Shown: positions 1 through 64,000 of the stretch, piece after piece | How the letters are laid out: each line of letters starts with the position of its first letter | How positions within the stretch are numbered: position 1 is the first letter of the stretch | DNA from: Clytia hemisphaerica | Lineage: Eukaryota | Assembly: GCF_902728285.1 (NCBI RefSeq) | Contig: NW_027104472.1 | Coordinates: 999,681-1,063,680 of the forward strand | DNA: 64,000 bases | Direction: 5' to 3' | The notes under the pieces: model-generated | What the model saw: the letters and a program-made list of their open reading frames with translations, nothing else | Told to the model about the DNA's origin: nothing | Database searches by the model: none | Program-made: the position numbers and the translations under genes

Positions 1-27
1 AGTTTGTTAAACAATATTTTCTTTATA

Positions 28-330
28 CACCCCCTTCTCACAGACCCACTGGGACCCCTTTCTACTGGAAAAATTGTCCAAAATATCGTCCCCGGTGGAA
101 ATTTTCTCCAATTTTTGTCACCCACTAAAAATAATCAAATAAACCAATCTTCACTGCAAAATATTATGCTTTTTGTCCAATCCCCACTGAATTCTTTGAT
201 TTGGAAACAAAATAATTGAAATCCCCAGCCAAAAAATAGGGGAATATCAATCCCCATCGAGTTTTGGTCCGTGATTTTTATTCTCACTGACTGAAAAAAT
301 ATCACCGGGTCTGTGAGAAGGGGGTGTCTT
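28..330. mobile_element. MITE-like element with about 20 bp TIRs
   Basis: acccccttctcacagaccc (30-48) and gggtctgtgagaagggggtg (309-328) are inverted. A partial second copy of the 5' end lies at 11098-11200. Confidence 0.5.
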
Positions 331-715
331 TATAGTTGAATGTCCACTAAATCTTAGCGAGTGCTTCATCAAAAAACGTAATAACGTGAAACCTTAGTCG
401 ACGACGTTACTACGTAGAAGAAAAGCTTTAGCGCCTGGTAAAGGTTCACTTAAACCCTAGATGTATTATTTCATAGCTCAATTGAATTTTTATTTTCAGC
501 GTACCCACTCACTAATTCGAACCTCTATTATTTGGATAATCGACCCCCCTCTTCTTAAAACTCTCGTAAAATACTCTTTACAATTTGAATATTATTCGAA
601 CAAACTACTCCTTCACTTCCCGCTTGGACTTAAATTACGAGAGCCAACTGTATTGAAATTAAGCATCGGCAGATACGAGGATTGACTTCTTTACTATACA
701 GTGTGTCCAAAAAAG

Positions 716-1430
716 CGGAAAAATTCTTTTATTAAAGTCTGTCTCGAAATAATTTGCAGCTGGAGAAAAAAATGGCTGTAACTTTTGATAGAATTCGAAT
801 CAAGTTGCGATTTTGTGCTCGTTAAAAAGATATTCGTGAGTGGAATATTATCAAGTAGAAAAATTGAGAAAAAAAAGGAAAATGAAAATGAAAAATGAAG
901 AAGAAAAAAATCAACTTTTTGTAGAAATGTGGTATATTTACCATTTTCACAGGAGTGACTCTTCAATCTTAGATCATCATCAATGTGAAAAAATTTTATA
1001 AAAGTATTCATTCAATCAAAAAATATTAAACAAAGTTTATTACTGGTTGATCGACAAAAGGCTGTTTTTTTGTCGTTTTTTACCAGTTTTTACTATTTTA
1101 TAGAGTCAACCAGCAATAAACTTTCTTTGATATCTTTTGATTGAATGAATATTTTTGAATTTTTTTTTGACAGTGATGATGATCTATGATTGAAGAATCA
1201 CTCCTGTGAAAATGGTAATTATACCACATTTCTACAAAAAGTTGATTTTTTTCTTCTTCATTTTTCATTTTCCTTTTCCTTTTTTTTCTCAATTTTTTTA
1301 CTTGATAATATTCCACTCACGAATATCATTTTAACAAGTACTTAATCGCAACTTGATTCGCACTCTATCAAAAGTTACAGCCATTTTTGTCTCCAGCTGC
1401 AAATTATTTCGAGACAGACTTTAAGTAAAA
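716..1430. mobile_element. Large foldback/palindromic element (about 330 bp arms)
   Basis: 730-1060 is the reverse complement of 1100-1430, e.g. ctgtctcgaaataatttgcagctggagac versus gtctccagctgcaaattatttcgagacag. Second copy at 60018-60403. Confidence 0.65.
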
Positions 1431-1889
1431 TTCTCAAAACTCATAATCTAGAGTTGGTTTAAAATAATTGAAGTAAGATTAAAATTCCCTGTTCAATAAT
1501 AAATAGATCTTCAATTCCCAAGAATGGGTTTTTGAGATTGAAATATTGAGTATACGAATCATAAAATTTCGCATAAATTCTCAAGATTTTAAACTTTATA
1601 TGTTAAAATTTGCCCGCTTTTCTTGGGACACACTGTATTAGCTACATCACGTCACATTCTCGCACGCTTTATGATGGCTATTTAGGCTCCAATCTAACAA
1701 AAACGAAAAAAAACTTCCTTTGTAGTTGTCAAGTTGCTTTGTAAATATGTATATTGATTGATATTATAATAAACTTATTTATAAAATTTAAGAAGAAAAT
1801 TAATCAAAATGTAAATGATTGTGTAGTATGACTGAAAAAATCCTTGGTACAAAAATAAATTTCTCGAATCTAGATTTGCTAAGAATGTA

Positions 1890-2735
1890 TAGTCGACTCT
1901 CTCTAATTCGAGCATCTCTAATTCGAATCTTTCTGGAATTCTAAATCAAATATTGGTCTTTTCAGCTGGAAAGTGGTTTAAACAGAGGAATGTAAAGAGA
2001 TGGAAAAACAGCTTCTTGAAAACAATTGAAAAACGGCTCGTCATATACCAGGTCTCTTGCCCTTAAGGGAGTTTATGTCGAGTAAATAGGTTTCTTTTGT
2101 TGTCGCTATAAAAAATCTGCATAATTAGCGTGTTGTGACAAAATTCTTTTGTTTCAAGCCTGATTATGCGCAAACTTTTAGGGCTTATATTTTGGGTACA
2201 ACTCTCCTATACGAAAAGGTACATATATCTTCTTGCTCAGAATTTCCTAGCGATTCTACTGATATAACCGCATCATGACCGCACCATAATATGGAAAGCT
2301 AGAGCTCGAGAAAATTATAACTTCATCTTGATTTTACTCGACTTCTGACAGTTTTACAAGAACCAATTTAATATCATTGCGTTAAGAATTTCTTTTGCTA
2401 TACATTGGTGGAAATATTGCTCCTTATTCTTAAAAATTGAACTAGTAATCGGCAAAAAAGGAAAAAGAAATTTTCATTTTTATCGTCAAATCATGTAGAA
2501 ACCGTCCGATTTGTATGGCGAGCCGTCTTTTCTGGACTTTCATTTTAATGACCTAATCAACGTTTTCACAATAGAATTTTCAATAGAAGTGATCGTTGAA
2601 CTTTGAGTAATCAGAAAAGCTGTTTTTCCATCTCTTTACATTCCTCTGGTTTAAATCACTCTCCAATTCGAATCTTTCTCTAATTCGAAAAAAATGTTTG
2701 ATGTTTTGCAGATCGAATTAGAGAGAGTCAACTGT
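1890..2735. mobile_element. Non-autonomous element with about 100 bp TIRs
   Basis: gctggaaagtggtttaaacagaggaatgtaaagagatgg (1960-2000) is the reverse complement of ccatctctttacattcctctggtttaaatcac (2628-2660). Both ends carry ctctaattcgaa motifs. Confidence 0.45.
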
Positions 2736-3955
2736 AATTGGTCTTAGTTGTTGCCCGAGGTCGATTTTGAAATTGGATGAGTATTTTTTACGAAAGTCTA
2801 AACATTTAAGTGTTTGAGATTGTTTCCGAATTTTTAATAAAAATACATCTTTTAGGTTGAGAAACTAATTTAATGGGTTTAATTCTCGCGGGGGTAATTT
2901 CGCGGATTGGTTTTCATCTGCAAAAATAAGTCTCAATTACTTTAATCGTAGAAATTTTAGCGAGACTGATTTTAGCGTTTTAGCGAGTTTTCCCTATTTT
3001 CGCTAAAATAAATCTCGCTAAAACACGCCGAATCGACAGATCGCTAATAATCAAAGTTAAATTCCAAAAAATTGTCAAAAGAGCACTTTTAACATGTTTA
3101 CCCCCCCCTCAATTAAAGTAATATAATGCGTATCTCATAACCAACATGCATAGTTTGGCAGTAAAATAGCAAAACTAGCCAAAAATCGTGAAAATATTAT
3201 CTCACAATTGACTCATCCGCGAAATTAAGTCCCAACAAAATCTTAAAATTTCACATATGAGCTTAAACCGCGAAATTTAATCTCCGCAGAATTAATCCCT
3301 TTTTAACGTATCGGCAAAGCTGATATTTTTGCTATTGGGACGGTTTTTCAAAACCAATCCATTCCTTTACAAATATAAACTATGTTAAAAGCAGGATACT
3401 TTGTACCTTTGTAAATGTTGACCTTGCCTATAAAAATTACATAAGGCGAAAATAAAAAAATGTAGTGTTTCCGGAAACCGGCCGGGTAAAAAAAAAAAAT
3501 TCTGACCCTGCCGCAGACTTTGTTAGTAGTTAATACATTAGTATTCAGGGCTTACTTCATACTGTTTGTACGTAAAAGTTATCTTTAAAGTTCTATTTCA
3601 ATGATCTTAAAAGCTATCAAAAATAGCAGAAAAAAAAATTCTTCCGGCGGGACGCATGAGAGCTTTTTTCATTCACCCGCATTCCGGAAACACTACATTT
3701 TTTTATTTTCGTCTAATGGAAGGTCATTTTTTGAAATTAAATATTATCCTTTTTCTGCAATTTCTAAAGCAATTCATGAGAGGATCTTCATTGCGAGCAA
3801 GATTTTCACTTTGTTTTTGATAAAAAATACAAGATCAAAAAACAAGAAGGTTCCATTAATGCAAAACTTTGGTTCTTTTTTTTACTGAATAAGCAAAAAA
3901 AGAAAAAATTAAGCCTATGTTTCATCTAAACACAAAATAAAACTTAAATAAAACG

Positions 3956-5278
3956 TTATAAATTGACTTCATAAATTTTTAAAAATTTCGATGCGACTGA
4001 TAATACGGGCAGAGAAATAGTTGTAACTCCACATATCATAAAAACTGAAGCCAACAATTTCCCCTCCGGTGTTTCCGGTACTAAATCACCATACCCGAGA
4101 ACAACCACAGTCTGTAGTGCCCACCATGAACAAGCCGGAACACTCGTAAATTGTGAACCGGGAACACGCGATTCGATCATATAAATCAATGAAGCACCAA
4201 GAAAAACGATAATCATTAAACATAAAAATAATAGAAAAAGTTCTGGTAGACTGGAAGCTAGAATCCGGGTTAAAGTCTCTGTTCGTTTTGAAGATGTAAA
4301 AATTCTAAACAGTCTCATCAGTTTAAATAATCGACATATCCGGCAAAATTTTATAACCGGGAAGTCATTAACACCGGTCGACATTAAGAAAAATAAATAC
4401 GGGTATGAACCGATAAAATCAATGTAGGTCATTGGTCTACGAATCGTCCTGGATATGGGTGCAGCTAAAATAGAAACAGTAATCTCAATCACAAACCAAA
4501 GAGTCACCAAAAAATCAACGATGAATAAAAATTGCTGATTTTCAGCACTCGATTTTTGTACGCTAGGAATCGATTCGATAAACCCGAGAAAAACCGATAT
4601 AGTCGATATGATTATAGAAACGATTGAAAAAACCATAGCGTTTTTCGAACTCTCCGGGTATTGTATAATATACCAAATCTTTTGACGTCGCGTACGAGCC
4701 GGTTTTAGATCTCCTATATCCAGTAGAAATCCTTCTTTGGTTTTCATGCTAACTATTGCTTCATCGGGTAGGTCAAAATACCTGCATTCATTCTCAAAGA
4801 TTGACATTGGCACGTTTGACGGTCTCGTTAATCGCCCGAACGATTGATAAAAGAATAGAATTGAATCAAATACAACTCGATTCCGATCAAAATAGTATTC
4901 ACCGTTACTATAAAATTTCTGCCGCTTACGTAAATCACCTAACAACGTAGTTGGGAACCGTTCTAACGTCTCTACGTACGTCTCATAACGTGATCCACTA
5001 ACGTTAAGTAAGATACGTTCTGAGTGAGGTAAGTTTTCTGTGCTCTCGCTTACGTGTTCCGTGCTCTCGCTTACGAGTTCCGTACTCATATGTACGTTTG
5101 AGTTTTGCATACTTTCGCCTATAATTTCAATACTTTCGTCTAGCTTTTCCTCTATAATTTTGTCAGCATTGTCTTTTTCCTCGACTGCGTTTACTTTACA
5201 ATTGCTTACGGCTGACATACTTTTATTTTCGTTTCCAATCAAATTTGAAGTTTGATCTTGTACCGTTAAATCTAACAT
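3956..5278 (-). CDS. Intronless voltage-gated K+ channel, Shaker/Kv1-like (440 aa)
   Basis: Single ORF. T1 tetramerisation motifs (NVSGSRYETYVETLERFPTTLLG, YFDRNRVVFDSILFFYQSFGRL). Six TM segments. S4 has basic residues at every third position (RICRLFKLMRLFRIF). Pore reads SWWALQTVVVLGYGDLVP. Confidence 0.9.
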   Translation of the reverse strand: MLDLTVQDQTSNLIGNENKSMSAVSNCKVNAVEEKDNADKIIEEKLDESIEIIGESMQNSNVHMSTELVSESTEHVSESTENLPHSERILLNVSGSRYETYVETLERFPTTLLGDLRKRQKFYSNGEYYFDRNRVVFDSILFFYQSFGRLTRPSNVPMSIFENECRYFDLPDEAIVSMKTKEGFLLDIGDLKPARTRRQKIWYIIQYPESSKNAMVFSIVSIIISTISVFLGFIESIPSVQKSSAENQQFLFIVDFLVTLWFVIEITVSILAAPISRTIRRPMTYIDFIGSYPYLFFLMSTGVNDFPVIKFCRICRLFKLMRLFRIFTSSKRTETLTRILASSLPELFLLFLCLMIIVFLGASLIYMIESRVPGSQFTSVPACSWWALQTVVVLGYGDLVPETPEGKLLASVFMICGVTTISLPVLSVASKFLKIYEVNL

Positions 5279-5454
5279 TTTTCTAATCCATATATTTATT
5301 ATAAATCAATTTTCGGGAATGGCGTCGATTGTTTCGGGTCGGTTTCATTTGTCTTCTTGCAAGCTGAACAAAGAAAAGATGTAGCATTTATAAATGAAAA
5401 ACGTATTTTTCCACTGTTTATAAGGGGGGGGGCGTAAAGTTAACTTTGAAAAGC

Positions 5455-5690
5455 AACAAGATTTATTAAAGGTTTTATTTTTACATAAGTGTTCCCGTTT
5501 CACATCAGACACGTATTTCATATCAGGACAATGTCTTCCAATTGTTATGTTATGCTGATCTAAGCAAAAAACCGTTTTTCTTTTTCTCTTTTTGACCAAT
5601 TTTGCTCCTTATCCGTGTCAATCCAATGCGTAAAAGCTTGAAAATTGACGAGTAAAGCAAACGATATCAACTTATCTAAAAAAACACAGT
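5455..5690. repeat. Dispersed about 230 bp repeat family; other copies at 40910-41130 and 41983-42215
   Basis: caaggttttatttttacataagtgttcccgtttcacatcagacac..tttcatatcaggacaatgtct...ccgtgtcaat.caatg..aaaagcttg.aaattga.gagt.agcaaacgat.tca is conserved in all three copies, same orientation. Confidence 0.7.
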
Positions 5691-7255
5691 CTAAGTCAAC
5701 TTGTTGCTATAAATTAGAAATCTTCCCAATATCACAGAATCATATGTAAAAAGTAACAAAAAAATAATCTATAGATTATCAATCTCAACTAATAATACAT
5801 GAAGAAAAAAGAACCCGTTCAAAATAATGAAGGATTATAATTTGAAAATTTTTGCTTTTCATACATCAACAATTTTTGTGTATATTCCTTTCTTTTAAAT
5901 CACAAAGTACCGAATGTCATTAGCAAAAGTTTATTATAAGCAGATCCTCGAGTGATAAAACTTATTTCTCCACGATTTATTCAAAAACCATATTTTCAAG
6001 GTTGAAGGCACTTTAACATGTTTGCATCAGGTAAACTGTATGATGTCTCGTTTTTAAAAGAAGTCACTAAAAACTTTGAAATGTTTTTAATGCAAAAAAA
6101 ACAACAAAAAACAATTAAATTCAAAGGTAACTGACAGAAGTTTTGAGATCTATTCTGCTTATAATAGATGAAATTCTTATATCAAATAGTTTTTAGAAGA
6201 AAATAAAATCACACCTCTGGAGCGCTGTGAGTATATTCAAATTCATCTTGAAAAAATACTTTTGATTCACAACAGAAAACTGTATCCTACTGAAACAAAG
6301 AAAGGCCAATCTACCCCCTTTTTTCTTAGTTTTTCCTTTTTTTCCTTTCTACCCATGTTATTTTTTGTCGCACCTCTCTCCTGTAGAATGTTTAGCAAAC
6401 CAAAAACATAGGTTTTGATTGAAACTTTTTCAACAAAGACATCGTTTTTCTCGGTCAAATTTTGAGTGAAACAAAATGATTTTCCAATCTATATTCGCTA
6501 CTATAGTAGATATGCAAGTTCTGATAATTATTCAATATATCAGAAATTTGATCTGTGTATCACAGTGTGTCTGAGAAAAAAAGAATACTATAATTACTCT
6601 CTCTTTGAGTGCGCCCCTTTTTCCAACGGCGGGCGGGTATGCGAAAAGAAACCGAAATTAACCCGAAAATCAATACTATGCGTGTTGCATTTTTCAAATC
6701 TTCCACTTTTTTGCCACTTTTCGAACGATTCGAACGTTCTACGGACAAACTCACTAAATTAACTTTACATTTACGAATTTATATAACGAAACAAACAAAC
6801 AAACAAACGAATCAAGAATGCTTACTCTTTTGGTTCCGTCGATTGCTCGATGAAATCCTTTCTTCTTTGGTATAAATTTTCAACCCAACTGATAACTTGG
6901 GCACTACAGAACTTCCCTGAAAATAGAACAAAATTTAAAAAGCTTATAAAACAATACAATACCCATGAAATAGTTCTGTTAGTATTGTAGGTCAATCGAA
7001 ACGAATGGAAAATCTAAAATCAAATAATATTTTTGAATGATTTAGTTACACCTTCTCTCCTACCCATAATTCAACATTAGGGGTCTCCTAATTAAAAGAG
7101 GCTAAACCAAAATCAATAGGGGTCATACTCTATATGTCATTACTTTTTTGATAATCAATTTCTGATTATTAAAAATTGTCTCGACTGATGAATCAGTGAT
7201 CACAAAAAGAAAAATAGAAACGAAAGAAAATATTGGCTCAATAGGTGATGAAAGG

Positions 7256-7712
7256 GGTTGTTACTATAACGAGGAACAAGAAGTAACGAGAAGTAACAAG
7301 AAGTAGCAAGTAGGTAACAAGGACTAACGAGAAGTAACGAGTGCTTAAATGGAAGTAACGAGTACCAAACCTAAGTAACGAGTACTTTAGTCAAGAAAAT
7401 GACGCTCTTTTGTCTTGCTTTTGTCACCAATTGGGCCCTTTTTGGGGGTCAATCACGAGATATAGGTGTCCGGATTCCAGTACCAAAAAGGGCCCAAATG
7501 ATGACGGACAAGCCAATCACGAGATATAGGTGCCTGAAATTAACTGGTGACAAAAGCAAGACAATGGAGCGTCATTTTCTTGACTAAAGTACTCGTTACT
7601 TAGGTTTGGTACTCGTTACTTTCATTTAAGCACTAACGAGTACTACTCGTTACTTCTCGTTACTTCTTGTTACCTACTTCGTTACTTCTCGTTCCTCGTT
7701 ATAGTAACAACC
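7256..7712. mobile_element. MITE with about 190 bp TIRs and a 9 bp target-site duplication
   Basis: TIR ggttgttactataacgagg... / ...cctcgttatagtaacaacc. Flanked on both sides by gatgaaagg (7247-7255 and 7713-7721). Internal GTAACGAG-type subrepeats. Confidence 0.7.
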
Positions 7713-8379
7713 GATGAAAGGGGTCATTACATAACACTACAGTAGAGTAGGTTACCAAAAAGAATTTAGATCATTAAATCTCCCCATACCTCGGACCTTA
7801 TCAAGGACCTACCGTTTATAAAACTTTTGAAATTTTTAGACTTTGTTACCATATCTTACCCATTTACGCATTTTATGTTTTAATTTCGAACTTTAAGGCT
7901 AAAGAATAGTCCATTGAAAAGATTATACCATAGTAATCAACATTTTGAATACATTCAACAATGTTAAATCTGACTCTATCGACACCGCCTTTTACTTTCA
8001 AGCCCTTTTAAAAGTTGAGAGATAACTCACATTTAAAAATAGATTTGACTAGGTTATGAGATGAGCGATATCATGAACCTGTAGTAAGTATATAGACATT
8101 CAGGAAAATAGAAAAAGTGTAGGACAAAAAGAACTGAACCACAAGAAACGATTGAACATATTTTGTTGTGGTTGGAAAGTTCCATAAATCCGAAAGAAGA
8201 AATATATTTTCCTCCTCATGATGTAAAGAAAAAGAAGACAAAAATATTTAGGCTTTATGAAATGTAATCTTTAACAGAGAATTCAGCATGGATTAAAATT
8301 CCAAGAATATAAGCCCAAAAATGTATTGTTACTATAGTAGTTTATATTGAATTATTTCCTAAAGCAAGGTATACACGCT

Positions 8380-8640
8380 TTTTTTATAAGAACAAACTAT
8401 ATAGAAACATACGGCTTGCCTTCGATGGCCAAAATGTTAAGAACAAGTTAAGAACATTTTAAGGCTTCGTGGACTCTAAAACAGCCAATTTCTTAGGAAA
8501 ATAGGTAAAAATGGTCACACAATGGTGAAATTAAGAACATTTTTAGGCTTCTTAAAACCCAAAAAGTTAAAAAAACATCAGAAGGCTTCAAAAATGTTGA
8601 ATGTTCTTATAAAAAATGTGTATAAAAGCAAACGGAATGA
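8380..8640. repeat. Dispersed repeat family with reiterated ttaagaacat / ggcttc motifs
   Basis: Other copies at 11740-11930, 48540-48720, 48960-49320, 50890-51200 and 61790-61990 in plus orientation, and 37060-37200 and 41270-41420 in reverse. Shared core: aaaatgttaagaacaagttaagaacatttt.aggcttcg.ggactc.aaaacagcca.t.tcttagg.aaat.g.caaaaat. Confidence 0.65.
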
Positions 8641-10436
8641 AATTTTTGCCCCCGCAGGAGCGTAGCGACGAGGAGGCACTCATAGTTTTACGCATAGATA
8701 TTGGACTGGAATCTCGAAATTTTGTTGCGCGTTTTGTCGCCCAAGCATCCCCGTAGTTAGTCTCTTCCGTAAATGTTCGGTTTTTTTCCGGGACGGTAGT
8801 ATACATATTTTCATATTACGTTATATGCTATTACCATTATTACATATTACAATTTTAGTTTTGATTTAGCTTTGAAAAGCTGAAGCGAGTGTTATAAATG
8901 CAAATCATAACAGTGTATGATATAACACGAATTACAATATTACGTGCAAATCAAAACAAACAAAATGGCAGACTGGTTATGATGATGAGCTGATTCATTG
9001 ACTGGAAAAAGTGTTTTGTATGTCAAATTTTATTTCTTGTCTTTGAAACTGAATACTAAATACTGTAATTTAGTCAGAAGTTCACTTCAGCAATGATTTC
9101 AATTCTTTTTCCGGAATCTTTAAAGAAATTTGCTCAAGTTTTCAAATGTACATTTGATATTTTTGTTCAAACTGTAATTTATCTTTGTCTGTTATTTTAT
9201 TAATAACTACCTTTATTGTTTATAGAGGTTCTTGAGCTTTATTAAAGACCATCATATGGTCGTAACTCGGGAAGGTCTTTCTTAACTTGGTAAAACAAGA
9301 TACCAGCAAAGTACAAAAAAGTAGAATGTACGCATATGAATCCAAAATTGAATGTCAATCAATGTAAACAAACTTTTTTTTTTTGGTCTTCAAAATAGAT
9401 TTACCTCACTTAGAGTGTTTTCAATGTTTGTTCAGTATGGTAAATCTATTTTAAAAACCTGAAAAAAGTTTGTTTACGTTCGTTTAACTTTATAGGCGCA
9501 CCACATTCAACTTTGACTTTTTCATACAGTTGTGATAGCCTACGTAATAACTTACACTCCAGTGGTTTGGTGAAATAGCTCCAATTCTGGCTTTCCAAGT
9601 TAGGAGGGACCTTCCTGAAGGCATTTAACGGTGGTTAGACTAGGCACACAGACAGTCATATGGAAACATTATAAAGTGAAAGTATATAGCTATAAACTCA
9701 AAAAGTCTAGCTTCCTGAAGGCACGTCTCTTCATTGTCTGTGTTGCGAACATCTTAATAGCTTCAATCCTTTCAGCTTGGAGAAAAGATTGCATCATGAA
9801 AAAGTTCTATGCTATGCATTTGAAAAAACAATTTAGGCGCATTTCAACTTTTCTCGACTGTACGTCTGAATGGACCACAATGGCATTCCTTTATTTTTCT
9901 TTTGACCAACAAAATAGAAGATTTTGCTTGAGAAGTGCAATCACAGCGTAGCCAAGTGGAGCCCGGGCTCCGCTTGCTTAACTAGGATTGGTTTCTATTT
10001 ACCCTATTTAAGATGGCGCAGAACTTTTTCATAAATTTTATACACAGTATCCTCTTGACTATTGTTTATTAGGCAAAGTAGCAATAGAGGATTGTTGAAA
10101 TATAGCAGCCAATGAAAAAAAACAAGCTATTTCTGATTGGTTACCTTGTTTATTTATTCACCGCTATATATTTTGCCTACAATCTAAGATGTCTGCGGCA
10201 TTATCGGAAAAGGTCTATTGTGAATGATCATGACATATATATATTGTTGTAAGAAAGAAACTAGGAGAAAAAAAACAAACAAGGAGATATGAAATTCAGT
10301 AAGATAATGATACCATAATATTTGAATTATGTTTTTGAAAAGCTTTTCCAGCTTTTCCTTAAATTTAATCAAATCATCAAGCTGCATGAATTCTTCAAGT
10401 ATTTTGTTAATGGAATATGATTATTTTTTCAAGCAA

Positions 10437-10800
<364 letters not shown>

Positions 10801-12283
10801 ATCAATCAATTATTCCTGATTATTTCAATTAATTATTCCTGATTATTTTTATGCTTCAATCTTTAAAGCATTAAAAGCTTTATAAGTGCATGACATGACC
10901 TTTCAGTGGGGGCATTTAGTGAAAACTATGACTAGTTTAGCCTTTATTGAAACTTACAAAACTCAATCTACAATTGAACTTCATAATCGAATGTCCCTTT
11001 CTTATAAAGAGGGTGTCACTTTCCAACAAACCCAAGAAGGAGGGGATTGGATTAATTTTCCTAAAAAACGGATATATCAAGAAGATGGGTTCTGAAAGAC
11101 ACCCCCTTCTCACAGACCCACTGGGACCCCTTCCCCTGGAAAATTTGGCCAAAATATCAACCCCAGTGGAAAATTATCCTCCAATTTTTGTACCATATAT
11201 AAAATAATCAAAACGTATTTTATACTTTAAAAGTGGAAGTTTACTTAATATAAAATTTATTTTATACTTCCAAAGGGCCAATTTAGGGTATATTCACTGA
11301 CCTTTTTATATCCCTGGACCAAGCTATATCCAACATATTTGATCACAGTCTTTTTTGGAATTAGTACCCACAAGAAGAAGCCATTGCAATGTTAAAAATT
11401 AACGTCTAACGGCGCTACATCATCAAAAGTATTCTAGGAAAAGTAGATCCTTCGCTCTCGATACATTTTCACCGCTATTGAGTAGTGCCGCCATTAGGAT
11501 ACCAATATAAAAAAAAAAATCTGATCAAAGATTTGTGGTTGGGATGGATTGATTATCTTGGTCCAGGGACATATAAACTCTACCAACTCTTACCTTTTGT
11601 ACTGTTATAGAAAATTTCCAGCTCTCCAGGTCTTTGTTCCGCTAAAAGATAAAATTATTTCATCATTATTTTGACATTTTCCATTATTTTGGTATTATCA
11701 TTAATAATACTTTTACAATCGCTTTTTTCTCGCCTACACATTTTCTTTATAATAACAAACTATATGAGAATATAAGGCTTCGATAGCCAAAATGTTTAGA
11801 ACAAGTTAAGAACATTTTCAGACTTCGCGGACTTAAAAACAGCCAGTCTCTTAGGGAAATGGACAAAAATAAATAAAAAATAGGGAAAATGAGAAACTCA
11901 AAAATTTTGGATGTTCTTATAAAAAAACGTGTATCATCGAGAGTTTCATTTAGATTGACGATAGTTTTGGTCTACTTTATTTTAAGAAATATCCTGCAAC
12001 ATTTTAGATTTTCAATAACTTATATTGTTAGCTTTGCAATGATAAAAGCAAGTAAACTGCTCATGAAGTACATCATGAAAAGCACTCGCATTATTTCTAA
12101 ACATTGCCGAGCAATTCATCTTGCACTTTATATATAAAATCACACTTTAATGAATACATTCATTTAAAATGATTTTATTTTATTATTGGGGTCACTCCTC
12201 ATATTGAGACTTCGATGCAAGTGTTTTTAGGATGTAATTTTATGAGAAAATACCAATTTCCGAATTTTAAGTTTCAAAAGTAC

Positions 12284-12374
12284 CTTTTTCATATTCGAAA
12301 GCTTGTAAGATCATTTCAAAACGATCCAAATCTTTCACAATTTTAGCTTCAGCTGTTTCTCGCTTATTGTATTC
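12284..12374 (-). CDS. HDDC2: HDDC2-like HD-domain protein, exon E
   Basis: AG acceptor, GT donor. Translation (W)EYNKRETAEAKIVKDLDRFEMILQAFEYEK matches HDDC2 EEYETQSSAEAKFVKQLDQCEMILQAFEYE. Further 3' exons not located. Confidence 0.7.
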
Positions 12375-12464
12375 CTGAAAAAATTAACGTTACAGCTCAA
12401 AACTAAAATATATTTCGTATTGTACCGTACATTTAAAAAAGGGGTTTGGTATAAAGCGAGATAC

Positions 12465-12508
12465 CATATTTTGTACTTTCTTGTTGTCAGAAATGGTTTC
12501 TTTTTCCC
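12465..12508 (-). CDS. HDDC2: HDDC2-like exon D
   Basis: Phase-consistent 44 nt exon GKKKPFLTTRKYKI(W), ttcag acceptor, gtatct donor. Weak similarity alone; supported by phase continuity. Confidence 0.45.
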
Positions 12509-12939
12509 CTGAAAGCACAAAAAGTTGTCAAATAAGAATTATTTAACTGTTTAATGACAATTCGAATCATTTTCGAATGTTTTGATGTTAATTTCACCGA
12601 AATACAGGAAGTGAAAAAACAAAACATAGAGAAAGACACTATAGAGAGAAAGTTTGTTAATATTTTTAAAGTTGACAGTAAACCAGTTATCGATAAACCA
12701 GTTATCACCAGTATCACACTTTTACTCGTACAGTATTGGATATATTTTTCTCGTTCAGAATTTTTTATATGACGCGCAATAACTATTACACCCACTAAGC
12801 TTCCATTACCAACTTAGCTGTCCACTTCGTATCAGTTTGAATCGAAGAATTTTATATACATTACATATACATAAAATATTTCAAATTCTTGTAAGAAGAA
12901 CCAATATACTTTTGGAGATCAAGAAATAGACGATATCGA

Positions 12940-13045
12940 CTTACCGAATGATTACCCATGATGCATTGCACAAAAAATTCACGGAAATTCAATATCGTCC
13001 GTGAATTTTTTTGCGCAATGCATTATGGGTAATCATTCGGGGAGA
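12940..13045. repeat. Perfect about 45 bp-arm palindrome
   Basis: ccgaatgattacccatgatgcattgcacaaaaaattcacgga / tccgtgaatttttttgcgcaatgcattatgggtaatcattcgg. Lies in an HDDC2-like intron. Confidence 0.5.
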
Positions 13046-13422
13046 ATTTGGAAAGCCGATATCGTCTATTAATGATGAAGAAGAAAAAAAAAAACACGTA
13101 GAAAACTTTATAATTGCAAAAAAATCTCCAAAGGAACAAATTCGTATGCAGTTTAAAGGTAGAAGACGTTAATAGTTTGGGGTTATTACAAACCTTACTT
13201 AAAACACAAAATTTTTCAAAAGACAAAAAGCTTTTCTCTTATGAAATTTACCTCCCAAAGGTCCAACACCTCATCAGCAATCTAAAAAAAAAACATTGAT
13301 CATTTTAATGTTACCAAACAACATATTCATGAAATTTACACACAATTTGTATGTTTCAAAATACTATTCTAGCAAAATTTATCAATGAGTCCCAAGAGTC
13401 ATTAGAACAATTTGTATAGTAC

Positions 13423-13461
13423 CTGTTTCGGGATATTTTTTGTGATTTTGTGCATAGCTTC
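13423..13461 (-). CDS. HDDC2: HDDC2-like exon C
   Basis: 39 nt exon EAMHKITKNIPKQ (HDDC2 EEAMKQITQLLPE). ttttacag acceptor, GTACTA donor. Confidence 0.55.
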
Positions 13462-14103
13462 CTGTAAAACAGAAGAAAAAAATGTTGTTCTGTATAACAG
13501 TAAAATTAGATTTTCATAGTGCTAGATAATTTACATAGAATTTGGGGTCAAAAGGTTTTTTCGAATTCTGTCATTCTGTCCAAAAGAGGATTCTGATTCT
13601 CCACCAGCCCTAGATCATTTTTTTGTAACATGCCAAATTTAGGTCTGATTCTCCACAACTGTTTTTGTAACATTCCAAATTTACTTCCTCTTACTACCTT
13701 GCCACATGAATATAAGTAGACAAGTATTTTAATCACCTTGAAATTAAAAAAACACGCAAATGAAAACACAAATTTTTAGCTTTTTAAGAGGAGACCATGG
13801 CCAGTTTTAATTAGTTTTGATTAAATAAAACAAATCTTTTTATTTTGTGTTAGATTTGTTAGACATGTTTACTTATACTTGTGTAAAATAAGTTTTGGTT
13901 TCAAACTTTAATCAAAGTGGCCACTTTTATTCAGGTACTTCTGTAAGTCGCTCCATCAGGAAGTCTTTTTTTACTCCACCCAATGATATTGCTGCATATG
14001 AAAAATTTCTGGCGCTGATGGTTTTTCAGTCATGGATCTTAGATGGTCTGCGGTCTTATAACTTATTACTGTTTTGGTTTCAAACTTTAGTCAAAGTGTT
14101 CAC

Positions 14104-14206
14104 CCTTTCTCTTCGATCTTTCTCTTCAGGTGCAACACCACAATAAGGTGTGATATCTCCAACAATACATTCAGCCAAATCATGAACTAAAGCAAGCTTC
14201 ATACAC
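14104..14206 (-). CDS. HDDC2: HDDC2-like exon B (HD motif)
   Basis: (R)[34 protein letters not shown] matches HDDC2 [27 protein letters not shown]. ttatttag acceptor, GTGAAC donor. Confidence 0.8.
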
Positions 14207-14477
14207 CTAAATAATAAGTGAAAATGAGCATTATGAGATCCTTTATATAAAATTAAATTCCCATAGACCCACAGTAATCGAAATTTCATTTACACTATTT
14301 ATTTATGGCTCTTTATAACTTCTATATGTTAAATCACTTACTTAATACTTAAATCAGTTTTAATTTTTCAATTTTTTTATCAAATTGTTCGAGACAAATA
14401 TTATCCATCCAAAGTTTAATTTAAAAGAGAGAAATCAGCAAAACTGATCTGCTGTATTCCTAATGTAAAGCCTATAC

Positions 14478-14599
14478 CTAGTTTTATCAATATCTGGAGC
14501 ATCTAAAAGCATTGCCATCATGGACATTCGATACATGTGGTCTGATACACTTTCAACATTTTTGATATCATGATGTGTCCAACCAGTTCTTTGTTCTGT
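14478..14599 (-). CDS. HDDC2: HDDC2-like exon A
   Basis: [40 protein letters not shown] matches HDDC2 [29 protein letters not shown]. ttttcag acceptor, GTATAG donor. The 5' Met exon was not found. Confidence 0.75.
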
Positions 14600-15289
14600 C
14601 TGAAAATAAAAAATAAAAATATAAACTTTAAAAACTAGGTGATGAGGGTCTTATGACAGGCTGAAAAAGGGGGAAAGGTGTTTTTTAGACTTTTCTATAA
14701 TGAAAACAAATTGTTATCATCAATCATCCAATTCAATTTAACTTGAACCAAAGATGTATCCACCTTTTGATAAAAACGTTTCTTTGTGTATTTTTAAGAA
14801 GAATTTCACAGAGGAAGAATTTCAACGCTTTCTAGAATTTTTCGATTTTGTATATTCTTAGTTACGTGTATTTAGGAAAAGAATATGCGAAAAATAACAG
14901 GTGAGAGCAAGTGAGAGGGTATATTCTTCCTCTAAATTCTTATGTGTAATGGGGCCTTAAGATTATACAGATTATATTTAAAGAAGCTTTCAGTGCGTTT
15001 CCCTTTATCTTTTCAATTTAAATTCAGTCATAGATTAAAAGAAAGTGAAAGCCACGTGCATTCACTTTCTGTACTCTCTCCCTTTTTCATAACTTGAATC
15101 GATATAGGAGAATTGTTTACTGAAAGAAATTCTTTCTCATAATAATAGACAAGTGCCATATAAACAAAACTCAACATTCTCAGAAAAATTGTCTTTTTGA
15201 TTTCCCAGATACTTGTCTAAAACGTTCACTTCCACAATAATTTATATAATTGCAATTTCGGTCAGTCCACAGTCGGCTTCAACATATAC

Positions 15290-15700
15290 ACATGTTTTTA
15301 TTTACCATGGCGTCCTCCAGCTTTTTGGTCCCCCCTAATAAGAGCTAAAATCCCCCATCTGGCCTTTCCCCCCCACCTGTCTTTAAAATTCGTGCTCCCC
15401 CCTATTGGGAAATCCCCCTAGCCGTATTGTATAAGGGTTGCGAAGTGATGATCCAGACTCGCCTCAATTCGCAAGCTACTATAGCAAAAAAAAGACTCTC
15501 AAAATCCCTAGAAAGACAGGCTCATAAGCCTGAATGCCCAAACACACCAGGAAAGGTCTGTATTTATCCTATTACTCCCCCCACTAGGTAGAGGACTGAA
15601 TATACCCCCTATTCGCCTTTCTCCCCCCATCAAGCTTGAAAATTTCACTTCCCCCCTGGCACCAAAATCTGATTCCCCCCCCATCTTCCTGGGGGGGGAT
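15290..15700. repeat. Poly-C-punctuated repeat region (C5-9 runs every about 25-30 bp)
   Basis: ggtcccccctaataagagctaaaatcccccatctggcctttcccccccacc...ttcccccccatcttcctggggggggatgatccc. A similar arrangement occurs at 38460-38900 (aaaccccctatatataaatttctcaacccccccatatataaatttcttagaccccccccc). Confidence 0.5.
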
Positions 15701-15868
15701 GATCCCATGTTTACGTGACCGAAGTGCCTACTAAACAATCCGGTGGTAAGTGGCGAAGCAACACAGCAGATTATTCGTAAAGTAAAGAAATATCTTTTGG
15801 CATTGACAATCAAATATAATATATTATATTATATTTCCTTAATTCAAAAATCAAAAATTAATTTTTCA

Positions 15869-15896
15869 TTCGCGAAAAAAAAAAAAAAAAAAAAAG
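15869..15896. repeat. A26 homopolymer
   Basis: gcgaaaaaaaaaaaaaaaaaaaaaaagaat. Confidence 0.9.
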
Positions 15897-16689
15897 AATT
15901 AATGTTACATACTAAAACGCCCCGTCTTTTACTCTCGTTTAATTTCCGATCTCGGAACGTACAAAACGCCCGTCCGCCCAATATCCACCCAATCAGCTTA
16001 AATTCACTTTAATTGCCCTTTGACTTTCAAAAATAGTATTTAAAAATTGTGAATTTATAATAATAACAAATAACAAAAAGTTTGATACTTCATTAGTGAA
16101 ATATTCAATAAATTCCTAGTTTCAATTTTCAGTGGACGTTTTTCTAGGGCTTTGTTTATCGCGCAATTTTTGCGTCACACAAACTTTCTTGGCCACTTGT
16201 AATAATTATGCATTGCCGAATTTGGTTCTCCATTGTCAAGTCAGGATCAATGGTGACATCACCTAGGCAAAAAAAAGAAAGGATTTTGTCAGTTTTATGC
16301 ATATATTAATTTGCGAGATATTCTATTCGCCACACAAGCGCACTTTTTGTAGAATAGTCGGAATACTTTCTTTTACTCGCGGGATTGATGGTAACTTTTC
16401 ATCTTCGTTATTTTTAAAATGAAACACAACCGAAAAAAAACGAAACTACAGAAACTAGCGTATTTCCAGTGAGTAAACGATTCTGATTATTAACAAAATT
16501 GATGATGATGATTTTTTTGGGTCAGGCAAATGTCTCGTATTGGGAGTTCTAGTCTTGACCCCTAAGCCTACGCGAGATTGAAGCGTTTGGGTAAACGAGA
16601 CAAAAATCCAAAAAAGCTGGTGTTTTGAAGTGTTTCCGTGCGATCCAAATATCGCCATTTGTGACGCACTGATAGAGCACCTGTTTTTT

Positions 16690-18115
16690 GCATTGTGTAT
16701 TCAGGGGGGGTCAAGCCTCAGGGTACTAAAGCATAGCCGGTGGGTGTTTTTCCAAAAAAAATTTGATAAGTACCCGGGTACTTTTTGGGTGGGTGGGGAG
16801 CCAAGTTTGTTTAATCAAACAAGTACCCGGGTACTAATTGGGTGGGTCTTATGTGAATTTTCTTTGTAAAATAAGTACCTTGAAACTTGGTTTTGAGTAC
16901 TTTCTTATTAATAACTTAGGGTTACTTTTTGTTTATTTTAATCTTGGAAGCTATTAGGTTATGCTTTTACTAGTAAATGACTATATAATATTTACATTAT
17001 TTGTTTTTTGAAAGTTTAAGCGTGATTTTGTTCTTAGCATTTTGAATTTGTTCTTTCATTTTTCTGACTTATTACAGCTTTTCAAAAAAATATTGCGAGA
17101 TAATGTCACCTAAATTCTGCCAAAATAGTCACATGGGCCAGATTTCTACACTTTGATACCACCAGGTAAAGTAGAAAACTCAAAAATTCTGATTTATATC
17201 CTATCTTGGCTTCTTTTATTTCAAAAGCTTTCTTACGTTATTACAGTATAGTTGTGGGTTTACTTCTTTATTCAGCTTTATTAAAAAACCTGTTTAGAAA
17301 CTTTCTTGTTTTTTTAGCCATTTTCGTATTATATTATTTTGTTTCTATTTACCACAATAGGTTGCTTGATTGCATGCTTTGACCTGATAATAACTTCTCT
17401 AAGACATTCTGGGTGGGCACTCACAACAAAGCTCAATGAAGTATAACAAATGGAGTTTAGATTAAAAGTGTTACAGATTCTCGTTTTTAAAGTGAATTTC
17501 ACTTGGGTCTATTGCAACTGGTTTATATTTAGTTTATATTAGTTTCTTATTTTATGTTTAGTTTTGCTAATTTACTCTGGTTTATACTTTTTATATTTCC
17601 AGATATTTCAGAAACTAGATCTTTTGTTAAAACTGTTCTAAGATTTTGTAAGATTGTGAAAAAGTGCTTTTACATTGTTTTCATCTGTTTTCATGTTTAA
17701 AAAATAAGGCAATCAATATACCCAAATGTATTACTGTAAATTACGCCTGGCTTATTAGTTGGGCTAATAGTAAAGGAAAATTAAAATTAACAGTTATAAG
17801 GGTGGGTTTAATTTTGATGAGTGTAGAATTGAGAAAGATTAATAAGTAATAAATTTATTTTTTGTAGGTATAGGGTCTAAGAAGGAAAAGTCCTTAAGTA
17901 CCCGGGTACTTTTTGGGTTGGTATGGGGTCTAGAAGAGAAAAGTCCTTAAGTACCCCGGGTACTTTTTGGGTGGGTATAGGGTCTAGAAGGGAAAAGTCA
18001 TTAAGTACCCGGGTACTTATTTGGGTGGGTGGTATGAGTCAAAAATTTTTTTAGATAAGTACCCTCTCTAGGCTATGCTTTAGTACCCTGAGGCTTGACC
18101 CCCCCGGTGTATTAC
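16690..18115. mobile_element. Foldback-type element, about 1.4 kb, with TIRs and subterminal GTACCCGGGTAC repeats
   Basis: 16705-16740 gggggggtcaagcctcagggtactaaagcatagcc is the reverse complement of 18075-18112. Repeated taagtacccgggtactttttgggtgggt units sit near both ends. Confidence 0.6.
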
Positions 18116-18239
18116 GTACGATCCGCAAAAGATATTGTTTGTCAATATTTTATTTGCTTTTAGAAATTCCTATATCCGATTATGATTGTTAAAACTGAGA
18201 GCCAAAATTATTTTTTGTGTATTTTTTACTTAAGTTTTA

Positions 18240-18340
18240 TGATAATTTTTAGGAATAATCAGCATACTTTATGCATGGATCCGCGCATCGTGAATCGTAA
18301 ATTGTTAGATCGTGCATCTTAAATTACACCAACCCTTTGT
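18240..18340. repeat. Solo copy of the terminal region of the 30693-31404 element
   Basis: gcatggatccgcgcatcgtgaatcgtaaattgttagatcgtgcatcttaaattacaccaaccc matches both TIRs of that element. Confidence 0.5.
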
Positions 18341-19165
18341 TTGTTCAATTTCTGTGTGTTAATGTGATCTAAAAATTATGGTAATTTTATGTTCTTGAGG
18401 TGCCATTTGCCATAACTTACCCAAGATCATTTATAAATACAAAGTATCTCCTCCAAACCAACAAACCAAAATTTACAATGACCTTTCATCAATCATTCAG
18501 GTAGGAAAAACACAAAAAGTACAATGCTATACACGCACATTTTTTCCGCTCAAAAATAAAAACATTGACAGATTAACCCAAACTGAAACAGTCAATTTTC
18601 AGAGCGTCAAAGGCATGCGCTCTGTTCCAGTATAAAAAAGCCACGCTGAAGATGTTTTGAGGTTAAGACAGATTACACTGATTTGAGGGCATTCTCACGC
18701 CAAATATATTCGGCATACTGTGCACAAATTCCAGACTGGACTCTGTTGTATAGAAATATCAGAAGTAACAAGAGGGTGATCAGTCACGGAAATCCTGTGC
18801 ACAGGGTATGTATTTGCAACGGTTTCAACAATTTTTTCCGACCAAAATGCACGAAAATTAATAAATCTCAACTTTAAAATGAAAATGACATGAAACAAAG
18901 ACAAATAGCATTTTCATTTTCTCTCTAGAAGATTCTTTAGCCTTTTTAGAAAATTTTTGTCTACGGGTTAAAATTTTGATCTGTGCATTTTTTTATAATC
19001 AAGTGTAACATTTTTCAACTCTGTGTAAATGCAACGGGTCGCAGTGATCGAGTGTATTTGGACGAGTTTTGTCACTTTTGATTTCAACCCATTGCATTTG
19101 GCTTGCCGCATGTCCAACCATGTGCAAATGCAAGGATTTCCGTGACTGGTCTGGTGATATGGTAA

Positions 19166-19510
19166 AGGACCCTGCCGACGCACCGGACTGTCCGGTGTAT
19201 TTGTGCGGTGGCAACAAGTATCATTTCGCTACACTGGACACAATTAGTCCGGTGTCAGTCCGGTGTTGCATGCAGGGAATTTTGGACGCCAGACATTTAT
19301 GAAACAAAAAATTAAGAAACACTGGACGCACTGGACTGGTCATGTCCGGTGTTTTGATTTTCCGGTGGGAAAAAAATCCTTCTCTGACACCAGACATCCG
19401 ACTTCCTTAAGTCCGGTGTAGAAATTGTCCGGTGGTAAAAAAAATCCTCATTTTACACCGGACTTTTGCTTATCCGGTGTTCGTTAAGTCCGGTGCGTCG
19501 GCAGGGTCCT
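19166..19510. mobile_element. MITE with 25 bp perfect TIRs and an 8 bp TSD (tatggtaa)
   Basis: TIR aggaccctgccgacgcaccggact / agtccggtgcgtcggcagggtcct. Flanking tatggtaa at 19158-19165 and 19511-19518. About 12 internal (a/g)tccggtg repeats. Confidence 0.7.
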
Positions 19511-19557
19511 TATGGTAAATATGCCTCTCCTGGAGAGAAATTTGAATTTTTAGTGTA

Positions 19558-19755
19558 GTTTTCTAATAGACCTTTTTTCAAAGAGGACGTCCTGTTGAAT
19601 AATTATGTAGTCCAGCCATAAAAACAATGATAGAGCCATGCATAACTACTGTATCATGCATATTGTATTAATTATGCATGGTTAATCATTGTTTTTCTGC
19701 TGGACTACATAGGTAATTATTCAACGGGGTGGCCTCTTTGAAAAAAGGTCTATTA
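19558..19755. mobile_element. Hairpin MITE (about 80 bp arms)
   Basis: tagacctttttt caaagagg...ctggactacat is mirrored by atgtagtccagc...cctctttgaaaaaaggtcta around a centre near 19655. Confidence 0.5.
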
Positions 19756-22489
19756 AAAACTTCAAAAAAAAATTGTTAAAGATAAAGGAAAAGGTCTTTC
19801 CACCCAATCCCCAAGCAATAACATTATCTGAAAACAAAATACTTTACTACACCTTCTTACCTTAAGTTGTCCAACAAACATGAAAAATTCCACTGCATTA
19901 TTGGCAGCCATTTTGTTTTTTTGTTCTTGATGTTCTTTAGTCGGTTTTCAAATAAATCTCAGAGAACACAATGTACTTTTGGCGATTCTTTATACCTCTT
20001 TATAGGGGTCACTCACAAATCGATTTTAAGTTCAAATAACGTCATATGACGTTTGTGGGTGGGTGGGTCAAGGTAGGATGACGCTTTGAATGGGTTATAA
20101 AAAACATCGATTTTGAGATAATGATCTCTTTTCTATTTTTTATAGATGAGAGAATAAAAAATATAAGTGAAATGATATAAAGTACAGAACAAACAGTCAA
20201 ACCATAACCAGACCCTCAAAAGTTAAAGATGTATTTTAAAAAAACTAGCTGATAGGCTAAAATAACTGATAATTTACTGATCTTGTACCGTGTGCAAAAA
20301 AAAAAAAATTTTAAAAGATTTTTCCGCGAAAAATGTCGAAGTTTTTATACTGCGCATGCTCGGCGCATGCGCAATTAGAAAAAATTGAATATCTCCTATT
20401 CTGGAGCTGATTAAGGGATAATATTTGGAATATACATTAATTGAGTGATAACAGATTAATCTGAGGATTTATAGAATGCGACTATTAGTATTTGGCTCAA
20501 AAATCAAACTTTTCTTCATTATGAGCTAATTAGCCTATATGAAATGGGCTGTTGGTGTTGGTTTTGACGTTTTGGCTGAAGAAAAAGGTTCTTCTCTTCT
20601 CCACTTTTAAAAGTGAAAGTACAGAGTAGGTTAGTAACGAGCCTTATTGACTCAAATGTGGAGCAACACCAGTAACACTGAACGCGGGAGAAGGATTAAA
20701 GCCCGTTCTACATACTAATATTTTGCCTAGGCACCGTGCACACCACAAGTTTCCTCAAATCAAAACAAAAACAAACACATCCAGATTGCACCATCTTGCG
20801 CCCACAAAAAAGCAGGAAAATGCTGAGATGGTGACCTGTTTCTAGAAAAGGTAGGAAGGTTCTTTTTACTTAAAATGCTAGATGTATTTACAGAGGATAG
20901 TGCAAAAAGAAGCAATAAGATTTTTTTTTTGCAAGACACTGAAATCTCTATACTAAGCAAGACAAAGTAGTGCAGTCCATCCAGTGTCCAGCAACAACAG
21001 ACAGAACAGATGAAAAAGTTACATGAGACGAGGTGAAGGCTTCTATAGGCTTCTTCATAAAGACGAAAGACATGTATCTATTTTTCGGATCCGGTATGCG
21101 GGGAATAGTGTCAGGAACTGCAGGTGACCTGGTATGGATATGGGTGTGGTTTGGGTGTGGTTATGTATCAGATTGGCTAGGGGAATTGGGTTATTATCAG
21201 TTAGGGTTAGGGTTGGAGCTCGAAACAAGCACTCTTTTGAGATTTTCTCTTAATACAGTCTGGTCTGCAGTTTGTACAATATAAATAGCCGTCAGAAGCG
21301 CAATCCTGGCATGAATCCGTGGCGCAGTGTGGATAAGGGGACCCGTCCATATTTCTTTGACAACGCAAAACGTCAAATTGACGTTATCCTCTGAGCCCCC
21401 CCCACCCCCCACAGATAACGTCAAGCGATGTACTGATGTACAGTATACCAAATATTGTCAGTGTAGACCTAACTCTTCATACAAAAATTACGGGAAACGC
21501 ATATTTGGACTTTGTACCCTATCAGTTAGGAATATTTGGCGGGTTCCTGTACGCGGCCGCAATCAAAAAAATCATAACAACACTCATTAAAATAAGGCGT
21601 TCGTATCTTTTCTCACTTTTTTTAGTCTAGACGATGTAGCAAACAAAGTAAGTATAAGCACACTGTGCTTTTAATTGGCTGAAATTTTTTTTCGCGTCGG
21701 AAAAACTTTTTCAAACTTTCAGCAATGATTGACCAAACTATTATAATGAAAATTATCCAGCGCACTTTTTATCTTCTTACCTTATTCATCTTCATTGAAG
21801 CACTCGAAGTTTACTGAAGTTAAGCACATAAGATATTCTTATAATTATTGATAATTACTGAAACACCGTTCGTTGTGCGCTGAGGTGGAGTGCGTGACGT
21901 AACTCGCGCTGCAACTAACTTGCCTTCTGTTGGAAGATAATATTGGGCGTTTTTGACGTTACCACCCTTGAAGCAGCGGGCGCCTCTGTCTTTCCGCAAC
22001 TTTTTCCACCATTTTAGATGGTCTTAACAATAGATCCAAAAGGGCGCCATAATCTTGGAAGATGATTTGTTTTGGTCTCCGGCTTTGGGAAGTAGCAATG
22101 TTTTTGGTTGTTTTCGATGGGAAATGGTAAGAAACTTAAGTTTACAAGTGTCATTTATTTTTTGCTGGCTTATAGAATGGCAGGATCCTGGATGGTTTCC
22201 CTAACTGCCTATGCTGCACTCAAGCACTTGGGCCAAAATCCCGCAAAGGCGGGACAAAAATCAGTTTTTTGAAGTTTGCAAAAAAACGCCACATAGAAGA
22301 TCTTTCAAATTCAGTATGTGAATAGAGCAGTAAAAAATACAACTTTTCTATTTTTCCTTTTTTTTGCAAAAGTTCTAGTAATGAAAATAAAGGGATAATG
22401 ATAATTGAATACTATCCATTGATGATCCGCGGCACTATCGTAAAGCTAGAATAGCTTCGCGTACTCTTCGCTTGAGAAAATGATTGCAT

Positions 22490-22990
22490 AGTGGGAACCC
22501 CCCCCTAACTTTAGGGGGGGGTTGGAGGTTTTCAGAAAAATTTAAGCAGGTGGGGGTTAGCCTGCTCACAAATCTTAGGTGGGGGTTACCCTATACAGGT
22601 GGGGGTGACTTTTTTCAGGTGGGGGTTGGAGAGTTTATTTACTAGTTTTCTTATTTTGACTCAAAAACTTTCTTTCAACCCTGCTCATCATAAACATATA
22701 CATTGACAGTAAAAATCTATTTCTTCCCAAGTCTAATAATTATAACAAAAGATGTATGAAGTATAAAAAGCATAGAAATTATTTTCAAGTGATTAACCTT
22801 GCTTACCCTCAAAATTGTTAAAACAGTCAAAAACCTTTTTCAGGTGGGGGTTGGAAACTTTTCAGAATTTAGGTGGGGGTGGTCCAAGAAGGTGGGGGTT
22901 GGGTCGGTAGCATTTTTCAGGTGGGGGTTACCCTATGCAGGTGGGGGTGACTTTATTCAGGTGGGGGTTGGAGGGGTGCTGCCCACTATG
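22490..22990. repeat. G-rich (CAGGTGGGGGTT) repeat clusters, two about 140 bp blocks
   Basis: 22500-22640 and 22840-22980 both carry caggtgggggttaccctata/caggtgggggtgactttt..caggtgggggttggag. Confidence 0.7.
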
Positions 22991-23384
22991 TGATTGACAG
23001 ATTGAAGTTTTTCATCCCCGCGGTGCGCGCCGCGCGGGAGCTCGGGCGCTCTGCTAGAGTTCTCGGCTCAATCCTCGGACCGCGCTAAAATGGTAGACTG
23101 AGCTGTGATAGATCATTTCGATGGAAGTTGTTGGAATGTTTACAAGGCTCTTGGCAGAATATTGTTTGTTTTATTGTCAATGATGACAGTGCCGTTATAA
23201 ATTTTGTTGGATCTGACAAATTGATGTTTGTAAGTGCACTTTATAGTTTTGATTCCCATTGAAGAATCATATTCTGGTTTTCATGTTATTAGATGCTGTT
23301 TTAGAGCTTTAGAGCTACACTGATTGTAGCCATTTTTCGTCAAAGTTTTCCCGTTCCGTCGCAAAGTCCGTCCTTGGCAGTTAC

Positions 23385-23720
23385 ATCAATATGCCAAAAA
23401 CATTTTGTTCAACCACCTTCACTTCAAGATAGGCCACCACAGAATGAACTTCCTTTTATAGGATGAACCATATTCATCCATATTAATTTTTTTATATTTG
23501 AGTATTAAAAAGGCATGCATTCAAATAATAAAGGTTTAAAATTTTTCTCTGGGCTAGTTAGTAAAATATCTTAAATAGGCTCTGTGATGGAGTGCAAGGC
23601 TGAAAGCCACATGAATATGGCTCATCCTATAAAAGGAAGTTCATTCTATGGTGGCCTATCTTGAAGTGAAGGTGGTTGAACAAAATGTTTTTGGCATATT
23701 GATGTAACTGCTTGGTTGTA
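23385..23720. repeat. Foldback hairpin (about 100 bp arms)
   Basis: 23385-23475 is the reverse complement of 23612-23720 (ggatgaaccatattcat / atgaatatggctcatcc ... ttgaacaaaatgtttttggcatattgatgtaactg). Confidence 0.5.
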
Positions 23721-24817
23721 CTCGTGTGTGTATGTGTTCTTTTAACTAATGACCTTTATTTAAAAAGAAATTAAAAGCTCTACTTGGCGCTAGGTCCGTG
23801 CCGTGCTTTAGGCGTACCACCTTCTTTGCCAACTTGTGCAATGTGGTTTGCTCGAATGCGCAAACAATGAAAATACGATGTAATGATATCATAGCGCAAA
23901 CCAATGGGATTATGCGAGCAGGAAATTTTCATGTATTTCATACACGAATATGTTTTCAAAAGCTTATGAAGGGTGGTTACAAGTATCCACGATTTTCACA
24001 AAAAGGTATACAGTACCTTTGATTTCTTATAACGTCAAACCTAACTTTTGAAAAACCCCCCACCCCCTCATAACGTCAATTTGACGTTTTGCGTTGTCAA
24101 ATGAATATGGATGGCTCCCCTAAGGCAATGGGTTTCAATCAAAACATCCACAAGTGTTTCAACCGGTATTCCAATGAAGCCATATTTTGATTTGTACAGA
24201 AATTTCGCCCGCTCAAATCAAAATAACAAAATGGTCAATCTCACTTAAGCAAAACATTGCCGCCACGGCATTTCCCTGGATAAAAAATGGTCACGTGACC
24301 ATCCGTGATTTTAGACCAATGAAAACGCTTCATTTTCCCGGATTAAAGTTGTGTCTACACTAACACGCGGGAACCAGCTAGAAAAAGAAAGAAAAAACAG
24401 GGTGTCAAATTAAATTTTTCTCCCTTCTTGCGTCAAACATAAAAGACTTTAAGAGGCCATTTATTTAAGAAAGGGGTGTTAAATCATAAATAAATTATGT
24501 AAGTAAGTGATATTTTAAGTAACAAGTTCATTAACAATTTTATTTTGAAGTTTGTTTTTAAAAACAAAACCCCCTGCTATATGATAATTTCATTTTCTTA
24601 ACTTATGGACCCATTTGGAAGTATTTGTAATACAGATCATTTGGCAGTGTAGTTGCAGCCTATACAAGAATTGGAATCTAAAGTCTAAAGTCGTAACTCC
24701 TTGCCAGTGACCCCGCAGAGAAATTTTTAGTTGGCAAACACTGACTTTAGGTTGGTTTGGAAATCGTTTTATTTTGAAATGTAATCTTCACTTTAGATGA
24801 ATACTTTTGTTTATAAC

Positions 24818-26024
24818 TTAGTGGTCTAAAAAAACGGCTATTCTTTTTTAGAATCAACCTTACAATCTAGTTTTTGTATTTATAAAAACTAGATTGCTGA
24901 CGTGCGGAAAGGAATGTCGGCGTGACTGATCCTTTTGTTTCAATAATAACATCAAAGCGGGAACTAATTTACTTCTCGTTTCTTTCTTTCCTTTTTCTTT
25001 CTCGTAAGTTTGCGCTTTCCCTCGCAGTCTCCAAGCGTGGTTAGCTCAAGCGGTTAGAGCGTCTATCTCACAAGCATGGGTTTCGATCCCTCCGGGTGAC
25101 AAATTTTCCAATTCTTGATTTTGTTTTTGTGCTCATCACTTTAATTTTGAATCACATTTCATGAGAGTGAAGAGATATCGATGAATTTATGATCTGTTCC
25201 CTCCTAGTGAGGAGTTTAATACCCTTATAACAACCGTATTTTATAAGCATTGAATACTGAAATTCAAATGACGACCACACAAGAAAGATAAGCAAACGAT
25301 TGGATCAAGTGTCAAACATTTTGACCCGGAAATCAATTATCATTTCTGTCTTTAAAGTATAAAACGAGAATGATTCTGAAAGAAGTTATTTGACGATTCT
25401 CTTACAAAGAATCGCTCGCTCACTCGCTGGCTGAAAGTGAAAGTAGGGAAAGTAGTGAAAGTGAAACTGAAACTGTCAGTCACCAAACGCAGGCGCAAAC
25501 GCCTATTCTTGTTCTTCTATATCTCAGCCTTGAATAATCGCTTGTGGTAGAAAAAAAGATTGAAGAAAAAAAAAACTTCAAAAAGTTCTTCTTAAGTGAT
25601 GCTATCATAGCTTATCTAAACCTTACACAGAGAGCAGAGGTAATATATGCTAGTTACTTGTTTGATTGACCTTCATTATAATAGAAAGAGAATTAAAAAA
25701 AGAAATTTGAAGAATTGAAAAATTTGACACCCAGTGGGATCGAACTCGGAAACCCATGCTTATGAGATAGACGCTCTAACCGCTTGAGCTAACCACGCTT
25801 GGAGACTTTGAGGGAAAGCGCAAACTTACGAGAAAGAAAAAGGAAAGAAAGAAACGAGAAGAAAATTAGTTCCCGCTTTGATGTTATTATCGAAACAAAA
25901 GGATCAGTCACGCCGACATTCCTTTCCACACGTCAGCAATCTAGTTTTTATAAATATAAAAACTAGATTGTACAGTAAGGTTGATTCTAAAAAAGAATAG
26001 CCGTTTTTTTTAGACCACTACGTT
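24818..26024. mobile_element. Foldback-like element with about 290 bp terminal inverted repeats; each arm ends in a tRNA-Met-like (CAT anticodon loop) segment
   Basis: 24818-25105 is the near-perfect reverse complement of 25726-26024, including ggtctaaaaaaacggctattc ends. Arms contain TAGCTCAAGCGGTTAGAGC D-arm-like and CTCA(C/T)AAG loops. About 620 bp central loop. Confidence 0.6.
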
Positions 26025-26289
26025 TAAGTATTAGTCAGGTAGAATTAGATCATAAACCACCAAAACCGGGACAAAAATGGTGCAGAGATGAAATTTTGCA
26101 CATAGGTCCAGGAATATAACAAAATATAATGATTTCAAAATCGAAAAAAAGTGCTGACTCAGCAAAAATAAGCGTTGTAACGATTTTTATAATCGTTATA
26201 TCTCGCCTGGCTTGGCCGCCATTTTGAATTTTGATTTTTTTTATCCTGTACTCGGAAATTTAGAGGTTGTTCGTAATGGCTTACGCGTA

Positions 26290-26346
26290 ACACTTGTGCA
26301 TCGGAACTTTGCATTTAGTGGGTTCGAATCCCACCGGTGGCGATCT
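26290..26346 (+). other. tRNA 3'-half-like fragment
   Basis: GTGGGTTCGAATCCCACCGGTGGCGA is a perfect T arm plus acceptor 3' strand, but no matching 5' acceptor or D arm upstream. Confidence 0.3.
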
Positions 26347-27310
26347 GTCGGTATAAGTCATTCAGTAAGCTAGAAAACATAAAAAATAGCTCACAAAGCG
26401 ACAAAGAACCAGAAAGTCAGAAAAACTACGAACAAGAGACTGGAAAGTACGAAATAAGTCCAGATCTGTCTTTCGTCTTTGTGAAGAAGCCACAACCATG
26501 AGATGAGCAGGAGAAATTTTTTGGGCCTGAAATGACGTAGGAATGGCTAAAAACAATACAAAATAAACCAGCCGAGGCTGGAAGGTCAGCCAATAGAGCT
26601 TAGCTAGATAGCTTTAATAAGTGGGTTAACAGATGTAAGAGATTTACTGAAACAGAGGGTCCATTTGTTTCATCACCTGGAACAGAGTAGACTAAAAATA
26701 TTGAATAATGTACAAAATGTGAAACATTTCATAACTTGATTTAACATTATTTAAAACAAGCCTGAGAGCTCCTCCAACCCCTCACCCCCCACGAGAAGAT
26801 CAAAGTATACTTCTCTTTAGCATTGTAGCACTGTTTCTATGACATCAAACAATTAAGCTATAGTTCATTACTATAAAATAAAAGAGAAACATAGTGTAAT
26901 TAAACTTTTTGTTAATTTCATTCCAGTCAGTTATGATACATTTTTTCTGTTGGATGTAGACAATATCCATATCTGACCAAAGTGTTATCTAGAAATAAAT
27001 AAGAAAATTGCCAAAACGTCAGAACCAAAATAAAGATATCCATCAAATATACATAGAAACTGTACTTTTTGTTTTACTTGATAAAACTACAATAACACTT
27101 TAAAATAACAAGCTACAAAAAACTTTAAGTCACAAAGCGCAAACTCCAAAAAAACACAATTTGCATCAAAATCTTTGCAAAACGTAGTTCATATTTATAA
27201 CATTTCAACAGGAACTGTATTTTGGTAGACTTGGTCAAATTACAGAAACCATTTGTCAGTTCTCTGCAAGGCCAACGAGGTACGTAAAAACTGACTGCTA
27301 CCCTGACAGT

Positions 27311-27520
27311 AGGTAACTTTAGGCTAACATACATAGCCCTCAAATGACTGACCCTTCTGGTCATTAAAATACAAAGTTAAATCAAAAAATCAAAAAAAAT
27401 GGTAGACTAGAGCTGCGAGCGGAGCTGAATATAGTTTATTTTAATGACCAGCCAGGTCATTCATTTTAGGGCTATCGTGTTAGCCTCCACTGATGCAAGT
27501 TACCCACTCTCACGGTATTC
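27311..27520. repeat. Hairpin copy of an about 80 bp dispersed repeat (other copies 29878-29940, 30221-30300)
   Basis: ttttaatgaccagccaggtcattcat..tagggctat..gttagcctccactgatgcaagtt occurs in both orientations. Confidence 0.5.
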
Positions 27521-30500
27521 AGTCAAAGCCAAAATTTGGCAAGGCAAGGTCAGAAAAACATAATTTACATCCAGTCTTCGTAAATAAATTTTGTATAGTA
27601 CCGTCAAGTTACACAGTATGCACACAAAACCATCTTGAAGACTTTGCTGGTCGCAAATGATAATCGAAAGCAAAACTTAAAATTCATAACTAGGTAGGGA
27701 AGCTCATTTTCCCCCATTTTGCTTTAAACTCCCTTTTGATTGGTCTATGAATTTGGGCGATCGCTTTGCCGCCTTGGCGGAATTAACACACGACCATAAT
27801 AAATAAATTCAACAGGTGACAGGGCAGCGGAGTAGCAATTAATTTCGACTGAGAGTCCTCCCTTCTGTGCCAAGCACTGGCAGTGTTTTTAAACTTTAAA
27901 ACAATGTTAAATGAAGACCAGATGGATCTGTTTGTTATGACTGTGCAAGTTGTGACGAGAGTGTGCATGTTGTGTAACTTGACGGTATAATTCATTAAAT
28001 TCTAGAAACCATTTTTCATAACTTTCTGCAGTCCGCTTTCTGCAAGTCTGATAAGAGATATGTATAAACTGTTATCGCCATTTATTCCATTCCATCATTC
28101 AGTCAAAACGTGCGCCAAGGTTAGAAAAGGTTAGAAAAACACATTCTGCGTCCGGAACTGCGTGAAAAATAGTTTGATCAATTTCAACAAGAACTGTTTA
28201 TATTGATATTAATATAATTGATCAAATTCCAAAGACCATTTGTCATAATTTTGCAAGTCCAATAATAGGAGATGTGATGTCATCATTTGGTTCCCGTCAT
28301 CTGACCGACCCTGATTTACGGTCAGCAGGTAGAGTTGGAGAGTCGGAAAGCTTTTCGGCTGCTTTGCTGGATTTCCACTGTCGACCTCTGCACGCTCTGT
28401 GTTTACAAGTTTTCAAATCAAAGTAGCGAGCCGCATGCTAATGGAGTAAACCAAAAACCAGTTTATCCACGGTTTCTCAATTTCCTAATTCGGATCAGTT
28501 CGCACGGATTCCCTTTCAACAAGATGTAGCTGCTTCTTAAAGAAAATATTTTCGACGACCGACCGAATGACCACCACTTTTTAAAGTAGAAATGACGGGA
28601 ACCAAACAATTTTTTGCGATTCGCCTTATCAAACACGTCCAAAAAAGCACGATTGCATCCAGTCTTTATCAAATTTAGACAGTAGCTGTACTTTTGTAAA
28701 CTTTATCAAATTCCAATAACATTATAACACCATCAATCCCACCTAGAGGCAAACAAGAAAAATATGTTTTTTATTGCAAAAACTAATAAAAAGCAGCAAT
28801 AAAAGTATCAGAAATTCAACATAAACAAAAACTTGAGCAAAAGGCTTCAAACCTTCAAAAGATGTAGAAAAAGAATTCCCTTGATGAAAATCATGTGTTT
28901 GATTTGCTGAATTAAAAAAATAAATTACAGAAATTGAAGCTTGCAACAGATTTACACTGGAAATACTTTGGCACAACACTGACTTATCACATCTGACTTA
29001 TCGCTTGAGCCGCCATCTTGAAACACCACATTACCTATGATCTGTAAAAACAACGCACGCTAAAAGTACCCAAAAAGTTAACCCGATATCGGAAGAAAGT
29101 TTAGAAATCAAAGTGAGATCGGGAAATCGGATTTTTTTTTGCCGTCTTATGATGATGGAAGAAGTAGTAGAAGAAAATTTTACCTATTTGAATGCTCAGC
29201 TTAGGCTGACCAATTAGAAATAAAGCAAAATTTTCAACTAGATAATCGTTTATCTTTATCTTTATAGCATTAGCCTCAATAAATATTAGGTGTACTGGAC
29301 ATGGTTCATGTAGTACTATTACATCTCTGTCCAACACGTATCCGATGTATTGAAACGGACACGGGCAATTGGACGGACCGTTACGGAGTGTAGAGAAAAA
29401 ATGAGGAAATGAGTTTGTGCTTGTGGAAACATATTTTTAGTAGCATTTCTATATTTCTTCCAAGATTTCTAGGAATTTCTGAGTTTTCTCGAAAATGCAG
29501 GACATTCTGTTTTCATGAAAGGTATGCGGGCGGAACTGGAGACAAAGAGCTTAAATTGAGCGGGACGGTTGGCAACTATGAAGATAGGGTGTTGAGAATA
29601 ACAGAGTCAATTAAGTCTGCATAAGAGCCCCCTGGCCCTGCCCTGCTCCTGAGATTTTCATTTTCAGCGGAGATCTGTGCTTTGATTTGATTGGATTTGA
29701 TTGTGAGAGAATTTGGATTTTTGTTCATATTATAAGACAGTGTAGCTCTAAAGCTCTATAAAGAGCATAATTCTACTTGACAATCAAAACAAAACATGAC
29801 ATCCTTTAGCAAAAGGTGTTTACAAGGTTCTTGACAGAAAATCTTTTGTTTTAATCTGGTTTGATACAGTGAAGTCAGGTAACTTGCATCAGTGGAGGGA
29901 AACTTGCATAGCCATCATGCATCAAATGACTGACCAATATCGTAACTTGATCTAATGTCGACACCCCTCCTCTAATTCTGGCACCCTTTTTATCAGCCAA
30001 AATTTATAGAAATGTTGAAACTGTTTTTCTTTCCTTAGTGGTCAGAGAGGAATAATCCTTTTTTCAATCAGTGATTCAAGCTTTCATATTAGAAATTAGA
30101 CGAGGGATGTCGATATTAGACCGACTTACGGTATCAAAGCAGCAAAATTTCAAAACAAATGAACTACGCAGCTCTGCTCGAAGCTTTTCTCTACCATTTT
30201 TGTTTTGATTTAACTTTTTATTTTAATGACCAGCCAGGTTATTCATTTGAGGGCTATGCATGTTAGCCTCCACTGATGCAAGTTTCCCAATCTCACGGTA
30301 GTGCTGCAGATCATCGGTGGACAGTATTCAATTATCATTATTCCTTTTTTTATTCATTTCTGGAATGTTTGCAAGATGAGGAAAAACAGAAAGTTGTATT
30401 TTGTACTGCTTTATTCACATCCTGAATTTGAAAGATTTTCATGTGGTGCTTTATTGCAAACTTCAAAAAACTAGTTTTTGTCTCGCTTTCCCTGGCCGTT

Positions 30501-30692
30501 AAGGGGGAGAGGGGGGTCAAAGCTAATGCCGTTAAGAAGATTCGAAAGTAAATTGCATTTCATTTGCTTCTAAATTCCAGGATTCTCCACACAAACCAGA
30601 CAGAACCAGAGCAAGATGGGCTGTCTTTATTCCTTTGCTAAAGAATATAACATATTCCTAGTACAAATGATTTTGCCGATTCCCTTTGTGCA

Positions 30693-31404
30693 GGGTTGGT
30701 GTAATTTAAGATGCACGATCTAACGATTTACGATTCACGATGCGCGATCCATGCATAAAATATGCTGATTATTCCTAATAATTATCATAAAACTTAAATT
30801 ATTTAACATAATTCTAAAACAATGGCATAATCTTTTCTCGCTTTTGTTTACCACGGTCATTTATGCAACAAAAAAGAAAAAAGTAAGCAATGGAACTACG
30901 AATAATTACAACCGTAAAATTATGAAAAAGACTAACTTAATATTGTTCATAATGAGAGTGAAAGTAAACAGTGCACAAGAAATATTTTTGCTCTCAGTTT
31001 TAACAATCATAATCGAATATAGGAATTGCTTTCTTAAAAGTAAATAAAAGAATATATTGGCGAACAATATGTTTTGTGGACGTAATGTACGAAGCAAAAA
31101 ACAGGTGCTCTATTATGAGAAAGAAATTTCTTTCGGTAAACAATTATATTGTTTCAATTCAAGTTATGAAAAAGAGAGCAAGAACAGAGGGTGAATGCAC
31201 GTGGCTTCTTTAAATATAATTTGTATAACCTTGCATAAATGATATTTTCTTAAATAATTAAGTTTCAGCGAATGAAAGTTAGTAAATTACCTAAATATTT
31301 TATCATGATTAGCATAATTACGCATGAATTAACATATTTTATGCACAGATCGCGAATCCTGCATCGTAAATCGTTAGATCGTGCATCTTGAATTACACCA
31401 ACCC
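30693..31404. mobile_element. Non-autonomous TIR element, about 710 bp, with an 8 bp TSD (tttgtgca). A solo end copy lies at 18240-18340.
   Basis: gggttggtgtaatttaagatgcacgatctaacgatttacgat... / ...atcgtaaatcgttagatcgtgcatcttgaattacaccaaccc. Flanked by tttgtgca at 30685-30692 and 31406-31413. Confidence 0.65.
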
Positions 31405-31723
31405 CTTTGTGCATGAAAATGGTTTTTAACCCTTAATGGCTATGTTTTGTTTATCCCCTTATCTCCCTTTATACCCATCCCCCTTCTGTAATGAAATTTT
31501 ACCCCCCCCCCTTTTTTACAGAAAATCTGTTTCAAAGCAAACTTGCCCAATGCATCTTTATTACATTCAATGCTTAAATGATACAGCCTATGTCTTATTT
31601 TAATCATTATTCTTCTCTTTCTCATACTGCAATAATCATATTTTTATATTTTGTTTTTGTAGAAAATGTTTGTTATCAAATAGTGAATATTTAGGTATAC
31701 CTACCTTTTAAAAGGAAGAAACA

Positions 31724-32470
31724 ATGGGTAAACTAGAATTGCGACCAAATTTAAAGAGCAAGCACAACCTGGTGCAAGATGATCTGGGCTCGAACACTAT
31801 TCCATTAAAGAAAGCCAACATGTTAGAAGATCCTCAAAGCAGTTTAACAAAACAAAAGACTGAATTGGTTACTTCAAATGTAAAACCAGTTGGATCACTT
31901 CATTTAAACAATTTATTAGGAACTGGTATGAATATCAATAAAGCACCAAAACCAAGTCTCTTTAATAAATCTCTGCTACTTGGAAGCAGTAATCTAGAGA
32001 AAGGAAGCCTAAAGCCAACACTTTTTTGCACTACCAATCTTCTTCCGACAACAAGTTTAGATTTAGTCCAAAAACCTCAAAATGCATCATCATCGATGAA
32101 AGAGGAGAAACCCAAGACAAGCAAGCGGCTTCAAACTAAAAAGAGCAAAAAGAGAAACTCCTTGGAAATTCAAAATCTGAAAGGTCCAAGTAAAGTGACA
32201 AAGGACCATGACGCTGGAAAAATAACAAAGCGAAAGAAAAAGATTGTATCAGACAATAGTCATTCTAAGAAGAAGATCAAGGAAGCACAATTTGAGATTA
32301 TAACTGCCAGTATCAAGGAATTAAAACTGACTGATAATGAATTCAAAAGACAACAACTGGAGGTGATGAGGAATAAGTTGAAAGCTGAGAGTGAAAACCT
32401 GTTTACAGACTCTAAACAAGGAAGCTATGATGCCATCAAGCAGGAAAAAGAGAAAATTATTAAAGCTAAG
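31724..32470 (+). CDS. TEP1: TEP1-like gene exon 1 (start codon, K/S-rich low-complexity N-terminus)
   Basis: ATG in Kozak-like context aaacaATGG. 249 codons ending AAG|gtaaaa. Joins exon 2 in phase 0. Confidence 0.55.
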
Positions 32471-32996
32471 GTAAAATTTGATTTTCTTTGGTCGGAAACT
32501 CACCTTCAATAGTTCAAAACTATATGTTATGACCATTTACAGATAATGTTATTTAAATTGTGTCCAAGTGCATGCTTTTGCCAATGTAGAATAAATGTAG
32601 AGATGTATTTTTTTTTGGCTCTGTAAACCAACAAAAGCTTAAAAATTGATACAGTATTGAGTCTTTGGAATTCCAAACTTGTCCTTTTTATTGATTCATC
32701 CAGATTTTAAACAGCTTCGTTTCCTATGAAAAAGCTAGTTTATCAAAAACTTATATGAACAATTTTATTTTTACAAGCCTCAATTTTGGCTAACACTTTA
32801 GAGCAATTTAAAAACAATCCTAGCCTCCTTTTACTATGTCAATAAAAGAACATTTTACGAACATTTAATCCTTGAAATCACTAAAAAATTTAAACATGAA
32901 CAAAATGAACAAATTTACTCTGATTCTTTATAAAAGAAAAAGTAATTTATCTTAAATTTAGTATACGGTAATTTTTTAATTTTTATTCACTCACAG

Positions 32997-33131
32997 CAAC
33001 ATTTGATCAATATGGTGTCAATGTCATTACTCCATGCACCAAAGATTGGAGATGTTATGGATCAAACAAGAATTGAAATGATGAAAGCAATGAAAGAAAT
33101 GTCAGAAATGGATCCTGAATTCATTCTGAAG
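32997..33131 (+). CDS. TEP1: TEP1-like exon 2 (TROVE start)
   Basis: tcacag acceptor, GTATAT donor. QHLINMVSMSLLHAPKIGDVMDQTRIEMMKAMKEMSEMDPEFILK. Confidence 0.7.
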
Positions 33132-33353
33132 GTATATTTTTTTGCTTAAAATCATCCTAACAACATCATTAAACCAAATACTATATGTAAATATGCTGTC
33201 TCTATTTGAAGAATTCTCCAAACTGCTAAATGCTATATGTTGCATCTGTTGTGTGCCTTTACTATCAGTTGGAAAAAGGGATGATATAGATTTCTATCTG
33301 GGCCATCTAATTTCATTTCCCTCTAACACTGTGTATTATTTTCTTCACCATAG

Positions 33354-33515
33354 CTTGCGCTATACACAAGAAAAGTGTTGAATGTGCGTGTCGTGTCAAC
33401 ATTCATGGTAGCATTTGCTGCTTATGTTCAAGAATGTCGGCCATATTTGAAGAAATATTTCAATGCGTCCATTGTCCTACCATCAGACTGGATTGGAGCA
33501 GCAGAGTTATACCAG
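33354..33515 (+). CDS. TEP1: TEP1-like exon 3 (TROVE)
   Basis: LALYTRKVLNVRVVSTFMVAFAAYVQECRPYLKKYFNASIVLPSDWIGAAELYQ. The LALYTR..LN.R motif is typical of TROVE domains. ccatag acceptor, GTATGC donor. Confidence 0.8.
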
Positions 33516-33707
33516 GTATGCATTTCTGTACAAGAACTCTTTTTGACAGCTTTATTGGAAACTATTCTTGATATTTAACAAACCGAAAATATGATGTTAT
33601 ATGATATGTAAAGGGGGCAAGCTCTGTACTTTTAGGTATTTATTATAGAAAAGTCACACATTCTTAACTAAAAACATTTCAAAATTGAGTCTTTCCTTCC
33701 TTTCTAG

Positions 33708-33878
33708 ACATTTTTTGATTCTACCATCAAATTTGGTTCCATTCCAACTGTATTGAGGAAAGTCATGATCGAAAAGTTCTCTTCATTTGACGAATACCAG
33801 TTAGCCAAATACAACAAAGAGAAGTCCCAAAACAAGGCTAAAGCTGTGACTTTTTACCCTCACATGTATGAATTTATG
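33708..33878 (+). CDS. TEP1: TEP1-like exon 4 (TROVE)
   Basis: TFFDSTIKFGSIPTVLRKVMIEKFSSFDEYQLAKYNKEKSQNKAKAVTFYPHMYEFM. tttctag acceptor, GTGAGT donor. Confidence 0.75.
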
Positions 33879-34265
33879 GTGAGTTTTCAATATATCTTAA
33901 GCCAGAATTTATTTGTAGCCATTTTAAAATCAGTATTACATATTACATATTACATATTACATTTCGGATTTTCAAATTTACTGTCAGTAAATTATGAATA
34001 TGCAAATAAAACTTTTGATAGAATTTGAATTAGATTTGTAATTTTGTGTTCGTTGCAAAGATAATCATGGGTGATAAGGTTTTTTTCAAAATTTTTTCAA
34101 AAAATATTCAATCAAAAGATAGAGCCCCATATTAATCACTTCCTTGAAAAAAAGTTCAACCAGCCAAATTTAAAGCAATGGTATCTATCTATGCAGTATT
34201 TTTGGTTCAGAAAATGTTTCACAATAATGATGAGCTTAATTTTTTTCTGTTTTTTTTTTATCCAG

Positions 34266-34405
34266 CGTTCAGAGAGCCAACTCCTAGACGAAGATGGAGA
34301 CAATATCAAAGAATATGAATTAAAGTCACTCTCCCTGAAACAATTGATTCGTAAATTACACATCAGTCAACCGTCACAGTATGTTATGTGCCTGGTTGGA
34401 AAGAA
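34266..34405 (+). CDS. TEP1: TEP1-like exon 5 (TROVE)
   Basis: RSESQLLDEDGDNIKEYELKSLSLKQLIRKLHISQPSQYVMCLVGK. tttatccag acceptor, AA|GTAAGT donor. Confidence 0.75.
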
Positions 34406-34824
34406 GTAAGTAAAAATTGACTGGTTACAGGACGTCATTTCCATTTAGTCTTTGGCTTCTACCATTTGCTCACATGGTATTTAAAAAAAAAGAAAAAATA
34501 ACTTTCTCCACCTCATGTGCCTTGTGGGCACAAATTAGAAAACATATATATCTGTATTTTTGTAACTTCAACTCAACTATACTACTACCCCAGAAAAATT
34601 TGTAACTTGCACGATAAACTTTTAAAATTGGTTAAAAAATTTAACTGGATTGTATTTCGGAAATATTTTGGGTCCTTTAAAAATGGTTATTTCAAAATTA
34701 ATAGTCTTGCATGCTGGACCATAATAACCTGTAAACTGTCGTATTATCATTATAAATTGCATTCTAAAGGGTTTACCAGAAAGAATATTTTCCTTTAGCA
34801 ATTTATGATTTTCATTTTTTCCAG

Positions 34825-34882
34825 ATATCCGTCAAGTATCCAGGAATTCTACCAATCACATTTGCCTGGCAACTTTGACGAG
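34825..34882 (+). CDS. TEP1: TEP1-like exon 6
   Basis: (K)YPSSIQEFYQSHLPGNFDE. ttttccag acceptor, GTTAGA donor. Phase matches exon 5. Confidence 0.7.
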
Positions 34883-35249
34883 GTTAGATGTTAGAACTAA
34901 TATTGGTTCTGGGAAGGAACCTAGAGTTTCCATTTTCGGGGCTCACACTATGATCTGGAAAGTAGAGGGGTGGAAAATATAGTGACAAAGGAACGTTTGC
35001 GTGGACGGGAGAAGGTTTCGATTTTGACCCTCTCTCTTAAAATGTCCCTATTTCATATTGATTTTGTCCAGAAATGCAGCTATTGAAAGGATGGTAAAAT
35101 GTAAACTTTACTAAGGCATCATTTTTACTTACCTAGAAAAGGTTATAGATTCTGTCTAGCACTCGGCTATACCTTAATAGTTAGAGTTGGTTTGTATATT
35201 TTACAACTCATCCAATGGATTCTCATGTTGATTTTTTTCACATATCTAG

Positions 35250-35349
35250 GGGAGAGCAGGCAAACGAATGAAGTTGAAGACACCAGAAACATGGGAGACA
35301 CAGGTTTCATTGAAAGGAAACAAAGCTACTACTTGGCAAGACTTATTAG
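35250..35349 (+). CDS. TEP1: TEP1-like exon 7 (TROVE)
   Basis: GRAGKRMKLKTPETWETQVSLKGNKATTWQDLL. This is a different frame from the ORF-track 35192..35422. catatctag acceptor, GTATGA donor. Confidence 0.7.
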
Positions 35350-35753
35350 GTATGATGTAAACAGCAGTTCAGTATACAAAGCTCTTCTGTCTCATCGAGA
35401 ACCAAATTCAGCAAAATTTTAAAAACCTTTTTCCTAGTTTGTTGTTTAGAGTCCATTTTTGTCTGAAACACACAAATTTGGTTTGACCAACTTAAAACTG
35501 AAGCAAGCACATTAACTACATTTAGATACAAATTATATTTCTCATTGACAAGGACTTAGATTTATTCGAACTATAGAACGACTCGAACGAAAGAAAAATA
35601 TGGCGTTGGGGTGCTGTGTGCAATCAAGTTTTAGTGAAGCATGACATACTTTCTCATTGAATAAACTGAGGGTTGTGTTCATCAGTTCTTCAAAGATTTC
35701 GCTTAACGAGCTCATTGTTATCAAGCTAAAATATATGTACTCGTTATATTTAG

Positions 35754-35863
35754 ATCACAAGAAATTACCTTTCATGGCAATGTTGAGGAACCTCAGAAAC
35801 ATGATCAGTGCTGGAATGAAAGAGAAATATCATAACATGATTATTCATCGATTGACTGATGAG
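35754..35863 (+). CDS. TEP1: TEP1-like exon 8 (TROVE)
   Basis: (D)HKKLPFMAMLRNLRNMISAGMKEKYHNMIIHRLTDE. tatatttag acceptor, GTATAA donor. Confidence 0.75.
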
Positions 35864-36178
35864 GTATAAATACATAATATACCTTACGGGAACTTACAAT
35901 AATGAATTTTCGCAGGACTAATTTTCACGTGAGCTAAATTTTACGATTATTGTGTACTGTGAAAATTAATTCTGCAACATACGGTTTTTATGTCAAAATT
36001 TCTAGTAAAATGAAAGAATATCGTTCCAGTGTAAAACGTAGAATTAAAAAAATGATTGAACGTAGTTGGGTGGATGGAAGCTAATAAAAAATCTGAATTT
36101 TAACATGATACTCAAATTTAACCAAAGGGTTAAATATGAGGATCTGATAAATCTAATTTTCGAAATTATTTTCCTCAG

Positions 36179-36266
36179 AAATCAGTGAAGAACAGCAAGC
36201 AGTTTCCATTCCGATTTCTGTCAGCTTACGATATTATTGAATTGATGGAAAAGTCTTTGGAAACTG
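36179..36266 (+). CDS. TEP1: TEP1-like exon 9 (TROVE)
   Basis: KSVKNSKQFPFRFLSAYDIIELMEKSLET. ttttcctcag acceptor, GTACGC donor. Confidence 0.75.
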
Positions 36267-36749
36267 GTACGCAACTATTTTATCGAATTTACATTTTCAT
36301 TCTTAATGAATATCTCATGGAAATCGCGGTTCATTTTAGTACCTTTAGAGGTTCTAATAATCACGTTTACCTTTAGATAGCAAATATGTCCCTTTTCGGG
36401 AATCGATATATTCCCTTAATGATTAAAATGATACCTTCCGTTGTACGATTTAAAAAAAAAACCGTTAAGATAATTTTAAAACACCCTGTAGGAATTATTT
36501 TGTATCTTTTGAGTGATTTTCGGGATTTCCAAAAATTCAAAAGTTATTCACCTAATTTAAGCTAACATGGTTTCTACATGTTAACAAAGACGAATGCTCA
36601 CTTAAAGCGAATGTAATTTTAATAATAAGGAAATTATTCATAAAATAAATGGACTGTTTTAATCGGGTGCAGGGTCAACGTATAATAATAATTTGTTTAT
36701 TTCTATTTGCGAACCACGTGACTGGAATTTTCAGTTTTTGTTTTTTTAG

Positions 36750-36813
36750 GTGAAGATTTAGCTTCAGTTTCTTACAAGAAGAACAAAACAAATACCACGA
36801 GATCGAACAGCAA
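36750..36813 (+). CDS. TEP1: TEP1-like exon 10
   Basis: (G)EDLASVSYKKNKTNTTRSNS. tttttttag acceptor, GTAAGT donor. Phase-consistent. Confidence 0.6.
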
Positions 36814-36929
36814 GTAAGTGTTTTTCGTTCGCTTTTACAAAGTTGTTACAGGCTCGTGAGTGATGTACACGTTTTGTTTAATAAGTATATCCGAACTTTT
36901 TTAAGCCTTCGGATGTTCTTAAAAACCTT

Positions 36930-37065
36930 TTGAAGGATCAAGGGTAAGTGGAGAAAACCAGGGAGAAAGAGTGGCGCCCTCCCCTACCTTCGGGTAGATA
37001 GCTATCGAAAGAGGAGCCTTCGGGTTTCCTCTGACTGCGGTCGCAGACTTACTTAAACCTTTTAA
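36930..37065 (+). mobile_element. 5'-truncated copy of the same SINE body
   Basis: ggatcaagggtaagtggagaaaaccagggagaaagagtggcgccctcccctaccttcgggtagatagctatcgaaagaggagccttcgggt... matches the body at 61640-61790. Confidence 0.5.
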
Positions 37066-37239
37066 GTTTTAAGCTTAAAGATGTTTTCAAACCTGTTCTG
37101 ATATTTTGTGTGTATTTTTGTGTGATTTCCTAAGAATTTTTGTTATTTTAGAGTCTGCACTAGCCTTAAAAGTGTTCTGAAATTGTCCTAATATTTTGGC
37201 TATCGAAACCATTTTTATACAGTTAGTTACTGATTATTC

Positions 37240-37560
37240 AGGCCAGTCTCACTAGAAAATCTACAAAATAAGTAGATGTATAAATTTTCTTAATTCTACG
37301 GAAGTCTGTAGAATTACGGCACTCTTTAGATGTCTGTAGAAATATGAATCTACATATTTTGTAGAATAATAATTCTACCCTATATACCCTCCTATACAAT
37401 ATAGACTCTGTTGTGTAGCAATCTACTAATTTGCCGTAATTCTACAGATGTCTGTAGAAATATGAATCTACATATTTTGTAGAATAATAATTCTACCCGT
37501 AAATCTACAGACATCTGTAGAAATTTTAAATTTACACCATCTACGTATTCTGTATAATTA
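37240..37560. repeat. Local tandem/inverted repeats (agatgtctgtagaaatatgaatctacatattttgtagaataataattctaccc)
   Basis: Unit at 37305-37380 repeats at 37445-37500, with an inverted version at 37500-37550. In TEP1-like intron 10. Confidence 0.6.
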
Positions 37561-37711
37561 TGTGTGATAATGTGTTGGATTATTTTTTGGAATACTATAG
37601 CAAAGTTTGCTATGATATTTACAACTTCTGGTATACCTTGCTTGTATTGATCTAAGCAATAGAACTTTTTTTTAAAGCCCCAATTTTTGTAGGATTTATT
37701 CTAATAATCGT

Positions 37712-37945
37712 GGCCGGGTAGCTCAGTCGGTAGAGCATTCGCCTTACAATCTAAGGTTTGTGGGTTCGATCCCCGGTCACCACCAACTCCTCAGCGGATG
37801 AGTAGCTTAGATTGGGTAATCTGATCTAGGCGGTAAGTTCGATCTCCCAGGTTTAGTGCAAATAGAAAGGGGATAAACTCCCTCACTCCCGGCTCCGCCG
37901 ACAGCCACCGGATGAATTTACTTACTTACTTTACTTATTCTATAA
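37712..37945 (+). mobile_element. tRNA-derived SINE (tRNA-like head + body + (TTAC)n-like tail)
   Basis: Head GGCCGGGTAGCTCAGTCGGTAGAGC...GTGGGTTCGATCCCCGG has A/B-box-like D and T arms, but the anticodon stem cannot pair. About 150 bp unique body follows, then ttacttacttactttacttattc. Sits in TEP1-like intron 10. Confidence 0.55.
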
Positions 37946-38080
37946 CCTCAATTTTTCTATTTTCTTCCATCTGCCGAGAGTTTTCGATAATATCAGAGCT
38001 TGCTCAAATTAAAAGAAAGAGACTTTGATTTATATTTATATATGAAACAGTTATATCTTTTCTTTCTTCTTTTTTATTAG

Positions 38081-38261
38081 GCCCTTGTTGTACAGTCATT
38101 CGTTATTGATGCGTTACAAAAAGGCGTTAGAGAAATCCCTGAAGATTTCCACCCTTCACAACATTTCGCCGATTCCAGGGATGACTGTTATCATTATTGA
38201 TATTGATGAAGAATCGTCCTCTCAAATATTGACCAAGAGTATCTCCCCTGTACAACGAAAC
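38081..38261 (+). CDS. TEP1: TEP1-like exon 11 (vWA-like start)
   Basis: (K)PLLYSHSLLMRYKKALEKSLKISTLHNISPIPGMTVIIIDIDEESSSQILTKSISPVQRN. ttttttattag acceptor, GTATGT donor. Confidence 0.7.
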
Positions 38262-38289
38262 GTATGTTAATGGCTTATTCACAGTTTCT

Positions 38290-38446
38290 GTTATACTGTT
38301 GGCGAGAGATCCAGGTTACTGTACCTAGAACGTTATTTAGAGACACTATTTTAAGAAAGCGCTTTGAGAAATCCCTGGATATTTCTATACTCCATAATAC
38401 CTCGCCGATTCCAGGGATGACTGGTTTCATCATCGATATTGACTAA
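38290..38446 (+). pseudogene. Pseudo-exon: partial duplicate of TEP1-like exon 11 inside intron 11
   Basis: The segment translates to RKRFEKSLDISILHNTSPIPGMTGFIIDID*, paralogous to exon 11 YKKALEKSLKISTLHNISPIPGMTVIIIDIDEE. It ends in TAA and has no usable splice acceptor. Confidence 0.5.
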
Positions 38447-39004
38447 GGGTCATAGTTTCCTCACTGGGTGGTTCAAATCCCCTAATTGCCAAACCCCCTA
38501 TATATAAATTTCTCAACCCCCCCATATATAAATTTCTTAGACCCCCCCCCCTTAATAACCAAAGTAGTGAACCCTGGGATAAAATTTTGAATGGGAATGA
38601 CACTGAAAATGATAAATTTATTTGGTAAAAGATTTTACTATATAACCATACCCCCTAAATGCCAAACCCCCTAATAATTGAGACTTTTTCAACCCCCCCT
38701 TAAAGGGCTTGAAGGGTTGTCTGAGAATTTGAAGGCCCCCCTAAACATATGGGGATGAAACTATGAGGGTACCCCACCCGTACGTTTGAAGGATCATTCT
38801 ATTGCTTCGAGTCTCTTTTTTGGTTCAATTATCTACAACATGATCGAAATATTCGGACTCTTACTCTTGCGTGTCACTCCTAACAAGCCTTACTTTTGTA
38901 ATTGACCCCCCCCCCTAAATGGTTTTCGCTATAAAGTGTATTTTTTGTTTCTCGTCAATTCTTGCTACTATTGATAATTATCGATTGTATTTTTTTTTTC
39001 ATAG

Positions 39005-39166
39005 AGTTTGAACATGGGCTTATTGCTTGGTGTAATGTGTAATTTCCATTGTGAAGAAAGTCTCTTCATTTTGAATGATCGAAACAAAGGATTCACCATT
39101 TTGAATAATGTCAACAGAAACAACAATATCATGGATAGTGTCCATGAAGCCATGGAAGAAGCTCAG
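39005..39166 (+). CDS. TEP1: TEP1-like exon 12
   Basis: SLNMGLLLGVMCNFHCEESLFILNDRNKGFTILNNVNRNNNIMDSVHEAMEEAQ. t10-catag acceptor, GTTTGT donor. Confidence 0.7.
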
Positions 39167-39761
39167 GTTTGTTCTATGGAAAGTTTTCGTTGAAATGTCT
39201 CCATGAATTAGTCTGACTAGCGAGAAGATACAAAATATGTTTTGATGCTGAAATTTTATGAATCTTTTTCTAAAATCTATTCTGAAAATTTGAACAAGAA
39301 TATCAATACCATAGACAGTTTAATTATTAATCCATGGAAGAAGTTCAGGTTTGTTACGAGGTTACGAAATATTTTTGTTGGAAAGTCTCTTAAATTTGTC
39401 TGGATCATCAAGACAGTTCAAAAAATGTTCATGAATCTTACCTTGAGATTGATACAATTTTTGAAAATGTGTTCAAGAAAACCAATATGAAGGACAGTTT
39501 TCTTGAGGGTATAATAAAAGATACTTATAATTTTATAAGAACATAAATCCGAAACTTTAAATTAGAAGTACATGATCAAAATTCATGATTGATATCTGTG
39601 GTCACATGTCCAAACCTTTCCGTTAGTGTAGTAGTTGGTGGATTTCAACACACTAACAATGTGGAGATGGATTTCTCCCAATTCACTGTCTCTGTCCAGT
39701 TAGTAGACAACAATTCACTTCCAGCTCTAACTAGTGGTAATTGAGTCCTCGGGTTCCACAT

Positions 39762-39836
39762 GGACCCGTAGCTTAATGGTAGAGCAAATGCCCGCGAGTG
39801 GCATGGTTGTGAGTTCGAGTCTCGCCGGATCCGATG
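39762..39836 (+). tRNA. tRNA-like sequence (possible tRNA gene or pseudogene; isotype uncertain)
   Basis: Canonical D arm TAGCTTAATGGTAGAGC. T arm GTGAG-TTCGAGT-CTCGC. Acceptor GGACCCG/CGGATCC has one mismatch. Anticodon stem ATGCC/GGCAT with loop CGCGAGT, but a 2-nt linker after the D stem, so the cloverleaf is imperfect. Confidence 0.4.
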
Positions 39837-40092
39837 ATTTTCCAACGGTTCTGGTGTCTGGTCAGAAGACAACATGAGAGCGACTGTATTCACTTCATTA
39901 GAAGTACAGGGTGATAGTGTCATATTTTAAGAAATATCTGAGCTATAAACCTCAAATCTCACATACAGGCTTGAAATAAGTGTTGAAGATTTCATGGCGA
40001 TAAGATAAACATATAAAAAGTTACGTCAAAAATTCTAAGGGTGCGGTTTTTTTTAATCAGCCTGTACATGAATTTTGTTTTTTTGAATTCAG

Positions 40093-40197
40093 CATATTTG
40101 GAGACGTGAACCAATCGTGCGTGAACGTAAAGAAGTCAATCAACTTGATGAAGAATTGTGTGATTATTTGGGACAATTTGTTGGTCAACGTCGTGTG
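40093..40197 (+). CDS. TEP1: TEP1-like exon 13
   Basis: HIWRREPIVRERKEVNQLDEELCDYLGQFVGQRRV. tttgaattcag acceptor, GTATGT donor. Phase 0-0. Confidence 0.6.
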
Positions 40198-41809
40198 GTA
40201 TGTGTTGCTAAATGTTCTTTTGGTTTATGAGCGATTTTTGCGAATTTTAGCCCTTTTCGTGAAAGTAAATGTCTTCGAAAATTCTAGGAAGGGCCACTCG
40301 CAAAAGTTTATGCTCGCGAAAAATTTGTGACAAAATAGAAAATCTGTAAAACTTCAAACTTTGAATAAAATGTAACTTTTATAGCAATTTTTAGCCTACT
40401 AAAAGACTAATAAGTCAAAGGACAAATGTTTCAAGCCAATACAAGAAGTATTTGCCCCTCTAAGCCATTTTTTTCATGGGAAAGTTTTCAATTTTACGTT
40501 TTGATTGGCGAAAGTTTATGCTCGTGAAAAATATAATTTCGTTAAATTCGCGAAAGTAAATGTCGTGAATTTCGCGATTTTTCGTCCTCGCGAAAGTTTC
40601 TGCTCGCGAAAGTTTGTTATGCCTAATGTAGTTTTAATCGGAACACAACACTTTACCAAAACCTAAAAACAAAATGAAAGATTTGAACCTTAGATTTCTA
40701 AAATTGCTTGTCCAGTGGAGTTTCCCTAAATCGAGTATTTCCTTAACTCGAACAAGTTTTATGGTCTCTTCAGTTAACAATGCCTTATTTACCTACTCCA
40801 TAACTCGAAATTTCCTTAACTCGAACAAAATGTCCCATTCACGTGATCGACACATTGCAATAGAAAATGTTGAATTTAAGCTTAAGTATTTTAATTTTCA
40901 GCTCTTAAAGGTTTTGTTTTTACACAAGTGTTCTCGTTTCATATCAGACATATATTTCATATCAGGACAGTGTCTGCCTATTGTGCTGACACAAACAGAA
41001 ATGTTTTTCTTTCAATCTTTCTGGCAAATCTTGCTCCACATCCGTGTCAATTTAATGTGAAAAAACTTATAAATTAAAATTGACGAGTAAGCAAACGATA
41101 TCACTCGATTATTTAAAAAACAAAACCTTTAAATAAAATAACAAGTGCTTTAAAAGGACATCTTTAGAACAGATGGCAGTTTTAGGGCAGTTGAAAGTCA
41201 GCAAAAATTTAATGGTTTTAAAAATATTCCTTCTTTCTATTCCCGACACACGTTTTTTTATAAGAAGATCCAAAATCTTTTAAGCCTTCAGAAGTGCTTA
41301 ACTTTTTGAGTTTTAAGCCTAATAAATTGGGACTCAATAATAGAGTATGCAAAGCCTTCAAATGTTCTTAACTTGTTCTTAAGATTTTGGCAATCGAAGC
41401 CTTATGTTCTTATATAGTTTGTTCTTAAAGTTAATTTCAAGGATAATTTTTTTCTCCTGAGTGAATATAGTTTGACATGAATTTCTTCGCATATATTTTC
41501 TATGTGAGTCAGATCTGACTATTGTATACGTAAGTGCATGGAACTTTAAGTTATAATATGCTTTTTATCATTTTGATATTTTTAGAAAATGCACATATTG
41601 TGTTTGTTATGAAGTTATATTTCAAAACGTTATACAGTATATAGAGTTGCATCTGATGATTGCTTAGAGCATGAAACTCGGAGTTATGAATTTTTAGATT
41701 TTTGGTATATTTTGATTGAAAAAGTTATATTTCAAAATATACATCTGATGATTGCTTAAATGTAGCACTAAACTTTTAGTTATGTATTTTACATTGATTT
41801 CAATTATAG

Positions 41810-41949
41810 ATTAACAATTTCTACATGGTGGGAACTGGATCAGGGTGGACGAAAGGTGACTACCTGAAGAAATTTGTTGATATTTACCGGAAGGAAGTCA
41901 ATCCAACTACTCTCGTCATTCGACAGTGCATTCAAAGTGATTCATACAT
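41810..41949 (+). CDS. TEP1: TEP1-like exon 14
   Basis: INNFYMVGTGSGWTKGDYLKKFVDIYRKEVNPTTLVIRQCIQSDSY. aattatag acceptor, AT|GTAAGT donor. Too short for the ORF track; supported by phase continuity between exons 13 and 15. Confidence 0.5.
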
Positions 41950-42350
41950 GTAAGTGACGTGTATTTGTATTCTATATTCTTTTCAAGGTTTTATTTTTAC
42001 ATAAGTGTTCCCGTTTCATATCAGATACATGTTTCATATCAGGACAGTGTCTGCCTATTGTTATATTGTGCTGATATAAGCAAAAATTGTTTTCTTTTCC
42101 TTTTTTGACCAATATTGCCTCACATTCGTGTCAATTCAATGTGAAAAAGCTTGTAAATTAAAGTTGATGAGTTAGCAAACGATGTCACTCTTATTTAAAA
42201 ACAAAAGCTTTAAGTCCCTATAATCCCGATAAATTTAAGCTGCAAATTTTCTTAATTTCTCCGTTTCCTATTAGTGGGACCGAATCATTGATTATAGCCT
42301 AAATGCGTTGGTGTCTGAATGTTAATTTAAACTTTTATTCATTTCACCAG

Positions 42351-42413
42351 GAAAAATTGTTTGGATTCAGATTATGACGTTTTTGTCGTTGGATATTCTG
42401 ATCAGGTTCTCAA
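42351..42413 (+). CDS. TEP1: TEP1-like exon 15
   Basis: (M)KNCLDSDYDVFVVGYSDQVL. tcatttcaccag acceptor, AA|GTAAGC donor. Confidence 0.6.
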
Positions 42414-42660
42414 GTAAGCGATTTTAAATTGACGCAATCGTTCCATTAATAAAGTCCAATCAAATTGAAAAAAATCTGGGTAAAAATAGATTTTGGTCTA
42501 ATTGTAATTTTGTTTGGGTGCTCGTCTCTAAAGGTATGTGAACCGGGTGAGCTTTAAAATTGGAGTCTAAAAAAATGATGTTTAACCTTAAGCTCCCAGA
42601 AAATTATTCAACTCTGGGTATTGCCTTAAATGGAAGTTACGAAGATATTCTTGCTTTTAG

Positions 42661-42742
42661 ATACTTGGGTGAGCGTGGGACAGGCAGACAATTGACAGCC
42701 GTGGAAAATATCGATATGACTTTCAATCTCGACGATATTAAG
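42661..42742 (+). CDS. TEP1: TEP1-like exon 16
   Basis: (K)YLGERGTGRQLTAVENIDMTFNLDDIK. Strong acceptor ttcttgcttttag, AAG|GTAAAC donor. This is the only phase-compatible acceptor after the in-frame TGA at 42548. Confidence 0.6.
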
Positions 42743-43416
42743 GTAAACATTCATTCAAACTCTCAACTGATCAGTTTTTCCTAACTTATTTTTCTAAACA
42801 AGTCCTCGAAATGCTCTACCCTATGGGCACGCAACGTCTTATGGTCATTCAATGGACGGCTTTATTTAAGACCTTTGGACGTCCTAGAAACGTACATTAG
42901 ACGTCCAAAAGACGTTTGTGCCCATTGGGAATAGCTTTTTCACCTTATCGGAGAGGACCACTAACGTAGAATTGTGGCAAACTCGGGGTTAAGATATAAC
43001 TTCTAGAAAAAAAACTAACGAGGCTTTTCTTTAGACTTTTTCCCAATAGAAGTATTATATCTAGCCTAGGTTGACAGTTTTTTACTATACGCGGTAACGT
43101 CTCTTTCACTTTGCGACTTTTTCAAGTGTTTTTAAAGCCCATGTTTTCGAACTTTAAGCATTCGGTATTTTGACGTCATTTTAATCTTTCAACCTCTTGC
43201 GTTAACGAAAAAATCGAATTTGCGTCAAAACACTTTTATCCTTTTTCCCCAAAATTCTCAAAGTGAAAGAACTCCCTACAAAATGGACTAAAAGATCCCA
43301 GCTTTTTTTGAATTACTCGCTGAAGGCATCATAGCTTTATTCTAAAAAAATATTACTCAACATTAGTGAATAACCCGTATGTTTTCAATGACCAGATTCA
43401 TCATTTTTTTGATCAG

Positions 43417-43658
43417 GTTCGCCGCAAGAAGCGACTTGCAGATGATTCATCCAAAGTCAAGATTGAGCGTCCTATTCTAGCTTGGAAGACCATACGTGTT
43501 TTCATTTCGTCCACTTTTCGTGACATGCATGGAGAAAGAGATCTGTTGACCAAATACGTTTTCCCAGAGTTAAGATGCTGGTGTTACAACTATTGTTTGA
43601 ATTTGTATGAGGTTGATTTGAGATGGGGAATCACTGAACGACAATCACAATCAGACAA
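43417..43658 (+). CDS. TEP1: TEP1-like exon 17 (DUF4062)
   Basis: VRRKKRLADDSSKVKIERPILAWKTIRVFISSTFRDMHGERDLLTKYVFPELRCWCYNYCLNLYEVDLRWGITERQSQSD. Acceptor is tttttttgatcag at 43417, or possibly gaccag at 43396. AA|GTAAGT donor. Confidence 0.75.
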
Positions 43659-43789
43659 GTAAGTTCTTTCTAAGAAACTTTGCAGTTGAATCTCTCTAAT
43701 TCGATATTCTACTATTCGATACGCTCCATTATTCGATAATATTGAAAGAAACAAAACTCTTCGTAAAAGACACCATACTACCTTTATCG

Positions 43790-44110
43790 GCCAAAACTTA
43801 GTTGGCCTTAATTTTAGTTGGCCTTAATTATTAGTCGGCCCTAATTTTAGTCGGCCCTAATTTTAGTCACCTCGTCAAAATTTAGTCACTAAGGGTCGAC
43901 TAATAATTGAGACAGAATAAAAATTTGGGCCATTTCTAAATTTACAAGCAGATGGAAAATAGGAGAAAGCTTAAAATACTGGAAAATAAGGAAAGCTTAA
44001 TTATAAACTTTTCTTTTGGCCCAAACTTTTAGTCGGCCCCAATTTTAGTCGGCCCAAATTTTTAGTCACCAAGCCAAAATTTAGTCACTTAGGGCCGACT
44101 AAGTTTTGGC
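43790..44110. repeat. Minisatellite-like (ttttagtcggccc) repeats in two inverted blocks
   Basis: cttagttggccttaattttagttggccttaattattagtcggccctaattttagtcggccctaattttagtcacc... and 44020-44110, with partially palindromic agggtcgactaa / ttagtcggccc. Confidence 0.7.
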
Positions 44111-44439
44111 TGATAAGGTATTTGATATGCTCCCTTATTCGATGAAAATCCAATTCACCTTGAAAGTCGAATTTTTAGAGAGCGTCAACTGTATGTTTTC
44201 CCTGAGTTGAGATTTTTTTATTGTTTGAATTTTTATTCAGCTGCCATTATGATAAAGATGTGGGTGCTTCATTTTAAAATGGGGGAAAGATAACGAAAAT
44301 CGTGATGGCATAGCATGAAAATATTTTTCCAATTTTAAGATGAAAGTATTACATAAAAAAAAAAAAAAACTTTTAACTGAAGTAAACCTCAGCTTTTTTA
44401 AAAATTCCATTTAGCAAGATTTGAAAAGTAAATTTTAGC

Positions 44440-44590
44440 TTTAATAATACAATAATGACCGGTTAGTGAGGGCTGTACTGAGAAATATTGCCCGAGGTCA
44501 AGTAACGACCGAGCTTGCGAGGTTGTTGCGTTGACCGAGGGCAATATTTTCAGTACAGCCCGAAAAAAACCGGTCATTATTGTATTTGTT
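44440..44590. repeat. Hairpin element (about 60 bp arms)
   Basis: aataatacaataatgaccggttagtgagggctgtactgagaaatattgcccgaggtc mirrored by gaccgagggcaatattttcagtacagccc...accggtcattattgtatt. Confidence 0.5.
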
Positions 44591-45568
44591 AACCGTTTCC
44601 TTCAACTTTGATTGATTTTTAGCGCTTTATCCAGGAAAAATAGCGAAATAAAGCAGAAAAAACAAGCGAAAAGAGATAGAAAATTGCTATAATTTCTGAC
44701 GTCAGAAATAAAAAATGAGAGAAATGATGTCAACGCATTGTTCATTTTCCTTTGAAAAAGTGACGTCACAATGAATTTTCCTAACGACGGGCAACTCTGG
44801 ACAATGTAGGCCCGTCGTCATGCGAAAAGAACCAATTGCATTGCGCAAAAAGCCATGTAGCCCGCTTCGAAAAAGTAACCGGTTAACAAGAAACGATAAT
44901 AACCTTTCTTCTATATTCAAATATTTCAAAAACAGAGTTTTATGGCACTTTATCGGCGATCCAAAAAATATCTGCAATCTGATTGGTTAAAAAGAGTACA
45001 ATATATCTTGTATTTTACATGTAAAAATATAAATTGACGAAAAGATGTTGTTGCATTGTAGCGGTAACAGCAATCTAACGTCACTTTGCTACAAAAGTGC
45101 CCTGCGCTTTTTTCCAACACAAAAAGTGCATTTTTTGGGTCACCGATAAACCAGTTATCAGACATTTGCTCGTACAATATGGAAATATTTTACTCGTTCC
45201 GTATTTTCCGTAAATTTTCCTCGCCTAAAGGCTCGGAAAATATTGTACGGAAAAATCTCGGAACTCGTAAAATATTTCTCATATTGTACTCGCAACTGTC
45301 TGATAACTTATTACATAAAGTATTTACAATCATGGAAAAAATATTTGAGACAAAGGGGATTTCCCTGCGAAGTTTTGAACATAAAATTCTATAATTCTAT
45401 TTAATAATACACTTGAGTCTGTCGAATCTCAGCAACTCGGATGTCTCCTTAACTCGAACAAGTTTTATGGTCCTTTAATTTGTGTTTTTTGTGTGTGTTC
45501 AAGATATAGAAACTCCACAGTTGGATGTCTTTAATCACGCCATGAGTCAGCTAGTTCGTTCGTCCTGT

Positions 45569-46290
45569 CTAAATGCGTTTTTCCAATCTCACATTCAGTT
45601 TTCCCTTTGGTTTTACGAACAGGTTGAAATACGAATCAAATTCCCCTACAGGGTGAATAAAATATTTGTTGACCAGTTTCATCGTATACACAAGGATTGA
45701 ATTCTCAGCAATACGCCGCCCGACACATGATCGAGGACCGTGCCCGAAAGGGAGAACAGCAAATTTCGGGATCACTTCTTCAGTGCTATCCTTTGTTCCG
45801 AATGGGCAACCACCTTCTGTTTTCGTTTCCCGATTTCGTAGCCAACGTTCTGGTTTCATTTTATGGGAATCTTCAAAAAACTGTGATTGGTCGTAAGGGT
45901 TTGTTAGTAGACCAATCGTTGTTCCGGACGGTACCTCAAATCCGGACGGAAGGATAACATCTTGACGTAATTTTCTCATGCTAAGAGCTACCAATGGTCT
46001 CATGCGATGAATTTCTTTCAAGCTAGCTTTCAAATAGTGCTGTTGATTCACCTCTTTATAGCTTAGTGGCTTGTCTTTCGACAACACTTCTTTTGACTCT
46101 TGATATATTTTCTCTTGCACATCAGGATTGTTTGCTAGTTCAATCATTAGCCAAAAGATTACTGTTGGGACAGTATCAGTCGATGCACGCAATGTGTCCA
46201 CAATCATGGCTAATTTTACGGCATCCGAAACTTGGTCTTCAACTCCTTCAATCAAAGCCAACTTGTATTGGCTCAAAAGCTCCTCACAAC
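45569..46290 (-). CDS. P450 exon 6 (I-helix, K-helix, heme-binding Cys, stop)
   Basis: Strong acceptor ttttttgttgcctttatatctag. (G)CEELLSQYK...LRASTDTVPTVIFWLMIELANNPDVQEK (I-helix), KEIHRMRP (ExxR), FAVLPFGHGPRSCVGRRIAE (heme loop; GRRxAE is the mitochondrial-clan signature). TAG stop at 45569. The six exons total 1560 nt = 519 aa + stop. Confidence 0.85.
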
Positions 46291-46651
46291 CTAGATATAA
46301 AGGCAACAAAAAAGTTCCAATTAAAAGATCATGCAAATCCTTTAGGGCCACATTGATAAGGTTTATATTTCACGTGGAAAGACCATTGATTTTAGGACAT
46401 GTTGAGGGTCACATAGTCCATGACCAACCTGCTTTTGTTCTTGGTAAATTATGAATTAAAAATCTTTTTCTCCAAGGTCTCCGGGAACTCTGGGATGGCG
46501 ATGCTAACGCAAATATTTCATTAGAAAATCATGGTAAAAATTGGTAAATTTTCGGCAACGAAATCGAAAATGCTCCTGTCGGTCTATGTCGACATCGGCA
46601 CGGAAAGGGTTTTAAAAGACAGAAAATGATAATAAAAGCCTAATGAAAAAC

Positions 46652-46782
46652 CTTCATAAATTAGATCACTTGCTGCAACGAATTGGTGCCATTTCATTGT
46701 GTGTTGTGTTCTATGTTGAGGTTGGATTTCGATGTCTAACCAAGTTTTAAAGAATTCCTTAGCGCCAGTATAGGCCTTGTAA
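46652..46782 (-). CDS. P450 exon 5
   Basis: (A)YKAYTGAKEFFKTWLDIEIQPQHRTQHTMKWHQFVAASDLIYE. Compare CYP11A1 KTWKDHVAAWDVIFSKAD. gcttatag acceptor, GAAG|GTTTTT donor. A weaker alternative donor lies 60 nt downstream. Confidence 0.7.
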
Positions 46783-47072
46783 CTATAAGCAAGCAAAGAA
46801 AATTTCTTTAAATATTCAAAACTTCCAAAGTAACAAACAAAAACAAACAAAAGTACATTAATTTTAATATCTATTTTTAACAGGGCGGCTCCCTACATTT
46901 AATGCATGCGAAAAAATTCTTTAAACAATCGCAAGTCTCAGCTCAGATAATAAAAATCAAATTTCAAGTATATTTCTAGAGCTTTTCTTTGCAGTAAGTA
47001 CTGTGCAAAAAACGTCCTGAAAAAAGGCCATGATCTTAATTTAAATTAAAATTCGAATATTTAAAGACTTAC

Positions 47073-47361
47073 GCAGCTGGGTTTGCAGTTTGAATATCAT
47101 CTTCCAAAAATCCAAATCGTTGATTTAAAGTTAAGATCCCTGCACATTCAAATTGCCAGCGATCAACATCTTCCATAAAATCTTCTATGGTGTTATCTGA
47201 TGACTTATCCAATTTCCTCTGTATAAAATCAAGAAGATCGTCAGTAATTTGCGAGTATTGAGGGACAAATTTTGCGATTTTTTGTGGTCTCAACATCATT
47301 TTGCCCATCAGTTCGCGCCGCTCAAAGAATTCCTCACCAACTACATCTATATATAATAGAC
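47073..47361 (-). CDS. P450 exon 4
   Basis: (S)LLYIDVVGEEFFERRELMGKMMLRPQKIAKFVPQYSQITDDLLDFIQRKLDKSSDNTIEDFMEDVDRWQFECAGILTLNQRFGFLEDDIQTANPA. The GEEW-like helix C motif is present. ccttttag acceptor, GC|GTAAGT donor. Confidence 0.8.
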
Positions 47362-48023
47362 CTAAAAGGTGAACAAATGGTAAGGTACTATTAACTAGTA
47401 AGTGTTTAAATGGGGGGGGGGCTAGAAAATTTCAAAAAGCTCCAAAAAGCTCCAAAAAGGGGTTATTTATTTTGGAAAGACTTTGGCTGTTGTTTTTATT
47501 TTATTTTATGAGGAGGCTCAACTATTAAAGGGAAGCCTGCGAAACTCCATTGGATAGGATGAGACCAATGAGGACACCATGTAACTACATGTTTTTTCTT
47601 TTATAAGCGTAACGTATACAAACATATACAAGCTCATCAGTTTTTGGTACGTAAACAACGGCTCTATTGTTAAAGGACAATAGAATGCTAAGCATAATAC
47701 GAGCCTGATATACGGGCAGACACTTGCTTATAAAAGAGACATGTACTTATTATCTCGATTCACAGGTTCAAGTTACAGACCAAGATCCCTTCCATTATGA
47801 TTTGCCTATTCATTTTGAAAATACTCAAGGATATCCAGACTATTATATTAGTGAAAGTAAAGTAAATCGCTAAAATCACGACGATGAATGAAAATTTAAC
47901 AGGCTAGTGAGTTTCAACCAATCAAATTTCGTATTTTCACTAGCCTATTACATTTTTCGTCCGTTGTCGTGATTATCCTGGTATGCTTAACCTCAGTATT
48001 AAAAATGTAATAACATGACTTAC

Positions 48024-48151
48024 TTCTATTCCTGAGCTTTGAGTAGGCTTTTAAGGCCCAGATTGGACGTTCCAAATCATCTTCTGCTCCCAGTGAACGT
48101 AAAATAACTTCCCAATCGTAAGGATTGCTTGTAAACACCATATCTCCATTC
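48024..48151 (-). CDS. P450 exon 3
   Basis: NGDMVFTSNPYDWEVILRSLGAEDDLERPIWALKAYSKLRNR. tttcattag acceptor, AA|GTAAGT donor. Confidence 0.8.
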
Positions 48152-48730
48152 CTAATGAAATTTATAAGATTGGTTTAACATAAAAATTTGCTTTTGAATT
48201 CACGAGATTGTTATTCCAGTTGTTTTTCAAATCTTGTTTTTAATTCACAAGATTGTTTTTCTTTCCATGTATAAACCTAAAATACTTATTAAGGCTATTA
48301 AGTCACGTGCTCCTGTACTCCCAAAATTCTAGATGGTGCATGTGATTTTTTTACAGACAGAAACACCTTTGGACTAAATTTGTGCTTGAAAGTTATCTGT
48401 TTAAAATATATGTCAGTAAAAGTTTGACTATATAAATCTTGTAAACTTAAGTTTGCGAGTCCCCCCCCCCATATTCAAAAAGGGTAAAAAATAATTTGTT
48501 TTGGGTAAACCCAGAAAGAGAGAGTACCATTAATACATAAAATACACGTTTTTTTCATAAGAACAAACTATACAAGTACATAATACAAGGCTTATAGATA
48601 GTACATTTCCAAAGCAAGATATAAAATATTAAGAACAAGTTATTTTAAAGCGTCATGGACTCTACAACACCCAATTTCTTAGGAAATTGCACAAAAACAC
48701 TCAGAAACATGAGGAATTGAAGAACTTACA

Positions 48731-48926
48731 TGCCGAAATGTTCTCTGTACACAAACCCATATTCCTTTCTTCGATCTTCAAAGAAGCGATGTAAAGTTGC
48801 TTGCTCATATTTTCCGGTGATGAAAGGGATTAGAGAGGTCAGTGAAGGGAAAAGTCCTTTCACTTTCGGAATTTCTTCAAAAGGTTTGACGACGACGTTG
48901 TCTTCTAGGTTTAGTTGGTGAGCACC
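48731..48926 (-). CDS. P450 exon 2
   Basis: (G)AHQLNLEDNVVVKPFEEIPKVKGLFPSLTSLIPFITGKYEQATLHRFFEDRRKEYGFVYREHFG(M). The KYG.IYRE motif is characteristic of mitochondrial CYPs. aataaag acceptor, AT|GTAAGT donor. Confidence 0.75.
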
Positions 48927-49873
48927 TTTATTGACAAATTTAAAATGTTGTACACGTTTTTTTCTTTATTAGAACCCAGTTTATAAGAACATTTAGGCTG
49001 AAATTCGTCGAAAAATTAAGAACATCGTAAGAACATGCCCAGCCTCAGTTTGGAAAAAAATGACGAGAAACTACAATTTTTTCCTCTTTTCAAGCAGTTT
49101 TAACCAAACTTAGGGATGGATTTTCTAAAATCGAGAGTCAAATATTGTCCAAACTTTACCAGCTTTAAGTGCTCTTTATTTTGCATGATGTTGTCGATTT
49201 AAAGTAGTCCGAAAAATTAAGAACGCATTAAGAACATTTTAGGCTAAAAATTGCTAAAAAAATAAGCACATCCAGGCTCAGCCAAATTTTACGTGTTCTA
49301 ATAAAAAAAAAAACGTGTAGGTTAAGGGCTTTGATAAATATTAGGTCAAGAGGGTTTACAAAATACAAAGAGTAGTAGGGTAGCATACAATAATAATACC
49401 GAGTTTATGTATCGGAGGATATCGAGGGCGACGGTAAGTGAAATCGATACAAAACAAAGTCGATAGTTGATGTACGGCTCTATATCGCCTTTGCTCACCT
49501 AAACAGACGACGGTATTTTGGTGTTTTTACCGTCGTCGAGCAAAGTGGACGGTGATTTTGGAGACATGTCAACTTTGCTTTATACCGTCCCCCTCGATTT
49601 ATCTCGAATACATAAACTCGCTAATTATTGAGATTCGGCTCTTAATATGCACTTTTGAGGACGGTAGAGTGACTGAAACGATATGGAATAGCCTGCAGTT
49701 CTGACCAGCAATATCATCGAGGACGGTAAAAGTGCTGATTAACCGTCGTCCTCAGCTGGTCAGTTTCTAGTCAAATTAGAACCTTACCGTCTCTGTGTCA
49801 GAAAAATACACACACATAAATTCGGTAATATGTAAACAAGGAAGGAAACATAGATTTATAATCATACACATAC

Positions 49874-49967
49874 CTCTCCGTAAAACTTTAACTTGACCAG
49901 TGTTGATATTCTTGAAAGTGTTCAATCTAGTTCCATAATTAACTGGAAGTTTTTTAAAACCCAACAT
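49874..49967 (-). CDS. Mitochondrial-clan cytochrome P450 exon 1 (start, presequence-like)
   Basis: ATG at 49967 in context aaaATGT. MLGFKKLPVNYGTRLNTFKNINTGQVKVLRR(G) is basic and hydroxylated, like a mitochondrial targeting peptide. Consensus donor GAG|GTATGT. Phase 1 joins exon 2. Confidence 0.6.
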
Positions 49968-50674
49968 TTTAAACGTAAAACGAATCTCAAGTTCTGAAGC
50001 TCAAACTTACAATTTTGACATGAGAAATTAATTTGTTATTGTCAGCGTATCTACCTACGGATTTACACAACAAACAAACTTATAAACAAACTTATAAACA
50101 AAATATAAACAAAAACTCCTTACGGTAAGCCGCAAATCTAAAGTCTGTTTACATTGGCTTTAATTCAGAGTCTTTTATGAAACAAATATTTATCAAAAAC
50201 AAAGAGACAGAAATGTTTTTTGTAATCTCAATCAATTATTCTGTAATGAATACTTAGTTACCCTTAATTAATCTGAAATACCGTCACTTAACAATTGATC
50301 AAATCCGATTGGGATAGTTGGGATAGTTAGTTACGCCATAAAAATCTAAGTTAAGCTTTTACGGAAATTCTGATTGACACAGACCTTTATTTCTTCACAT
50401 TTTCTTTTCGTTACTTGCCCCTTTGGCAGCTTCGACGCACGATTGGCTTTTTCTGAAAATTAAGGTTAGGAACAGCCTGGAGTTCTCCATAATTGCCAGG
50501 ACTGGCTGAAATTTGGTTCTGTGAGTGAAATACCTTGAAATTTTTTTCATTTTCCCAAAAAATTAATGCACGGGACGAGGGCCTTCGAATTATCTGAGAA
50601 ATACTGTAGTTACTCCCAGTGGAGTGCGTAGGCACGACAGTTTCTTAACCAAAAAAGTTTTTCTCCTTTTCTAG

Positions 50675-50911
50675 GCAATTGGAGCTATGTTTGAGTGAAG
50701 TCCAGAAAGCTGATCTTTTCGTCGGTATGTTGGGCGAACGATTTGGATGGGTACCTACCAAATACAAAGTGGAGGATGAAGAGAATCTAGGATGGGTCAA
50801 AGACATGCCAAAAGGATGCTCCATGACCGAGTTGGAAATGAGAGGTTTCTTGAGAGAAGATTCAAATGCATCCAAAGCATTGTTCTTGTTCAGAGATCCT
50901 GAATTTTTGAG
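50675..50911 (+). CDS. TEP1: TEP1-like exon 18 (DUF4062 continued)
   Basis: (K)QLELCLSEVQKADLFVGMLGERFGWVPTKYKVEDEENLGWVKDMPKGCSMTELEMRGFLREDSNASKALFLFRDPEFL. ttctccttttctag acceptor, AG|GTATAC donor. Follows a 7 kb intron. Confidence 0.75.
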
Positions 50912-51594
50912 GTATACGTTTTTTTTTTTAAGAAACACACTTTTAAGAAACATGAGGCTCAGAATGTCTAAAAACTAAGAAACATCTAAGAAACATGCTG
51001 AGGCTGAGAATGAGAAAATAACTAATTTTTTAATTCGTTTTTTTTAAGAACCTTCCAATCCAGCCTTTCATAAGGCTGATTATGTCAAAAAGTTTAGAAA
51101 CATGTAAGAAACATTTAAGGCTCAAAAGGCCGATTTCTTTAAGAAACATCGAGGCTGCTTGGTAAAACTAGTTCTTAAAAAAAAAAAAAACGTGTGTCAT
51201 ATTCAAATTAATAAGAGAAAGAAAGGAGGGGTGGTAAGATAAAACATGCAATCTTTAAAAACTAAAATAGATAATCAGTTGGTTTGAGACATTTTGCCTG
51301 TTGATTCCTTCCAAGGTTCTGAGCAAAACCTCTAAAAATTATTGTCTTTTTCAAAGTTGAGTTCCATTGTTTTCTTACTAAAACAAAAAAAACTTGTAAC
51401 TTATCTTGACTATATCATAAGACAAAAATTATATCTGAACCTGTAATATCATTCATTGTTTTTGAGTTTTTTGAATTTTGAATGCTTGTCATTTTTAAGG
51501 AGAAAAGTGAAAAGAATTGCCTTGGTGTTGAGGGAACATGCTAAAAAAATTTAAATATAATTTGTTTTTCATTTTTTCGATTTTTTTTTACAGT

Positions 51595-51711
51595 GATGTT
51601 CCACCGAAAGTGTTGGACGAATTTGTCACACAAGATTCAACAGCCACAGAACGCATCCAACAATTGAAGGAGTTTATCAAAAGACAAAGGAATGTTCAGC
51701 TAATTGACAAG
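51595..51711 (+). CDS. TEP1: TEP1-like exon 19
   Basis: (S)DVPPKVLDEFVTQDSTATERIQQLKEFIKRQRNVQLID. t10-acag acceptor, AA|GTAGGT donor. Confidence 0.65.
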
Positions 51712-51991
51712 TAGGTGCTCTACCAATTATCTGACACCGAATATAAAAATTTCCTTCAGACACGCTAAAGCATAGAAAGTCAAGCAATTTTTACATTTGA
51801 AAAATTTGGATTTTTGCAACCGGAGTTCTGAAACCCAAGCCCGCGTTTTTGAGGATTGTCGGACAATCTCAATCTCAAAAAATAACGCCAGTAAGGGCCG
51901 GCGTAAAATTTCCTGGGAAATCGATACTTACGGCCGGCGTAAAAAGGACGATAATGTACCATTTTGACCACCTATTTTCACAATTTTATAG

Positions 51992-52115
51992 TTACCCATG
52001 CAAGTATGGCGGAAAAGTTGATAACAAAGTTTACACAGCCGATCTAGAAGATTTTGGGAGATCTGTGCTAACAAGTGTTTGGGAGATCATCAAAACACAA
52101 TACATTGATACTCAG
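51992..52115 (+). CDS. TEP1: TEP1-like exon 20
   Basis: (N)YPCKYGGKVDNKVYTADLEDFGRSVLTSVWEIIKTQYIDTQ. caattttatag acceptor, GTAGGT donor. Confidence 0.65.
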
Positions 52116-52229
52116 GTAGGTGAAGGCGATGTTTTCAACGCATTGTAAATTAAGTTGTCACTTGTATACATGTACGGCTTCATAAGGTTTATTACAAGCC
52201 AAAATAGTTTGCTACTCAATTTTTGGACC

Positions 52230-54640
52230 TACCCCGGTGGAGGTCCTATAAATTAACCTTTGTCCGTCTGTCCGTCCGTCTGTCCGTCCGTCCGTTAGTT
52301 ACCAGCTTTTCTCGAGATTGGCTCATTAGTTTTTTCTGATTTTTTGCACAATGATGCAAAATGGCAATGCCCAAAATGTGACGGAGCCCGATTTTCGAAA
52401 AAAAATTTTGGGGGGCAAATTTGGGCCAAAAAACGGCTAAAAAACGGGTTTTTTGGACTTTGTGAAAAATTTTAATTTTTTCTGATTTTTTGCGCGAAAG
52501 TAGGGTACCATCATAGGTATAAGATGGTTCAAGCAGATTTTTGCAAAAAAATTTTGTTGGCCCAAAAAACGCACGTTTATCTATAAGAATCACTATTAAT
52601 AAGCATACATCGATGTTCTTAGTCAAATTACTCAATTTTTTTTATGAGATAGATGTTTTTTCTGCTCAAGAGGGCTTACTTTTGAAGAATTTGTGTGTTT
52701 TCGACAGGAAATTTGGGTTGCTTGGGCGTTTTTTATAGAAAAACTGGCCAAATTCGATATTTTTTTATAAGCACATTATCAATTACTTAGGTATTGGCTT
52801 TTCTCGAGATTGGCTCTTTTTTCTTTATGATTTTTTACACAAAGATGCATAACTATAAACCCTTGAATGTGACAGAACCTGATTTTCGAAAAAAAATGTT
52901 TTGGGCCAAAAAACGGCTAAAAAACGGCTTTTTTGGACTTTGTGAAAAATTGGATCATTAATTTTTTCTGATTTTTTGCACGAAAGTAGGGTACCATCAT
53001 AGGTATAAGATGGCTCAAGCAGATTTTTGCAAAAAAATTTTGTTGGCTCAAAAAACGCATGTTTATCTATAAGAATCACTATTAATAAGCATACATCAAT
53101 GTTCTTTGTCAAATTACTCAATTTTTTTTATGAGATAGATGTTTTTTCTGCTCAAGAGGGCTTACTTTTGAAGAATTTGTGTGTTTCGACAGGAAATTTG
53201 GGTTGCTTGGCGTGTTTTTATAGAAAAACTGGCCAAATTCGATATTTTTTTATAAGCACATTATCAATTACTTAGGTATTGGCTTTTCTCGAGATTGGCT
53301 CTTTCATTCTTTATGATTTTTTACACAAAGATGCATAACTATAAACCCTTGAATGTGACAGAACCTGATTTTCGAAAAAAAATGTTTTGGGGCAAATTTG
53401 GGCCAAAAAACGGCTAAAAAACGGCTTTTTTGGACTTTGTGAAAAATTGGACCATTAATTTTTTCTGATTTTTTGCACGAAAGTAGGGTACCATCATAGG
53501 TATAAGATGGCTCAAGCAGATTTTTGCAAAAAATTTTGTTGGCTCAAAAAACGCATGTTTATCTATAAGAATCACTATTAATAAGCATACATCAATGTTC
53601 TTAGTCAAATTACTCAATTTTTTTATGAGATAGATGTTTTTTCTGCTCAAGAGGACTTACTTTTGAAGAATATGTGTGTTTAGACATGAAATTTTGGTTG
53701 CTTGGCGTGTTTTTATAGAAAAACTGGCCAAATTCGATATTTTTTTATAAGCACATTATCAATTACTTAGGTATTGGCTTTTCTCGAGATTGGCTCTTTC
53801 ATTCTTTATGATTTTTTACACAAAGATACATAACTATAAACCCTTGAATGTGACAGAACCCGATTTTCGAAAAAAAATGTTTTTGGGCAAATTTGGGCCA
53901 AAAAACGGTTAAAAAACAGGTTTTTTGGACTTTGTGAAAAATTGGATCATTAATTTTTTCAAATTTTATGCATAAAAGTAGGGTACCATCATAGGTAAAA
54001 GATGGCTTAAGCAGATTTTTGCAAAAAAAATTTGATGGCTCAAAAAACGCATGTTTATCTATAAGAATCACTATTAATAAGCATACATCAATGTTCTTTG
54101 TCAAATTACTCAATTTTTTTATGAGATAGATGTTTTTCTTTTCTCACGAGTGTTTAGACAGGAAATTTTGGTTGTTTGGCATGTTTTTATTGAAAAACTG
54201 GCCAAATTCGATATTTTTTTATAAGCACATTATCAATTACTTAGGTATTCGATTGATTGGCTCTTTCATTTTCTACGATTTTTTGCATAAAGATGCATAA
54301 TTATAAACCCTCAATGTGACGGAGCCCGAGTTTTGGAGAAAAAAATTTTGGGGTATAGTTCAGCTAAAAAACGGCCATAAAAGGGTTTTTTGGACTTAGT
54401 GAAATATTGGACCATTGTTTTTTTCTGATTTTTTGTATGAAAGTAGATAAAAGATGGCTCAAGCAGACTTTTGTAAAAAATGAATTTTTCAGCTCAAAAA
54501 AAGCATCTTTATCAGTAAGAATCACTATTAATAAACATACATCAATGTTCTTAGCCAAATAACTCAATTTTTTGGAGATGTTTTTTTGCTCACGAAGTCT
54601 TGAATATGAAAGAACATTTCAAGAGCATGAAATTTTGGTT
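52230..54640. repeat. Tandem satellite, about 490 bp unit x5 (plus (GTCCGTCC)n at 52261-52296), in TEP1-like intron 20
   Basis: ttttctcgagattggctc recurs at about 52307, 52799, 53284 and 53779, with a diverged unit near 54250. Near-identical ORFs (MSNLTKNIDVCLLIVILIDK...) recur in each unit on the minus strand. Confidence 0.85.
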
Positions 54641-55079
54641 TCTAAACGTTTTTTTATAAGAAACAAACGACTAATTTTAATAGATCGTCACTATTTGTGT
54701 TCTGAATGATTGTTTAATGGTCACGTCACGTAGATATCAATTATAAACGTGTTAAATGCATAATCCAGGTAGGTCCATCAAAGTATCACTTGTTGAAGAA
54801 AAAATGATCAAAATTTGGTCGAAACAGAAGTTTTCCTCTTCTGTGTCAGATTTCCAAAAAATATTATTTAAAATGCTGTCTTAGGAGTCTCTTTTAAGCC
54901 CATGGAGCTGAGCCAAACTTAACTGAACCTATAAGAAAGGAGTATATTACACACGCTTTTTACTTAGCCCAGTAACCTTCAAGACAGTCCTTCAGATGTT
55001 TTTACGGGCCATCTATCCGGCTCGGCTATTTCTATGAACTGGACGGAATATTTGAAGAAGCGGGGACTCGAACTCGAAC

Positions 55080-58000
55080 AAGAAATCCTGAAGTAGGATT
55101 TAAAGTAGAGTTTCTTTAACTCGAACCTCTTTATAAATCGAATGTCTCCTTAACTCAAACAAGTTTTCTCATACCTGAGTTAGCAATGCCTTATGAAACT
55201 TACTCCATAACTCAAAATTTCCCTCACTCGAACAAATTCGTGTTCCTCGTGCTTGTTCGACCTATTGATACTGTATTCATTTTCTTCTATATAAATCGAA
55301 TGTCTCCTTAACTCAAAATTTCCTTCACTCGAACAAATTCGTGTTCCTCGCGCTTGTTCGACCTATTGATACTGTATTCATTTTCTTCTATATAAATCGA
55401 ATGTCTCCTTAACTCAAAATTTCCTCACTCGAACAAATCGTGTTCCTCGTGCTTGTTCGACCTATTGATACTGTATTCATTTTCTTCTATATAAATCGAA
55501 TGTCTCCTTAACTCAAAATTTCCCTCACTCGAACAAATTCGTGTTCCTCGTGCTTGTTCGACCTATTGATACTGTATTCATTTTCTTCTATATAAATCGA
55601 ATGTCTCCTTAACTCAAAATTTCCCTCACTCGAAAAATTCGTGTTCCTCGTGCTTGTTCGACCTATTGATACTGTATTCATTTTCTCTATATAAATCGAA
55701 TGTCTCCTTAACTCAAATTTCCCTCACTCGAACAAATTCGTGTTCCTCGCGCTTGTTCGACCTATTGATACTGTATTCATTTTATTCTATATAAATCGAA
55801 TGTCTCTTAACTCAAAATTTCCCTCACTCGAACAAATTTCGTGTTCCTCGTGCTTGTTCGACCTATTGATACTGTATTCATTTTATTCTATATAAATCGA
55901 ATGTCTCCTTAACTCAAAATTTCCCTCACTCGAACAAATTCGTGTTCCTCGTGCTTGTTCGACCTATTGATACTGTATTCATTTTCTATATAAATCGAAT
56001 GTCTCCTTAACTCAAAATTTCCTTCACTCGAACAAATTCGTGTTCCTCGCGCTTGTTCGACCTATTGATACTGTATTCATTTTCTTCTATATAAATCGAA
56101 TGTCTCTTAACTCAAAATTTCCCTCACTCGAACAATTTCGTGTTCCTCGTGCTTGTTCGACCTATTGATACTGTATTCATTTTCTTCTATATAAATCGAA
56201 TGTCTCCTTAACTCAAAATTTCCCTCACTCGAACAATTTCGTGTTCCTCGTGCTTGTTCGACCTATTGATACTGTATTCATTTTCTTCTATATAAATCGA
56301 ATGTCTCCATAACTCAAAATTTCCCTCACTCGAACAAATTCGTGTTCCTCGTGCTTGTTCGACCTATTGATACTGTATTCATTTTCTTCTATATAAATCG
56401 AATGTCTCCATAACTCAAAATTCCCTCACTCGAACAAATTCGTGTTCTCGTGCTTGTTCGACCTATTGATACTGTATTCATTTTCTTCTATATAAATTGA
56501 ATGTCTCCTTAACTCAAAATTTCCCTCACTCGAACAAAATCGTGTTCCTCGTGCTTGTTCGACCTATTGATACTGTATTCATTTTCTTCTATATAAATCG
56601 AATGTCTCCTTAACTCAAAATTTCCCTCACTCGAACAAATTCGTGTTCCTCGTGCTTGTTCGACCTATTGATACTGTATTCATTTTCTTCTATATAAATC
56701 GAATGTCTCCTTAACTCAAAATTTCCCTCACTCGAACAAATTCGTGTTCCTCGTGCTTGTTCGACCTATTGATACTGTATTCATTTTCTTCTATATAAAT
56801 CGAATGTCTCCTTAACTCAAAATTCCCTCACTCGAACAAATTCGTGTTCCTCGCGCTTGTTCGACCTATTGATACTGTATTCATTTATTCTATATAAATC
56901 GAATGTCTCCTTACTCAAAATTTCCCTCACTCGAACAAATTCGTGTTCCTCGTGCTTGTTCGACCTATTGATACTGTATTCATTTTATTCTATATAAATC
57001 GAATGTCTCCTTAACTCAAAATTTCCCTCACTCGAACAAATTCGTGTTCCTCGTGCTTGTTCGACCTATTGATACTGTATTCATTTTATTCTATATAAAT
57101 CGAATGTCTCCTTAACTCAAAATTTCCCTCACTCGAACAAATTCGTGTTCCTCGCGCTTGTTCGACCTATTGATACTGTATTCATTTTATTCTATATAAA
57201 TCGAATGTCTCCTTAACTCAAAATTTCCCTCACTCGAACAATTCGTGTTCCTCGCGCTTGTTCGACCTATTGATACTGTATTCATTTTCTTCTATATAAA
57301 TCGAATGTCTCCTTAACTCAAAATTTCCCTCACTCGAACAAATTCGTGTTCCTCGTGCTTGTTCGACCTATTGATACTGTATTCATTTTCTTCTATATAA
57401 ATCGAATGTCTCCTTAACTCAAAATTTCCCTCACTCGAACAAATTCGTGTTCCTCGCGCTTGTTCGACCTATTGATACTGTATTCATTTTATTCTATATA
57501 AATCGAATGTCTCCTTAACTCAAAATTTCCCTCACTCGAACAAATTCGTGTTCCTCGTGCTTGTTCGACCTATTGATACTGTATTCATTTTATTCTATAT
57601 AAATCGAATGTCTCCTTAACTCAAAATTTCCCTCACTCGAACAAATTCGTGTTCCTCGTGTGTGTTCGAGCTATTGATACTGTATTCATTTTCTTCTATA
57701 TAAATCGAATGTCTCCTTAACTCAAAATTTCCCTCACTCGAACAAATTCGTGTTCCTCGTGCTTGTTCGACCTATTGATACTGTATTCATTTTCTTCTAT
57801 ATAAATCGAATGTCTCCTTAACTCAAAATTTCCCTCACTCGAACAAATTCGTGTTCCTCGTGCTTGTTCGACCTATTGATACTGTATTCATTTTATTCTA
57901 TATAAATCGAATGTCTCCTTAACTCAAAATTTCCCTCACTCGAACAATTTCGTGTTCCTCGTGCTTGTTCGACCTATTGATACTGTATTCATTTTCTTCT

Positions 58001-58600
58001 ATATAAATCGAATGTCTCCATAACTCAAAATTTCCCTCACTCGAACAAATTCGTGTTCCTCGTGCTTGTTCGACCTATTGATACTGTATTCATTTTCTTC
58101 TATATAAATCGAATGTCTCCATAACTCAAAATTTCCCTCACTCGAACAAATTCGTGTTCCTCGTGCTGTTCGACCTATTGATACTGTATTCATTTTCTTC
58201 TATATAAATCGAATGTCTCCTTAACTCAAAATTTCCCTCACTCGAACAAATTCGTGTTCCTCGCGCTTGTTCGACCTATTGATACTGTATTCATTTTATT
58301 CTATATAAATCGAATGTCTCCTTAACTCAAAATTTCCCTCACTCGAACAAATTCGTGTTCCTCGTGCTTGTTCGACCTATTGATACTGTATTCATTTTAT
58401 TCTATATAAATCGAATGTCTCCTTAACTCAAAATTTCCCTCACTCGAACAAATTCGTGTTCCTCGTGCTTGTTCGACCTATTGATACTGTATTCATTTTC
58501 TTCTATATAAATCGAATGTCTCCTTAACTCAAAATTCCCCTCACTCGAACAAATTCGTGTTCCTCGTGTGTGTTCGAGCTATTGATACTTAATTGTATTC
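55080..58600. repeat. Tandem satellite, about 100 bp unit x about 34, in TEP1-like intron 20
   Basis: Unit cgaatgtctccttaactcaaaatttccctcactcgaacaaattcgtgttcctcgtgcttgttcgacctattgatactgtattcattttcttctatataaat, with periods of 99-101 bp. Related motifs also at 40740-40830 and 45420-45470. Confidence 0.9.
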
Positions 58601-58615
58601 ATTTTCATCCTTTAG

Positions 58616-58819
58616 AACAATGAGAATGTCGAAACAAGCACCTTGTCGATTGCAGACAAACACGTGACCTTTGCCAAAGAAAATGGCGACCAATTTGTCG
58701 GACGAAAGTCGTTATTAACCAAAGTATCCTCTCTGTTACATGACGAGTCTTCCGTCAGCGTCGGCAAAAACGTTGTCGGTATTGTCGGAAAAAGTGGATC
58801 CGGAAAATCAGCCTTTATG
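58616..58819 (+). CDS. TEP1: TEP1-like exon 21 (NACHT Walker A)
   Basis: NNENVETSTLSIADKHVTFAKENGDQFVGRKSLLTKVSSLLHDESSVSVGKNVVGIVGKSGSGKSAFM. P-loop GKSGSGKS. tcctttag acceptor, ATG|GTAAGT donor. Follows a 6.5 kb satellite-filled intron. Confidence 0.85.
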
Positions 58820-59163
58820 GTAAGTTGAAATGGAAACTCATTATGAGAACATGTGCATTTGTCGAATGGTTTTTTAGAGTCGATATATTTTACGTGGATA
58901 GCCCATTTAACTAGATTTTTTAGGCAGTCTTTCGATTGTTTTCACGGGGCCAACAGCCTCGGCTAACTAACTGAAAATAACATTGGAATAACCGAAATTT
59001 CGACCCATTGCTCCTTAAGTTGTTTGCTTTTTAAAAGAAAGATGGATATTTTCCAATATTGTTTTTCGTTGAGATGGTGTATTAAATAAGACAATCCCTG
59101 AAATATGTAGCATTCTACCAATCCTTTTAGTTTGACTGACCGTTGAGTTATCTTGTGTTTCAG

Positions 59164-59315
59164 GCCAAACTTGTGCAAAACATGAAAGTGCCCGCGTGTT
59201 GTTATTTCTCGGAGGCTGGTACCGAGTATCAACATTTGTCAGTCATGTTGAAATATATCTTTCATGAAATCAATACTGAATTTGATGTTGGAATGCCGTT
59301 ACCTGAAAACGAACG
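59164..59315 (+). CDS. TEP1: TEP1-like exon 22 (NACHT)
   Basis: AKLVQNMKVPACCYFSEAGTEYQHLSVMLKYIFHEINTEFDVGMPLPENE. tgtgtttcag acceptor, CG|GTAAGG donor. Confidence 0.8.
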
Positions 59316-59714
59316 GTAAGGCTTTTTAACAACTTTTTTCTGTGTTCCATTTTTCTTGGTCCACTTTCAACTTCTAAGTTCGAAGGATATATTAATTCAT
59401 CGTTTTCGGGGATACCTTTAGCGGGGGACTATATTTTCCCCAATACTGATTTATGGGCTAGCCAAATATGTTAATGCCAAACATATTGAAAAATGTCTCA
59501 CTCCAACTCTACCTCCCCTCTACCATGATGAACAAATTTGCAAATTAAATTGGATATTACTCAAGAAATGGTAGACCGAATTAAAACATTGCACGCTTAT
59601 ATTGAACAAACGTTATTTGAAACCCGCTAGGCTTTCATTTTGTGACTAAAAAGTATCGATCATATCTATGAGATTTTAACTCTATTTATTTTCATTTTTG
59701 CTCTTCCTTTTTAG

Positions 59715-59868
59715 TGAACAAAAAGTGCAATTTGAAAACTTGTTGAAATCTGTCTCAAAAGTGTTGAGGCGTTCGCATCGTTATTACATTTTCGTTGACG
59801 GGTTAGAGAGCATGGAGAAAGGGCGTTACGCCCATGTCTTGGATTGGATTCCTGATCGTATCCCGCAG
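59715..59868 (+). CDS. TEP1: TEP1-like exon 23 (NACHT Walker B)
   Basis: (R)EQKVQFENLLKSVSKVLRRSHRYYIFVDGLESMEKGRYAHVLDWIPDRIPQ. cctttttag acceptor, GTAAGA donor. Confidence 0.8.
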
Positions 59869-60017
59869 GTAAGAAGGTAAATTTATTAAGGAAAGGTAGG
59901 TAGCTTTCACAAGACAAACAAACTGATTGAATTCAGAAGTATTACAAATTTCAAAACATTTTTTGAGAAGGAAGATTAAAAAATTTTGTGTTCTCTTTGT
60001 TCTGATATAATAAACAT

Positions 60018-60403
60018 ATCTTTAACTAAAGTCTGTCTCAAAATAATTTGCAGCTGAGACAAAAATGGCTGTAACTTTTGATAGAATTCGAATCATGTTG
60101 CGGTTTTGTGCTCGTTAAAAAGATATTCGTGAGTGGAATATTATCAAGTAAAAAAATTTGGAGAAAAAAGGAAAATGAAAATGAAAAATGAAGAAGAAAA
60201 AAAATCAACTTCTTGTAGAAATGGGGTATAGTTACCATTTTCACAGGAGTAATTCTTCAATCTTAGATCATCATCACTGTTTTTTCAAAAAATTTCATTC
60301 AATCAAAAGATATCAAACAAAGTTTATTGCAACTTTTCTAATTCTATCAAAAGTTACAACCATTCTTGTCTCAGCTGCAAATTATTTTGAGACAGACTTT
60401 AAT
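60018..60403. mobile_element. Second copy of the 716-1430 foldback family (in TEP1-like intron 23)
   Basis: About 90% identity to 730-990 over 60030-60290, plus a shorter inverted arm at 60300-60400. Confidence 0.6.
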
Positions 60404-60498
60404 CATTATTTGATGTGTGCCTGGGCATATGCTTATAAGGATTATGCCTAAGTAAAATAAAAGAATCAGTATATAATATAACCATGTTTATTTTCCAG

Positions 60499-60681
60499 GG
60501 AATTTATTTAGTCATATCATGCTTGGAGAACGGACCTGTTTCCAGATTATTGAGTAATCATCAGCAATGCTTGGCGAACATTAAACTTGGTCCCATGGAA
60601 CATCCCGACCGCACTGTGTTTGTCAGAAACATTTTACAGAAGTATGGTAAAAGTCTGGATGAATCTCCCTTCAACAATCAG
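60499..60681 (+). CDS. TEP1: TEP1-like exon 24 (NACHT). Gene continues beyond window.
   Basis: GIYLVISCLENGPVSRLLSNHQQCLANIKLGPMEHPDRTVFVRNILQKYGKSLDESPFNNQ. The GKxL...FNNQ motif is typical of TEP1/NWD NACHT. ttattttccag acceptor, GTAGGA donor. Cumulative CDS to this point is 3921 nt, in frame. Confidence 0.8.
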
Positions 60682-61516
60682 GTAGGAATAGACCTTTTCA
60701 TAAATTAGTTACGCCACGAACATCACTTGAATATATATTTTCGCGGTAAACCCAGCAGGATAACCCTGATAAGAAAAATAATAGAAAAATAGATAAGAAC
60801 ATAAAAGCCGTGTGTTCCAGTAACTGAAATCTTCTTTGTCCACCGGATTTTCATTTTGCAGTTAGGTATTTTACGAAGAAATAGAGATATTTTGGTCTGG
60901 AGAATACTGAACTGTTAGTGATCGGGTAGCCTATACTAGACGTCACGGCTTTTTATTTACGCAGTAACGCCTATTCGGCTTTGCGACTTTTTCGAATGTT
61001 TCGAGCCCAGGTTTTAGAGCTCCAAACATTCGATTTTTTGACGTCACTTAAAACTTTTGAAGCCCTTGCAGTAGCGAAAAAATCGAATTTGCGTCAAAAC
61101 ACTTGAAAAGCTTCTATTTTTCAAAAATCGTCAAAGTGGAACTCAGAAAGAAACGAGATGAAAAATCCCAGTTTTTAGTGAGGTGCTCTCTAGTGATCGG
61201 GAGACAATAAAGGAACACGAAATTGAGTCGTTTGACCCTGAAGGAATATATTCTATAGTATCTGTATCTACCAAGTGCTATTTATATAATTATGGTGGAT
61301 ATATAGTGGTATATTGGTTGTGTTTTCTGTCCTTTTCATTCTTAACTTCAAATAACCGAGGGCAATATTGTCCAAATTTGGATCTAGAAAAGAAACTACT
61401 TCGAATTATTTGTAGTTCGAATAAATGAGGGATATTTTTCTCGAGTTGTGTAAGCAGACCCAAGAGGAAAACCATCTTTCAATACATGTTAGAACAAACT
61501 ATAAGAACATGCTAGC

Positions 61517-61795
61517 GACCGTAGCATGAAGGTAGAGCATCCAGCTACGGTGCGCAAGGTTGTGGGCTCGATCCCCAGCCGGGTCATACCAAAGATTCCC
61601 AAAATGGTACTTGATGCCTCTCTGCTTGATGCTTTAGCAACTAAAAAGACGGATCAAGGGTAAGTGGAGAAATCCAGGAAAAGGAGTGGGCCCTCCCCTA
61701 CCTTCGGGTAGACAGCTATACGAAAAGGGAGCCTTCGGGTCGCCCTCGACTGCGGTTGCAAACTTACTTACTTATAAAAACATTAAGAGTTCGAT
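61517..61795 (+). mobile_element. SINE copy (tRNA-like head + conserved body)
   Basis: Head GCGACCGTAGCATGAAGGTAGAGCA...GGGCTCGATCCCCAGCCGGGTCA. The body ggatcaagggtaagtggagaaatccagg...ccttcgggtagacagctatacgaaaagggagccttcgggt...acttacttactta is about 85% identical to 36930-37065. Confidence 0.55.
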
Positions 61796-62027
61796 AGCTA
61801 AAATGTTAAGAACAGGTTAAGAACATTTAAAGGCTCTTTGTACTCTAAAACACCTGATTTCTTAGGAAAATGGACAAAAATACTCACAAAATGGTGATCA
61901 TAAAAACATGTTAAGAACGTTTTTAGGCTTTAAAATAAAAAAGCTAAGAAAATCCAAAGGCTTCTAAGTTTGTAGATGTCAAACTTATTAAAAAACCTGC
62001 CTGCGAGGACTTGATTAAAGAAATATA

Positions 62028-63302
62028 TTAATTACTGCATAATACCGAGTTAATTTGTTTAACTAACGTTCTTATAAAAACAGGACAGCACAGGTCTTCA
62101 CTCCAAACCATAACATTCGTTTGATCGTTCAAAACAGGCGATTTTTCAATCGTATCATCAATATGTATAGAGATTTCTCGCAAATATCTTTTCCGACTAT
62201 TCTTTCTGTAGATTAATAAGAAATGATGAGATGTCTTTTCAGGAGGGGGTTCTTTTTCAAAGGGAACGTCGAGGCCAGGTATTATATTGTAAGGACCAAA
62301 ACCAGGGTTGTTGGATGAACTTTGGCCTGGCATTATTGGACCAGGGTTGCCTGGCATTGTTGGACCAGACGAACTTTGCGGACGTAAACTCAGATCAACC
62401 ATAATTTTAGTTTCGAGATAATTATTAGTTTGTTTTGATGTAGCTCCAATCATCCATACGAAAAACCGCTCGAATGAATATACTTGGGACCTTGTTATAT
62501 TTCTGAGATGAATTTCTACCATATTGTTATTTCCAAAACATTGGTGGAGGTTCAAAACCGAGTCTTGATATGTGTTTACGTTTTTATTCCTCACTATATC
62601 AACCATAATTTTAAACATATGTCTGTTACTCTCTGTTAGATCGAATCTTAAGAAGTTTAGTATGGGTACCCAACTTTGTAAAAGTTGACAAAAATCATCT
62701 TCATCTTGGAACTGTGGGGGACAATGAACTACAATGTTATAATGTTTAACGTTTTGCAATTTTTTCAGTGCATCTGACTTCTTTTTTTTCATAAGAAAAA
62801 TCTGTCGCTTCCATTTTTCATCATTGTGCCATGGAGTAGAATACACTTTCCAAGATCTTGAGAAAAAGTATAGGATGCTTTGCTCTGCCTTTTCACTACC
62901 TGTTGGTAAAGTCGATACTAATTCCATCAATTCGTTTGTTTCGATGTCATCAACACGAGCAATTTCTCTCGCCAGATTATTGATAAAATCTTTTTCTTGA
63001 AGTCGAATCAATTTTCTATTGTGCATTGAATAAATCCACACTCCAGTACAAGAATCCCTCAAAAAAGATGACACTAGCGGAACCAAGAAGGTTGGATCAA
63101 AACTTTCATACTCATCTATGACATCCAATAAGATTGTGACATTTTTAGCTTTCAAACAAACTCTGTTATGCTTTGAGTTATTATCTCGGCCAGAAGAGAC
63201 TTCAAAACATGACAGTAAAAATGCTATCATCAAAAATTTCCAATACATCTTCCTCCTCTTCCGATTCTCCGAAGTTAGAATTTTAAAAGGAAGGAAAATC
63301 AT
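62028..63302 (-). CDS. Single-exon ORF: putative secreted protein of unknown function (424 aa)
   Basis: ATG at 63302 (a second in-frame ATG at 63248 begins MYWKFLMIAFLLSCFEVSSG). Hydrophobic signal-peptide-like N-terminus. Internal G/P-rich stretch PQSSSGPTMPGNPGPIMPGQSSSNNPGFGPY. I recognise no domain. Confidence 0.5.
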   Translation of the reverse strand: MIFLPFKILTSENRKRRKMYWKFLMIAFLLSCFEVSSGRDNNSKHNRVCLKAKNVTILLDVIDEYESFDPTFLVPLVSSFLRDSCTGVWIYSMHNRKLIRLQEKDFINNLAREIARVDDIETNELMELVSTLPTGSEKAEQSILYFFSRSWKVYSTPWHNDEKWKRQIFLMKKKKSDALKKLQNVKHYNIVVHCPPQFQDEDDFCQLLQSWVPILNFLRFDLTESNRHMFKIMVDIVRNKNVNTYQDSVLNLHQCFGNNNMVEIHLRNITRSQVYSFERFFVWMIGATSKQTNNYLETKIMVDLSLRPQSSSGPTMPGNPGPIMPGQSSSNNPGFGPYNIIPGLDVPFEKEPPPEKTSHHFLLIYRKNSRKRYLREISIHIDDTIEKSPVLNDQTNVMVWSEDLCCPVFIRTLVKQINSVLCSN

Positions 63303-63304
63303 TT

Positions 63305-63600
63305 AATATCTTGTAAAAGGGATTGGGTACCATATTTTTCTTTAATAAATAAATAACATAAAATTACATAGAACCAAAGCAACAAGAATAAATAAATGAG
63401 GAGATCTAGCGATAAATAATACGTCATTCTCTGCAGATTTTGTAAAAGGGATTGGGTACCATATTTTTCTTTAATAAATAAATAACATATAATTACATAG
63501 AACCAAAGCAACAAGAATAAATAAATGAGGAGATCTAGTGATAAATAATACGTCATTCTCTACAGATTTTGTAAAAGGGATTGGGTACCATATTTTTCTT
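63305..63600. repeat. About 122 bp tandem duplication x2.5
   Basis: tcttgtaaaagggattgggtaccatatttttctttaataaataaataacata.aattacatagaaccaaagcaacaagaataaataaatgaggagatctag.gataaataatacgtcattctc repeated. Immediately upstream of the 62028-63302 ORF start. Confidence 0.8.
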
Positions 63601-64000
63601 TCATCGACCGCCGGAGGCGGTTTCTTTCATAGTGGTACGCTAATCTCGTTTTGCCTTGACTCATTACTTTGTCTGCCATTTACTTTCGGCTTTTTTAACT
63701 AGATTACCCAGGTGTTTCTCTTTTTTTTCGCTGAATGTCTTTTATTCGGAATTGAATAATCGAGACATGAAAAATGACTATATTGTAATCTGTTTTCAAT
63801 GAATAATCTAAAATGTACTGGAGATGACATTTAGGCGTGCCATTTTGCATGCTCGTTTTCAACACCTTTCAAGCCTTACTGGGCATCGGAAGACGTTTTC
63901 AAGGAAAATGACGGATTTGGGTCATTTTTTACCATTTTAAGGGGTCTAATTGACGAAATTTGAAAATGGCCCAATTGTGTTATCTACTTTTCATGACCTT

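Follow-up and report, generated by a model that had tools for sequence, protein, structure and literature searches.

A predicted TEP1 orthologue in the hydrozoan Clytia hemisphaerica with TROVE, vWA-like, TIR-like, and NACHT-type modules in one 24-exon gene model

The stretch of Clytia hemisphaerica DNA analyzed here (the window; 64,000 nucleotides) very probably contains, between 31724 and 60681, the first 24 coding exons (aa 1 to 1307) of an intact TEP1 orthologue. C. hemisphaerica is a hydrozoan, and the gene is an ordinary orthologue of a well-known one, TEP1, also called telomerase protein component 1 or vault protein p240 (Q99973 in humans). The spliced model lies on the plus strand, opens with an ATG whose first base is 31724, ends with base 60681 (CAG/gtagga), and comprises 3921 nt, or 1307 codons, with 0 stops. 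All of its 23 introns are GT-AG, with sizes from 192 to 7016 nt. Since stop codons occur in the plus-strand frames at a frequency of 0.057, the probability of 1307 stop-free codons by chance is ca. 3e-34.

The model was rebuilt independently of the exon list in the initial annotation, from homology matches, GT-AG sites, and reading-frame bookkeeping. A tblastn search with 13 TEP1 relatives and a profile HMM (63 relatives), applied to stop-free plus-strand segments, gave 21 collinear blocks from 32991 to 60687. Most junctions were set by scoring in-frame GT/AG pairs, and the others by reading of the sequence and an intron scan for phase-neutral exons, which added exons 10, 13, and 15 and shifted the acceptor of exon 16. 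Exon 10 had no homology match of its own; it is required to bridge the phase 1 end of exon 9 and the phase 2 start of exon 11. The rebuild returned the same 24 in-frame exons, length, and coordinates as had been assembled by hand (Table 1); a crude draft concatenation of exons had already given a homology E-value of 3e-137. The splice junctions, as predicted from sequence and homology, yield an exon structure that is collinear with the TEP1 relatives. The 7-kb intron 17 harbors a nested P450 gene on the opposite strand, which is 98 to 100% identical to an annotated C. hemisphaerica protein (NCBI).

Table 1. Predicted coding exons of the C. hemisphaerica TEP1 model (all plus strand; a slash marks the exon border, intron letters in lower case)
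Exon	Position	Length (nt)	Residues (aa)	Assignment	Evidence and borders
1	31724..32470	747	1-249	Lys/Ser-rich low-complexity N-terminus; TROVE match starts in last codons	predicted ATG, context aaacaATGG; donor AAG/gtaaaa
2	32997..33131	135	250-294	TROVE	HMM positions 109-157, E 5e-8; tblastn; cag/CAA ... AAG/gtatat, phase 0
3	33354..33515	162	295-348	TROVE, LALYTR at start	HMM E 3.6e-23; tblastn identity up to 60%; GT-AG, phase 0
4	33708..33878	171	349-405	TROVE	HMM E 5.4e-17; donor ATG/gtgagt
5	34266..34405	140	406-451	TROVE	HMM E 1.3e-13; tccag/CGT ... GAA/gtaagt
6	34825..34882	58	452-471	TROVE	HMM E 3.8e-7; phase 2 entry, as exon 5 donor
7	35250..35349	100	472-504	TROVE	HMM E 9.8e-20; up to 84% identity (Solemya protein)
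8	35754..35863	110	505-541	TROVE, LPFMAMLRNLRN	HMM E 7.2e-20; phase 1 join
9	36179..36266	88	542-570	TROVE, FPFRFLSAY	HMM E 2.3e-10; donor CTG/gtacgc, read from sequence
10	36750..36813	64	571-591	weakly conserved linker within TROVE match	tttttttag/GTG ... CAA/gtaagt
11	38081..38261	181	592-652	TROVE end, vWA-like start	HMM E 1.7e-16; attag/GCC ... AAC/gtatgt
12	39005..39166	162	653-706	vWA-like	HMM E 1.2e-5; catag/AGT ... CAG/gtttgt
13	40093..40197	105	707-741	vWA-like	best-scoring phase-0 AG...GT open exon in 2.6-kb gap
14	41810..41949	140	742-787	vWA-like (DUF5920)	HMM E 0.0012; donor CAT/gtaagt
15	42351..42413	63	788-808	vWA-like (DUF5920)	HMM positions 684-709; caccag/GAA ... CAA/gtaagc
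16	42661..42742	82	809-836	vWA-like end	acceptor cttgcttttag/ATA, read from sequence
17	43417..43658	242	837-916	linker, DUF4062/TIR-like first part (RVFISSTFRDMHGERD; R871)	HMM E 6.3e-41; 50-67% identity (tblastn); aligned to PDB 11gz_A
18	50675..50911	237	917-995	TIR-like second part, R939, putative catalytic Glu E971	HMM E 7.4e-32; E971 codon 50835-50837
19	51594..51710	117	996-1034	TIR-like C-terminal helices	HMM E 2.5e-6; aligned to 11gz_A
20	51992..52115	124	1035-1076	TIR-like end	HMM E 9.2e-13; donor CAG/gtaggt
21	58616..58819	204	1077-1144	NACHT-type NTPase start, Walker A GKSGSGKS	HMM E 2.3e-8; Pfam nSTAND1/NACHT; K1140 codon 58805-58807; ctttag/AAC ... ATG/gtaagt
22	59164..59315	152	1145-1194	NACHT	weak HMM match, E 0.39, at expected positions 1041-1098; strong sites tttcag/GCC ... 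ACG/gtaagg
23	59715..59868	154	1195-1246	NACHT, Walker B YYIFVDGLE	HMM E 7.3e-8; D1223 codon 59797-59799; donor CAG/gtaaga
24	60499..60681	183	1247-1307	NACHT end, ...YGKSLDESPFNNQ	HMM E 1.1e-16; ttccag/GGA ... CAG/gtagga; closes in phase 0 at donor, no stop codon

In a blastp search, model aa 187 to 1307 aligned with aa 140 to 1276 of a ray TEP1 in a single HSP of 646 bits. The top matches were the TEP1 proteins of Branchiostoma (3e-137) and Hemitrygon and an unnamed Solemya protein with TEP1 Pfam domains, followed by many vertebrate TEP1 proteins; TROVE-only (PF05731-only) proteins were also among the protein database matches. That database held no identical or near-identical TEP1, the best match reaching 47% identity over part of the length. 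Pfam arranged the spliced protein as TROVE, DUF5920 (the vWA-like region of TEP1), DUF4062, and a NACHT-type P-loop NTPase, which agrees with the TEP1 domain order originally proposed, and the best relatives are named TEP1. The motifs cited in that proposal were all located (LALYTR at aa 295, LPFMAMLRNLRN at 509, FPFRFLSAY at 550, RVFISSTFRDMHGERD at 863, GKSGSGKS at 1134, YYIFVDGLE at 1218, GKSL at 1296, and FNNQ at 1304). Given the in-frame GT-AG joins throughout and the one HSP to ray TEP1, all the modules appear to reside on one predicted polypeptide.

Vertebrate TEP1 shares with the Clytia model the equal order of TROVE, vWA-like/DUF5920, DUF4062 (TIR-like NADase), and NACHT, a collinear alignment of ~1100 residues at 31 to 36% identity, and the conserved catalytic Glu and Walker A and B motifs. 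It differs at the N-terminus, where the 240 aa of the Clytia protein are unrelated and of low complexity and Pfam did not detect the repeat family of the mammalian TEP1 N-terminus, and at one active-site position, discussed below. The C-terminal half, WD40 repeats included, falls outside the window.

The TROVE match (PF05731) scored 310.3 bits (cut-off 23) over aa 241 to 625, covering profile positions 12 to 442 of 442. The region after it is collinear with the TEP1 relatives and matched DUF5920 (PF19334) marginally, with 27.5 bits versus a cut-off of 27, at aa 723 to 832; a sequence search of the PDB with this region retrieved nothing relevant to a vWA fold, and we infer from its sequence that it is vWA-like. 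A TROVE module followed by a vWA-like region is also found in Ro60 (TROVE2) and Tetrahymena telomerase p80, and weak PDB matches to "TROVE domain-containing protein" (9l5y/9kop) were obtained. However, Ro60 and p80 end after the vWA domain, whereas the Clytia reading frame goes on into DUF4062 and NACHT, and a Ro60/TROVE2 identity (TROVE and vWA only) was rejected for this reason.

DUF4062 (PF13271) was matched at aa 863 to 951 with 53.7 bits, and the region aligned with PDB 11gz_A ("Telomerase protein component 1," the TIR-like NADase domain of human TEP1) with an E-value of 7.6e-60, without a gap over the exon 17/18 junction. At a chain offset of 893, human E1008 (catalytic), R908, and R976 correspond to model residues E971, R871, and R939, while R954 is replaced by a lysine (K917); thus, the catalytic Glu and two of the three active-site Arg residues are kept. 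A DUF4062 TIR-like domain adjoining a STAND NTPase is likewise present in NWD1, NWD2, and NPHP3 and in bacterial DUF4062 defence proteins (Swarozyc), which, in contrast to the Clytia protein, have no TROVE or vWA module. Bacterial DUF4062-NACHT-TPR proteins were among the matches, with ~33% identity to the query across its C-terminal half. An identity of the NWD1/NWD2/NPHP3 type, with DUF4062 at or near the N-terminus and no TROVE, was rejected, as DUF4062 is preceded in frame by 862 residues, TROVE among them.

A STAND P-loop NTPase directly follows DUF4062 at aa 1094 to 1293. A check of the 1307 aa with HMMER against Pfam had been proposed to return TROVE, DUF4062, and NACHT; it did so for the first two, while NACHT (PF05729) reached 25.0 bits at E 1.9e-5 across profile positions 2 to 165 of 167, 1.7 bits short of the 26.7 cut-off, and the profiles nSTAND1 (28.3 bits, cut-off 27.1) and NPHP3_N (26.6 bits, cut-off 24.8) exceeded theirs. 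PF05729 is carried by many of the TEP1 relatives in the alignment. The model has both Walker A and Walker B motifs. By alignment, residues required for the NADase and NTPase reactions are conserved.

The arrangement could in principle reflect two adjacent genes, a Ro60/p80-like TROVE-vWA gene (exons 1 to 16) and an NWD1/NPHP3-like DUF4062-NACHT gene (exons 17 to 24), as both TROVE-only proteins and DUF4062-NACHT proteins without TROVE (NWD1, NWD2, and NPHP3; bioRxiv 10.64898/2026.05.01.722283) are known. We consider this extremely improbable: exon 16 ends in a phase-0 donor (AAG/gtaaac) 674 nt ahead of a phase-0 acceptor (gatcag/GTT), no ATG precedes the DUF4062 motif in the open frame that runs into exon 17 (ORF 43366-43662, GTG start), one HSP of TEP1 relatives spans the exon 16/17 junction, and both halves have the same TEP1 proteins as best matches. 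The exons thus behave as parts of one predicted gene, with Pfam matches in both the TROVE and the NACHT regions. Very unlikely, too, is a truncated TEP1-like gene of ~1315 aa without WD40 repeats, in which the donor at 60681 is unused. Read-through there adds just VGIDLFIN before a stop (60706-60708), no further TEP1 exon, helical or WD40, was detected in the 3.3 kb from 60682 to 64000, and a 424-aa ORF occupies the minus strand at 62028-63302. Yet the donor is strong, exon 24 ends at the exact point where the relatives run on past ...SPFNNQ, and the NACHT module, lacking a helical lid, would be left incomplete. Moreover, two introns of the gene already measure 6.5 and 7 kb, and a nested opposite-strand gene sits in one of them, so that an intron of >3.3 kb holding another ORF would be unremarkable. 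As the model of an intact TEP1 gene ends at a strong phase-0 donor with no more TEP1 exon before 64000, the helical and WD40 parts are expected beyond the window.

A somewhat greater, though still low, probability attaches to the same gene having different exon details, that is, another or an extra 5' exon, skipping of exon 13, or a path from 41936 to 42600 in place of exons 14-15-16. The least secure points of the model are where exon 1 starts and whether exon 13 belongs to it. Within the open frame 31712-32509, the predicted ATG is the first that follows a stop, but TEP1-relative alignments reach only aa 187 to 249 of this exon, and aa 1 to 186 are without homology support. Exon 13 is the least certain internal exon because it is phase-neutral, and its inclusion, which brings the total to 3921 nt, is worth just 8 bits of TEP1-profile score (1201.4 to 1209.4); the path from 41936 to 42600 is likewise open and in frame. 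Nevertheless, the 24-exon model scored best (1209.4 bits, compared with 1201.4 and 1188.1 bits for the alternatives), the path through the exon 16 acceptor at 42661 lies 21 bits above that in-frame alternative, and the splice sites chosen are stronger than the alternatives. For the peptide encoded in the intron ahead of exon 16, no significant profile match of its own was obtained, and its DNA is not similar to exon 15.

TROVE binds vault RNA, and TEP1 is a vault component in metazoa (PMC3762200); in mammals, TEP1 is located in vault particles and binds vault and telomerase RNA (PMC3762200; bioRxiv 10.64898/2026.05.01.722283). Human TEP1 is also an NADase, the only active one among the human proteins in that preprint, and its E1008A mutant loses activity (bioRxiv 10.64898/2026.05.01.722283). 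All functions suggested here for the Clytia protein are carried over from mammalian TEP1. The TROVE and vWA-like module would bind small structured RNAs, which in mammals are vault RNA and telomerase RNA, and would anchor TEP1 in the vault particle. NADase activity would depend on oligomerization driven by the adjacent NACHT NTPase, and the C-terminal WD40 propellers, outside the window, may serve in regulation or sensing, as they do in STAND proteins of the APAF-1 kind.

We lean towards the view that TEP1 in cnidarians works as an active NADase of the TIR-like kind; E971, R871, and R939 are retained, and so are the Walker motifs of the NACHT module. The same preprint already describes DUF4062 as widespread in Metazoa (bioRxiv 10.64898/2026.05.01.722283), and an active cnidarian NADase would therefore extend a published idea rather than constitute a new one. 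If this view is correct, the common ancestor of cnidarians and bilaterians would already have possessed an NAD+-cleaving vault module, and vault and TEP1 function could be studied in Clytia as a tractable early-branching model.

The window is AT-rich (GC content of 31-39%). From 31.7 to 60.7 kb, the ORFs of the plus strand are short pieces bearing recognisable motifs of TEP1 (telomerase protein component 1), as is consistent with a eukaryotic gene rich in introns. The first database query, made by crudely concatenating those ORF pieces that were visible, already retrieved proteins annotated as "telomerase protein component 1". The best matches were those of Branchiostoma belcheri (3e-137) and Hemitrygon akajei (9e-125). 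Next was a protein of Solemya velum that has no name but shares the TEP1 Pfam domains (6e-121), and numerous TEP1 proteins of vertebrates came after it. Bacterial DUF4062-NACHT-TPR proteins also matched, with similarity confined to the C-terminal half of the concatenated query.

To rebuild the gene, we combined tblastn with 13 relatives, a profile HMM, scoring of in-frame GT/AG pairs, and direct reading of the sequence. The plus-strand HSPs obtained by tblastn were strictly collinear from 32994 to 60744, with none further on, and when the profile (63 relatives, length 1789) was run against every plus-strand segment free of stops, it gave 21 exon matches, all collinear, at profile positions 109 to 1211. 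Scoring every in-frame GT/AG pair between adjacent matches settled most of the junctions. The 64-nt exon 10 (36750-36813), required because the frame must pass from phase 1 to phase 2, was identified by reading the sequence, as were the 63-nt exon 15 (42351-42413) and, at 42661, the correct acceptor of exon 16. For the gap at 39.2-41.8 kb, the best-scoring phase-neutral exon turned out to be one of exactly 105 nt (exon 13, 40093-40197). The assembled model begins at the ATG at 31724, finishes at the donor after 60681, and comprises 24 exons (3921 nt, 1307 codons, no stops) separated by introns of 192 to 7016 nt, all of them GT-AG; its splice junctions are predictions from sequence and homology. 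Stops occur here with a frequency of 0.057 per codon, which puts the chance of 1307 open codons at about 3e-34, and the GC content is 39% in the exons versus 34% in the introns. The start codon is a tentative assignment, amino acids 1-186 having gained no support from homology. The initial annotation, in which the exons had been assembled by hand, had arrived independently at the same exon count, length, codon total, and end coordinates, and all the motifs quoted in it are present in the rebuilt protein.

Two other splice paths were weighed against the 24-exon model, which scored 1209.4 bits with the TEP1 profile. Omission of exon 13, the least certain internal exon, lowered the score by 8 bits, to 1201.4, and this predicted exon was retained. 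A path joining 41936 to 42600, which skips exon 15 and extends exon 16 upstream, is open and in frame; it scored 1188.1 bits, 21 fewer, and its extra peptide had neither a profile match of its own nor DNA similarity to exon 15. It was rejected as the main isoform. The path is permitted by an open frame just upstream of the exon 16 acceptor (42560-42660), which encodes ...NYSTLGIALNGSYEDILAF, loosely similar to the ...DVFVVGYSDQVLK of exon 15; this stretch may be due to chance or be an old relic. Intron 11 holds, just downstream of exon 11, a degenerate partial copy of that exon (38310-38450, about 75% DNA identity) that encodes ...EKSLDISILHNTSPIPGMTGFIIDID and then a stop, probably a decayed tandem exon duplication.

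The spliced protein (amino acids 187-1307) aligned with ray TEP1 (amino acids 140-1276) in a single HSP of 646 bits and 33% identity, so that the alignment spans the TROVE-vWA/DUF4062 junction and both long introns; other relatives aligned with comparable collinearity, each in one piece or two. The Pfam search proposed in the initial annotation, carried out on the conceptual 1307 amino acids, placed TROVE and DUF4062 above their cut-offs (see the table), and DUF5920, in the vWA-like region, marginally so. In the stretch of the NACHT domain claimed there, nSTAND1 and NPHP3_N were both above cut-off, and the Pfam NACHT profile itself fell slightly below its cut-off, with nearly the entire profile covered (E 1.9e-5). 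The Walker A lysine (K1140) and the Walker B aspartate (D1223) are both present. For the vWA-like region, a sequence search of the PDB gave a sole match at chance level (E 1.6).

Domains of the Clytia TEP1 model (amino acids) and repeats and tRNA-like sequences of its introns (window positions)
Feature	Position	Strand	Score or unit	Cut-off or matches
TROVE (Pfam)	241-625		310.3 bits	23
DUF5920 (Pfam)	723-832		27.5 bits	27
DUF4062 (Pfam)	863-951		53.7 bits	24.7
nSTAND1 (Pfam)	1094-1227		28.3 bits	27.1
NPHP3_N (Pfam)	1128-1240		26.6 bits	24.8
NACHT (Pfam)	1129-1293		25.0 bits	26.7
Tandem array 1	52305-54573		495-bp unit x 4.7 copies	89% matches
Tandem array 2	55203-58589		101-bp unit x 33.7 copies	97% matches
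tRNA-like sequence, intron 10	37712-37785	plus	Rfam tRNA, 32.6 bits	
tRNA-like sequence, intron 12	39762-39833	plus	Rfam tRNA, 43.6 bits	

Among solved structures there was a single strong match, 11gz_A ("Telomerase protein component 1"), a domain of human TEP1, and the alignment passed without a gap over the junction of exons 17 and 18, two exons separated by 7 kb of genomic DNA. DUF4062 has been shown to be a TIR-like NADase; in human TEP1, E1008 is catalytic, and R908 and R976 contribute to the activity (bioRxiv 10.64898/2026.05.01.722283). With a chain offset of 893, all four named human residues (R908, R954, R976, and E1008) land on the right letters of 11gz_A, and they align in that order to R871, K917, R939, and E971 of the model. 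The catalytic residues of the NADase are intact in the predicted hydrozoan protein.

A Ro60-like protein was ruled out because the frame goes on into DUF4062-NACHT, and an NWD/NPHP3-like one because TROVE sits ahead of DUF4062. The locus is an ordinary orthologue of the well-known animal gene TEP1 in a sequenced, annotated genome, and every TEP1-defining feature that can be checked within the window is found in the predicted protein, Pfam NACHT with a score slightly below its cut-off. The initial annotation was right in both its observation and its TEP1 interpretation. The protein search returned no Clytia TEP1, and among the matches listed, lengths did not exceed about 1400 amino acids, which suggests that full-length TEP1 entries may be absent from the protein database.

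The last exon of the model, exon 24, closes in phase 0 with the donor CAG/gtagga, precisely where the relatives go on, and read-through past this donor would add eight residues before a stop. In the remaining 60682-64000, searches for further TEP1 exons gave only noise, both with the TEP1 profile at very lenient thresholds and by tblastn, with E values of up to 50 allowed and C-terminal portions from 14 relatives as queries. Since two introns of the gene measure 6.5 and 7 kb, one of them with a complete opposite-strand gene, we infer that it most likely continues beyond the window, where a further 1300 or so plus-strand codons would be expected to encode a helical domain and WD40 repeats. Where its next intron would be, the minus strand carries an uninterrupted ORF of 424 amino acids (62028-63302) that begins like a signal peptide and includes a Pro/Gly-rich stretch. 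This ORF had no Pfam family and no match in a word-indexed search; exhaustive phmmer found 37 unnamed relatives of 130-450 amino acids (best E 1.5e-35, 39% identity), and the eight that were scanned gave no significant match to Pfam. It appears to represent an uncharacterised protein family and is uninformative as a pointer to the end of TEP1.

The 7,016-nt intron 17 houses, on the minus strand, a complete-looking mitochondrial-clan cytochrome P450 gene (45572-48150). A 260-amino-acid ORF within the intron is a P450 by Pfam (140 bits) and shares 99% identity with [quoted passage not shown], a protein of 423 amino acids that maps to four minus-strand blocks, from 48150 to 45572, at 98-100% identity. 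This match assigns the window to the hydrozoan Clytia hemisphaerica. A further minus-strand ORF (48726-48863) has the look of another exon, nearer the N-terminus and missing from the annotation, and the nested gene probably reaches to about 48863. Most of the 6.5-kb intron 20 consists of two tandem arrays, the 101-bp one of which accounts for the strongly negative skew, in both GC and AT, between 56 and 58 kb. The tRNA-like sequences in introns 10 and 12 may represent tRNA genes or else SINEs derived from tRNA; the latter was called tRNA-Ser (cga) by ARAGORN, though it is merely 74 nt long.

Elsewhere in the window, an intronless minus-strand ORF of 440 amino acids (3956-5278) resembles, by eye, a Shaker-type voltage-gated K+ channel, its translation having a T1/BTB-like N-terminus, S4 arginines, and a GYGD filter. 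Two open segments on the same strand (14083-14650) carry HD-domain motifs, including ...GWTHHDIKNVESVSDHMYRM..., and, judged by eye, resemble parts of an HDDC2-like gene, as its exons. A long 12-bp microsatellite (10330-10840), reading (SINQ)n in one frame, yields spurious ORFs of 130-170 amino acids.

TEP1 is a vault component in metazoa, and its TROVE domain binds vault RNA (PMC3762200). By analogy with mammalian TEP1, the Clytia protein would most likely bind small RNAs through its TROVE/vWA-like half, which would also dock it in the vault, and cleave NAD+ by the TIR-like domain upon oligomerisation driven by the NACHT NTPase; gating would be by the WD40 repeats, a step presented as speculation by the authors of bioRxiv 10.64898/2026.05.01.722283. 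The TEP1 family, its architecture, and its wide distribution across animals are already established, and the importance of the present result is mostly limited to annotation: a 24-exon gene can be recovered exactly by careful manual reading. It also documents, for a hydrozoan, a TEP1 with a predicted complete TROVE-vWA-TIR-like-NACHT series, which gives comparative studies of vault function a useful point of reference.

Follow-up and report, generated by a model that had tools for sequence, protein, structure and literature searches.

Among the closest described counterparts of the gene reported here are the vertebrate mitochondrial P450s CYP24A1, CYP11A1, CYP11B and CYP27, which are class I, adrenodoxin-dependent enzymes. 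In the CYP11B2–adrenodoxin structure, the contacts are formed by a basic pair on the K-helix (Arg366/Lys370) and by Arg453/Arg454 after the cysteine (PMC8215293). Within the cnidarians, the families CYP375, CYP377 and CYP3338 belong to the same mitochondrial clan. This clan accounts for ∼4–11% of the CYP genes in the surveyed cnidarian genomes other than Hydra and is absent from Hydra vulgaris, the sole hydrozoan surveyed, Clytia not being included (Pankov et al. 2021, PMC8110760). A parallel for the genomic setting is 2mit in timeless2 of Drosophila, where intronic genes make up ∼6% of the genes (PMC3786989).

Here, we describe a P450 gene in a 64,000-nucleotide stretch of Clytia hemisphaerica DNA (contig NW_027104472.1, positions 999,681 to 1,063,680), termed the window below, in which all positions are counted from its first letter. 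The gene is very probably a single-copy-looking member of the mitochondrial clan with six minus-strand exons, located in an intron of a TEP1-like gene that splits the DUF4062 domain of this host; its import and function we infer from the sequence. Its product resembles the vertebrate enzymes over the full length, and the gene, like 2mit, lies within one host intron in the opposite orientation. Such a nested layout is routine in animal genomes and there is nothing unusual in it here. The significance is small and mainly one of annotation: a missing first exon, a 'CYP12a4' name that is a best-hit label and the presence of the clan in hydrozoans.

Exon structure and public gene models

The P450 gene is composed of the following exons, all on the minus strand.

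Exon 1 (predicted), 49967–49874 (94 nt), minus strand: ATG start, 31 residues plus 1 nt, encoding MLGFKKLPVNYGTRLNTFKNINTGQVKVLRR, a presequence-like peptide
Exon 2, 48925–48730 (196 nt), minus strand: residues 32–97, with KPFEEIP and EYGFVYRE; coincides with the start of A0A7M5VAZ4
Exon 3, 48151–48024 (128 nt), minus strand: residues 97–140; as in XP_066933688.1 and A0A7M5VAZ4
Exon 4, 47361–47073 (289 nt), minus strand: residues 140–236, with helix C GEEFFERR; as in the public models
Exon 5, 46782–46652 (131 nt), minus strand: residues 236–280; as in the public models
Exon 6, 46290–45569 (722 nt), minus strand: residues 280–519 and TAG, with I-helix ASTDTV, K-helix LKASLKEIHR, PERW and the heme loop FGHGPRSCVGRRIAE (Cys468); as in the public models

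The exons total 1560 nt and, once spliced and translated, give a single open frame of 519 residues followed by TAG, with no frameshift or premature stop in any of the six. All internal borders are canonical (AG/exon/GT), and together with the single frame they bear out the six-exon structure of the original prediction. The five introns interrupt ungapped stretches of the alignment with intronless homologues, with which exon 2 aligns gap-free, and ATTAAA signals are found 34–164 nt beyond the stop codon.

Exons 2–6 are already annotated publicly and the gene is already known. Residues 97–519 are identical to RefSeq XP_066933688.1 ('cytochrome P450 12a4, mitochondrial') and residues 32–519 to UniProt A0A7M5VAZ4, a 5′ fragment that begins at exon 2; NCBI and the UniProt source both annotate a protein-coding gene. 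The RefSeq model starts at Met97, and its ATG straddles the exon 2/3 junction. The complete identity of residues 32–519 to public gene models and a Pfam p450 (PF00067) score of 168.5 bits (cut-off 22.8, E 2.9e-49), with residues 72–493 covering profile positions 17–436 of 462, place the observation far beyond chance.

The gene had been called complete. Exons 2–6 are matched exactly by two independent public models, and completeness depends on exon 1, which occurs in no database sequence and is missing from both the RefSeq and the UniProt models. Exon 1 (31 residues) is an addition of the original prediction and is itself predicted. Neither the exact 519-residue product nor any fragment spanning exon 1 was found in the protein collection, and a search with the N-terminal 118 residues, a weak negative that reaches cluster representatives only, returned no matches. 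Exact-product look-ups of XP_066933688.1 and of neighbouring open frames of 424 and 406 residues found none on record. Exon 1, with the donor GAG/GTATGT, is the best of 70 ATG..GT candidates of compatible phase in the 4.5 kb preceding exon 2, and its predicted junction with exon 2 reads ...GTTTTACGGAGAG/GTGCTCACC.... The first 38 residues (31 of them from exon 1) contain seven Lys/Arg and no Asp/Glu, and the N-terminus has no hydrophobic anchor (maximum Kyte–Doolittle mean over 19 residues of 0.98). Exon 1 would give a plausible full-length precursor with a putative targeting peptide, which both public models lack.

Motifs, clan placement and known relatives

The predicted product is a member of the cytochrome P450 superfamily with its catalytic motifs kept. 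The motifs comprise GEEFFERR (residues 148–155), ASTDTV (315–320), EIHR (372–375) followed by MRP, PERW (426–429) and the heme-thiolate loop FGHGPRSCVG (461–470) with Cys468, within the longer stretch given above for exon 6 (461–475). The GEEF, ASTDTV and EIHRMRP motifs had been quoted correctly, while 'KYG.IYRE' is really KEYGFVYRE (87–93), a small inaccuracy. The acid–alcohol pair of the I-helix (Asp318–Thr319) is retained, the Trp of the helix-C WxxxR motif is replaced by Phe and the second threonine of the I-helix (AGxDTT consensus) is Val. In an alignment of ten sequences, the invariant columns include Glu372, Arg375, Pro426–Leu430, Phe461, Gly462, Gly464, Cys468, Gly470, Arg471 and Arg472; Lys371 is also invariant, and position 367 is Lys or Arg in 10/10 sequences. 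Lys367/Lys371 (K-helix, i and i+4) and Arg471/Arg472 (after Cys-x-Gly) are the equivalents of the adrenodoxin contacts in CYP11B2.

The fold is settled by the sequence match to the solved structure of CYP24A1 (7e-37 over 417 residues, 75–491). This mitochondrial enzyme is the best relative among solved structures and is followed by CYP11A1 (2.6e-31 to 1e-22) and CYP11B1/2 (∼1e-17), which match over the full length, whereas non-mitochondrial P450s of solved structure match in the C-terminal half only, with at most 56.6 bits. Every named match among the 120 best homologues bears a mitochondrial-clan name (CYP12, 301, 302, 314, 315, 49, 44, 10, 27, 24 or 11). In a neighbor-joining tree of mitochondrial-clan sequences only, with no outgroup from other CYP clans, the Clytia protein forms a clade with a Hydractinia protein and two environmental sequences (bootstrap 100/100). 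Membership of the mitochondrial clan, as first proposed, is supported by these three lines of evidence. The GRRxAE sequence that had been taken as the mark of the clan is typical of it and not universal, being exact in 76 of the 120 homologues listed.

The vertebrate mitochondrial P450s share with the Clytia protein the heme loop FGxGxRxCxGRRxAE, the K-helix basic pair, ExxR and PERW and, with the predicted exon 1, would also share a basic N-terminal extension and the lack of a membrane anchor. The identity is only 23–25%, however, with no orthology to any vertebrate family, and the Clytia protein differs in the Phe for Trp of helix C, in the shorter segment leading up to the I-helix and, relative to CYP24A1, in a 16-residue insertion ahead of the heme loop. 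The best-scoring named non-hydrozoan matches are the arthropod CYP12, CYP301, CYP302, CYP314, CYP315 and CYP49 proteins (25–30% identity over ∼90% of the length). In CYP nomenclature, proteins of one family share at least 40% of their amino acids. The CYP12 proteins of Stomoxys, Drosophila and Ceratitis are 24–27% identical to the Clytia protein, which the tree groups elsewhere; judged by identity, the protein falls outside CYP12 and '12a4' is a best-hit label. At no more than 36% identity to anything else compared, it would receive a CYP family of its own or one common to other hydrozoans only.

Hydractinia symbiolongicarpus XP_057294172.1 and two proteins from ENA contigs (P0003 and P0004) belong to the same clade and have the same motifs and a presequence-like N-terminus, at 32–36% identity to the Clytia protein. 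Their genes have no introns (coding lengths 1491 and 1488 nt) and are not nested, in contrast to the nested Clytia gene with its five introns.

The TEP1-like host gene and the nested arrangement

The host features that flank the P450 gene are as follows.

Host exon, 3′ part, 43429–43658, plus strand: first half of DUF4062 (profile positions 1–23), RVFISSTFRDMHGERDLL...DLRWGITERQSQSDK; donor CAA/GTAAGT
Host intron, 43659–50674 (7,016 nt), plus strand: contains all of the P450 coding sequence, antisense to the host
Host exon, 50675–50912, plus strand: second half of DUF4062 (profile positions 42–77), QLELCLSEVQKADLFVGMLGERFGW...; acceptor TTTCTAG/

The P450 coding sequence (45569–49967) lies wholly within this intron, and its ATG is 707 nt from the host exon at 50675; this spacing and the ATTAAA signals past the stop codon suggest that the UTRs and promoter may also fall inside the intron. 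The exon borders given by the original prediction agree with the sequence: ..CAGACAA/GTAAGT at 43658 and TTTCTAG/GCAATTG at 50675 form a GT/AG junction, across which the exons join in frame. The Pfam DUF4062 profile of 82 positions is split between the two exons and scores 57.5 bits across the junction, compared with 23.0 and 29.8 bits for the separate halves. The best named match of the joined exons, a Saccoglossus 'telomerase protein component 1-like' protein, aligns through residues 106–191 to the first exon and 190–272 to the second, and many uninterrupted proteins span both halves at 45–50% identity. This domain continuity and the collinear alignment strongly imply that the flanking exons are joined in one gene. 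Because the exons would encode one continuous DUF4062 domain, the P450 coding sequence appears to be nested antisense in a single intron, and the continuity over 43658/50675 upholds the nesting that had been claimed. When the protein collection was searched with the joined exons, only short proteins (280 residues or fewer) were returned, none of them from Clytia.

Identification of the host as a TEP1-like gene is supported by a TROVE domain upstream (128.7 bits, in plus-strand frames around 33354–34025) followed by DUF4062. Downstream, an exon with the P-loop GKSGSGKS (58616–58825) matches nSTAND1 and AAA_16 below threshold (20.7 bits, cut-off 27.1), and no WD40 exons are present within the window. 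The host would thus read TROVE, DUF4062 and P-loop NTPase in order on the plus strand, with the 7-kb intron cutting DUF4062 in two. A scan of this intron revealed no Rfam family and no tRNA. MITE-like inverted repeats are also present in the intron.

No TEP1-like sequence surrounds the Hydractinia and ENA homologues. Since these closest homologues are intronless and do not lie beside TEP1-like sequence, the nested arrangement looks lineage-specific, and it is probably incidental. Nothing indicates that the P450 and TEP1 are functionally connected, and Hydractinia does not share the arrangement. Insertion of the P450 into the intron as a retrogene was considered and rejected for Clytia, where the gene has five introns.

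Alternative readings and proposed role

The part of the model most exposed to doubt is the first exon. The gene may be real and exon 1 wrong, the true start being another 5′ exon (which might lie on the far side of the host exon at 50675, in which case the gene would not be confined to one intron), a trans-spliced mRNA or Met97. Hydrozoans use spliced-leader trans-splicing, the two public models begin at Met97 and at exon 2, and the protein collection holds no sequence with exon 1. A presequence-like composition is also not rare by chance in this AT-rich DNA: of 374 open 31-mers beginning with Met in the window, 10 (∼3%) have seven Lys/Arg and no Asp/Glu. Against this, the donor of the candidate scores by far the highest of the 70 (4.81; the next best, at 2.27, belongs to an exon of just four residues), and the 44 residues that it places before the conserved KPF..IP motif resemble the homologues in number (42 in Hydractinia, 35–45 in others) and in their basic, acid-poor make-up. 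A start at Met97 would remove KPFxEIP and YGxIxRE, which all full-length homologues keep. We therefore regard a wrong exon 1 as rather unlikely. The predicted exon also enters the question of whether the protein is microsomal, since its N-terminus is known from prediction; location in the endoplasmic reticulum is nevertheless exceedingly improbable given the missing hydrophobic anchor, the mitochondrial-clan identity of all close relatives and the conserved adrenodoxin-contact residues.

An intact-looking copy that is catalytically dead or decaying, either a pseudogene or a non-enzymatic protein, could account for the Phe in helix C, for ASTDTV in place of AGxDTT, for the insertion relative to CYP24A1 and for the strong divergence from all other sequences. 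This is very unlikely, as the six exons are undisrupted with canonical splice sites, the protein retains ExxR, PERW, the Cys loop, Asp318–Thr319 and the proximal basic residues, and two sources annotate a protein-coding gene; the helix-C position, moreover, varies in related hydrozoan-type sequences (His in two ENA-contig sequences). Similarly, the plus-strand exons could belong to two different genes with the P450 between them, and no annotated full-length Clytia TEP1-like protein was found in the protein collection. That reading is hardly credible in view of exons which encode complementary halves of one domain (the joined score being above the cut-off and that of the first half alone below it), align without gaps to a single Saccoglossus protein, join in frame at canonical splice sites and have many uninterrupted counterparts.

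Under the preferred reading of a nested mitochondrial-clan P450, the protein would be imported into mitochondria by means of the basic, acid-free N-terminus encoded by the predicted exon 1 and would sit on the inner membrane. Electrons would pass from NADPH through adrenodoxin reductase and an adrenodoxin-type ferredoxin to the P450, with the ferredoxin docking on the proximal face at Lys367 and Lys371 of the K-helix and at Arg471 and Arg472 after the cysteine. The enzyme would hydroxylate a lipophilic substrate, most likely sterol-like or another lipid. The nesting most likely arose incidentally, as the gene moved or the intron grew, and would serve no function of its own. It is extremely unlikely that the hydrozoan lineage of Clytia, Hydractinia and relatives both makes an endogenous sterol- or lipid-derived signal in medusozoans and has its expression in Clytia coupled to the host by transcriptional interference from the antisense position; none of the results points to either idea.

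Clytia and Hydractinia both have a mitochondrial-clan P450, and the absence of the clan from Hydra therefore looks like a loss in Hydra and not a hydrozoan trait. Anthozoan (Porites) members of the clan are ∼25% identical to the Clytia protein.

Exon structure and 5′ end of the P450 gene

Reading of the minus strand from 50300 to 45300 and assembly of the six exons of the original prediction reproduced its cytochrome P450 gene of 1560 nt as a single open frame of 519 codons followed by TAG, with AG and GT at all internal exon borders.

Coding exons of the Clytia P450 gene (minus strand)
49967–49874, −, exon 1, 94 nt
48925–48730, −, exon 2, 196 nt
48151–48024, −, exon 3, 128 nt
47361–47073, −, exon 4, 289 nt
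46782–46652, −, exon 5, 131 nt
46290–45569, −, exon 6, 722 nt

The motifs quoted for the product were all found, although 'KYG.IYRE' is in fact KEYGFVYRE. The exon junctions sit in ungapped regions of the alignment with homologues without introns. The top match is the 423-residue RefSeq model XP_066933688.1 ('probable cytochrome P450 12a4, mitochondrial [Clytia hemisphaerica]'), which is 100% identical to residues 97–519 and whose start codon spans the exon 2/3 junction, so that this splice belongs to the RefSeq model. The UniProt model A0A7M5VAZ4 (488 residues), which clusters with XP_066933688.1, comprises residues 32–519, with its first residue exactly at exon 2. Identity to these two models confirms exons 2–6 and their junctions and, since both match, the gene and its 'mitochondrial P450' reading are already in public databases. 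'CYP12a4' is best taken as a best-hit label with no claim of orthology, because the protein is at most 36% identical to any other protein, under the 40% identity threshold for families in CYP nomenclature.

Exon 1 is the sole element of the gene without outside backing. The exact 519-residue product is absent from the protein collection, and the first 118 residues gave no matches among its cluster representatives. All ATG-started open segments up to 4.5 kb upstream of exon 2 and ending at a phase-compatible GT were compared as candidates; among these 70, the proposed exon 1 has by far the best donor (GAG/GTATGT, score 4.81), the runner-up scoring 2.27 and encoding four residues. With exon 1, 44 residues precede the conserved KPFxEIP motif, compared with 42 in the Hydractinia symbiolongicarpus homologue and 35 and 45 in two homologues from ENA contigs, and all four proteins have a basic, acid-poor N-terminus. 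A composition like that of exon 1 occurs in 10 of 374 Met-started open 31-mers and is thus not rare by chance in this DNA (34% G+C). The RefSeq start at Met97 would drop segments that are kept in all full-length relatives. Exon 1 as proposed is quite probably correct, and a likely improved 5′ end of the gene model is the main contribution of this analysis. Intron 1 also contains two MITE-like inverted repeats, one at 48951–48975/49295–49319 (96% complementary) and an ACCGTC/GACGGT-rich one at 49506–49539/49717–49750.

Assignment to the mitochondrial clan

The placement in the mitochondrial clan was borne out by structure and database matches. The protein matches the Pfam p450 family (E = 2.9e-49), and its top matches among solved structures are mitochondrial enzymes, CYP24A1 (7e-37, residues 75–491) followed by CYP11A1 and CYP11B1/2, which align across essentially the full length; for microsomal and bacterial P450s the match is confined to the C-terminal half, with at most 56.6 bits. 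Among the 120 best matches in a collection of 5.8 billion proteins, all those with a name bear one of the mitochondrial clan (CYP12, 301, 302, 314, 315, 49, 44, 10, 27, 24 or 11). An alignment with nine homologues shows invariant Glu372 and Arg375 (ExxR), the PERWL meander, Phe461, Gly462, Gly464, the heme ligand Cys468, Gly470 and Arg471/Arg472. The K-helix basic pair Lys367/Lys371 corresponds to Arg366/Lys370 of CYP11B2, and the two arginines after the heme cysteine to its Arg453/Arg454; these CYP11B2 residues are part of the adrenodoxin interface in the crystal complex (PMC8215293). The first 38 residues contain seven Lys/Arg and no Asp/Glu, and the protein has no hydrophobic stretch resembling an ER anchor (maximum 19-residue Kyte–Doolittle mean of 0.98). 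With these matches, the conserved residues and the predicted basic, anchor-free N-terminus, the sequence gives good grounds for placing the protein among the class I, adrenodoxin-dependent mitochondrial monooxygenases; its mitochondrial import, redox partner and substrate are inferred. Departures from the consensus comprise a Phe in place of the Trp of helix C, the I-helix sequence ASTDTV and inserted residues ahead of the heme loop; some are common to related sequences in the alignment, and on their own they are no argument that P450 function has been lost.

Nesting within the TEP1-like gene

On the plus strand, an open frame ends at 43658, followed by GTAAGT, and another starts at 50675, directly preceded by TTTCTAG; the two join in frame (ITERQSQSDK/QLELCLSEV). 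The joined peptide matches Pfam DUF4062 at profile positions 1–68 (57.5 bits), while the first half alone covers positions 1–23 (23.0 bits, under the cut-off) and the second positions 42–77 (29.8 bits). Across 98% of its length the joined peptide shares 50% identity with a 'telomerase protein component 1-like' protein of Saccoglossus, the latter's residues 106–191 mapping to 43429–43659 and 190–272 to 50670–50912, with nothing between. The order of TROVE, DUF4062 and P-loop agrees with TEP1 architecture.

Host domains flanking the DUF4062 exons
around 33354–34025, +, TROVE domain (128.7 bits), upstream
58616–58825, +, P-loop GKSGSGKS with sub-threshold STAND-NTPase matches, downstream

Judged by domain continuity, the two exons cannot sensibly be assigned to different genes, as each would then carry half a domain. 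DUF4062 continuity and the collinear Saccoglossus alignment thus uphold the nesting of the P450 gene antisense in one TEP1-like intron. This intron is 7,016 nt long and contains no Rfam families or tRNAs; 1,910 nt separate its 5′ end from the P450 stop codon, and 707 nt separate its 3′ end from the P450 ATG. With ATTAAA signals 34–164 nt beyond the stop, the entire P450 transcription unit plausibly fits within it.

Downstream TEP1-like introns hold two large tandem arrays, at 52305–54573 (495-nt unit, 4.7 copies) and 55203–58589 (101-nt unit, 33.7 copies, 97% identity). Directly upstream of the TROVE exons, a lysine-rich, low-complexity frame of 266 residues with MGKLELRPNLKSKH (31712–32509, +) may be where the coding sequence of the host begins, as its first exon. 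A 424-residue frame at 62031–63302 (−), whose start MYWKFLMIAFLLSCFEVSSG resembles a signal peptide and which includes a stretch rich in Pro and Gly, has no Pfam match, and an exact-product look-up recorded neither of its start variants. It may be a second antisense gene within another host intron, since it follows the last P-loop exons and the WD40 part of the host lies outside the window.

Relatives and distribution of the nesting

The nearest relatives are Hydractinia XP_057294172.1 (35–36% identity) and the two ENA-contig proteins (32–33%), which form one clade with the Clytia P450 (100/100 neighbour-joining bootstrap), separate from anthozoan and bilaterian clan members.

Homologous P450 genes
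Hydractinia symbiolongicarpus locus, 10001–11491, single exon, 1,491 nt
ENA contig (the one examined), 7428–8915, single exon, 1,488 nt

No gene overlaps the Hydractinia P450 within 10 kb on either side, and TEP1-like DUF4062 sequence is absent at both loci. Because these genes are un-nested and their loci lack TEP1-like sequence, the nesting seems to be particular to the Clytia lineage. Five introns interrupt the Clytia gene, whereas these closest homologues are single exons; either intron loss (retroposition) in the Hydractinia and ENA-contig lineages or gain in Clytia would account for this. Intronic genes are widespread among animals, with a share of ∼6% of Drosophila genes (PMC3786989), and the most economical reading is that the nesting is incidental, with no dedicated function. 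The original observation is confirmed and its interpretation supported: the P450 is an ordinary gene that had been annotated before, and its genomic arrangement is commonplace. In a survey of cnidarian P450s that did not include Clytia, the mitochondrial clan made up ∼4–11% of the CYP complement of Nematostella, Acropora and Aurelia and was absent from Hydra vulgaris (PMC8110760); the Clytia and Hydractinia genes indicate that hydrozoans are not devoid of it in general.

Elsewhere in the window, a 449-residue single open frame at 3959–5305 (−) codes for a voltage-gated K+ channel of the Shaker type (BTB_2/T1, 1.3e-20; Ion_trans, 8.6e-28) and appears intronless, a (TCAA)n microsatellite of 92 copies occupies 10442–10810, and two exons of an HD-domain (HD_3, HDDC2-like) phosphohydrolase gene lie at 14083–14289 and 14438–14650 (−).
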